A stretch of DNA of 64,000 bases from Haplodiscus bocki (Eukaryota). Each line of letters starts with the position of its first letter. Positions within the stretch are counted from its first letter, which is position 1. Location of the stretch: NCBI GenBank assembly GCA_965655095.1, contig OZ296648.1, forward strand, positions 123,008,001 through 123,072,000, in the 5' to 3' direction. The position numbers were made by a program, and so were the translations under genes. The notes beneath the pieces were generated by a model. It was given only the letters and a program-made list of their open reading frames with translations. It had not been told where the DNA came from and searched no databases. Positions 1-64,000 of the stretch are shown piece after piece.

Positions 1-630
1 ATTAAAAAGGTATTGCTAAACCATCGAGCTACTTCTTTGGATTATTCAGCAGGCAAATATCAAGTGAGCCGCTTGTTGTTTTCCTTTGAACTTGTTCGAA
101 CCCGCTGTTCACGAACATTCCAGCAATGGAGTCTTCGTAGTCACTCGTGCTCGAGAAACTGTTCCAATCAGTTAACGGGAAGTTGATGTCTCCAGTGACG
201 ATGATTTCTGTTATGTAGTATTGTTGTTGAACCTTGTCAATTTCTTGCACTAAGTGGAAAAGTTTACTGCTAGCCCATCGATAGGGACTATTTGCAGGGG
301 GACAGTAAAGCGATAAAACTAAAAGATGAACTGAACAAAAATGGTAGACAACGCTCACAACGTCTTCAAAAACGTTGAACTCGGTATTTTTTTTCAGGGT
401 ATCGAGCTGTCGACGGCAATTAGTACGCCACCGTGATTCGTTTTCCCGGTTCGCTTAGGTTGTCGATCACGGCGGAATATTGATCGGTTTCCAAGAAATA
501 GGCCACTGTTCGATATTGTGTCTACTAGCCAAGTTTCGCACAGGCTAATGATGTGGAATTGTTGCAAGTCAAGTGCATTTGATAAAGCTGTTCATCTGTT
601 CAAATCGAGCAGGTTTCTAACATTCCACAT
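1..630 (-). mobile_element. Non-LTR retrotransposon (LINE, CR1/L2-like) ORF2 AP-endonuclease fragment, disrupted, runs off the window
   Basis: Minus-strand translation from 630 gives MWNVRNL...IISLCETWL...RRDR...HGGVLIAV. ORF 29-358 has LYCPP, GDINFP and SLDICL. These are exonuclease-endonuclease-phosphatase motifs typical of LINE endonucleases. Stop codon and frameshift present. Confidence 0.85.
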
Positions 631-849
631 CAGTGGGTGTACTTGCGTTTCGTGATTTCGGTTAGGTAGTCAGGCCGACGGTGCTTCAGCACTGTCCGCC
701 GCGTTGTCGTAAGGGGGTATTGTGGAGGAGGTATTGTGAAACTTGAAAAAGATGAAGGCATTGGTGATGACTCGGTGTCACAAAACGAAAGAATGCCTTC
801 ACCCTTCTCATGTAGCACTTTATGAGCCGTTACAATCTACAATTGCAAA

Positions 850-1385
850 AGATTGAAGCCTAAAATTACACTTTTGATGAACCGATGAAAAACTAATTTT
901 ACTTTTTAAAAGATTCAGATATTTTTCATTAGGATCAACTTAAAGAAGCAGAGAAGGACATGTGAGGGAAGATTTAAGACAAGGAAAACATCGACTATGG
1001 ACGGTGTTGAATGGTGGTTTATGCAACTGTTGTTTTGAGGACCTAAAGTTGAATATTGTCTCACCGGTAAAGGTGTTGGAGCCATAGAGGAAAAGAAAAC
1101 AGTTTAAAGCTTTGAATAGGTTGCCAGAAAATTAGAAAGAAAAGAAAATCTGAGTTACAATGTGGACTATGTTAAGCAGAAGACTCCTCTAATTTGGGAA
1201 AAACTATTTTGAGGTGGAGTTAGCCAAACATTCAGAAATGGAAATTGTGAAAGTTATGCCAAATTTCCTGAGAAATTTTATTATGAAAACAGATATAAAA
1301 CGTTGTAAAATGCGGAAGTTTAGGACAGCAAAAACAATTTGAAAACCAGCAAAAGAAACCTATCAAAAGGTACCTTGATAACTTG
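850..1385 (+). pseudogene. C-terminal fragment of a Polinton/adintovirus-type protein-primed DNA polymerase B
   Basis: Plus strand reads PKVEYCLTGKGVGAIEEKKT (from 1042) and TPLIWEKLF*GGVSQTFRNGNCES. This resembles the recalled pPolB tail (APKIKYCLTI..G.I.E.KTFKG / PLSWKKSF..GV). Homologous to 21050-21400. Confidence 0.6.
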
Positions 1386-1549
1386 CGTCTTTTTCTCAAG
1401 AATAAAGAAGCAACATTTTCCTTTCAAATTGGTTTTTTCTCGACCTTTTTTTAACCGATGTTTCGTAATTGCGATCACACTAAAATCCAACATCTGTATT
1501 TCTTGGTCATCTTACAGGGAAAGATTCTCAAATTTCTGATATGTTTGTC

Positions 1550-2285
1550 CGGCCAAAGTTGTCAAAAACAGCAGGAAGGCCAAATTGAGAAGGTTGGCCA
1601 AAATGGCCAGATTGGCCAAATTGGCTAGTCTGGCCAAAATTGCAAGGTATGCCAAAAATGCCAAACATGCCAAAAGACCCAAGAAACCCAAGAACGCACA
1701 ACCAATGCCTAAAATGCTATAAAACCAAAAAATCCAAGAAAGACATAAAAAGAAAAACAAAAAACAAAGGAAATCCCAAAATGCCAAAACTACTTATAAA
1801 GCTAGAAGAGTCAAACATGTCAAAAATAACCCAAACGACCTGAAAAACCCAAAAACTCCCAAACTGCGAAAATTGTCAAAAATGCCAAAATTTCCAAGAG
1901 TGCCAAAATGTTGAAAAAGGGAGAGAAACTCCACAAATACCAAAAAAGCCAGTAACCTGAACAGCCCAGAAAATCAGAAAGCCAGAAAGCCTGAAAAAAG
2001 CCCAAAAAATCCAGAACAAATTCAAAAACCCAAAAAACCCAAAAAAAAACAAAAAATCAAGGAAACCAAGAACTTCAAAGAAACCCAAACAAGCCACAAA
2101 AGCCAGAGAAGCCAAAAACGTCAAAAAGTCCACAAAAAACAAGAAAGCCACAAAAACCCAAACCAAAAAAAAACAAAAAAAGCCCAAAAACCCCGATGAA
2201 GCAGAAAGCCAAAAAAAACTGAAAACCACCCAGAAAACCCAGTAATCGCAAAGAAAAACAAAAACCAAAAAACCACGGAAAAAAG
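1550..2285 (+). repeat. Degenerate ~9-bp A/C-rich minisatellite (GCCAAAAAT / CCCAAAAAA type), left part
   Basis: Visible 9-nt periodicity (ggccaaaat ggccagatt ggccaaatt). Plus strand is strongly T-poor. Confidence 0.85.
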
Positions 2286-2562
2286 TGTAAAACTGCTTTA
2301 TGGTAAAAGCTATATCGCAATACGTACAAAAACCATTAGCAACTGAAACCTATTAACAACTGACAATTGGCTATCACCCAAAAGGGTAATAATTTTTTAC
2401 ACGAGAAAGCGACGAGTATTATGAATCAGCGCTATAGCGAGCGACAGTTTGCGAGAGTGGCGACACGTGTATGAAATGATCATATTATAAACGTGCAAAA
2501 CGTAGCAACGTAAATGGGCATTGTCAAATACGTTTTGAAAAGAATATATTATCAACCTAACA
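2286..2562 (-). repeat. Copia 3' LTR
   Basis: Reads TGTAAAACTGC...CCTAACA and aligns end to end with 6690-6966 (roughly 80% identity by eye). Confidence 0.93.
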
Positions 2563-2580
2563 ATCTCCCCTTCTTTTTTT
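2563..2580 (-). promoter_or_regulatory. Polypurine tract of the Copia element
   Basis: Minus strand AAAAAAAGAAGGGGAGAT abuts the TG of the 3' LTR. Confidence 0.85.
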
Positions 2581-5500
2581 AATCAATGTGGCAATAGTTC
2601 AGTATACTGAACAGGCGATCTACTGCTGATTTGCTGTTTTTCGTGAATCCATCTGCTTGCTGCTCAGCTGACTTAACATGCTTGACGTCTACGCTTTCTT
2701 TTGCCACCACTTCCCAAAAATACGATATATCAACTCGTAAGCGCTCCTCTGTAACATTCCTTAGTGAGTTTATAGAAGCCAGGAGACATTAGTTGTCGAT
2801 ATAAGAATGAATGGACAGCGAAAATAGTGAAATTTCTAAAACTTGATCTAATTAAAATCGCACAATCTAAAACATCTACAAACACTTAGGCTTCGGCACC
2901 TAAAGTACTATGAACAATTCTACGTAATTTTGTGACTGCCATGCCAGAGGAATAAAAATTTCGTCATCTCGGCTCAATCCAATTAAAAACCCGCATTTGG
3001 TGGAAATATATGTATTGTTTGCCAACGATGCGTCTTTATGGACAATAACTCGTGCTGTCTTCAAATCCTCCACATGTTATACTCGAAAACATAATTTTTT
3101 CTCGTAAATCAACTGGCTTTATTTGCTTAAGTGATATAAACATCCGACATGGTAACATTGTTAACAGTTGCTCAACTGGCGAGTCTGGAAGATAAATCTG
3201 GACGAGATTGCGACGCAACCCATTGCAGGTTACCAATCAAAGAGTTCATTTTGAATCTTCAATCTGAACCTTGGGTGTCCAAAAAAGAATTCTCAAGGGG
3301 AAGAATCGTCTCTATGAAATCTTCCCGACTGAGAAAAACCGCCTGATCAAGTAAACGGATTTTTACACCCAGATACATGAACGCGTTAGTTTCTTCACTT
3401 CCAACACGAAAAATGTGTCGTAACTGGTCGACAACCATTTGCTTGAAGACCAGGACCCCTGACCATTGAAGATCATCTACAAGAAAACAAATAACACCCA
3501 GTACCTCTTCGGAGTTTCACAGGAAGATAAATCAACTGTCATGACGTGAGACAGTGAGCCCTTTCTCTATGATAAAAGTCTTCACCCGTAAATACCAGGA
3601 TCTCGATGCGTCCTATAACCCATATACTCACTTCTCAAGCTTTCACAGTGTGTGTTGTTGACTTGCTTCCTTTGGAGGTTTCAGGTCAACCTGCTGGGAC
3701 GGCACGGGATTGGTCAAACTACTGGAATCTTGGAAACCGCGCGCAACAGAACGAGATTTTTTCCTCCCGTTCTTCACAGTCAGTATCCAACGACCCGCTA
3801 CAAATTTTTGTCCTTTGTCAGATGCTGTATTATAAACACCAATATCCCTTCTTTTTTGCAATTCCTTTAATTTTGCTTCATAAAACGTATCTGTGTGGAC
3901 TGTAGCAAACAAAACGGAGCTCCCGTTGTCAACAGGATCAAGTACACACTACCAACGATCAAGTTCTTTCTCCCAGGCCAAATTTTTATTCTGGCCATTC
4001 AAATTCACGAGTTCTAAAAATTCCAAATTAAACCAGGACCTGTGTTCCCCTGTTGAAATTTCCAGTACAACTCATGACACTTGCCTTGAAGTTTTGCCAC
4101 TTTCTGTCGGAGTTGTCAATCTTATCCGAACCAGTGACCCAGCTTCGGGCAAGTCTGTTGCTGGATATGACAAACTCGCTGTCAGTTGCTTAAGAGGCCC
4201 ATCTGAAGATGGTCCATTACAAGCTTCGGAAATTGTACCTAATGCATCTTGTTCCGAGGCCTCTGAAGTGGAATGTAAACTTTGTTCTGCCTATCCAACT
4301 TGTTCATTTTCGAGATTCATCTCACATTCTGAATCTGCAGAAAAATAACCTTTCTGTTGCTCGTTCTGGATATTTTCTGTGGATAGACTGCCGATACTCG
4401 AAGTAAGTTCTGGATTAGTTTTTCTCAATTTACAAGGGTGAAGCCTTGAAAATTGGCCTCCAGGTCGAATAAAAACTAGTCTCCCGTTTTGGCCAATAAC
4501 CACGGCGGGTCCATCGATTATCTTCACGTTTATAGTATAAAAAATCCTGTGAGGCAAAAGGGCCTTCATCACCACGAATGTTACCCTTCAATGCACGTTT
4601 AATACGTGACGAACTTTCGCTTTCAACGAAACATTTTCTGGCAACGTGAAAGCTTGATAAATATTGCTCCGCCACGTATTTACTCACAGTAACGTTTTCT
4701 AAAGCAGGCTGAGCGTCGGTCATAACGCCTAGAAGGCATGGATTTGCACCAAAAACAATTTGGTATGGCGAGAAACCGTCAAGATTCATCAAGCAGTTTT
4801 TCGCCATCACTGCTTGAGACAATGCTACTCGTGGTTCACATAGTGCTCCTTCTAGTGTTTTCAAAAATGGTTCCGTAAGAGTTGTATCGTGAGTTTCACA
4901 AGTGTCAATACTCTAAGGACTTTCTGCTGCCGCGGTTTTCACCCTGAAACTGAAATATTCGGCGATCGGTCGGAACTCCTTGTTGCTAAATTCCCCTCCG
5001 TTATCTGTCAGAATGGCAGTCGTTACTCCGAAAATGGAAACCCACATACCCAGAAACTCGTTCACAATTGTAGATGACCCTTTTTTGTCTATTAAAGTAG
5101 CAACAATGACTTTCGAAAATAAATCAACAATATGAAAATACCAGGAATTTTTGCCTATTTTGATCACTTGATGCAGATCGATTGCAACACATTCGTTATA
5201 TCTGTTGAAATGTGGAAGACCATCAGCGGGCTTGAAAGGAGGTCGACTATATACTCTGCAAACTTCACAACTATCTATGACTTCATGTATCACATCTTTG
5301 CTCTTTTCTGTCCATTGACGACTCTATTTCAACAGGCTAACCAAACGAGTTGCTGTGCAACGACCAAAATGCACAGGGAACCTATAAAAATTCTTTGCGG
5401 ATTCTTCATTCTCCTGTGTTTTCGAAACGAATGCGAAGGAATCGATCAAATCTGGTCTCAAACTGATAAGCAGGTGACCAGTGCTGGACAGCAAAAAAGA

Positions 5501-6679
5501 AACGTCCCTTCGAAAAACTGTAGCCTTGTTTTCGTGAACGTTGATGATGGTTTTTGCCTTTGCCGTACTAGATTTGCCAATCAAAAGGGGAATTTCAACT
5601 GGCACAATTTCAACAGCAACAAAAACAGCTTGGTCACCAAACATGGCCGGTTTAACAGCGTATTTCACAGATTCGATCGTGTCTCCATCGCCAAAGGTAA
5701 CTTGCTTTAGACTATTGTTTTTGGTGACTTTTAAAGGATCTTGAGGAGATATTTGATCCAAATACTGCTGGTGCCATTTAATTCCACAAACGGTACTTGC
5801 ACAGCCGGTATCTAATACTCCCATACAGAAACCCATACAGTTCATCAAATCTGAAGTAATACTTGCCAGAGCAACACTCTGAGGAATATTTTCCGCGCTA
5901 GATTCTGTCTTTTAACCAGCCGGACATTGTTTTGCCCAATGGAACGTTGAACCGCAAATGTTGCCTTGAGAAATAGTCCCAAACTTTGTCAGAGGGTGTG
6001 AACTTTTTTGAGGACCACGTCCCCGGAATCCTCTTAGTCGTGGCTTGGTTCCCGGCTGTCCACCGGTAAGCAATACTTCATTCCTACTTGCGTCTTGAGT
6101 TACAAACACAGGCTCCTCTTTAAACAACGTGAGTCCGCCAATTTTATTTGTTGACTGGCGGTCACCAAATGTCTTTCTCAATGGCGATTTTCCAGTGGAA
6201 TAATCGAAATTTTCACAGTTGGCTAATACCAGTGGTCTATCTCCAGAGGACAATTTTGCCGTTCGGAAAAACTTGTATGCGTTGACACTATCAGGTAATT
6301 TCATACCGAAACCAGCGGTTTTATTGTATGCTCGTTCGAAATCGAGAATTTAGTTTGAAATGTCCTGATTTTTGAAATTGTCGAAGCTTTTTTCATAGTC
6401 AAAACTTTCATGTGCTCTGGCTGCAGTTTCTTTGAGGAAAATTTATTCCAACTTCGTCAGTAGGGTGTCGACTCAGTTTTCATGATTTAACTGCTCAGTT
6501 GGCACTTCTCTGCCGACTTTCCGATATTGTCCGCTCAAGCTCAGAGCCAACGCCAACGCCTGTTTCGATTTATCGAAATCGGTAACTAACTGCAACATTT
6601 TGACTCCATTTTTCCATTCGTCATAACCAGTCGCATTGGTCAGAGGGGGCGGATTCTTGAAGTTCGTTTTCTGATCCAT
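2580..6679 (-). pseudogene. Copia gag-pol polyprotein, with multiple stops and frameshifts
   Basis: Gag MDQKTNFKNPPPL..YDEWK..KQALALALSL; decayed knuckle NICGSTFHWAKQCP; protease LDTGCASTVCG; integrase CEVC..VAIDLH..TDNGGEF; RT VARGFQD and CFLVDD (~3480); RNase H RLRVDI..QQADGFTK. Confidence 0.9.
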
Positions 6680-6689
6680 CCTGCTAGTA
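6675..6689 (-). promoter_or_regulatory. Degenerate primer-binding site (initiator tRNA-Met type) overlapping the gag ATG
   Basis: Minus strand TACTAGCAGGATGG directly follows the 5' LTR and resembles TGGTAGCAGAGGATGG. Confidence 0.6.
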
Positions 6690-6966
6690 CGTGAAACTGC
6701 TTTATGACAAAATCTATAATGCGATACGTACAAAAACCATTATCAACTGAATTATTTTAACAACTGACAATTGGCTAGCACGAGAAGTGATAACAAATAA
6801 ACACACAACAAAGCGACGAGTATTAGGAATGTGCGCTATAGCGAGTAACAGTTCGCGAGAGTAGCGAGACGTGTATGAAAGGAAAATATTATAATTGTGT
6901 AAAATGTAGAAACGTAAATGGGCATTGACAAATACCTTATGAAATGATTATTTTATCAACCTAGCA
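6690..6966 (-). repeat. Copia 5' LTR
   Basis: Reads CGTGAAACTGC...CCTAGCA, 277 bp, paired with 2286-2562. Confidence 0.93.
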
Positions 6967-8290
6967 AAAAGAACCCCAGAACGCAAAAAAAACCCAAGAA
7001 AAACCATTAAAAGCTAAAAAACCAAAAATTCAAAAAACTCAAATGTTCCAAAGCTGCCAGAATTGTCAAAACCTCCAAGAATGCTAAAATAACAAAAGTG
7101 CTGAAAAGCTAAGCAACCCAGAAAACCAAAACAGCGGAAAACACAAAAGACTCAAAAGAGTCCAAAAAAATCCAAAACAAACCCCAAAAAACCCATCAAA
7201 GAAACAAACCAAAGAAAGCAAGAAACCCAAAAACCCGAAAAAGCCAAAACTGCCCAACATGACAACACTTTCACAGAAACCAAGAGAGCTCGAGAAACAC
7301 AAAAAATCCAAAAAACTCAGGGAAACACAGAAAGAACAGAAAACCCAATCACCCTGAAAAAAAAAACAAAAATCCCGGAAAATCTTGAACAAAGCCCGAG
7401 AACCCAGAAAACACAGAAAGACCAGGAGGAACCAAAAAAACCAGAAAAATATAAGAAACCAATTGAACCAAAAAACCAAAAGAACCCATTGTAATCAAAA
7501 AAACCAAACCTGCCAAAAACGCCAAAAGTTCCAAAAAGCCCACAAAAATCCATAAAAAGTCAAAAAACCAAAAGAGCCCAGAAAAACCCAACAAAAAACC
7601 AAAAACTAAAAAACCAAAGAAAAACAAAAAAAAACTAAAAAACATCAAACCCAAAAATCCAAAAACCCGGCAAAAAGCAACAAAAAACCACAGGAAACAA
7701 CAAAACCAATTAAACCAAAAAACCTACAAAAAAACACAAAAAACTCAAAATTGCCAAAAACGCCAAAAGCGCCAGAAAAAGCCAAAAATTGCAAGAAACC
7801 CCAAAATATCAAAAACCCAAAAAAACAAAAAAAATCAAAAAACCTTTAAATTACTCAAAACGACTCGAAAAAATTGAAAACACGTTAATACTCAAAAGAC
7901 CCAACAATCCGAAAATCCCGAAAAAGCCAAAAAAGCCGTATTTACCAAAAGAAAATGTCAAAATGCCAAAATTTACAAAAATTTCAAAACCTCCTAAAAT
8001 GTCAAAAACCCATAATCCCCAAAAAAACGGAACAGAAGAAAGAAACCAAAAATTTTCCCAAAAACAATTAAAAAAAGTCAAAAAACCCAAAAAAATGCAA
8101 AACACCCGGAAGAATCCGAAGAAACAAAAGACCTAAAAAGCCAAAAACTTCAAAAGTGTCAAAAATGCCCAACAAGCCAAAGAAGGCAAAATAGCCAGAA
8201 AAGGCAGAAACCAAATACGCCGAAAAAGCCAGGATAGCAAAAATTGCCGAGATTGCTATGATTGTCGGGACTTTTATACCGCAATTTCCC
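6967..8290 (+). repeat. Degenerate ~9-bp A/C-rich minisatellite, right part
   Basis: Same unit and strand skew as 1550-2285. Contiguous with it once the Copia is removed. Confidence 0.85.
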
Positions 8291-8934
8291 AAAACCTTCC
8301 AAATATGTGTCTCTTTTGTGAAAAAAACGGGTTCTTTGCGAAAAAGCTTGATTTTAATTCAAAATCTCTGAAGTTTGCAAATTTGCCGTAGATTGCATAA
8401 TAAAAGAATTGACTTCTCAAAAATATGTTCCGCCGTAAATTTGAGGCTTTTCAGCAAAAAATAAGTATACTTTGAAAGTGGGGAAAAAATGGAAAATTTG
8501 TTGAAGAAAGAGTGTTTTTTCGAGAAAATAATCGTTTTTGTCTTTAGAAAAGCCTTCCTTACAAAAACGGGAACACTTCAAATATGCCGCTGGTAGAAGG
8601 CCGTCTTGTTATTTAACAATTTAAGTGAAAAAAATGTCGCTTCTTCAAATCCAGTAGCTAAAAGGAACTTTAGTTCTTTCTTAAGATTGACGAAATTTTG
8701 CTTACAAAAAAAACAGATACAGTTAGTTGCGCTCAACTAAAAGAATTGAAGTCGTATATAGCTGAATGGAAACGTTTCCGTCAATTTGCAGGAGCGAAGT
8801 GCGAAGTGAGCTTCTCTCCGTACTTATCTATCTAGATAAAAGTGTTTTTAAACTGTCTGATTGGAAAAAAACCTAATTTTTTTAAAACCGACTCGATGGA
8901 TCGATGAGTGAGGTTCGCTCCACAAACGGTTCAA

Positions 8935-9750
8935 AGAAGCAACAACTTCATAGAGCACATGGATACTTATCTCCTGAAAGAGAGAAATATCACCAATATT
9001 CACAATGTTTTCCATATTGATAACAACTCGAGTATGGAATTAAAGTACCTATTAGACTGCAGGCCAACAAAAACAGAAAGTTCAAAAAACTTTGGTAGTT
9101 TTTGAAACGTTTAAAAGATTTAAAAGGAAACTTCTATCAAGAAAAAAGTAAAAAACACTCAAACAGGAAGAAAATTGATTGAAAATATCCCAATAGATTA
9201 AAAAGAAAAAGAATTTAGTTCAAAGTGATGACGGAAGAGAAAATCTAAACAAAACGGTCTACGATTTTATAGAGCTCAAAAGAATTGTGAGGTATCGTCG
9301 TTACACAACCAAACTTTTTTTGCTAATTGATTTACGAAAACCATTAAACATCTACTTAGTAAACTTTTTCCCGAAAAGAAAACATATTGGAGAGGTAAAA
9401 AAAACATAAAATATTATAACAAGACGGCGCATTCTTCAACTAAATTAACAACGATCCAAGAATCGGTGACAGACAGTGAACAAATAATTTAGAGTAGGAA
9501 GTAGAATAAAACAAAGGAAATTGTACTAAAATCTCTTCCGGGCTATTTATTTGGAACAGCAGAGAGACGTGATTTTCGCCCAAGGGTGATACAAGTTCTA
9601 TGATATAAAAAGAGTCGCACAATTTTCTGACGATACTATTCCAAATTATCGCCTAAGGTTTTCAACACACAGAATAAATGAAATTTTACGAAGAAGTATA
9701 AAATTAACAAAAAATTTAATAATGTCTTGACAAAACCCTAACCTACAAAT
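8935..9750 (+). pseudogene. Polinton-type retroviral-like (rve) integrase remnant
   Basis: NVFHIDNNSSMELKYLLDCRP (ORF 8908-9105), SDDGRE, YYNKTAHSSTKLT, KGDT and DDTIPNYRL occur in the order expected for Polinton integrases. Confidence 0.75.
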
Positions 9751-9829
9751 GTAAAAGCAATCGCTTAAAGAAACCTAATCAAAATTAACTCAGAAAGCAG
9801 AACAACAACTAAACTATCTATGCCACATG

Positions 9830-10901
9830 TCCTAAACGAACTAAGCTAGACTGGGCCTGAACATGAGATCAGGGGAACTTTCGACAACTTCTGGCATAGT
9901 CAGCGTCCATTCAGACAAGGCAACGTTTTGGCTGTTCTATTTTGTTGAAAAACCTTTGATTCCTATGGATGTCCTCCATCAAAAGGTTTATCCTGAAAAT
10001 GGAAAAAGCCATCAACAAAAGAATACGTTTTCTGAATAGAAGAACCAAAGAAAGGAAAACGTTTGCGGTAGCTCTTTTTTGTGCATGTTACGTCTTACAA
10101 AAGAATTGAAAACATAGTTTGAAAAACTGTGTATTGAATATGTACTTTAAAAAAAGGTTTAAAGAAGAACGTAAAAAGTAAAGGGGACAACAGTTTCTAA
10201 AACAGAACAAGATGAAAAAAAACCAAAAACCACCATTTTTAAGAACGAAATCGTAAATTCATTTTAAAGAATTTTGCTGATATCCATCCGGAGGACGGAT
10301 CAGTTCTTCGAAGCGATATCAGCCCATCAACTAGCGATAAAATTGAATTTGTTTTGGACTCTTCTTTTCATCTACTTCACATTACGAATCACCTCCAAGT
10401 AAGAATGAAGTGAATGTTTTTACCAATGCATTTAAGGAAGTCGCTTTCCTGGAAAGAAACGGATCATCGAGTACGCCACCGTTTCAATTGAACTGGATGA
10501 AAAACATCGAGAAAACAATTTTTACAACACCTCATGTAATAATTTTCGCTTCCATATGAATAAAATTTTTGTTTTTTTGGCTTTACTATAAAAAACGGTG
10601 CTGCTGGAAAGCATTCAGGTGGAAAACTTACTAAAACAGCATTCCAAAAAATTGATTGGAAAAAAGTTTTCCTGATGGATCTAATACGAAAGGCACTCAT
10701 GAGGTTATCCTTTTTCTCTTTAGCGTTACCTCTCCACTAGGTTCCAATAACTTTAAAGAACTTGCTTTAAACGTTTTACGAAAAGCAAACACAGAAACAC
10801 TTAGTGATATGGAGTTTTACCTGGAAGATGATGACCGAAAAGACGTTTTTTTTCCGAGAAGAATAATCGAAATTCACAGTGATGATGATAAAAAAGCATA
10901 A
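9830..10901 (+). pseudogene. Minor capsid (penton-like) protein remnant
   Basis: ORF 10656-10901 DGSNTKGTHEVILFLFSVTSPLG...LSDMEFYLEDDDRKDVFF resembles the recalled C-terminus of Polinton/adintovirus penton. Confidence 0.6.
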
Positions 10902-10989
10902 GAACACAAAAACTCATTTCTCAACTTTTGGATAGACCAATGTACTAACTAAATTAGAAAATTTAAGTGACTAATAATTAAACAATCAA

Positions 10990-11365
10990 AAATAAATATT
11001 GCGTTGGAGAAAAGCATTGACCACCAAGAATTGAAAATGCTCTTGGCTGGAATTTGAGAAAACTGCTGAGCAGATAGTTTTTATCAGTTGCGGTTGTGGT
11101 GTAGGCGAAAGCTAAGATAGTTCCATGTTATAGTGAAGCTAAGAGGCTTGCTTTTTCAAAATTGTTAGAAAAAGTGCGACCAAAAAAGCAATGAAGGTAG
11201 CCGTTATGGTTATGGTATAAAAAAATCTGAGTAGAGCATTGGAAAATGCCGCAGTTCTATCTACTGCTGCTGCAACTAGAAACCTTGAAGCTCAGGCAGC
11301 AGCTGCTCATTCTGTTATAAAAAATTTTTCAACAACGGAAATGTTTAGTCCCTGTGAAAATTAAA
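10990..11365 (+). pseudogene. Small adintovirus-type protein with amphipathic helix (adenovirus protein VI-like), remnant
   Basis: Reads ...RALENAAVLSTAAATRNLEAQAAAAHSVI. The homologue at 25020-25400 reads DAERFDFFANLGDSATK...GLLELATDITTAAANNN. Confidence 0.5.
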
Positions 11366-11399
11366 AAGATTACATTCAATTACTGTGCACAAAAACGGA

Positions 11400-12290
11400 T
11401 ACAATGAAAAAAAACCCTCTATAAATTTTTCAATAAAAAATCATGAAGTCCTTGAAAATTTGGGATACTTTGAAATGTCTAGGAGAACTGTCTGATCAGG
11501 AGTTGGGAGAAAGCTGAGTAAAACTTTTTTCATTTAGATTTTAAGGAAATGTTCGAGCCATCTATTTATTCATCAGCAGAAAAAAATTGAAGGTATGGTT
11601 AAATCAGTAACGAATGTCTTTGCAATATCGTGGGAAGTTTTTGGTGTCGGATTAGAAAAATCTGATGAAATAACCCAATTTCTGATGTTTTAACCTCTCT
11701 TTTCAATTCAAATACAGTGGACAGTAATTTTGCTGAAATTGTGGATGAACGTTTAACATTAAAAAAACTAAATTAATTTGTTTTAACTCATACTAATGAG
11801 AACAGATTTGAGGTCATTCCAAGTAACCGTCAGACATTTATAACAGGAAGATCAAACTAAAACTTCGATACAAGTTGTAATTACGATTTACGTGACCAAT
11901 TCTTGCTTACTTGTCATCTGAAATAACCTCTGCAAACGATATCAGCAAAGAATGTCTTTATTTTGGATTTTTCAACCACGCGGTTCATGATTTGAAGTTT
12001 GGTTATGAGAATTTGGACAGATAGTATACGATTAATGTGTTTTGAAAAAAAACGGAGAAAAAAAACAGTTCTGTGATTTACGGGAACGATTTTGAAGACG
12101 TGCTAGTCGTTCTCTTTTATTCTGATCCTTGAATTAGTCGTTAGGTTGCGTCTATCTACTAAATAGGGGGCACTAACAAAATCTTGGGTGAAATTTCTGA
12201 TCTTCTGAATACTCAAACGACAGTCGTTAATCGAAAACTTTTTGAGAAAGTTTGCTCACAAAAACCGCAACACATGCGACTGTTTGATTA
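11400..12290 (+). pseudogene. Conserved Polinton-associated ORF with DPxEL..RL motif, function unknown, remnant
   Basis: SDP-ELVVRLRL near 12120 (needs a frameshift). Homologous PADPSYLV near 26155. Confidence 0.4.
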
Positions 12291-12429
12291 TTTCGCCGCC
12301 TAACATCAGAAGTGGCACAGTAAAGCAAAGCAACTTTCGGGTTAATTCCAAGGAGTGATAATCTTTCGAAAATCGAGTTTTACACTATTAAAAAGTTTTG
12401 TTCATTTCTGTTTTCACTGCCATTGCAAA

Positions 12430-12980
12430 TGTATTCTTGGTTATCTAATCGACTAATCAAAAGAGAACCAATTTTTTTTCCATTTTTCTTCACATAATTT
12501 TTTCTTCTTCCTCTTCAGTCATGGAATCCGTGTACCTTGTTAAAAATTTCCGCACTGTCATAGCGGTTTGCTTGGAGTGAAAAACATCACTGTTATGTTT
12601 TATCAAATGTGGCAACTCAGAAAACGTAGTCATAGACAAGTTTCATCACGAACGTTTAGGCCTAACACAGGTGAAAAATAAGCGACATGTTTGCCAAGTT
12701 ATGGTCTGAGTTATCATCAAGTACAGAGGGCCAATGTTAGTTGTTGTCATTTTTGACTATTTCCTCTTCAGTATCATAATCAAGGTGTTGATTGGGAAAA
12801 CCAGCCAGAACTTCTTTTTCTTCTGTTTGGGTTATCAAACTCAATTGATAGAGTTTGATTCATCATAAGTCTTGTTTTACCAAAAAAGACGAACATTGGA
12901 AATCTGGTGATTCCTAAAAATCTCGCCCATGTTGATTTTTCGTTTCAAATTCACTTCGGGAAAACTTTCTGTTCAAAACT
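12430..12980 (-). pseudogene. A32/FtsK-HerA-type packaging ATPase remnant
   Basis: Walker-B-like VLDD followed by a decayed FTRGRH motif (FTCVRP) near 12660-12725. Colinear with 26420-26950. Confidence 0.55.
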
Positions 12981-13179
12981 CGCTTTGCGTTTTGTGTTTT
13001 TGTTTTTCAAGATCATTTAGGTTACCTTTATTATTAATTTTACCATAATCTAGAGGAGTCAATCTGCCGTTCATACATTATTTGTTTTAAATATGGGTTT
13101 TTTCTGCTAAATACGTAAAATCAAGAGCAAAAGTTGTTGTATAAGTTCAAATAAGTAGTCCTTTTGACTTATGAAAAAG

Positions 13180-14300
13180 ATAAAGAACTCTATCAGAATT
13201 TTTGCTATCTAATCGTCATAAAGTTTCTTATGCAAATGCTATACCTTTTCTGATATCAAACGCACCAACTTAAAAACGACTACAATCAGCAACTGGTTGA
13301 GCTGTAATTTGTTTCTTTTATTACCAAAATCAAAACAATCAAAAAATAGAAATTCTTTTGAATGCAATTCAGTCTGTGAATGGCTTCATTACTGTAAGTG
13401 CAGTGTAACAAGTAAACTTCTCCTAGTCAAGACATGCCTCAGGAAAAGTATTCCATGGCAGATTAATGAATATACATTAATCAAGGCAAAGATCTTATCC
13501 AAATGTACAAATGGCGGATCATGCAGGCATCTAATTTAAAGTAAATCATCACACGTTTGTAAGTTAGTTTTTCCGTGATGCGAAAATCCCACAACAAACG
13601 AGAATGGTAACTTTCTTTTCTTGTTGCTTCTTAATTCGCATGTCGAAGCACCACTATTAATACTTCTTTTTCCAAAATCAGTACGTTAATCGGAACACAA
13701 AACTTTCAGAGCTTTTGATAGCATTAGATCTGCAGGAAATTGATGCTTGGCTGCTTGTCAAGAATTGCGATGTATTTCTCAATATAGCTTGAAATCCCTG
13801 GTGTACCAACTTCTGATGTTGCTGGAGTCGCAGTTCTTAAAATGACAACATTCATGCAATTACGTATTGAATAAGATGATATCCTTACCCATTTGTTAAT
13901 TTGGTCAGCACAGCCAAAAATATCGAACAATCGTATTCTATTGTGAAAAATTCCTCTGTGGCGTGCTTATTTCTTTTCGATAGATCTTAAGTTCTTGTTG
14001 GAAGACTTTTTTGAAATTCGTCAAGTAAATTAAATGTTCCAGCAGATGATGTCCATCAAAGATACTGGATTAGACTATCCACATTTTTCGAGATGTTTCT
14101 TCGAAACTTTGGTACTTTTTGCTTTGCTATAAAGGGAGCCACTGCTTCAACGTTTACTTAGCCAAACTTTTGACCAAAAGCATTGGCAGCAGCATTTTAC
14201 GATACTGCAAGGCTGAAAAGAAAGTAACTACCTTGTAGGTAAGTCTACCTCCACGACGGTTTTTTAATTCAATTTCACTGCTGACGTTGTTCGCTGTAAA
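13180..14300 (-). pseudogene. Major capsid protein (double jelly-roll/hexon-like) remnant
   Basis: ORF 13724-13930 FDIFGCADQINK...VVILRTA...SYIEKY resembles the recalled adintovirus MCP segment. Homologous to 27200-28330. Confidence 0.6.
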
Positions 14301-14499
14301 AAAACTGGTTGGAAATTATCAAGAGTTTTGATAAGTGAAGTTCGAAAGACAAAAGTTGGGTTTTTATATTGAACCTTCTCACAACAAGGAAACTAACGTT
14401 ACAGTGAAAAATCAAAATAAAAAAAACATATGTTTTTTTTGGATTTTCTAGCAAATCTACAAAAGACGAGTAAACCTGTAAACGTCTGCCTGTTCTATT

Positions 14500-17400
14500 T
14501 TTACTTCTTCTAAAGTGTTCTGACATTTTTTTCTAAGAACCTGAACTGTATTTGTTTGAAGGAGTACTTGTCCTGAATTTTTTTCCTTTTTTTCTTTCAA
14601 AATCCTACTGTTCCTTTAGTAGTAATTTCACCACCACAATCAACTCTCGCTCGTTTTGGTGCTCAAGTTTGTCCAATTTCGGTCCGGCTGAAAGTTACTT
14701 TTGTAATTGTTGATCCCAAAATAAAGAGAATCAACTGTATTGAAGAATTTGTAGTTTTCTACGTACTGTATGATTCTTTAAAAATCCTAAGTTCTCATAT
14801 ATCTCATCTTCAAAGTATATTGAGGTTGTTTATTGAAATTTTGAAAGGAATAACGTGCTTTATTTCACAATTTGCAATCTCTTTCATCTCCTCAGAATCA
14901 GTATTGAGATTCAGGTTGACTTTTTATTCTTTTAATTTTCAAGTAATTTCATCATTTGTTAATTTCATTCCATGTTTAATGTCAATCATGTACGGTTTTT
15001 CTTATTTTCTTAGTCCTTGTTTGATATTTTTCAATGGGTAGTTCGGAATCAGGGACTGTTAAACAACGAAGAAACTCATGTGTTTTAATATCACCTCCAT
15101 GATTTTTCAAAAGATCTCCAGCATTAGAACCCCAAAACGGTTCACTTTTCCGATCGTTATCTGAAAAAAGTCAAATAGTCAAGTGTCATTTGAAAATTTT
15201 ATTATATACCTCTTGATTTCAAATGTGGATGAATATTTGCGAGTAGCGTCAATCGCAGAGTCGCGAGTGGCGTTGAATTTCTGGTGTATAATTTTCTGAA
15301 CAAGTTACTGTCTCAGAAAGTTTCAAAAGAATCTTCTTTGAGGGATCACTTGACTTGGGCTTTGAAAAAACAGTTACAAAATTCATCGAACCTTTTCCCG
15401 TTCTTTCCAGCTTTGTGTGTGCTAAATTCTGACAACTTCCATGGTTTTCCACGAAAATCTCAATCAATCTTGTGCGTAACAATTCTCCATGATGATCAAA
15501 CTTATTCATTAAGTTTTCTTTCGCTAGAAAAAATTGTCATACAAGAGTTTATCAAAAAAGGAACTTCCATTCTTTCCATAAAAACATCCACTTTTGAATT
15601 ATCACATACATTCTCCTTTTATTTTTTGCTCTCTTAGTTTGCCATCACTTGTTTCCCTCAAGTTCTCCAATTTTCTTTCGTGCAGTCTTTTTCGGCAGTT
15701 ACTGTAAAATGTCACCCGGCATCAACTTACAGACTTTCTTAAAAGCCGGCACCACCGTAAAAAATCTTTTCCTCTTTTATCTGGCAGTTTTAATCATTGG
15801 AATTCTTTCGTCAAACTTGGTAATGTATAGTCTTTTACAAATCTTTCATTGGATGCAAGGCGTTTTGCTGACTCCATTAGTATTTCACTCAATATGTTCT
15901 TGATATTGTTATCGGAGTAGTTTTGATCAAACGTTTTCTAGAAACTTGGTGTTATAGTTTTCAGAGGTTCACTGTGCGTCAAAGTGTCACGTTTTCCATG
16001 CGATTGGGTCAAGAGGCTGCTTTTGGAGTTTTTTGAAGATTCACGATTGCTTTGCGAATAATTTCTGTAGGAACGTTTTTTCTTAAATAGGCTCTCTTTC
16101 TTCATCTCAGTTCAACAACTTGCTTTCTGTTGAATCAGAAAAACTTATTTGGTTCGTGCGCCCTTTTTGCGGTAATTTTTTTAACTCAAAAAATTTGAAA
16201 AAATATATGACTTATTGTGTTGCAGCAAAACATTCCCATCTATATATGATGTTCAATGGATTGTTTCTGAAACAAAACAGTTATTCACTGAAACTTTAAA
16301 TTTAATTTTCTAAATGAGAAAAAATAATAGCTTTAGATACATACTAACTTGTTCATTTTTGTCATCTATAATGCCGTCAAAAATTTCATTACACTTTCGA
16401 AAAAGTTTGTTTTCAAGTTCATAAAAATTGGTGAAACTTTAAGTTTTAAAAACTATAAATTTTTAGGAACAAATCACTTTTTTTACCACACTTTGCAAAA
16501 ACTGGGTGCGTAAGTTTTTTCACAAAAAAAGATAGTCACTAAATTCAACATTTTTAACTCATTCAGGCCCTTGTACATTATGTTAAACAACTATATTTCA
16601 ATCTGAAAAAAAGGCAAAAAATAGAGAACTGTTTTGATTATAAATCTTACGTTAGATTTTGGCTAAAATATTTGACGGTTCCCTGACTGTTAAATGTCGC
16701 TTTATATGTCTATTCTGCCTAACTTCTGGATGAAAGACCCTAAATTGGCTTTACCGCCCAGAATGTTTTACAGAGTTGGCCACTAAGAGCCTGTTTTTCA
16801 TTTTTGTTGTTTTTAAAAACTTTTTTCTATAGATTTCACAAAGAGTTGTTCACAAATAAACAATCTGGTGAATTCCGTTTTTTCTGAAAACATTTCTCGC
16901 AAAAATTTTTGTTCTATACTTAGTGCTTCCAAACCTAAAATAGTTTATGTTGTAATTAGTTGCGGGTTTCTTTTTTCAGATCCCATTTCAAAAAACACTT
17001 CTGATTTACCTGCAGATTGAATTACTCAATTAAAAAGAAACTCGTAGTAAATATGCTTCACTCTTAGAACAACGTTTTTTTCGACAAAACTTTGCGACAA
17101 TCTTAAAAGAGACAAAGTTTATCGAAGTTTTATTTTAATTTTATCAAGATTTTATGTTTAAACTTCATTGGAGACATTCTCCGTTGTTTCCATACCTTTC
17201 TGTTCTACCTGACTTTACTTGAACTCCTGTTGGAGATTTTGCTTTTTCTGAAAAAATTGACTAATTCGTGTTTCTGAAAACTGTCCAGTTTAATAAAGAC
17301 TTCAGAACTATTCCATTCTGTTCCGTAAATTTGCTGAGCGTCTGGGTCAGGAGTCTCCTACAGTTACGGTGACCTTTTCATTCCTTAGATTACAAAGATT

Positions 17401-17750
17401 GCATTCAGTATCTCACCTGTTCCTGGTAAACGCAATACTTTTTTGTCTGTACTAAGTTGTTCTACTAAAACATTTACTACAAACATCGCAAAACTGAGAG
17501 TTCAGGCGATTTTCAAATAAGTTAGAAACCACGAGCTAAATTTCCAAAAACTGCTGTCGTCTTTATTTATGGTACAACACTTTATCAGAACTGATTACAA
17601 CTACAAAAGACAAATCAGTGCATTTTACAAATTTAAATTCATCCGCGTCCTCGTTTTTGATAACACGGGCAAAGCGCCGCCGATATGAGATCAGTTCTGC
17701 AAACAAAGGAAGTTTAAGGGTTATCACGCAATTTAGTTGTCTTCAAATGG
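14500..17750 (-). pseudogene. Protein-primed DNA polymerase B remnant
   Basis: Decayed motif A (~16010), motif B region (ORF 15249-15509 KILLKLSET), RYIIKFSND and GVLMLEIF*KIM (~15130-15200), and motif C-like VPDSELP (~15050), in the expected order. Confidence 0.55.
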
Positions 17751-17869
17751 TTTTTTTACTAATTTCTTGTCCAAACTCGATTTTGAGTTTTTCCTTGATC
17801 CTGTGGGGTGCAGATCAACAAACTTGAGGCCTATTTTGCAAAACACGAACAAGTGAGGGTAAACCACGC

Positions 17870-18420
17870 TTTTTACATGATTTTATAGGAGGAAAAAATT
17901 GTGAAAAGTTGAAGGTAGCGGAATATTTTATCTTTTGGGGTGATTGTTGCTGGTTGGGAAATAGTAGCGGAAATCCACAACTTCAAAGTGAGAGCTTTCA
18001 CGTTTCTGGTGGAGTTTTGAAAGGAGTATGGGAGTATGGAACCAAATTTGAAATCTCTACAATTTAACAAACTGACGTCAAAAGCCGATAATCGAAATTT
18101 CAATAATTTATGACTTCAAAACTTTGAAGTTTCTGCTGGATATTTGAAGGGCGGATAATCGAGACTTCCAGATATTCCAAAGCACAGCTTTAAAAAACAT
18201 TAGAGTAACAGCGGAAAATCGAGACTGAGGTTTTGATGAGTGAAAAAGCAAAAAAAAATGTTTTCATCTGAATGTCTTTCTTCAGTCGACTACTTTCATG
18301 GCTTCCTCACTCCGGTAGACAACTCCATTTAATTTTTTTGCCTTTTATGCAAAATTTCAATCAGACAACACAAGTTTCTGGGAAAAGCCAGGATGTGGAG
18401 CTATAAAATAGTAATTGTAT
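17870..18420. repeat. Unclassified interspersed repeat
   Basis: Homologous to 32010-32580 (e.g. tttccacgttt / tttcacgttt; cagataatcgaaa / ccgataatcgaaa). No recognisable coding content. Confidence 0.55.
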
Positions 18421-18429
18421 TTTTCAAAA

Positions 18430-19600
18430 TCTAACTGGGCTCGAAATTGAGTGAAGTCTCTGGTGTTTGAGAAACTGTTGTAGATTTGTTGGTATTGCTG
18501 TCAAATTTTGTAGAGTTTTTCTTTAATTCAGCCCCTTTCAGTGTTTCTATTGTTGATCCCAAGACCATCAACGTGTGGTGAGGGGAATTCTTTTCTTTGA
18601 AGACATTATTTGAAGGCTTCGAAAAACAATTAGGCATTAGTTCGATTTTCTACTGCTCTTCCCAAATCTGATATTTTCGGTCAATGAGTATTCAAACAGC
18701 CACCCTTCTGAATTTTTAGTCTTGCGGATTTTATTTGTATCAATAGTTTACTGCCATTGTAATTTTTTGCCTTCACAGTCATGTGTATATTAGATGTCGT
18801 CGGCTCGATAAAAAATTTAATTTTTTAAGAGATTTAACCCTGCTTCAAACTGTATGAGGACACTGCCCATTGCGTTTTAAAAAGATTTTGGTTTTGCTAG
18901 AATGTGTCAGATCTTTTCTTGAAGATTTTGTCAGTCTTCTCAAATCATAACTGATTGGCTCCATCGAAATCATACAATTTGCGGATTTAAGGTTTAACTG
19001 AAGAGGAGCAACTATATTAGGTTCCATTAAAATTGCACACTAACAAGCTCAATTTACTTTCTCGGCTGGTTTGGTTTTTTACTGTATGTTCTTTTTCATG
19101 CAATGCATCGCCAGTTCAAAATCAGACCCGGCGCATGATGGTAACTTCGGATCAAATGACCGTAAGTGGTTGCACTTTCTTCTGCTCTTAGTTGTCTTGT
19201 CATCAAATGAATTCCAAGTAACAACAGATACTGATTTCCACTGGAGACATTCTATTTTTTGGAGTTTATCCAAATGTTGATCTCTGACGACCACGATTGG
19301 TTTGAATGATATCTTTTGTTCGTCCAGCTTTTGAGAGAAAATGCGAAACATGATATTTGTTATGTCTGTGAAGAGAAATCGTAGGTCCACATAATCATAA
19401 CAGAAGCACATGAAACGAAATGTATCACACTCAATGCATCGGGTTATGATGCTTAGATTACTTTCAACTAGCTGCAGATTACCAAAGATACAATACCTAC
19501 ACAAGGTTTGACTTCTGTGATAGTGTTTTCTCGATTCTGAAAAACTAAAGTTGAAAACGGAAAACGGCACTATGAAAAACCAATTTCCGGCAAGAATCAC
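18430..19600 (-). mobile_element. Fragment of the env-bearing Gypsy family: env 3' end, LTR and ORF1 5' end
   Basis: Colinear homology to 32590-33650. The part 18430-19039 also matches 59400-60028. Confidence 0.7.
18758..19039 (-). repeat. Gypsy LTR (~280 bp)
   Basis: TGTAATTTT...AAAATTGCACA termini. Followed on the minus strand by TGGCAG (PBS-like). Homologous to 32908-33179 and 59758-60028. Confidence 0.6.
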
Positions 19601-19619
19601 TTACTGCGATCCCAAAGAA

Positions 19620-21440
19620 AAATAGGAAGACATGGAGTACAGGAAGAATTTTGAAAACAAAAAAGGAACAAGGGAAAATGCATGGAGATAGTTGGGATGA
19701 TTAAAAAAAATCAAATGGAACTATGTACAAAAATGATTGCCTTGCGTCTATCTTCTATTTGCACAAAACACTCGAAGATATGTAAATAAAATTGGGTTTG
19801 GAGTATATGATTAATTATCTCTACTTTCCCTAGGATAGAACATTTCCAAATATAACAAGATGGAATTGTCAGATAAGATCGGGACGGAGCTATCGACACA
19901 TATACTGAAAAATTCTGACAATTCCTTACTGAGTATACGATCTGGTGATTTGGGAAATTTTACTCAATATAAAAAAACGAAACTTCAAAACAAGTAGCTG
20001 AGATCATTCAAAAAGAACTAAGTTTTGTCGTCGGAGAAAAATGTGATATCAAAAGAAAATTCTCCGAAACATTCAAAACAATAGCAGAAGAAAAAAAGGA
20101 ATGTGAAAATAAATTTGTTGGCAACTGCTACAACTCAAAATTTGAAATTGAAATGTAAATTAACAAAAAACGATCGGAATCAACCATTGAGGAAAACTAA
20201 AAAGAGTGAATCGTGACGACTTTCTATTGGCAATTGACGCTGTTTTCCAGTATTCTTCAGCAGTGGTTGAGTTATATTCAATGCAACCTACAACTGAAAT
20301 TAATTCTCTTCACACGAATGAAATGATGGTTTAGTTGGTGAGAATATTTGATAGCGAAACGTTTGCAGTTGAAAATGACTCGAATGTAACTTCTCAGTCG
20401 GGAATACCTGAAACAGTTTACTATTACCCAGAAAATACTTCAGTACAACTTGTATCTGTTGAGGGTGAAACTGAAAGAAAGAGGGGAAGAGATTAAAAAG
20501 ATAAGCATAATCGATACCATAAAAATCAGTTTTTGTCCAAAAGATTGTGAGGAATGGTGGAACAGTAGTGGTGACCTATGAAAAACTTTTTGAATAGAAA
20601 ATCTCAAGGCTCTACTTTTTAGGTTTGCAAAAAAGTTGTTCCCTCTTTGAAAAAAAAGGTGGAAAGAAAAACTAGAAAAACTGATAAAAAAAACTTACGA
20701 AACGTTTGTTTGATCAAAAGTTTACGATAGATATAGACATCAAGCATGAACAAAAAAAAGATTGGATAAGAGAAGATCATGGTGAAATGCTTTAGAAATA
20801 ATTGAAATTGGGAATTGGAGGCTGTTTTGCAAAACTTGAAAGAGGCGATAGAACTGATGATGAAAAAACTTCAAAAAACGAAAGAATGCCTTCAAATCAA
20901 GGAGCCGTTGAAAAAGCAAAAGAAGAACAATTATTGAATTTTGTGAAAATTGTGATGGCTGGATGCAAAATTAACAGTACTTTACTACAAAAGTTCAGAT
21001 TTCTTTCATTGATGTCAAACTTTCGGATCAATTAAAGGAGGCAGAACAGGATACGTAGGGGAAGTTCTAGGACAAAAAAACTATGATTCAGAAGTTTGTG
21101 ATATTCTAAAAGCTTTGTTTTCAACGACTTTATTTTGAAGACTGTCTAATGGTTGTTTTGCATGGAAGTATGGACGAAAAAAACAACCGAAGATTTGTAA
21201 GAGGTTGCCAAAGTACTGTTTAGAGAACATGTTTTGACTTGCAATGTGGACTATTAAAAACAAAAAATAACATAAAATTGGAAAAAACTACTTTCAAGCG
21301 GAGTTGTCAAACCATTAAAAGCAGGACTTTGTAAAGATTGTGCCCTTTTTCTTGCGAAATCATGTGATGAAAACAGATATGAAAAGTTGTAAACTGGAGA
21401 AATTCAAGGTTAAAAGAAAGAAATGAGAACCACCAGAAAA
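19620..21440 (+). pseudogene. Protein-primed DNA polymerase B remnant (plus strand, C-terminal part best supported)
   Basis: ORF 20802-21035 KLGIGGCFAKLERGDRTDDEKTSKNERMPSNQGAV..QLLNFVK, then GYVGEVLGQKNYD and WKKLLSSGVVKPLKAGLCKDC. This follows the recalled pPolB tail and matches 850-1385. The 5' limit is uncertain. Confidence 0.6.
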
Positions 21441-21464
21441 ATGTCATCCAGTACTTTTTTAGTT

Positions 21465-22195
21465 AACAAACTGTTCAACAAAAATGTTGCCTCCTTAATT
21501 TTTTTTAAAGGTTGAAGAAAAATTGTCTCTACCTAAAAAGATAAGTGTGAACTCAACTGACGGAGATTAAATCACGTTTACCTGAATAGAAACTTTTCCA
21601 TCAAGTGGCGGAAGCGAAGTGAGTTTCCTTCAGTACTTATCACTCTAGATGAAATTATCTTCAAACTGTCTGAATGATTGAAAAAAATTAATATGGTTGA
21701 AACGAACTTGGTAGTTCGGAGAGTGACGTTCGCTCCGCGATAGGTTCAAAGAAGCAACATTTTCTTAAGAGAAAACTTTGCCAATCTCCAGAAATACAAT
21801 TACAGTAACAACACCTACAATGTTTCTTATATTGATGACAACTCGAGTATGGAATTAATATACCTAATAGACTACGGACCAACAAAAACAAAGGTTTAAA
21901 AAACATTGATAGTTTTTGATAACTTTATTTGATTGCCAAGCAAAAATCTGTGAAACGAAACACTCAATGAAGAAGGAATTTCATCGAAAAACTCCTTACT
22001 TCATTGAAAAAAAAACAGAAATTAAATGAAAATGATGATAGAAGACAAAATGTAAAAAAACGATCAACGATTTTGTGGAGCTCAAGAAAATTCCAAGATA
22101 CCGTCGTTACACAACCAAGGGAGCTGTTTTTGCTGAATGGTATAAAAAAAGCCTTTAAACATCCTTTGGATAAAAAATTGCCGATATTGAAAAAG
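21465..22195 (+). pseudogene. Third, truncated copy of the Polinton intergenic region plus integrase 5' half
   Basis: DNA homology to 8612-9350 (gcgaagtgag, tattgatgacaactcgagtatggaattaa, cgtcgttacacaaccaa). Confidence 0.75.
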
Positions 22196-22528
22196 TGAGA
22201 TTTCTCGATACGTTCGAACTTCGGGTCTTTTTTTTGGAAAAAGACTTGGGTTCTTCGAAGAAGTTTGAATTTTGTTCAAGTCATCTGAAGCTTGCAACTT
22301 TGCTGTAGAATGCGTCATAAATTGTTTTTATTCTCAAAAATGTCTTCGACATTATTTAAAGGTTTTTTTTACAAAAAAGCAGGAAAATTTGACGTGAGGA
22401 AAGTTAGAAAATATGATGAAGAAAGCGTGCTTTCTCCAGAAGAAAAACTAGTTTTAATGTTTTCCAAAGCCTATTTTACAAAAAAGAACAGGCGCAAAAT
22501 GTGTTGGTGGTTGCCGGCCGTCTTTTTG
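22195..22528 (+). mobile_element. 3' end of the Helitron-like repeat
   Basis: Homologous to 8300-8608. Ends ggtggttgccggccgtctttttg. Confidence 0.5.
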
Positions 22529-22839
22529 TTTAATCAATTGACGGAGAAAAAATTCGCTCCTTCAAAACCAGTCGCCAAAGGGGACCTCAGTATTCTCTTA
22601 GGGTTGTTGAAAACTTGTATACAACTAAATAAAGAAATTTTACTCAACTAAAACAGATGAAAATGTTTTTAAATAAATAGAAGCATTTCTAACGTTCCAC
22701 TGAAACGAACTGAGCTTTCTTTGGTATTGGTATATCTAAATGAAACTTTTTTCAAACTGTCAGATTGACTAAAAAAGCTTCGGCAAAACGAACTCGGTGG
22801 CTTTGAAAGCTGCGTTTGCTCTGCTCTGGCATCGAAAAG

Positions 22840-23680
22840 GCAAGGTTTCTGAAAATAAGAGTCATTCTAACCCTCCGAAACACAAAACTGTTACCGAATA
22901 AAACGTTGTTAAATATTTTGATGACACCTGGAATTCAGATTTGTTGCATCTAGGGACCTAGTAGACTACAGCTCAAAAAAATCAGGGTTGAAAAAATTGT
23001 ATGTTAGTATCCGACTTTTCAAAAAAATTGGCGGAAACGTTTTATCAAAAATTTCAAAGATTAAACAACCAAACAAGAAAAGAGTTATTCGAAAAGATCC
23101 TTACTTCCTCAAAAAGGAAACATTTTTTTGTTGACGGCGAATATGAAAGAAATGTGAGAACAAAACGTTCAACGATTCTGTGGAGCTGAAAAAGTTAAGA
23201 GATAGAGTCTTTAAACATCCTAGACAGCCCTGTTGTTGCTGAATGACTATTGGAAACCATTGGTATTCTACATAAAAAACAACTTTTAAAAAAAAACGTT
23301 GTAAGTCGATAGACGAGGTCAATCCAGAAAAAATCCAAAAACATTACAGTAAAATCTTTAGCCAAATTAACATCAATCTAAATAACTGTGAAAATAGAAG
23401 TAACAACACGTTTACAAAAAAAGTTAGATGAAACGAAGAAAGAAGGTACCGAAGTTTCAATTGAACCGTTTATTCAGGACTGCAGACATACGAAATGTTT
23501 TCTCAAGGCTGATGCGAGAAGCTAGAGCTACCATTTTTATTTCATTACACAATGTTTTGTTTATACTATTCCAAACTATCGGCTATTTTTTTCTGCAGAC
23601 AAAAACTGAGGTTTTGCGAAGGAGGACAGAACTAACAAAGAAAACATTAACGTCATGAAAAAACTTAGCCGAAAATCGTA
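22840..23680 (+). pseudogene. Polinton-type integrase remnant
   Basis: ORF 23001-23189 (LVSDFSK..QTRKELFEKILTSSKRK) and ORF 23428-23658 (KRRKKVPKFQLNRLFRTADIRNVFS..LRRRTELT). Confidence 0.78.
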
Positions 23681-23754
23681 AAAGCAATCGTTTCTGGAAA
23701 ATTCTTTAAAAAACTCTCTAACACTCACAATTGTAACTAATAACAAAAGTTACA

Positions 23755-24900
23755 ACATGAGCCGAGCGAACAAACGCTGTATTTGGGGATATATATGGGA
23801 GAAGAAAATTTTTCCATTGAATAGTTTAGAACTCTACATTTTAGAAAAGTAGTTTTGGGTAATTCTTGTTTTACCTCCACCAGACAAAATGAAATCTTTC
23901 TGCTAGTGAACTCATTGCATGAAGAAGAAGGGAATGAACAAAAAAATCACAATAAATATTACTTTTTCGGATGGTAGAGCACGGAGTTTTTCTTTTGATA
24001 CAAATAAAAACGATCCAGAAAGGAGTTACTTTTTCAAAAGTTCGTATAACTGTTTAGAAATGTGGCAAGAAGAAATGAAAACAAATATGTTTTTTCCATG
24101 TTACTACGAAAAATAGCTTACAAACTTTAAAAATTTCAAACGTTTCTTCAATCACAATGCTCCAAAGCATACCCAAAAATTGGGAATAGATATAGCTACT
24201 AGATACGGAAGTGAGGAAAAAACAACAGGCGAATATGGATTGGAAAAGCTGTATACAGCTTATCACATTTGCTTTGAAAATTTCCTCTAAAAAAGTCAAA
24301 ACGTTGAAAAGCTATGAAGTTTGGCCGTTAACTTAATCATGATGTACAAGATTTGTAGTTTTTATTGCAACCAGCTGTTGATGAAATCGAGTTTTTTTGA
24401 GGTTCTTAATTTTTGATCGCGAAACTATAAAGTACGAATCACTTCCAAGTGTAATTGAATTGAACGTCTTTGCCAAATAACCTAGGGCAGTCACTTGTTC
24501 GAACAATTGAAAAGTGTTCCGGAGGAAACAATTTAGAAAACACCTCAGGGAATACTTTTCACTTCCATTTGATTAAGTTTTTAGGCTGTGCTAAGAAAAC
24601 AATCCTCCTGGAAAGCATTCAGGTGGGAAACCTATTGAAACAACAAACCACAAAGTTTATAAAATAAGTGATTTCTCGGATGGATCAAATGCCAATAGCA
24701 CGCATAAGAGTATGTGTTTTTTCAACCTTACCCCTCCACCAGGTTCCAGAGTTTGTAAAGAAAATTCTTCCAATCTTTTTTCAAAAAAGTTAACACTGAA
24801 ACACTGGGTGATAATTATTTTTAAAAGGAAACTGATCACAAAAATTACGTTACCTTCCATGGGGAAATTTTAAAGTTCACAGTGAAGTTGATGAAAACAA
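23755..24900 (+). pseudogene. Minor capsid (penton-like) remnant
   Basis: DNA homology to 9830-10901 (ggaaagcattcaggtgg; gatggatc; ttcacagtga). Confidence 0.55.
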
Positions 24901-25019
24901 AAACTCAAAAACAAACTACCATAGTTATTCAAACAGAAAACAATGTGAATACTTTTGTATTAAAGTTTTTGCTTTAACTGGTTCATATAATGTAAACCAC
25001 TAGTCAAGACAAACTCAAA

Positions 25020-25400
25020 AGTGATTCTTTTTGCTTTAGAGGAAAGCAATAATCACCAAGAAATGAAATTGTTTCCGGCGCAACAACTGAAAAACCTGAC
25101 GAAAAAATTCTGTTTTTCAGTGGTGATTGTACTGTAGGCAAAAACTAAGATAATTTCAGATCATACAGGTGACGCTGAAAGATTTGATTTTTTCGCAAAT
25201 TTGGGAGACAGTGCGACTAAACAGCGAAGAACCTAGCCAATATGTTAAAAACAGCTAAAGTTCCCAGCGGACTGTTAGAATTGGCCACAGATATAACAAC
25301 TGCTGCTGCGAATAATAACTCTGAAGGTCAGGTTGCAACTCCTCCTTCTGTTGTAAATAACTGCATCATCGAAAAGCAATAATCCTCGGGAAATAGGATC
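25020..25400 (+). pseudogene. Protein VI-like amphipathic-helix protein remnant
   Basis: DAERFDFFANLGDSATK...PSGLLELATDITTAAANNNSEGQVATPPSVVN. Confidence 0.5.
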
Positions 25401-26419
25401 ATTTTAAACATTTATAGTGTACAAAATTAGAAAGATTTAAAAAACACTCTCTGTGAAAAATCCGTTACAAAAACAGGAAGACCTTGAAAAATTGACAGAA
25501 ATCAGAAGTCCAGCAAAAACTATCCGATCCGAAATTCAAAAGACGTGAGTGAAATCTTTCATACTGATGATCAAAAAGTGATCAAAACATCTATTTATCA
25601 GCAGAAGGAATCAAATGTGAAAATGGTAAAATCAAAAACAATTAGAGTTGAAATTTTAGGGGACGGCATTCGTCAAGGTTTGAGAAACTATGATGAAAAA
25701 ACCCAGAACTTTTGAAACTTTAGCTGACTTTGTCAACCTGATTTTGTCAGTGGACAGCAGTTTTGTGGAAACTGTGGAAGAACTTTTGACGTTAAGCAAA
25801 TGTAAGTTAATTTGGGTTAGTTCCTTTGGTTGAGAACAGATTTGAGATAAATGCAATTAACCCTCGAAAGGTTCTAAGATGAGGATCAAGTTGATTTCTG
25901 ATGATGGTGACAGCTATGATTTACTTCATCCACTTCTACCTCACTTTCTATCGGGGAAAACGTTTGCTAAAGATATGAACAAAGAGAGTGTATTTTTTAA
26001 ATTTTGTATGGTCGCGACCTGGGGTCTGTTTTTTGTTATAAAATTCGGACAGATATCATAACAATGGAGTGTTTCGAAGAAACACGGAGAATGAGAGCAG
26101 TTTTTTGAATTACAGGAAAGAATTTAGAAAAATATGAAACTCGTCTTCACTCCTGCTGATCCTAGTTATTTAGTCGCGGGCACTGAAAAAATGGGGTGTA
26201 AAGACTCGAATATTCTGATGCTGAGATTGCAGCCATAGTTTTTACATTTTCAGAATGAGATTGTTTTGAAAAAAGACCAACACCAGCGATTGCTCCGCAG
26301 CATCAATTCGAAAAAAAATGCCACAGTAGCGCAGACAAAATATCCTTTCGCTCCGAAGAAGAGATAATCTTTCTCAAAAGGGTCAATTAAAGTTTCTAAA
26401 ATTTTTTTTTGTGCTTTCG

Positions 26420-26950
26420 TTGCAATGCATTAATACTCTTCACCAACTAAACGACTAATCAAAAGAGAACTGATTTTTCTTCCCAGAATTTTTGACATGC
26501 ACATGTCTTTTTCTCGGCACTCATCAAATCCGGCTACATCATTAGGAAAATTCTGCATAATGTTAGCAGTGTGCTTAGAACAAGAAACCTGACTGTTATT
26601 TTTATCAAGAGTGGCACCCCAAAGACGTAGTGATAAAGAAGTTACATCACGAATGTAGATGCCTAACACGGGTGAAAAAAGGCGATATGTTTTTCAGGTT
26701 ATGGTCTACTTATCATCAAGTGCCAACATGCAATCTTGATTTTTCTCATTTTTGAATAATTCGTCTTTATATCATTATCAAGGTTCTGAATGGCAGCTCC
26801 AGTGAAAACTTCTTTTTTCTTCTATTTGGTTTGTTGAACTCACATGATAGATTTGAATTGATCACAAGACTTTTTCTGCCAAAGAAGCGGGCATTGAATG
26901 TCAAGTCAATCTCAAGAGTCTCATTTCTGTTGATTTTTCGATTAACATTC
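26420..26950 (-). pseudogene. Packaging ATPase remnant
   Basis: Decayed Walker A (LTFNARFFGRKSLV), Walker-B-like MLALDD, then NISPFFTRVRH, and NDVAGFD in ORF 26430-26669. Confidence 0.65.
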
Positions 26951-27199
26951 ATTTCGTGAAGGTTTCCGGTACTCGCTTTCTGAATTGCGTTCTCGTTTTG
27001 CAATATCGCCTAGGTTATAGTTATTGACGGATTCTCAGCAGCCTCCAGTTGCCACTCTGCCTTTCAGACAACTTTTACCTCTAATATGACCTTCTTCATT
27101 GGATAAAGAATATCACAATCAAGGTTTTTTTACATTCTGAACATTTTTTCATTTTGAATCAAGAAAAAGAATATGGTCGCGATCAGAAATAATGTTTTA

Positions 27200-28330
27200 C
27201 AGATTTTGAATATTCATAGTGCTAAAGCTAGACACTTATTAAGATCGAAACGAACCGCACTCTAAACATCAAACGCAGTAACTGGTTGAGCTCCCATATG
27301 TTTGCTTTGATTATTGTAATCAAACACAGAAAAGCTTTATATACTCTTGAAGGAAATCGAGTCTTTGATTAGCTAGTATACCCTATGTGCAGAGTGTATG
27401 AAAAAAAATTCTTCTCTCCATAAAATGCTCCGTGAGAGGTAATCATTAGCTAATGAAATGAAACAAAGTTACCAAGATGTGGATCTTATCCCGGTCTACA
27501 AGTATCTGTTGATACAGTTATCCAATATAAATTATAGTCGTCGGTTGTTCTTAAATCAATTTTTTCATGATGCAGAAACCGTATCGAAACGCAGGGTGGG
27601 AAACTGTTCGGCTTTTTATGCCTAAATCGAAAATCCAATTACCACTAACATTTAGTCTTTTGCCAAAAATAGTACGTTCTCCGTATAATACGTGTTGGAG
27701 ATCTTGATAGCTTTTGATCTTCAGAAAGTTGATCTGCTTCAAGACGTGTTATAAAACTTTCAAAGCAGCAGGAAATTTCTTGGAAACTTACATCTGCTGC
27801 TGCTGCAGTTCCTAAAATGACAACGTTGATACCGTTAAGTTTTGAAGTAGTTTGATATCTTAATTCAAATGTTAATTTGGTCAGCAGAACCAAAGACATT
27901 AGAAAATCGTTATTTTTTATGAAACGTTCCTCTATGGTTTGTTTCTTTTTTTTCGATAATTCTTTAATTCTTTTTCGCATATCTTTTTCAAATTGCTTTT
28001 GAAGCATGTATAGCAGCAGTTGATGTCATAAGTTTGTCCCTTAAAGATACCGGATGAAATTTTCAATTTTCTCAAGAAAGTTATTGAAAGCGGTGGCACG
28101 TTTTTGCTTCGCTATGAAAAAAACCACCGGAGCAAACATACCTAGGAAAGATCATGACCGTTAGCAAAAAACGTGGAAGCAGCATCATTTTCTGATACTG
28201 AAAATTCGAGAAAAATATAACTACTCTGTGGGTAGATGTCCCTCCAGGCAAAAAATTTGTTTCATTGCTACTGTTTCGGTTATTTATTGTGGCCAAAATT
28301 AGTTTGAGAACATCAAAAAAGACTGATTTG
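27200..28330 (-). pseudogene. Major capsid protein remnant
   Basis: QKLSRSPT and YGERTIFGKRLNVSGNWIFDLG (ORFs 27645-28007 and 27551-27742), plus SVFDYNNQSKHMGAQPV near 27300. These resemble the recalled adintovirus MCP (ILSKTPTEL.YVERSVF.K.V...NLW.FELG; YVFDIRYQ....SQPI). Confidence 0.65.
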
Positions 28331-28499
28331 TCAAGCTCGCTGCAAAGATTTTTGCTTTTTTTTCAAATAAATTTCCTTTTTCAATACGAGAATTTTCTTG
28401 TTTTTTGAAAAAACAGAAAAAAAGTTTAATATCTCCCCTTGTGCTTATTTTAAAATTCAGACACAGCAGTGAACGACTCCTAGCCTACTTGATATGTTT

Positions 28500-31400
28500 T
28501 GGCAACTTCTTGTTTGTTCTGAAACATCTTTTTTAAAATGAAGTGCATTATTTCAAAGGCGTAAGTTTTTCTAAAACTTATTTCTCTTTCCTTCGAATTT
28601 CAAATGCCGTTTTAAAAGTAATTGCTACATTGCAACAACTCCTGCTGTTATTGGTACTATACTGTGTTCAAATCCGGTTAGATTAGGTGTTACTGATGTA
28701 CCTGTCGATTCGATAAAAAAGAAAGTGAGTTGTGCTCATAAAGATATCTACTTTTAGTGTAGTTCTTCAAATTTCTTAATTTCACCTTCATTTTAAATTC
28801 AAAGCGGATTAATTTTGTTCATTGAATTTTCGAAACCAAAAACTTCAGTTACTTTCGAATTACAAATTCCACCTCTTTTGAGAATCAGTCTCAAAAACCT
28901 GGTTAACTGTTTCACTCATTTAATCTTCCAGTAATTTCAATTTTTTTGAAACTCTTTCTGTGTTCTTCGTCAACTTATGCATTTCCTCTCCAGCTTTTTG
29001 CATTTTGTTTGACCCTTGTTTGCTATTTTTCCCGGGTTTTGACAATGAAGAACTGACAAAAAACGAACATATTCTCGTGTTTTAATTTCCTAAGCATGCT
29101 TTTTCAAAGGATGTTCATCATTTAAATTTAATGAACGTTCGGAAACTCGATTTTTAGTTAGAAAACAATCAATTCTTCCATTCTAAATAACAATTTTCTT
29201 ATAACCCTCTCGGTTTCATAAATGGACCAAGATTGGTCTGTAGCGTTGTCGACAGAACCGCGACTGGCGCTGGTATCTGGTTTTAGCTACAGATATGTTA
29301 CTGTCGCAGCAATGTTTATTAAAATAACATCTTCGTCGGAATACTCGAGACTCGTTGTAAAAAAATTCAATTTAGAATAATTTATTTTCATCTTTTTCCA
29401 TTTTTTTCTGCTTTGTATGCGCTAACTTCGGTCGACTTTTTTGGTTTTTTTTCAAACCCTCAATCAATCTTGTTTGTAACGTTTCTTCTGTATAAACAAA
29501 CGTCGGCTGAATTATAATTATAGCTTTCTCCTTGATACGAAACATTTTTCTCGCCCAAATTTCCTGATGCAACTTCCATTCTTTGAATAGGAGAATGCAC
29601 TTTTTATTTATCTTATAACTCTTCCAACGTTTTCTGCTCTCGCTTCTGGCATTCATTTTCCCTCATAGTCTCTATTCTTCTTTTTTATTTAGTCTTTTTT
29701 AGCAGAAAATTTTCCAGTAGTAGCTGGCATTACATTTAAAGCGTTCCTGATGGCTGACACTATTGATGAGGAATCTTCTCCCATTTAAGCATCTGTTATT
29801 AAAAATTGAAAATTGTAATCTTTCAAAGTTGGTATTGTGTCTTCTTCTACCAACTTATCAACGGATGCACAGACTAATGCTGACTCCAAAAGTAAATAAA
29901 ATATTAGATTTCTGTTGATAAATTTATCTGAGTAGTACCGGTCAAAGATTTTCAAGAACTTCGGGGTAGAGTTTTTAGAGATCCATTGTACGTCGACGGG
30001 CCACTTTTTACTTATTATTGGTCCCAAAAAGCTTTGGGAGTTCTTCAAAAAATCACTTTTGCTTTGCTAGTAGTTTTTCTAAAACTATGTGTACTACTTA
30101 GGTTGACCATATTCCTAACCTTTCAAAAACTCTTTCTCTTTTGAATCAGGCCAACTCATTTCTTTCACTGTTCCTTTTCGCGGTAATTTAGAATTATTTG
30201 CCTGTAGTTCAAAATCCATGATATTTTATCCGTTCCATTCTGCCGTAGCAAGAAATTACTATCTAGATAAGATGCTTTGTGGAATATTTAGGAACGAAAA
30301 TTGAAATTCGATTGAACTTTCAACAATATAAAAGAGAAAAACTGTTTTTAGCTACCAATTTTCGAAATATTTTTCATTTATAATGTTGTCATAGGTTTCA
30401 ATACAAATTTGAAGTATGTTTGTTTTAATGTTAACCTAAAACAATGAATTTTTAAATTTTTGCAAAGTTCGAAACTAATGCACAAAATCACATTTTTTTC
30501 CTTAAAATGCAATTATTGCATGGGTAATTTTTATACAAACAAGCAACAAAAAGTCATAAAAATTAGAAGTGAAATTTTTAACTCCTTGAGAATCATGCAC
30601 AGTATGTAAGACGATTATTTTTCAATCAAAAGCAAAGAAAAAACGGAGTTTTGATTTAGATCAATCTTACATTTCATAATGGTTTATTACAAATGACGGT
30701 TTTTTGACTGGTTCATATCACCGTAAACGTCTACGCAGCTTCGATTCTTGATAAAACACCCCAAATGGGTCAGTAAAGTTTTGACCTTCAAATTTCTTGT
30801 ATCTTATAATAATTCCCGTGATTTTAGAAAGATTGAAAACAATCTTTTGGGTTCCATATAAGATATGAACAAATCGGGCAATACTTTTCAATTCTATACT
30901 TACTTCACTTAAAGTAGATCTGATGAAAATTAGGTTTTTTTGCAGTTTCTCATTTTTCAGTTCCCAATCCAAAAAAAACTTTTGTTTTAAATGCGGAGTG
31001 ATTTCGTCAATTTAAAAAATTTGCCACGAAAGTCTTCCACCCTATGGTCAACGTGTTTTTCGATAATACTGTTTTTTTCGTCAAACTGTTGAACAAATTT
31101 TTTATCAAAGTTTAGGCTTAAAATAACCAGGTTGTAAGTTACACTTTAATGGAAAAAGTAAAAGGGTTTTTTTTGTTTTCAAAGCTTTCCTTTACAGAAG
31201 AGTTTTTTGCGAACTTCTTGGATTTGCTGCTTTTTTGAAAAAATTTGCCTAAATTATATTTCTGCGGATCATTTAGTTCAAAAAAGAAATCAATATTACC
31301 CCTGACCGTTCTTTAAAAAGGCTGACCATCTGGGTCAAGCGTCTCGTACAGTTACGGTAATTTATCCTACTTTAGATTACATACGTTTTATTCAATTTTT

Positions 31401-31750
31401 TTCACCAACTTATAACAAAAATAACACTTTTTGTGTGACTAATAAGTTGTGTTACTGAAACATTCACTCCAAACAACGCAAAATTGACTGTCTATGAGAC
31501 TTTCAATTAGTTTGCCAACCCCCAGCAAATTTCTCAATCACTGCATGTCAAACTATTTGCGATACACTGTTTCACAAAAACTCATTACAACTACAAATAC
31601 ATACACAATTCACTGTTCAAAATCAACCTCATCCACTTCTTCGTCCTCGATCATACGGGCAAGGGGTCCAGGAGATAGGTAAACACTTTTGCAAAGCAGA
31701 TGAAAGAGGCGTAAATCACGCATTTTAGCTGACTTCATAAGAGAGTTTTT
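28500..31750 (-). pseudogene. Protein-primed DNA polymerase B remnant
   Basis: Colinear DNA homology with 14500-17750. ORF fragments 29372-29656, 29785-30048 and 30718-30972 fall at the matching positions. Confidence 0.55.
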
Positions 31751-32009
31751 CTTGTAGTTTTTTTGTTTGGACTCGATTTCTACTTTTCTAAATTTTTTTG
31801 CGAGGAGAGGGCTCAGCGGATATAAGTCAACTATCGCAAATCAGTAAACATAGGCCTATATTGCAAAATATAGCCAATTTATTATGACAATGTTTTTTTT
31901 TGTTGTGGCTTAATTTGTACGCTTTTGCTTGATTCTGCGGGTTGCGGGCCAGTGGATTTTGAACCAATTTTGAAAAAACTAGTAATTGTAAGGCTGAATC
32001 ATGCATTTT

Positions 32010-32580
32010 ATATGATTTTATATGACGAAGTAGAGATGTGATTCATTGCAGAAATGGAACATTTTCATGCTTTTCGGGTGATTTGAGTGGTTGGAAAGTA
32101 GAGGCAGAAATGCATATCTTCACACTTACAGTTTCCACGTTTAGGGCCGTTTATCGGAAGAGTGCTGAACGATAGTGAGATTTTCTACAACTTTACAAAT
32201 TGACCGTTAATGGCAGATAATCGAAAGTTCAAAATTAAAGGAATATAGGTTTCTGAAGTTTATGGTGGATAATTGAACTGCAGATGTTCGAAAACTTCTA
32301 GATGTTCCGGGAACACAGATTGAAAAAATTAGTAATTCGGCGGAAAAACGGGGACGAGAGATTGATGAGCAAGAAGCAAAATATTTGAACTCAAAAGACT
32401 GCCTTTATTCAGCCGACTGCTTTAATTGCTTCCCTAAATGTGTAGTCAGCTGAAGTTAGGAATTTAATTTGTTTCAGCTGAAGTTAGGATTTTAATTTGT
32501 TTTATTTGTTTACAATTCGACGCATCAAATCTCTCGGAAAAAAATCAAGAGTTGCAGCTTTAGTATCGAAATTTTAAAAA
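32010..32580. repeat. Unclassified interspersed repeat (partner of 17870-18420), with a local 28-bp tandem duplication at 32446-32501
   Basis: DNA homology to 17870-18420. The unit tcagctgaagttagga(a/t)tttaatttgtt occurs twice. Confidence 0.55.
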
Positions 32581-32907
32581 ACAATTACAAACTTCACTTG
32601 AAACCTAGTGAATTGCCGAATTTTCCAGAAATTGTTGTGGAGTTGTTACTACCACTGTAAAAATTTGGATGTGTTTTCCTTCAATTCAGTTTTTGAGTAA
32701 GTCTTTTTTTAACCTAAAGACTTCAATGCGTGGTGGAAGAAACAATGTTCTTTGAAGAAGTTGTTTGGAGACTTCAAACAACAATAAAGCAACGGTCTGA
32801 TTTTCTACTGCCCTTCTCAAATGCTCATTCGATGAGTATTCAAAAAACAACTTTTTGAAAAACTTTTGTCACGCGTGAGTTCCTGTTAATAACTTACTTA
32901 CTGCCAA

Positions 32908-33179
32908 TACAGTGGCAATCATGCGGATTTTAAGAGTCATCTTCTCAGCAAAAGGTTTAACAGCTTAGAAACTGCAATATCGCTTCGTATTGGTTAAGAG
33001 TTTTGCTCGATCCGTTCCGGAATTGACTTTGTTGTTGCTAATATAAACCAAAATTGTTCATGAAGATGTTCTAGTTCCTGTCTGTCAATTAGGTTTAACT
33101 CCAACTATTTCATGCATTTTTTGGATCTAAAGTTTGATTAGGCAAGAGCAAGTCTTGTAGGTTCCATTAAAACAATACA
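32908..33179 (-). repeat. Gypsy 3' LTR
   Basis: Ends ...gttccattaaaacaataca. Homology with 59758-60028 stops at this point. Confidence 0.6.
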
Positions 33180-33397
33180 CTGACCGGCTTCAATTTATTT
33201 TTCCCCCGCTTGTTTTGTTTGTTACTGTATGTTCTTTATACAATGACATGACAGTTTACTTTTACAACCGTGCTTTTGTCGGCTCAAATGGGCGTAAGGG
33301 GTGCAATTTTTCCCGCTTTTGTTTATGTTTCTCTTGTCAATAGGTGCGATTCAGGTAACAGCAGAGTCTGGTTTGGCCACTGAAAACCTTTAGCGTC

Positions 33398-35690
33398 TTA
33401 AAGTCGATCTAAAAGTTGATCTGCGACTACCATGAGTGGTTTTGGTGGAACTTCTTTTTGGTCCGGCTGGTGGAAGGGAAAGAGAAACTCAAGAATTTTT
33501 TTGTATCTGTGGGAACACCAAACATAATTTTTAGATAAAGGGCTTTGCGGAGGAGAAATACCACTATCCCAATAAGCAGATGGCGCTTCCACGATAGGTA
33601 GTAATTGAATACTTTCTCCAAGTATAGTTTTACAACTGTGAATTTGTGCGCAAAGCGTTTGGCTATCTGTTGTATTTTCTTCACAAACATGGTTGACTAG
33701 TACTTGTAATTTCAATCTTATTGAGCTCACCTTTTCCATGTTTGCTTCAACTTCAGTATTGTCGTAGGGCAGTTTCTCAATTGTTGGTGGTAGTCCGAAT
33801 AAAATCACCATTGTGACTGGCAGTTCGACATCCATTTCAATTTGTAGTCTTTGCAAACACGACGATAGGTCTGAGCGAATTCTAATGTCGTTTCCACCAC
33901 TAGGAAGTGTGGCCAAGCATCTTTTCCATCCTGGCTTTCATTTGCAAATGCGATTGTTGTTACAGTCATATATGTTTCTTTGAAATCAAGGTTTGCTCCT
34001 GCCAAGATGATTAGCCATATTCCACAACCCAGTTTTAATGACTCCTTTTCAAAAAAAGGGGTAGGGTTCAGTTTCTCAAACTTTCAAAGCAACCAATTGT
34101 CCACCAGAACTCGGTGTTGACAAACATGATCAGTCCAAGTTTTCAGCTGCTATTTTTCCGTTACATATTAATACTTACTCGAATCAATACATTTTCCAGT
34201 TGGTCACGAATTACTGGTGACGTTTTTATCAGGTCTTCTGAGGCTGCCAACTCTTCTTTTTCAATTTTCTTTTACATAGCTATGTCTCCTTCGACTTGAG
34301 GTAAAGGTACCACTTCAGTTCTGTACGCAGGGAATGCCGGGCGCCTTGAAACGAATGGGATAGTTATTGTCTTGAGCAGTCCCTCCTTGAGTGTCAGAAT
34401 ATCCAACAAAAGTCCTGATTCACAAATAATAAAAGTCCTTCTTTGGGAACAGTCAACAGAGGCAGTTCTCCGATTTCTCTTTTTCGTCATCTACCAGTTC
34501 AAGAATTGTTTTAAGGTATTCCTTAGGAAGAACTGTCAAAGGAAGAAACTGCGATAGTGGGGGCAGAAGAGAGTCCATTGTGTTCTTTGGGAAGGCAAAC
34601 AATACTGGTTTGTAAAACTGCAGATGAGTGAGAAGGGAGGGGATATGGTCTCAAAAAAAATACTTACTTGTTATCTTGCATTTGAGAGTTAATCGCAGTT
34701 CCCCATTTCCTGGAAAATTTCTTTGAATACGTCGAATTGATTCTCAATTTTTCCTCTGTTTCCTATGTGTGCTTCCATTATCTGGTTTTGGTTGTTATGA
34801 TAGGTTGCAATATCTTTAGCTACTTGGACGAACATTTGCTCTGTTGAGTCTGCCAAATTTTGTGGTTTGTCTCCTAGTGTTATGACATGCTCACCCAGTT
34901 TTTCAACGTTTGTTTCATTTGCTTGGGCCTTTTTTTAGCAGGAGTCAAAAATTATTTTGTTCCACAGTCGTCTGATGCACTAAAGATTTTTCCGGGACTA
35001 AATAAGGTACTGTGCCCACTGATCCAGCTGCTATGGGTGGTGCTATTCTACTTATTGCTGTTTTAATTCATCTTGAACGAATACACCGCGTTTTCGGTTC
35101 TCCTGTTCTTGAGGGAAGTAATGTTTCCCTCAAGGAGCTTGAGCTATGCAAACGTTTGTAGGGCCCGGAAAATCATTTTTAGATTGGTGACTAATTTATG
35201 GAAAAAGCAACATATGTTTTTCATTTTCAAACGGTGCAGTTTTTAGTATCTATATTGTGAATTACTTTTGAAGATATTTTTTGAGTTGAGGTTTTTCAAG
35301 TAGCTTCTTCTAAGTTTTCCACTAATTCTTCAAACGCTTTCATGAAAAAGCAGTCATCTTTCACGGTTCTATAGACGTTGTACAGTTTCTCAAAGGTATT
35401 TGATGGGTTCCGTACCATTGTCAATTTGCGTAACATAGGGATTCGTTTGTGATCCGTATACTACCATTCTGAACGATGAACAGCATCCTCATCGTTGGAG
35501 CTGAAATATTCGTCTGAATACTGTTTGTTTGTGATCCGGGATGTCCATTGTAACAATTTATGAATGTCACTTGTATCGGTACGCGAAAGACATTGACTCT
35601 GAATTGGTTACCCTCTGTTAATATTTGGCCAAAGGTTTTGCTGACTCGTTGCATCATCAGAGTGTTCTTGGGAATAATCTCCAACCACTC
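33398..35690 (-). pseudogene. Envelope / class I fusion glycoprotein-like gene remnant
   Basis: Fusion-peptide-like SR|IAPPIAAGSVGT (~35010-35055); long heptad-like AQANETNVEKLGEHVITL...QFDVFKEIFQEMGNCD (~34693-34928); Cys-containing ectodomain fragments; hydrophobic LLIGIVVFLLRKALYLKIMFGV near the C-terminus; located just before the 3' LTR. Confidence 0.6.
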
Positions 35691-36654
35691 AGTCTAATAT
35701 TAAGTTTTTATGGAGTAAATTATGAAACATGGTCTGCTTGTTAGAACCAACAATTGGTTTCCGTTGAAAAGTTTTTTTCGAAAGGAAAACATTCAAATTA
35801 GTAGTTGCCGTTTTTTTCTTTTTCCTGAAATTTTTTCTGACGCGCTGAGGTCAAGTCTGCGGAGCCCTGGGCGTCTAGTAAAACGCATGTAGCGGTTGTC
35901 ACAGCGGTGTAAAAGCCGTATGCGGCAGGTCCAAACCCCACTCGTGACCTCTTTTTTACGTTTTTTCAGATACTCGTTAGCGAGATCTCCCTGTAAACAA
36001 TAAAAAAGAAGTTTTTTTTGACAAAAATTTAAGGTTTTATGTTGAATGGGCTTTTTCCTCAAAAAATACCCCCTTTTAACTGGAACATTCTGTTCCTTTG
36101 CAATATTTTCCAAAAATTTGAGAAAAGCTTCGATTGTTCCTAAGAGACCAAAAATTTATCAATAAGCTATAAGTCTGTTAAAATGTCTGTTAAAATCCAA
36201 ACACAAAATTAAACGAGTCCACAACTTTTTCAATTTTTTTTGTATATTTTTCAAAATCCTAGTTTATCCAGATGCAAAAAATGCATCTGTTCTTTCGAAA
36301 ATACGTTGACTCCATCATATCGTTCCGTGATATCGACATTGAGACAATGACAAAACGCTCGATTAGTATTGATTTTGAATATCGGACTGTCAGTAATCCA
36401 ATGCAACGAGCAAAGTCAACAAATTTTGAATAGAGATTCTTTTTACAACCTAAAGGTTTCTCATCGAGAACCTAATAGAAAAAAACGTAGTTTATAGCTG
36501 TGGATGACGAAAAGAGATGAGTTTGACTACCGAGAAATGTTATTTTCAAGAGGTTTGTTCGGAAAGTTCGGACTTTCAGGATTCTGATGCACAGAACAAA
36601 ATCAACAATTTTTCTCCTCAATACTCCAGTACAAGTCTTATGTTTTACATTGGG

Positions 36655-37153
36655 TTCTTGATGGATTAAATATATTTTCTATTGGCTAAGGAGAACAAGT
36701 TTGAACTATGTGCGAATTGCTAAAATTACCACTTTTCGATTTCTCGGACTGTCAAGATTCTGATGCAATGAACATTCTTCAATCAAGATTTCAATCAAAA
36801 ATTCAAAAATACAGCACTTGTAGACGAGTATTTGATTGAAAATCTGTTAGTTTTTTTCCTTTGCTTGAGAATCCAGATAGTCTGAAGTATCCGAAAAAAC
36901 CGTTCAATGTTAGTTCCTCTCCGTATTCAAAATCAAAATTGAGGAAAACAGCGACCTTCAGTTCTTCCGTTGGGGTTGGCGTTGAAAAGTTTCTAGTTGT
37001 AAAGATTTTTGTGATAGGATAAGTGCCGATTTGTGTTCATTGCATCAGAATCTTGACAGTCCGAGAAATCGAAAAGTGGTAAATTTTGCAATTCGCACAT
37101 AGTTCAAACTTGTTTCCCTTAGCCAATAGAAAATCCATTTAATCCATCAAGAA
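36655..37153. repeat. ~120-bp near-perfect inverted repeat (arms 36655-36774 and 37034-37153)
   Basis: ttcttgatggattaaat...ctgatgcaatgaaca is the reverse complement of tgttcattgcatcag...atttaatccatcaagaa, with few mismatches. Confidence 0.9.
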
Positions 37154-52200: not shown

Positions 52201-54299
52201 AAGTTTAGCGCATGTTGTAGTTTTAACTGTAGTTTGAATCGAATCTATCGATTTTCTCCCACGGCTATCCTGTTTGTTCTGACTGGTTTTTCCTTTATAT
52301 ATCTCGCTGTTGGTGTTTCAGGTTTTGTGAAGAAAATAGTCTAGTTATAGTGATGCGTCGGAAATGTGGGATGGAAGTGAGCCCGTGTTCAGTCAAGGAA
52401 GCATCCGAAGGTAATGGCGTAGCTCTTGCAGCGGATGATACCTGCTCAAACAGTGGAAAAGCTTTACTTAAGATCGCCTTCTTCAGTATGTCCGATGAAG
52501 AAGTCGTGCATTCTTTCAGATTATGGGTTGAGCGGAAAATGGACAAACCATTTCCGTAAACCGAAATTTCTGGGTTGCTTCCCGTTAGTGAAAATAGAGA
52601 GGATGTTTGCCCGTGGCTCAAAAATGCTGTTGTTCTTTTTGAATTTGTACCTTACATGGTTTTTTTTGGTTGGTGACGGTAAATAAAGCGCAGAGGTGCA
52701 CCGTGACACTGATCCACTTAGCCCAATCATTTCATCTCTACTGCGTGGTCGTAAGATATGATTGGTTTCCCCGAATTTTCTTTCTACAGCATCTAAGCTC
52801 GGGCACGACGTTCTCAAAAGTCAGTTGAACCAATTCTTCGAAAAACTGAAAAATCGTTGGTATTCTGATATACCTTTTTGTTTTCAGTACGCTGGCGATA
52901 CTGCCTGTTTCCTTGCGTTAACTGGTCACTTTGTCCCATCCATGACAAGTCTAATGAGTGGCGGGTGGTTTTAACGCATACTGTCAAGTTGGAAGATAAC
53001 GTTGCTCCGGCACGAGAGACTAGAGATCCCAGTAATAACTAGGCACAGGCTGATGATGCACGTGTTCACGGTGGCAATGTTCAAAAGAAATCAGGCGTAA
53101 ACAAGAAGAAAATTGGGGCAGGGAAAAAGAGGACAAATTTGGCAGAATAGATTCAATTTTTCTGGTTTTTTTGAGTAATTTCCCTTGCCATTTTTTGCAG
53201 ATCGAGCGGCACACTTTATACACCGTTCTTTTGAGCCATCTGAACAAGTAAACTTCAATGTTAGACTATAAAGCGTAGGGCTGGTTCTGCATTCAGTCGA
53301 CATGGCAGAGTGTGTGCAACGGACTATCTGAGAAAAATCAGAGGTCAGATGAAACGCGTTGAGAGGTACGTTAGAGTTTAGTACTGCAATATAAACCACT
53401 CTATTGCATTTGGCTTGTTTTTTTTCACGTCCCGTGGTATGTTTTGTCGATTTGAAAAAAGTTGAAGCGCTCAAGATGGCAGAATTACGCTGTTTCTGGT
53501 AGCTTGTAATTACAATTTTGATGTCGTTGTTGTTTGTGGGGTTTTCAGGCGTACTGAACTACTTTCAAGCAAGCAGCAAGCGTTAATCTTCCCCTAAAAA
53601 CATTTTGTTTCGGTACTTGTTTTTTTCTCTTTCAAGGTGCCAAATTTTCGGAATTAGCGAGTCGGTACGAATGTTAGTTGCATTTAAGACCAAATATGCT
53701 TGGTTTACGGCCTATCCGAGAAGTTCGTTTCTTCGAAATTTTCAATCCTCGAGTTTTTAGGTGTTTTTTTTGTGCAAAGTCTGTGAAGAACTTGAAAGCT
53801 TTGTGTTGAAGTCGACCCACAGGTTTGTTACTTCTAGTTCCCAGTACTCTCTATCTTTTCTGTTCATTCTGGCTCTGAGGCAATTTTCCTGGTAGTGTGT
53901 TAGATTGAGGGGAATTGAAGCACACAGTTACTGAAACAATCGGTGGGTCAAAAACTTCTTTAAGGTTTTGTTTTAAAGTCTGCCATTGAAGTTTGTCTAT
54001 TCTGCATCCTTTTTCCGATGTTCTAATGTGTTTGACTCGAAGATCTTCCGCGTAATGCGTATCTTGATGTTCTTTTTCTTTCTCTCTTCATCTCTCTCTT
54101 CCAAAAATGTTGTCAGTGGATCAACTGTTCCTAATGTTGTTGGTGAGGGCATGCCTCCAAACAATATAGACACACGAAGTGGGTTGTCGAATCTTGCGGA
54201 TTAAATTTGTGTGGAATTTTTGTCTTTGGCTAGTGATGAGTCTTTTGTCGAATTATTCTTGTCCTCCTCGAAATTGTATTAAACTTGTGTGTATTTGAA

Positions 54300-57200
54300 A
54301 GTTTTCCAGGTTGGTACCTTCAATATCTTCATCGTGGTTGAGTCGTTTCATTGGGCGTAATCTGGTTCGGTATAACTTTGGCGTGCAGTGTGTGCCAACT
54401 TTCGAATTTACATAGTTTGCGTCCATGAGACTTTCCCGATATGCACAAGCCTAGCCATGATTTGAAAAGTTTCGGACTAAATTTTGATTTTTCCGTCATT
54501 TTGGGTTTAGTATTAGGCAATAAGAAAGTGGTTTGAGTTTGTTTGATCGTGACTTTCGTTCATGGTGTCGTCGATTTTTTTGAAGCAGTTCGCTAGCGTT
54601 TCTTTGGCGTTTGGAAATTTTTTCAACATTTCATCACCGTGATTTGACCAAATTTTAGTTTAGGCTTGAGTTTTGAATACAGTTGCTAGGACAACGATAT
54701 TCTTGCGGTTGTTTTGGGTCTATTCCACGGAAAAGGATCATTGGGGACATCCGATAAATACATGTTATGATGTGCAGTGTAAAAGTGCTGTAAAGTTGAG
54801 GTATTTATATCAGTTTAAGAACGACTGATTGCTGTTGAGTTTCAAAATCAATGTCAATGCAGCATATGCCTTTTTTACGACACGCATCGTTTGTGGATAT
54901 TTGAATGATGCATGAGATTTTTCGAACTACAAAAAGTGGTAAGTTCCCTGAAAAAACTGACACAACCTGACTTCACAAATCAGATTGTTTTTCTTGAGGT
55001 ATGTAGCTATGTTGGAACGCAACTGAGTTCAAGGCTGTTGCTAGACAAGGTGCAATTTTTGTTGTTAGCGGTACTGCGGAAAGGTTTTTACTGAGAACAT
55101 CTATGGCTGTGAGTGCGTGCAGGTAAGGTGAAGATAGGAATGGTTTCAAAATGTCAGTTTGGTTTAGCTCTCCAGGGAATATCGTGGTTGGTGATGCTTC
55201 GTTCAAGGGTGTTTGCCACCATGATGTTTGAACTAGTTTCATTCGTAAGCAGGTTTAACGGTTACGTATGTAGTCAGCCATCATTTCGAATGAGTTGGGA
55301 CAGAATCATTTCGGGATTTCTGCTTTTGTTCTTGTGCTTCCCAAGCGTCCTCCCGTTGATTAAAGTAAGCAACAGAAATTTCTTTCATCATGTGTTTGAG
55401 GACATATACTTGGTTGCACGAGGTCATTTTGTCATGACCACAGCATTTTGGCCAGAGATTCCAATTTTTTGGTAGGAAAAGCCGTGATAGTTGTCTGAGA
55501 TGTTTCTGTTCATCTCTAGTTGAGTAATTTGTTGGGGGTGCATTTCGTAAATATATGCATTTTGTGACCTTCGACATTGGTTGGTCTGAAATTTACTATT
55601 TCCCCAGTTTTGCATTGGAGGTTTCTACTTCAGGATAGATGTCTTTTAGGTTTGGATGTCTCGTATGGCATTGTTTTCACGTGATTCCACTGTTTATGTG
55701 ACAATTTGTTTTTCGCGTTGTGATATCAGATTTAGTATTTGTTGTACTGCTTGTGGGTAATTACCAAACTGTTTAAATGTTATCTATGTGGTGATTTCTA
55801 TCGTTTGCGGAAGGTCTTTTGGTCAATCTTGTGCAAACAGTTCGCTGTTTGTGCTGTCTGGAAGCTTAGCACTTGCGTCTTTTTCTTTCTTCTTCAGGGA
55901 TTCTATCGGTCAGTTTGAGTTCATTTTTTTATGTTCAATTGTAAAGGAGATAAGAAGCCTGCTGACGCCCTGGCTTTTCCCGGTAAATGCGCTGCCTTTA
56001 TTTCAAAAGCTACTTGGTCAACGTATTTCCAAAGTGATGTAGAAATTGTTTTCGCATGCAAAAATTTTGTTTGATTTTTGATGTCAGTTGGTATCAGCAC
56101 TAGCTTTTGAATTCCCCATTTGAAAAAAAAACCCGGAGCAAAATATATAGAGGATTTCTTCACAATCAATTGACTTCTTTCGTTGAGCTGTCGAATGTTT
56201 TGGATCCCAAGGAGACTGGCGCTTAGGTTTTAGCGCTTTCTCCTTTGTCATTCTTCACGTAATCTTCAGTGAGAAGTACAAATCCCCTCAAAAGATAGCT
56301 AGCATCACATGAGATTTACTTTTTGACTTCCTGTTTTTGACAGTCAGATTGGTACTTTCGTTGTCAGGTTCAATTTACGTTTGAGGCTTCCAAAAGCATT
56401 CTGTTTTTAATCAGTTATTTCAAATTAGAGGTTTCCCGCAAAAGTCTATGTGATGGGATGAGGTGTTCATTCAGAAGCTTCGGGAAAATTGTGGGAACCC
56501 GGAAGTTTTTTTCAGTTGTTTCACTGATTCGGGTGTTCTTAGAGTTTCAGAAATTTTTCCATTTCTGGTTGTAGACCTTTATCGGTTGTGACATTGCCAA
56601 CGAAGCGAAATTGTTCCGATCCAACAACAAATTTTTCGGGTGATAACATGAGTCCTGATCAGCGAAGGCATGTGAAATTGTCTGAGGTTCGGTAAGAAAT
56701 GGTCTACAGATTCCATTGCACATGCAATATCGTCTATGAATTGTGTGCAGAAGCTGGCTGATAAGCATTGTTTTTGGTAATCTCCCATAAATCAACCGAA
56801 TCCTGTAACTGATCTGGTCCCACTTCTTGCTAGTACTTGGTATTGTTCGAGATGCAAAATTAAAGGCAGAGATTTGTACTGACAGTGGTTCGGCCATTTG
56901 GACAGAAAGATAAGTTTGTGAACAATCAGCGTTTCAGAAAAATGTGAATTACCTGCAAAAAGCAGCGTCGTCTCTGCCATTGTTGAAATAGCAGACTGGT
57001 AATGTGGTAGTCACGTAAAAGCAAGTTGTTTATTCTTTATAAGTCCACCAAAATACGGAATTCTTCATTTGATTTGCAGTGTGCAAAAAAGGGCTACAGT
57101 ACTTTTAACGGTTGAGGCTTCTAATGACAGCAACAAATTGTAGCAGTGCAAGTTCAACTTGTAGTTCCTAACGTAGAAGAATTGGTCTTGCGGGGGTTTG

Positions 57201-58330
57201 GATATATCTTCGTTGACTCTGTTCTCGCCTGAGTTTCAATTCGAATTCTGAGTTGTACCCAATGTCCAATCTACAATTTGCACTAAGATTCGACAATTCA
57301 GTTAGCCAGTCTGCTACTGGTTGTTTGTTTTTACGGGTTAGAAGGGGTATCTCCCAGTTGAATCGCTAGAGAAAAGTGTGAAGTTGTCTTGTGAGTTATT
57401 GTTATTCAATTCCTGGCGTTCCAAAAGTTCCGTGAACTTTTTTTCTACACTTTTCAGAGTAATAGGGTTTTGTACGTCTCGTGAGTTTGAAAATACAATT
57501 TGTTGTAATCGGGTTCCGGTCGTGGTGGTTGGGAATCTGAATTAGGTTTTCCGTCAGAAACAAGTAGTTTGGTTTCTTTCGATTTCTTCTAGTAAGTTGA
57601 ATTTGGCTAGTTTTAAAATTGAGAGTCTATTGGGGTTTGTATTTGTGCTAGCCGGGGCGAAAAAATTTTGAGGACATCAACATCGGAATTGCGTGGAGTT
57701 GTCATTTTGTTGTTCTGGAGATTCATGGCCGATGTATCTTCAAGTTGCTTCCCAAGTCTGATTTGGAAAAAGATGTAACACACAAATCTAGTTTCTCTGC
57801 GAAACCTTTTTTGGGTTCCATAATTCCACATCTTCCGTGAAAATTGTATTTCTTGGGGGTAGGTGAAACTTCAATGTTGTCTGCCGATTCGGGACAATGA
57901 TAACTTTTTCCGTTGTTTTGTCCAAGTAACGTCAACTTACTCAGGGTCTCATGCCTTTTTACATTGATTGGAGGGTGAAGTCTGTAGTTTCATTATGTTT
58001 CCGTTCGGGTAAAATTGGATTGAGTTACTTTTAAGGAGCGCGTTTCCCAAAATTAAATTAATTCTTTGGAGGTACTAGAAACTGGTCCTAAAAAAGTTGT
58101 TTACTATTGGCAATACAAGTTGGGTCAGGCGATGCAGTGGTATAAGTTGCGCTCAAGCTAATTTGACTTTGCGGACCTCGGAAGGGGTGAGTGTAGCATC
58201 CATGCCGCATGAGAGACTTAGTTCTTCGTAACCTTTATCACTCATTGTGTTAGCACATGCACCTGTGTCAATCAAAGCTTTTGTATTGTCTATTGGAAAA
58301 CTCCAAAGGAACATAGACGATTTATCATTC
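54300..58330 (-). pseudogene. Gypsy pol (PR-RT-RNase H-IN), decayed
   Basis: Protease ALIDTGACAN (~58255-58285); RT SVQISAFNFASRT and TQFIDDIA (~56730); RNase H APVSLGSKTF, TDIK and AHLPGKARASAGFLS; integrase ORF 54973-55242. Confidence 0.9.
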
Positions 58331-58385
58331 GAGATACATTCGCTTTAGTGTTTTAAGTGTAATTCGTGCTTCCACTGTTTTTTGT

Positions 58386-59640
58386 TTATACAGGCGTTAG
58401 CTCTACTTGTTTGTTTTGGGGCTGTCTGGTATGGCATTTGATAACTTCGGCTCGTTGGTCTACGTTGGTTGCAATCTCTAGCATGGTCTTTTGGTTAGCG
58501 TCAAATGAAAAACTTGCTTGGAGTACGTTGTTTGTGCTATATGCCCTTGGTTTGCTGATTCTTGAGTTTGTGCCCCGGTATAGTTGCTGGTTCGTTGTTA
58601 CGGCTGTTGTAGCCTTGGTTGTATCCCTTGTTGTTGTTGAAGCTACATCGTCCTCTGTTGTTGAGGTTTCCATGTCCCGAAACTTCGTGGATTATTGAAT
58701 CGGTAGTTAGGTCTTTGCTGGTTTTCGGGTGGGTCTCTGGTAGCTTTGGTGTTGATTTGTAAAGTTTTTTTAGTATGACAAGTCCGTTTGTTGTGACATT
58801 ACTTCGTCCTGTTGCTAGTTTCGTCTGCGCACCTACTAAGTTTCCAGAGTGCTGAACAAACCTCATGAAAAACATCTCTGGTCCATTCAACACCTGGGCA
58901 ATATTCATAGAACACCATGTGGCGTCTAGCAATTGTAAACACAAGTTGTACTGTCACTCCTTCGTTCTGGTCCAACAGTTTACTTTTGAAGTTCGGCATT
59001 GCATTGGTGAGGATTTCATTTCTTTCGTTCAATAATTGTATTCTGTGACGTAGGTTGGTTTGTTTTTTTGTACTCTCGTTTTCTGCTTGTTCACTTGGTG
59101 TTAGCTGGTGGAATTGGTGGGAAGGTTAGGTCATGGTGAAAATGTTTTATTTTCAACTTGTACTAAGAGGTCTTCTGGGTTTCCGTTGTTGTCGGATTCT
59201 GGAGTCGTAGTTTGTGTATTTCTGGCAGGTTAGGGTTGAAATAGTGGTTCCTTTGTGCCATAATTGCTGCGTCAATGTTGTCTTGTGTTAGTCTTCTGAA
59301 GTTGTTGAGCTTGGTCCAGCAAGTGAAAGTGAAGGAACTGTGGTTGGTTGTTGGTTGGCATTTGGGTTACTGTCGACGTTGAACTTTTTAATAGGCTTTC
59401 GAAAATTAGCCAAATTTCATGATTTTCAGCGGAATGGATTGTTTTTTGGTTTTTCTGCTGCCATTGCTTGATTGTTATCCTCATGTTCTCCTTGTCACCG
59501 TGTAAAATTTTGTAGATGTCTTCCTTTAATTCAGTTCTCTTGAGTGATTCTGTTTAGCCCAAAACCTTCAGTTGGTGGTGTGATGAATTATTTTCTATGA
59601 AGATATTATCTGAAGATTTGGAACAACCATTCGGCAACAG
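58386..59640 (-). pseudogene. Gypsy ORF1/gag region, decayed
   Basis: Lies between the 5' LTR and the protease. Contains low-complexity N/R/G-rich fragments (NNRGRCSFNNNKGYNQGYNSR). Confidence 0.5.
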
Positions 59641-59757
59641 TCCGATTTTCTTGTGTCCCTCTCATCTCATACTTTCGTTGAATGATTATTCAAAATATCA
59701 CCTCATTAAATTTTTTGTCATGCGGAAATTATTGTTAATCAAATGTTTTACTGGCAA

Positions 59758-60028
59758 AATAATTTTTTTGTGTTCGCTTGCGGATATTAAATGTCGCCGG
59801 CTGAATAAAATGTTCGTTACTTTAATAAATTGAATAGTGCTTCGTATTGTTTGAGGATATTGCCCATTGCGTTCCGGAAGTGATTGTTATTGCTAATATC
59901 TGTCCAAATTATGATTTCTTAGCTCCTTCCAAATAAAAAGGGGTTGGCTCCATCTACTTCATGCATTTTTCGGATTGAAAGTTTGGTTGAAAATGAGCAA
60001 TTATGTTAAGTTCCATTAAAATATTACG
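59758..60028 (-). repeat. Gypsy 5' LTR
   Basis: Homologous to 32908-33179 and 18758-19039 (cgttccggaa, gctaatat, catgcattttt, gttccattaaaa). Confidence 0.6.
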
Positions 60029-60029
60029 A

Positions 60030-60860
60030 TTATGTTCATAGCCACCGCGTGAAACAAGCCAGACTTAGTTTTTTTGCATTCCAGTGAATTGAGAGACATG
60101 ACTGGTTGGAAATGATTGGCCAAAGTTCTTCGCTTTAAGCTTGCTTGATGTCGTATAAGCATTAAAGTACAGATTATGCTCCGATTATCCAGCAGCTTTG
60201 CCAGCTGAGCTTGCTCGAGAAAATGAAAATCGATCATTCAGGCCCGACAATGTAACTAGATTTTCAGGGCAAAAGTGGAGGATTGAGGGATAACCGCGGT
60301 CATCACGAAATGTTTCGTGTTTTTGGAAAAACGCAAAAGGGGGTATCACCACAAATTTTAGTGCTTGACTCATGCTGACCAGAAATAGCACACGATCGAA
60401 AGTCAGTTGAAATAGGCGAAACAATAAACCTGCAGTCATTTCATACCACGATCTAAGACGTGATTCACACATTTAGACTTTTGGAATTAAATCACCAACT
60501 GTCAAGCAAGCCTTTGTTCGAAAAAACTGAAGTAGACAAGTAGCCACACAGTATACTGAAGAACTTGACATGCTTTTGTAGATTTTAATGCCAATCATGT
60601 TTTCCAGGTCACGCTATTTAGTCGGCGCTTTTAACCTGAAAACCTGACTATTAGCATGGGTTTTTCCACCAAGCAAACGCAGAATTATTCGAAATGTAGG
60701 CACACATTTCAATTCCAAATATCCAAGACGAAAAGTCACGTAAACGGCAAAAACACCCCTTCACCCTTTGTATTTTGGAAAAAAATTGGACCACCGGTTC
60801 AAAAAGTTTCTGCGTGATACCACTTTTACATGTATCAAACATTCTTTGAACTACATGTAA
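60030..60860 (+). mobile_element. Possible piggyBac-like transposase 3' remnant
   Basis: KPAVISYH near 60430 and a decayed Cys/His-rich tail (RKRQKHPFTLCIL..FCVIPLLH) near 60740-60830. Weak, and no TIR seen. Confidence 0.25.
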
Positions 60861-61540
60861 TAGCTTTCTCAGGCAGTTTATTTTGTAATAATAAATTTAT
60901 GGCACTGAGGGAAAAACTAGATTGAACGAACTATTTTCGTCGAAAGGTCAATAATTATAAAACAAGGTCCCTAACATGTATATTTTGAGTCTAACATTTG
61001 ATTAGTTAATAATATCAGACGAAAAGTCAGACATTTGCAGTGGATGATATGCTAAACGGTTGACAATACCTACTTCAAAATTGAATTGATTTAAACCAAA
61101 AACCAGGCAAATGGTTAACAAGTTGACGCTCTGCATCACTGACAGCAACTTTCAAAATCGTCATCTAAATTTGATGCAAATTTGTCATCTGTAATGGAGT
61201 TCAAAATCTTAACGAGCCGTATCCATGACATCATGAACCGAATGATTCAAGCAATTCACTCTCATAGAACTCTTTCAATACACATATAAATTGCTATGAG
61301 TAATCTACTTTATGATTACACACTAAAATATACACATAAACTCATATTTACAATGACACAATCAGTATCGTGCAATCATCTACGATGTATGCGCCCATGA
61401 CTTCAATCCAGTTGCACCCCGTTGCCCATCTATAATTGGACGGTCCCGGAGGTCATCTCATATTGTGAAGGTCGGCGCATATGAATCAACATTATTGTAT
61501 CCGGCTTTCGAGGAGCAATTTATTTGTGCTTTCTGGTCTA

Positions 61541-62488
61541 TCAGGTTGCATCGAAAAATGACGAGTTTTTGATCTCCAAGTACAAATTGAAGAGGACGTG
61601 TAAAGATTGCAATCGATTGGGCTTCCCATTTTTTTCGTGAACAGGAATATCGAGCATAGTGCATAGCAAATCAATGTACGTTTCTAGATCGCAGTCCAAA
61701 TCGGCGTTGCATATAGAATCTTCGCCTCCCAGTTCTTGCATTCCAGCTTCGAAATCTTCCGGCCACTCGCGCATCAACAAGTCAACGTCAGGCATCGCTT
61801 TCGTGTAATGGACAGACTGACTGGGAAGCGAAGTAGTCAAGTCAGACATCTGGTTTAACCAGCTTTCCAAGTCTTTCACGCCTTTAGAATCTTTATGCAA
61901 ATTTGGGATTTTCTGAACAATGTTTTCTCGTTGTTTCTTTAACTTAGAGAAAGCTTGCAGTCTGTGATGTAAAACCGAAGGGTCACTTTGGTTAGCCACA
62001 GGTTCGTCAAGTACTGTCAACCCAAGGTTGTCTGGCAGTCCGTCAGGTCTTGGTATTTTCAAGAAAGCGTCAATGTCGCCAACTGCAGGAATGAAATCAG
62101 GAATGAACGGCTTCAGTCTATATTCCAAGTCAAGACTCTGCGGGGTGTATTTAGTTATGTAGCGAAATATCTCTTTCACTTCATTGTCGACCTTTAGGTG
62201 CTCGTACTCTGCAGGGTCATAAGCTCCTTCAGGGGCATCGTCGTCTTCGTCATCGTCACTGCTGTCCTCTTCGTCGTCTTCATCGTCATTGGCATCGTCC
62301 GCGTTCGGAGGTCGTTTAGCCAGAACTGGTTTAGATGAACGACTTTCCGTCGCTGCGCTGGATGGTTTGTTGGTTGAACCTGGCTTAGTCAAGTACTCGG
62401 AAGTATCTTCCTCACTCAAATCGTCGTCTCGGTTCATCGCTGAGGGGTTCGGTTTCAGAGGCGCAACTTCTGTTGGAATAGAATACAT
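61541..62488 (-). CDS. IFT46: Intraflagellar transport protein 46 homolog (IFT-B complex), 315 aa, uninterrupted ORF
   Basis: Acidic N-terminus, then EGAYDPAEYEHL..EIFRYITKYTPQ..LKPFIPDFIPAVGDIDAFLKIPRPDG..NLGLTVLDEP..QSDPSVL, VHYTKAMPDVDLLMREW and RLQSLHVLFNLYLEIKNS. These are hallmark IFT46 sequences. Confidence 0.97.
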   Translation of the reverse strand: MYSIPTEVAPLKPNPSAMNRDDDLSEEDTSEYLTKPGSTNKPSSAATESRSSKPVLAKRPPNADDANDDEDDEEDSSDDDEDDDAPEGAYDPAEYEHLKVDNEVKEIFRYITKYTPQSLDLEYRLKPFIPDFIPAVGDIDAFLKIPRPDGLPDNLGLTVLDEPVANQSDPSVLHHRLQAFSKLKKQRENIVQKIPNLHKDSKGVKDLESWLNQMSDLTTSLPSQSVHYTKAMPDVDLLMREWPEDFEAGMQELGGEDSICNADLDCDLETYIDLLCTMLDIPVHEKNGKPNRLQSLHVLFNLYLEIKNSSFFDAT

Positions 62489-63832
62489 TCATTAGCGTCG
62501 ACTGAAACTGGATTATGACGTACCAACTCCGATAGAACTACGATTGAATAGTCTTTTAATTCGAAAACTGTTCACGAACTACATGAGCTATAACTCAAGT
62601 AACTCATCAATTTTTGGAACTAGCATTTCTAAGCGCTCATTGCTAATTCTAAAGCATAAAATGACTAAATCAAAGCGTTTTGACGCGAATTATAAGACAT
62701 TTTTGCCGGCGTTTTATGAAATTTAAAACTCAACTTTCAACAATCACCTGTTTAGTTTAAAATTTATCTGTTACAAGACCATTCTAAAGGACAATAGTAA
62801 CTTTTGACGAAACTTGTCAATTTTATTCAAAAAAATTCGATGGTTTCCAAGACAACAACAGTCTCTAAGTGTTTATTTTCAATCTTTCAGTGTTCTGGTC
62901 CCTGGGTGCTCTCGGGCAGGGCCCCTGGCTTGTTGTTTCTCGCCCGTTATCTTTCTCTATTGCTCTTTTCCCAGCCAGGCATGTTCGAATGATATCTCAG
63001 ACAGAACATCGAATTTATCAAAAAAATATGCGATCTCAGATCAGGTACCCGAAGGTTTCCACTACAATTTTTTCTTCAATTTTTCAGCGAGATTACATGT
63101 AACTCTGCAAGTCTCCAACTGCATAGAACAGAAAACTAAAACAAATTTACAAATTACACTGACAGATGATCACGCACATTTTGGAGATTTGACCTCCAAG
63201 GAAGACGCGTTATGACCTTCAAAAAATCTAAATCTAATCCAGTCAGTATCCCCAAAATTTTTTCATAAAAGACGAGCATAAACGAACAGACAGTGAAATA
63301 TCAAAACTTTTCATGATTTCTTAGTATGTGTGTACCAGCAAAGAACAGGAGTCACACTCTACTCCTGTAACAAAAAATGTGTACCAAACAAACCCCCAAT
63401 CCAGTGAATCACAACAGAAACTAATATGGCAAAATACGCAAATCGACGCAGAAGAATCAAAAAAGCGGCCATCCTAAAAAATCATGAACGAACCAGTCAA
63501 TAGGCTTCGACGGTATCCGAAATGGTGTGCAGAAAACCTTTCTGATACCCAGCGAAAACTGCCGGCGCTCCTGTCAATTGCCTTAGAAATGTCTTTTTTT
63601 ATACTCCTTGAAAGTCTGGTTTAAAAATGCCAATTTTTGATAATAGGAGCAAAGTAAACATGCTACAGTCATGTCACACATAATGTAATCTGTTCCAAAG
63701 TTTTGAGAAAAAAATCAGTCACACTTACACGCAAGTACAACCACTTCTAAAAGATTGTCAATAAGGATCCCCAGCCCTAAATAATCGGCAGTTTTACGGA
63801 TTCATACAAAAGGTATTTGAGGATTACAACTT

Positions 63833-64000
63833 ACAAGACGGCCGGCCACCACCGGCATATTCTGCGCCCTCCCATTTATGCAAAGAAGGCTTTTAAAAAG
63901 ACCAAAACGTTTTTTTTTCTCGGAAAAACACTCTTTCTTCATAATAGTTTTTAATTTTTCCAATAGTTTTTAATTTTTCCAACCTTCAAAGTTTCCTCAA
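63833..64000 (-). mobile_element. 3' end of the Helitron-like repeat (best-preserved copy), runs off the window
   Basis: Reverse complement matches 8500-8608. Hairpin GCCGG-TGGTGG-CCGGC, then CGTCTTG|T. Short tandem atagtttttaatttttcca x2. Confidence 0.55.

What the first reader, a model, noticed from the sequence alone, without database searches (positions are those of the whole stretch)
8612..31760. Fossil Polinton/adintovirus-like proviruses with a near-complete virion module, hidden below the ORF threshold
Seen: two colinear ~9-kb blocks of apparently ORF-less DNA. Their fragmentary translations give, in the same order, integrase(+), penton-like(+), protein-VI-like(+), DPxEL ORF(+), packaging ATPase(-), major capsid(-) and pPolB(-). 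Known: rve integrase + pPolB + A32 ATPase + jelly-roll capsids define Polintons/adintoviruses. Inference: these are old germline integrations of a capsid-encoding dsDNA virus lineage, and a consensus could be rebuilt from the copies. I found no adenain protease and no TIR.
Basis: partly seen in the sequence, partly recalled or inferred. Interest (0 to 1): 0.72.

Follow-up and report, generated by a model that had tools for sequence, protein, structure and literature searches.

The report
Dead Polinton provirus, duplicated in tandem
The two decayed blocks are the remains of a virus-like Polinton element with broken capsid, packaging, protease and integrase genes; most likely one old insertion was later copied in tandem with its neighbouring DNA, an ordinary fossil in an animal genome crowded with such elements.

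Summary
The two colinear blocks are real (about 63% identical) and are decayed Polinton/Maverick DNA. Profiles place integrase, penton-like, VI-like and DPxEL ORFs (+), and ATPase and major capsid (-), in both; a homologous open capsid ORF folds as a double jelly roll. Three first-reader claims fail. The 'pPolB(-)' stretch holds small ORFs (V, W, Y) that follow the capsid gene in 19 of 20 relatives; the polymerase is on + upstream of the integrase. A protease remnant exists (9782-10126). TIRs exist: the left one, starting AGTAGT, lies 6 kb before the window. The blocks are probably one insertion, not two: they share 1.4 kb of flank beyond the right TIR, join at 19389-19403 in mid-polymerase, differ equally at all codon positions and are sisters in a tree. 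The genome has thousands of Polinton candidates and at least three gene layouts, two with open ORFs; this lineage was broken in all 20 relatives seen. Fossil Mavericks are well known. The scan noted other Polintons in this genome before (e1-8580207, e1-9853099), not this locus. Interest is low.

The parts
723..1357 (+). 3' end of the pPolB gene of element A. Its 5' part and the left TIR (starting AGTAGTAGT) lie 2.3-6.0 kb before the window (locus L070:4037-7681).
   Evidence: tblastn E 2.9e-8; 63-73% to 20816-21441; L070 profile hits and TIR match
1578..8610 (.). Later insertions splitting element A between pPolB and integrase: A-rich simple repeat, an LTR element (LTRs 2287-2563 and 6691-6967, rve at 4916-5323) and a dispersed repeat R (8284-8610)
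8941..9790 (+). rve integrase, block A, broken
   Evidence: 33 bits; 28.5 bits with an independent profile; family hits PF00665
9782..10126 (+). adenain-like cysteine protease remnant, frameshifted, catalytic motif decayed
   Evidence: 31.2 bits, E 1.5e-8; tblastn E 5.6e-8; alignment; one homologue hits Peptidase_C5 at E 6.5e-4, below cut-off
10576..10893 (+). penton-like ORF remnant (family membership shown; penton label not confirmed by Pfam or PDB)
   Evidence: no outside hit
   Evidence: 37.6 bits; 25 bits
11498..11902 (+). conserved 'DPxEL' ORF remnant
   Evidence: 37.6 bits; 35.6 bits
12388..12961 (-). A32-like packaging ATPase remnant
   Evidence: 14.5 bits, E 1e-3; tblastn E 2e-6; 58-66% DNA identity to the ATPase region of relatives; family hits PF04665
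13252..14256 (-). double jelly-roll major capsid remnant
   Evidence: 43 bits, E 2e-12; open homologue hits PF21738 at E 6.8e-11 and folds like PBCV-1, iridovirus and virophage capsids
14444..14872 (-). ORF V (about 177 aa in open copies, hydrophobic C-terminal half); mistaken for pPolB
   Evidence: 50.5 bits
14918..15509 (-). ORF W, unknown function; mistaken for pPolB
   Evidence: 36.7 and 27.2 bits
15650..15877 (-). ORF Y remnant (start placed by DNA alignment; lower bound approximate)
   Evidence: B copy scores 48 bits
15900..17638 (.). right subterminal region, shared only by blocks A and B
   Evidence: no match in 20 relatives; genome search of 16000-18500 found only the twin and one 100-base hit
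17639..17974 (.). right terminal inverted repeat of element A (end probably near 18030)
   Evidence: 62.6% over 345 columns to L070:4087-4426, inverted; alignment
17975..19389 (.). flank outside the element, including a piece of an unrelated dispersed repeat (18499-19389); also present after block B
19389..19403 (.). junction of the tandem duplication: flank repeat joined to mid-pPolB
   Evidence: bridged by contigs of both runs laid, two samples of one study
19403..21441 (+). pPolB of block B, lacking its 5' part, broken
   Evidence: 38.6 bits, E 3e-11; 62% to L070:5602-6622
21495..22163 (+). extra local copy of the integrase 5' part and the spacer before it
22175..22530 (.). repeat R, at the same place as in block A
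22842..23690 (+). rve integrase, block B, broken
   Evidence: 62.6 bits
24066..24248 (+). small conserved ORF U
   Evidence: 35.1 bits
24580..24896 (+). penton-like remnant, block B
   Evidence: 25.5 bits
24999..25358 (+). VI-like small ORF, block B
   Evidence: 36.8 bits
25536..25980 (+). DPxEL ORF, block B
26394..26890 (-). packaging ATPase remnant, block B
   Evidence: 12.9 bits; DNA matches to relatives
27262..28362 (-). major capsid remnant, block B
   Evidence: 36.5 bits, E 2e-10
28532..29889 (-). ORFs V, W, Y, block B
   Evidence: 44, 53 and 30 bits; Y 48 bits
31801..32112 (.). right TIR copy in block B (B has no left TIR)
   Evidence: 63.9% to L070:4086-4399, inverted
32113..33509 (.). 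duplicated flank; the dispersed repeat runs on to about 34985

Best explanation
The region holds broken genes of a Polinton/Maverick element in two colinear blocks, most likely from one ancient germline insertion that was later duplicated in tandem together with its flank and then decayed neutrally. SHOWN: the layout is left TIR - pPolB(+) - integrase(+) - protease(+) - U - penton-like(+) - VI-like(+) - DPxEL(+) / ATPase(-) - major capsid(-) - V - W - Y(-) - right TIR; the left end lies 6 kb before the window; about 7 kb of other repeats sit between polymerase and integrase. INFERRED FROM THE FAMILY: the living element copied its linear DNA by protein-primed replication from the TIRs, integrated with its rve integrase and packaged DNA into a double jelly-roll capsid with the A32-like ATPase and protease. 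INFERRED HERE: an unequal exchange or replication slip copied about 14 kb, from mid-pPolB to 1.4 kb beyond the right TIR, giving block B. B never was a whole element. Neither block can now make any of these proteins.
For: Gene order by profile hits against a decoy. MCP followed by V and W on the same strand in 19 of 20 relatives; pPolB, where found (10 of 20), always on the integrase side. Left TIR with the (AGT)2 end motif (motif in PMC8097293 section 7). A and B share flank beyond the TIR, with an unrelated repeat at the same place, at the same identity as the genes (62-64%). Sharp junction 19389-19403, bridged in both runs laid. A-B differences are flat over codon positions (0.334/0.339/0.326, p 0.88; 0.347/0.355/0.348, p 0.94), while comparisons with relatives show third-position excess (pooled 0.382/0.385/0.416 and 0.388/0.379/0.446). 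A and B are sisters among 21 rows, 100/100.
Against: No target-site duplication could be read and the right terminal motif is decayed. The integrase 5' part of A is closer to B's extra copy (70.4%) than B's two copies are to each other (61.7%) or A is to B over 8284-9784 (62.5%); one simple event does not explain this. A and B are long branches with a base make-up unlike the rest, which can pull them together. Several single relatives also show a flat codon pattern against A or B. Protease was found in A only, U in B only, and the ATPase hits are weak. Pfam alone sees none of 12 window pieces; identities rest on a chain through other copies.
Confidence: 0.85

Rival explanations
1. Two independent or head-to-tail integrations of near-identical viral genomes; the second lost its left end later.
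For: Flat codon-position divergence and sister grouping also follow from two near-identical genomes inserted at one time. The odd affinity of the integrase 5' copies hints at more than one event.
Against: 1.4 kb beyond the right TIR is shared, including a piece of a repeat found elsewhere without Polinton genes. Block B starts in mid-pPolB with no TIR. Repeat R sits at the same place in both.
Confidence: 0.1
2. One reading: each block ends in a pPolB gene on the minus strand after the capsid gene.
For: Motif-like pieces resembling polymerase motifs occur there. In vertebrate Mavericks pPolB and ATPase share one strand (PMC8097293 section 7).
Against: 0 hits from 40 queries there, hits elsewhere on +. 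The motif-like pieces align to ORFs V and Y of relatives.
Confidence: 0.01
3. One or both blocks were kept by the host for a function (captured gene, small-RNA source).
For: The junction region is near-identical in a second sample.
Against: No open frame; no codon-position signal between A and B; flank and genes diverged alike.
Confidence: 0.03
4. Assembly artefact (one element assembled twice).
For: None.
Against: The blocks differ at about 35% of sites. One contig spans 17000-23500 in one run, which may be the source; a second sample bridges the junction.
Confidence: 0.01

Closest known systems
Mavericks/Polintons, 'genomic fossils' of Barreat and Katzourakis (PMC8097293; passages and section 7 read)
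   Same: pPolB, rve integrase, ATPase, major capsid, protease, a minor-capsid-like ORF, two gene modules on opposite strands facing inwards, TIR of a few hundred bases, 5'-(AGT)2 end. That paper finds most elements degraded.
   Different: Gene order differs: here pPolB, integrase, protease and penton-like ORF are on one strand, ATPase and major capsid on the other. No target-site duplication readable. Block B is a partial duplicate.
Adintoviruses (Starrett et al., PMC8502044; passages read)
   Same: Integrase, pPolB, hexon-like capsid, adenain-like protease and packaging ATPase in an animal genome; degraded germline copies; mixing of polymerase and virion modules, seen here as different polymerase orientations and types among relatives.
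   Different: Alpha/Beta class, the OTU domain and the accessory genes (PLA2X, GasderminX, Cupiennin) were not tested.
Open-ORF Polintons of the same genome (layouts I and III here)
   Same: Layout III has homologues of protease, penton-like (two), VI-like, V, Y, Z, ATPase, DPxEL, MCP and INT; its MCP is 41-46% identical to a relative of the window's lineage.
   Different: Layouts I and III keep the virion genes on one strand and have open frames. Layout I often carries a poxvirus RPO18-like gene, not found in the window or its 20 relatives.
Polintoviruses of stony corals (PMC11131425; passages read)
   Same: Many integrated regions per genome with MCP, mCP, ATPase, PolB, integrase; gene gain and loss; poxvirus-like accessory genes reported.
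   Different: The host here was not identified; no tree with coral elements was made.

Membership tests
Polinton/Maverick | protein-primed family B polymerase | tested here: met
19791-20981(+) 38.6 bits and 723-1357(+); profile seed hits PF03175 at E 1.7e-22.
Polinton/Maverick | rve integrase | tested here: met
   33 and 63 bits; family hits PF00665
Polinton/Maverick | A32-like packaging ATPase | tested here: met
   weak protein hits (E 1e-3, 3e-3), DNA identity to relatives; family hits PF04665
Polinton/Maverick | double jelly-roll major capsid | tested here: met
   window 43 and 37 bits to the family profile; a natural open 417-aa homologue hits PF21738, models at pLDDT 76.9, pTM 0.82 and matches PBCV-1, iridovirus, Sputnik, mavirus capsids at E 1e-14 to 1e-12. 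The window's own copies were not folded.
Polinton/Maverick | single jelly-roll minor capsid (penton) | tested here: inconclusive
   conserved ORF family present in both blocks; no Pfam or PDB hit; not folded
Polinton/Maverick | adenain-like cysteine protease | tested here: met
   block A 31.2 bits; open homologues keep the His-Asp-Gln-Cys pattern (pattern recalled); Peptidase_C5 only below cut-off; not detected in B
Polinton/Maverick | terminal inverted repeats with (AGT)2 or (AG)3 ends | tested here: met
   62.6% over 345 columns; left end AGTAGTAGT; right-end motif decayed
Polinton/Maverick | 6-bp target-site duplication | tested here: inconclusive
   right end too decayed to place
Polinton/Maverick (intact class) | open, intronless core ORFs | tested here: not met
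   longest stop-free runs 40-126 aa: a fossil
Adintovirus Alpha/Beta | OTU-PolB class and class-specific accessory genes | not tested
   no reference set fetched

The most novel reading that the evidence does not exclude
The locus records an extinct early wave of a Polinton clade whose genes start at a TAAATG motif of poxvirus-promoter type. The motif precedes 25 of 30 readable starts in this dead lineage and 59 of 65 in a second, open-ORF layout, so these elements would have relied on the transcription machinery of an unseen poxvirus-like helper through several invasion waves, long before one lineage picked up an RPO18-like gene.
Probability: 0.3. Interest if true: 0.6.

Novelty: new member of a known kind. 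Interest (0 to 1): 0.25.

Why it matters
By itself little: decayed Mavericks are the usual state (PMC8097293) and this genome has thousands of candidates. The locus is a useful relative clock: its TIRs are more diverged (63%) than those of any of the 10 relatives with readable TIRs (68-95%), so it is among the oldest copies seen. It fixes a third gene order and shows that the TAAATG start motif noted earlier for a younger lineage is older and more general. It is also a caution: motif-like pieces in decayed DNA gave a false polymerase, and a tandem duplicate looked like a second integration.

Tried and rejected
Polymerase ORFs of the ten best PF03175 loci did not hit the window's polymerase; they are another type. 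Profiles from layout I alone found only the integrase. A capsid query in a shifted frame found only itself and one weak hit; the right frame gave 7 matches. Pfam on 12 read-through pieces: no relevant hit. hhalign of one capsid piece against a shallow layout-I alignment: probability 0.2%. First fold, 18 close rows: pLDDT 39.5, not used. PDB sequence searches with capsid and penton-like alignments: nothing significant. Global-alignment identities were dropped because its random control reached 59-66%; BLAST values are quoted instead. A search for shorter penton-like homologues gave only unnamed fragments. ORFs V and VI-like remain without an Atlas look-up. No RNA holder listed: expression and small RNAs untested. 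Pooled TAA-ATG counting on broken copies was uninformative (16 of 173; window 0 of 16), so starts were read gene by gene. PMC6451197 (passages; Mavericks 4.5% of an acoel genome) was read as a guess at the host; the host was not identified. Paper searches for Polinton plus RPO18 or RNA polymerase subunit (passages of 10.1101/2024.03.23.586382) and Maverick plus tandem duplication showed no matching report; supplements were not read.
Full report
OBSERVATION. Self-comparison shows two colinear blocks about 14 kb apart: 8284-9784 vs 22200-23711, 10509-16748 vs 24522-30769, 16858-17791 vs 30837-31787 and 17789-19370 vs 31923-33509, all at 62-64% identity. In 8612-31760 the longest stop-to-stop frame is 173 aa. 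The window lies on the largest contig of a 1.5-Gb genome. An IFT46 frame at 61541-62488 shows a ciliated eukaryote; that it is an animal is inferred, in line with the element family and the scan's earlier notes.

THE GENOME IS FULL OF POLINTONS. PF03175 gave 98 matches (10,956 candidates, 91 scored), PF04665 150 matches (5,172 candidates, 150 scored), a capsid query 150 matches (10,549 candidates, 150 scored). Three layouts were seen. Layout I has ATPase, DPxEL ORF, penton-like ORF, capsid, protease and integrase on one strand, with open frames. Layout III also keeps its virion genes on one strand, has two penton-like ORFs and open 416-417-aa capsid frames. Layout II is the window's. Twenty loci picked by similarity to the window or to one relative were fetched; none showed a full-length capsid frame (longest 312 aa). 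That sample is biased towards decayed copies.

GENE MAP. Profiles from natural ORFs and ORF pieces were run on the six frames with stops as X; the best reversed-decoy hit was E 0.11. Block A: INT+ 9004-9715, PRO+ 9815-10017, penton-like+ 10576-10893, DPxEL+ 11681-11902, ATPase- 12388-12835, MCP- 13252-14256, V- 14537-14872, W- 14918-15509. Block B: pPolB+ 19791-20981, partial INT+ 21756-22155, INT+ 22878-23582, U+ 24066-24236, penton-like+ 24580-24896, DPxEL+ 25675-25980, ATPase- 26394-26828, MCP- 27262-28362, V-, W-, Y- 28532-29880. The VI-like ORF scores 37.6 and 27.5 bits. Profiles from layout III alone repeat INT, penton-like, VI-like, MCP and V in both blocks, Y in B and the protease in A (31.2 bits, E 1.5e-8); they gave no ATPase hit; best decoy E 0.014. 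Among the 20 relatives, MCP is followed by V and W in 19 and a protease is seen in 15. pPolB is seen in 10, always on the integrase side: 7 divergent from it, 3 on the same strand as in the window.

THE 'pPolB(-)' IS NOT A POLYMERASE. Forty long ORF queries, most of them pPolB, gave no tblastn hit at E 0.05 in 14300-19400 or 28400-33500, but hit 19400-21500(+), 724-1263(+) and the 10 kb before the window. The motif-like pieces there align to ORF V and ORF Y of relatives.

CAPSID. A natural open 417-aa homologue hits PF21738 (E 6.8e-11). With 85 rows it models at pLDDT 76.9, pTM 0.82; Foldseek returns PBCV-1, Singapore grouper iridovirus, Sputnik and mavirus capsids (E 2e-14 to 2e-12). The link to the window is a chain: window pieces 26-27% to these ORFs by tblastn (E 2e-5 to 5e-4) and 43 bits to the family profile. 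The penton label has no outside support.

ENDS. The 10 kb before the window (L070) carry the rest of A's polymerase (4868-7681) and an inverted copy (4086-4426) of 17639-17974 and 31801-32112. Just outside it stands AGTAGTAGT at L070:4037, the 5'-(AGT)2 end of PMC8097293 (section 7). Element A thus spans about 24 kb, with about 7 kb of later repeats at 1578-8610. Ten of the 20 relatives show long inverted repeats at 68-95% identity, several starting AGTAGT or AGCAG; the window's pair is at 63%.

ONE INSERTION, DUPLICATED. (1) A and B share 1.4 kb beyond the right TIR, including a piece of a dispersed repeat found elsewhere without Polinton genes. (2) That repeat stops at 19389 and the match to A's polymerase starts at 19403, in mid-gene; B has no left TIR. 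(3) Both runs laid bridge the junction; they are two samples of one study and one may be the source. (4) A-B mismatches are flat over codon positions (about 595 sites each, p 0.88; about 725 each, p 0.94); against relatives the third position is in excess (pooled ratios 1.08 and 1.16), though some single relatives are flat too. (5) In a tree of the W-V-MCP DNA (19 of 20 relatives; one left out for lacking V and W) A and B are sisters at 100/100 with end branches of 0.31 and 0.32; the program warns of their base make-up. TIR divergence and A-B divergence are alike, so the duplication was probably not much later than the insertion; 345 columns cannot resolve this. Unexplained: the integrase 5' part of A is closer to B's extra copy.

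START MOTIF. In layout I, 68 of 129 long ORFs start at TAA-ATG against 136 of 1804 short ones; in layout III 59 of 65 labelled genes. In layout II relatives, counted by hand: Y 10 of 10, V 7 of 8, W 5 of 6, VI-like 3 of 6; six pattern matches at non-orthologous places and the unspecific protease pattern were dropped; background 237 of 4095. In the window 1 of 3 well-placed starts keeps it (V in B, 28919). Some cases are stop-start overlaps. That TAAATG is a poxvirus promoter motif is recalled, and no transcript was tested.

COMPARISON AND VERDICT. Six of the eight Polinton features tested are met; penton fold and target-site duplication are inconclusive; open frames are absent. PMC8097293 (passages, section 7) and PMC8502044 (passages) describe such degraded germline copies as common. 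Interest 0.25.

Noticed in passing
L025:8139-8570, L019:7538-7990 (layout I elements elsewhere in the genome): ORF of about 145 aa hitting Pox_RNA_pol PF03293 (E 8e-20, 1e-16), 239 homologous clusters; absent from the window, its 20 relatives and 6 layout III elements. Already noted by the scan (e1-8580207).
   Followed up: partly
L107-L118 (six layout III elements): Two penton-like paralogues (about 356 and 364 aa) side by side; polymerase type and orientation vary among otherwise similar elements.
   Followed up: partly
window 37151-55782: About three tandem units of 6.6 kb at 86-89% identity: a younger tandem duplication next to the old one. Its ORFs have no Pfam hit.
   Followed up: partly
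window 2287-6967: LTR element (277-bp LTRs, 82% identical, rve at 4916-5323) inside an A-rich simple repeat within element A.
   Followed up: partly
window 8284-8610, 22175-22530, 63833-63961: Dispersed repeat R with an AAAAACCC-like tail in A; also near several unrelated loci. Type unknown.
   Followed up: no
window 18499-19389, 32659-34985, 59501-60027: Pieces of a dispersed repeat whose ORFs look like a retrotransposon envelope gene (label recalled; no Pfam hit).
   Followed up: partly
window 61541-62488 (-): Host IFT46 in one 314-aa frame (PF12317, E 1e-79).
   Followed up: no
L053-L054-L096, L072-L073, L074-L075: TIRs 91-95% identical (one 2.2 kb long) around broken genes; conversion between TIRs may make them look young.
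   Followed up: no
G000 C3 12.227-12.245 Mb: Five short matches to the ORF W region spaced 4-5 kb apart, suggesting another tandem array.
   Followed up: no
window 21495-22163: Extra copy of the integrase 5' part, closer to block A (70%) than to its neighbour in B (62%).
   Followed up: partly

Follow-up and report, generated by a model that had tools for sequence, protein, structure and literature searches.

A decayed Ty3/Gypsy element with an F-type envelope in Haplodiscus bocki, from a family carrying an antisense JmjC gene predicted to counter silencing

Results

The window analysed here is a stretch of 64,000 nucleotides from Haplodiscus bocki (contig OZ296648.1, positions 123,008,001 to 123,072,000). 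An envelope-bearing Ty3/Gypsy element occupies positions 32656-60028 of its minus strand in the order LTR-gag-PR-RT-RH-IN-env-LTR (Table 1). A first-pass annotation, made from the letters alone, had proposed the gag(ORF1)-PR-RT-RH-IN-env order on this strand, and tblastn with natural relatives as queries recovered it; the pol order PR-RT-RH-IN, a Ty3/Gypsy feature, is present (Pfam and tblastn, relatives against the window). The span first given, 32908..60028, captures the element itself but starts in the middle of an LTR, the true start being 32656. On the minus strand RT covers 56474-57377 and RH 55906-56433 (tblastn with relatives), the L010 and L007 pol queries carrying Pfam RVT_1 and RT_RNaseH.

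Table 1. Features of the element and its surroundings in the window
Feature	Position	Strand	Evidence or remark
5' LTR	59501..60028	-	528 bp, ends TTTTACA; ~70% to L017 5' LTR
Primer-binding site, decayed	59490..59500	-	one mismatch vs TGGTGACA-type PBS
gag remnant	58540..59300	-	frameshifts, stops; tblastn with L017 and L010 gag, 38-43%
Aspartic protease remnant	57985..58281	-	46% to L007 PR; Pfam gag-asp_proteas E 0.08
RT + RNase H remnant	55906..57377	-	33-38% to L010/L007 pol (tblastn)
Integrase remnant, copy U3	54229..55655	-	tblastn; Pfam rve E 0.0096
TARG1-like Macro domain, partial remnant, copy U3	53786..54063	-	DNA match to L033/L034/L021/L030 Macro region
Antisense JmjC-like remnant, copy U3	52341..53135	+	profile A2 iE 9e-19; HxD, K, H still present
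Interspersed repeat, junction copy	49222..50866		high-copy
Integrase remnant, copy U2	47782..49094	-	tblastn
Antisense JmjC-like remnant, copy U2	45738..46537	+	profile A2 iE 2e-15
Interspersed repeat, junction copy	42619..44265
Integrase remnant, copy U1	41062..42491	-	tblastn
Antisense JmjC-like remnant, copy U1	39124..39929	+	profile A2 iE 2e-20
Interspersed repeat	35753..37657		high-copy; later insertion in JmjC-env spacer
F-type env remnant	33326..35176	-	profile A1 iE 1e-34 and 4e-21
3' LTR	32656..33179	-	524 bp
Third LTR copy + env tail	18499..19348	-	env tail 57% (tblastn)

The copy is old and dead, with LTRs 67% identical to each other; both match the LTR pair of the relative L017, itself a 92.7% identical pair. 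Among six LTR pairs of relatives, five have the TGGTGACA-type primer-binding site 3' of the 5' LTR, and four are flanked by an exact 5-bp target-site duplication and another by one with a single mismatch; the window copy retains no such duplication. The third LTR copy with its env tail had escaped the first-pass annotation. Positions 8284-19303 match 22200-33442 at ~64% (DNA), and the additional LTR and env tail are part of an old duplication of the element's 3' end plus ~11 kb of flank. An 11-kb giant LTR headed by the LTR-like piece was ruled out: relatives' LTRs measure 430-550 bp, and the matching stretch is flank that was duplicated locally and has no other long match.

The segment from JmjC through Macro to IN is present as three near-complete tandem units of ~6.6 kb each, 86.9-89.8% identical, in agreement with the triplication noted at first. 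Collapsing it gives 14,164 bp, close to the 13-14 kb estimated earlier, or 12,259 bp once the inserted repeat is removed. That repeat (35753..37657) gave 1735 and 1827 first-look candidates in genome G000, 40 candidates being scored in each set.

The env remnant is broken by an N-terminal deletion, frameshifts and stops; ~250 bp of its N-terminal subunit is missing relative to four of four relatives in DNA alignment. Its earlier placement at 33398-35690 was right as to the remnant but too long at the upper end: env begins at 35176, and 35177-35690 matches the relatives' non-coding leader. The fusion-peptide-like stretch, heptad region, cysteines and hydrophobic C-terminal segment described before all align with relatives, while no clear furin site is preserved in the window env copy. 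Among three relatives' env proteins, a hydrophobic N-terminus (signal peptide) is seen in two by hydropathy and in the third by eye, the furin site reads RxK/RR in two and RxxR in the third, and all three have a fusion peptide and a TM segment; in the window copy this set of features is degraded. Env hallmarks and linkage of env to this pol elsewhere were the points on which the proposed env-bearing Gypsy architecture had been staked; relatives possess the former, and env is joined to the same pol in other copies too. The element may once have been infectious.

Where the first-pass annotation left the origin of the fusogen unclear and suggested comparison with baculovirus and paramyxovirus F, the predicted model of a natural env copy (pLDDT 74) matches both. 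The fold search returned baculovirus F at E 3e-19 and RSV, Nipah and Hendra F at E 5e-8, with Z ~10 over ~400 residues and TM-scores of 0.2-0.4 for the predicted monomer. Three env homologues (P0011, P0029 and P0082) exceed the Pfam Baculo_F cut-off (25.8-29.6 vs 24.1 bits), and profile and predicted fold together place env among the F-type class I fusogens. A single-sequence PDB search with env gave nothing useful. Weak profile matches to influenza HA2 (best E 0.008), restricted to the fusion-peptide region, were set aside as a motif-level likeness.

Between pol and env lies a cargo absent from the earlier annotation, namely a TARG1-like Macro domain and an antisense JmjC gene, remnants of which occur in every repeat unit. 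The Macro fragment of the window aligns over 33 of 140 residues; a relative's Macro matches human TARG1 at E 9e-23, and the domain is classed by homology as TARG1/OARD1-like.

The JmjC gene forms two subfamilies, ~15% identical to each other, with at least about 150 matches each in G000 (at least 152 and at least 151). In both, the non-coding strand is open over 270-408 codons, and position and orientation are fixed among element copies. The Pfam JmjC cut-off is exceeded by two of four close and 7 of 24 distant homologues. Conservation between the subfamilies is highest at the metal and cofactor residues: in the HxD/E..K..H core the first H is invariant and the K and second H are kept at 90% or more (21 sequences). 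Subfamily A keeps the metal triad in 10 of 15 aligned copies and has it lost or truncated in five; in subfamily B, HxE replaces HxD, with a GH[VI]E motif in 10/10 loci.

Profile A3 finds C. elegans KDM7 as its best match (1.1e-9), then PHF8 (4e-6), KDM7A and PHF2, with JMJD6 (1e-3) and KDM2A (0.04) lower. The KDM7 match depends on this profile, which includes distant homologues whose context is unknown; with profile A2, restricted to the close family, no solved structure was found at E <=1. By profile comparison the family is closest to the KDM7/PHF8 histone demethylases (E 1e-9) and likely encodes an iron/2-oxoglutarate enzyme. The double-stranded beta-helix expected of a JmjC enzyme was sought in its predicted model, which is poor (pLDDT 39.7) and gave no fold-search match at Z >=5; a single-sequence PDB search gave nothing useful. 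The element JmjC ORFs scanned contain no PHD or CXXC reader domain, which counts against the histone-demethylase reading, and a weak search found no longer, fused form. Scored with the element profile, five host JmjC matches did no better than 7e-5; no donor gene in the host thus emerged from this search, which is a lower bound.

The JmjC gene is under purifying selection. Of 14 unsaturated pairs, 13 have dN/dS below 1, and the six pairs at dS ~0.55 have ~0.26 (0.25-0.28), against 0.92-1.26 among the window triplicates, which served as neutral control; 31 of the 45 pairs are saturated, the six best have a branch in common, and one pair stands at 1.86 (CI 0.98-4.27).

The gene is also linked to the element. 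An env tail lies within 8 kb downstream of JmjC on the opposite strand at 42/60 and 24/60 of the top loci (chance 0.0007); of 20 loci that lack such a match and were fetched, 15 have env, 18 have Macro or IN, and one has neither. In trees built from within-genome sequences, JmjC shares 9 of 12 splits with IN and only 4 of 12 with env; JmjC co-descends with integrase. In the relatives L001 and L027, pol, Macro and env are present and JmjC is undetectable, and four distant JmjC-like pieces are found away from any pol/env context. Contigs from three DNA runs cover the pol and env parts; run X5 (organism B) is thin over the JmjC part, to which no weight is given. The viral and metagenome contigs searched contained no relatives.

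Discussion

The env-Gypsy architecture is known; the unusual part is the JmjC and Macro cargo. Ty3/gypsy 'errantiviruses' with F-type env are widespread in invertebrates and known across metazoans (Chary and Hayashi, PMC13524379). They share with the present family the gag-pol-env order, LTRs, PBS, multi-copy young relatives and an F-type env with signal peptide, furin site, fusion peptide and TM; the present family differs in a 3-4.5 kb IN-env spacer with Macro and antisense JmjC. The terms 'JmjC' and 'antisense' do not occur in its text and seven supplements; 'macro' does not occur in the text and, in 4/10 supplement places examined, appears in species names only.

Oikopleura Tor elements (PMC4402516) are likewise invertebrate LTR elements: their env is a glycoprotein cleaved by furin, a spacer separates it from pol, and internal promoters are present; 'Jmj' and 'macro' occur 0 times in the text. 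Bdelloid rotifer LTR elements (PMC5408684) also combine a paramyxovirus-F-like env with captured enzyme ORFs after pol, but their cargo is a GDSL esterase and a DEDDy exonuclease, and 'Jmj', 'macro' and 'demethylase' occur 0 times there. An orchid Ty3/Gypsy element has an additional ORF for a 2OG/Fe dioxygenase, for which a role against host marks has been proposed (PMC9289625); there, however, the host is a plant and the enzyme a recently captured AlkB-type m6A RNA demethylase acting on RNA, whereas the present gene is a JmjC, old and common to divergent env-bearing subfamilies.

Among cellular proteins, KDM7/PHF8/PHF2 (PDB 3n9l, 3k3n, 3kv9, 3ptr) align at the HxD..K..H core over ~140 profile positions; the element JmjC differs in being element-encoded and stand-alone (270-400 aa), with a basic tail and no PHD finger. 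The Macro domain resembles human TARG1/OARD1 (PDB 2lgr, 4j5r; E ~1e-22) but follows integrase at the end of pol and persists in the window as a fragment only. A print search including term searches in PMC13524379, PMC6431247, PMC2836005, PMC5408684 and PMC4402516, with subscription papers and Repbase entries outside it, found no element-borne JmjC gene.

Retroelement silencing in animals proceeds mainly via repressive histone methylation. The locus is a dead copy of an F-type env Gypsy family. We propose, with a probability of roughly 0.45, that the family's antisense JmjC gene encodes an enzyme that would remove repressive methyl marks from histones; such anti-silencing is the most likely role of the gene. 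Gag-pol would build the particle and integrate the cDNA, and env, once cleaved by furin, would spread the element from cell to cell by membrane fusion. An antisense transcript of its own would supply the JmjC protein, which would reach the nucleus via its basic C-terminal tail and demethylate H3K9me2/H3K27me2-type marks, and the Macro domain would strip ADP-ribose. KDM7A removes both H3K9me2 and H3K27me2 (PMC11905110 and PMC10558696).

It is unlikely, though it deserves serious weight, that JmjC is an active dioxygenase with another target, hydroxylating or demethylating a defence protein, RNA or an element protein in the manner of JMJD6. JMJD6 is itself matched, the ORFs lack a chromatin reader, the basic tail could bind RNA, and the orchid Gypsy enzyme demethylates RNA; against this, the KDM7/PHF8 matches are six orders of magnitude stronger over a longer alignment. 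Less probable again is a non-catalytic decoy or binder blocking heterochromatin factors, as reported for fission-yeast Epe1. Non-enzymatic anti-silencing by a JmjC protein has been reported (PMC7192584), and strong divergence from cellular JmjC and the HxE of subfamily B would fit, but selective conservation of the metal and cofactor residues between such distant subfamilies, and of GH[VI]E throughout the 10 B loci, speaks against it.

That the ORF is a passenger fragment without function for the element, as its absence from the env-bearing L001 and L027 and the decayed stray pieces elsewhere might suggest, is very improbable, being largely refuted by dN/dS relative to the neutral control and further opposed by the fixed position and orientation and the long open frames of both subfamilies.

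The three tandem units might suggest that triplication belongs to the element's biology or is an assembly error, which we regard as hardly credible: with a 10-13% difference between units, collapsed or duplicated reads do not explain them; all three have a frame change and the same six stop positions (by query) in common, so the element was already dead beforehand; their dN/dS is about 1; and no fetched relative shows such an arrangement within its stretch. The triplication is a DNA-level duplication of the JmjC-Macro-IN segment later than the element's death. After that death, a repeat would also have inserted upstream of env.

Returning to the proposed anti-silencing role, a JmjC gene under selection in two subfamilies offers a testable counter-defence candidate. 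With a TARG1-like domain alongside, these elements would resemble complex retroviruses in having accessory enzymes directed at two kinds of host mark. It is a tentative possibility that an animal ERV-like lineage uses its own antisense KDM7-type demethylase and an ADP-ribose eraser to clear repressive chromatin from its proviruses; if true, this would be a retroelement-borne enzymatic anti-silencing system.

Organization and decay of the element

By comparison with natural relatives from the same 1.5-Gb genome, the element was mapped as a dead copy in which the longest open frame has at most 179 codons. Its two LTRs share 67% identity (K2P 0.44), and both resemble the LTR pair of L017, one of the relatives, in which LTRs are 430-550 bp long. 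A TGGTGACA-type PBS is found with 5 of 6 relative LTR pairs and exact 5-bp target duplications with 4 of 6. LTRs of the divergent subfamily B (L009/L010, L012/L013, L019/L020) end in TAGA, not CA, despite exact 5-bp target duplications; a 117/234-bp satellite array surrounds one subfamily B element (L008-L010). The element spans 27,373 bp, or 14,164 bp with its triplication collapsed (roughly 13-14 kb in the first-pass annotation), and 12,259 bp once an inserted repeat is also removed; the full-length relatives are 12.8 and 15.7 kb long.

The three units of the triplication, ~6.6 kb each, are 86.9-89.8% identical to one another (K2P 0.11-0.14), and the insertion is therefore some 3-4 times as old as the triplication. 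All three have a frame change in common, as well as stops at six query positions, and dN/dS among them is 0.92-1.26 (five comparisons); the triplication is a genomic duplication of an already dead element. A high-copy repeat contains every junction, and given this position the amplification may be the work of the inserted repeat, which contains inverted segments internally and occurs elsewhere in the genome as 2-kb tandem arrays. In an older duplication the env tail was copied, together with the 3' LTR and flanking DNA, to 8284-19348.

Features of the window (element genes in minus-strand order) and of related loci
Feature	Position	Strand	Remark
5' LTR	59501-60028	-	
PBS remnant, gag, PR, RT, RH, IN, spacer		-	in this order
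Inserted repeat	35753-37657		arrays at G000 C7:13.53-13.59 Mb
Leader	35177-35690	-	upstream of env start
env	35176-33326	-	
3' LTR	32656-33179	-	
Env tail, 3' LTR and flank copies	8284-19348		
Matching stretches of this old direct duplication	8284-19303 vs 22200-33442		~64% identity; roughly insertion age
IFT46	61541-62488	-	single open frame; Pfam IFT46_B_C, E 1e-79; ~1.5 kb from 5' LTR
A/C-rich degenerate tandem repeats	1578-2363; 6964-8231		
Env unit	L002:4774-9149		4.4 kb
606-codon ORF	L003:1619-3436	-	weak Endonuclease_7 match (E 0.001); adjoining 567-codon ORF, no Pfam match
Third JmjC-like lineage	L069-L072 (~4700-5700)		decayed, dispersed 1-kb pieces; no pol/env within 5 kb

An F-type envelope

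The last env frame of the window has at least 143 genome matches (best 150 of 476 candidates scored). Comparison with relatives places the env start inside the region first assigned to env, the remainder being leader; the window env also lacks ~250 bp that all four relatives compared have. Three natural env frames each have a basic site followed by a fusion peptide, and a TM segment. A homologue search found 87 sequences, and all three tested pass the Pfam Baculo_F cut-off; a Pfam scan of four of the genome's own env frames gave no match. The structural comparison proposed in the first-pass annotation, made with a model built from 73 sequences (pLDDT 74), gave predicted fold matches to the F proteins of RSV, Nipah, Hendra and mumps viruses and also to baculovirus F, at the low TM-scores (0.2-0.4) expected of a flexible monomer. 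By these matches the fusogen, once considered of unclear origin, is F-type. The env-Gypsy architecture is already known: F-type env Gypsy elements occur across invertebrates according to the accessible text of PMC13524379, and the env described there is the same type as that of the window element.

Against a viral library, the env model (locus L006) scored best with A0A145VUZ2 (E 1e-19), an uncharacterised protein of an abalone herpesvirus, level with baculovirus F. The L002 unit, a 739-codon env frame flanked by two 400-bp repeats (99% identical) and without pol, is possibly an env-only non-autonomous element.

A JmjC-like cargo gene

In relatives IN is followed by a Macro domain whose near match is human TARG1 (E 9e-23); 28-33 of its 140 residues are left in each window unit. 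Between Macro and env, on the strand opposite to the element genes, lies a JmjC-like ORF of 270 codons in subfamily A and 350-400 codons in subfamily B; the window holds three remnants. The genome has at least 152 (A) and 151 (B) matches. Among the top 60 loci of each, the env tail is at the expected place in 42 (A) and 24 (B), as counted with 141 of the 143 env matches; 20 fetched loci lacking such a match contained env in 15 cases, Macro or IN in 18 and neither in one. No such ORF was detectable in two env-bearing loci, L001 and L027. In other data sets 87 distant homologues were found at the sequence level; one, P0165, is at most 39% identical to this genome.

Of 45 JmjC pairs, 14 were unsaturated, and 13 of these had dN/dS below 1; the values were 0.25-0.28 across the single well-measured branch and 1.86 in one pair. 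Because of this selection and the fixed position, the gene very likely serves the element, and the ORF is most improbably a mere passenger. Of 12 splits, JmjC and IN trees have 9 in common, IN and env 6, and env and JmjC 4 (unrooted trees with short internal branches, compared over 15 rows common to them).

Of the four close homologues scanned, two pass the Pfam JmjC cut-off, as do 7 of the 24 distant ones, and the most conserved alignment columns are HxD/E, K and H. The protein is probably catalytic, a non-catalytic decoy being a rather unlikely reading. Against structures, a 21-sequence profile is led by KDM7 (1.1e-9), PHF8, KDM7A and PHF2, followed by JMJD6 and KDM2A; a narrow close-family profile gave no match, nor did a fold search at Z >=5 with a predicted model of low confidence (pLDDT 39.7). 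Since a PHD finger is absent, we do not file the protein under KDM7; its action would at best be KDM7-like. The closest precedent, from the accessible text of PMC9289625, is an orchid Gypsy element carrying an AlkB RNA demethylase. JmjC cargo in such elements was not found in the literature searched, which included term searches of the accessible text of PMC13524379, PMC6431247, PMC2836005, PMC5408684 and PMC4402516.

Proposed role of the cargo

KDM7 enzymes remove H3K9me2 and H3K27me2, as available portions of PMC11905110 and PMC10558696 describe. These substrates, with the basic C-terminal tail of the JmjC-like protein, lead us to favor, tentatively and at a probability of about 45%, histone demethylation against silencing; activity on another substrate is the next reading, itself unlikely though ahead of the decoy. 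In these element and env families, gag-pol proteins replicate the element and furin-cleaved F fuses membranes. We propose that the present family would likewise replicate by gag-pol and fuse membranes by its furin-cleaved F env, while its JmjC protein would demethylate histones and so counter host silencing.
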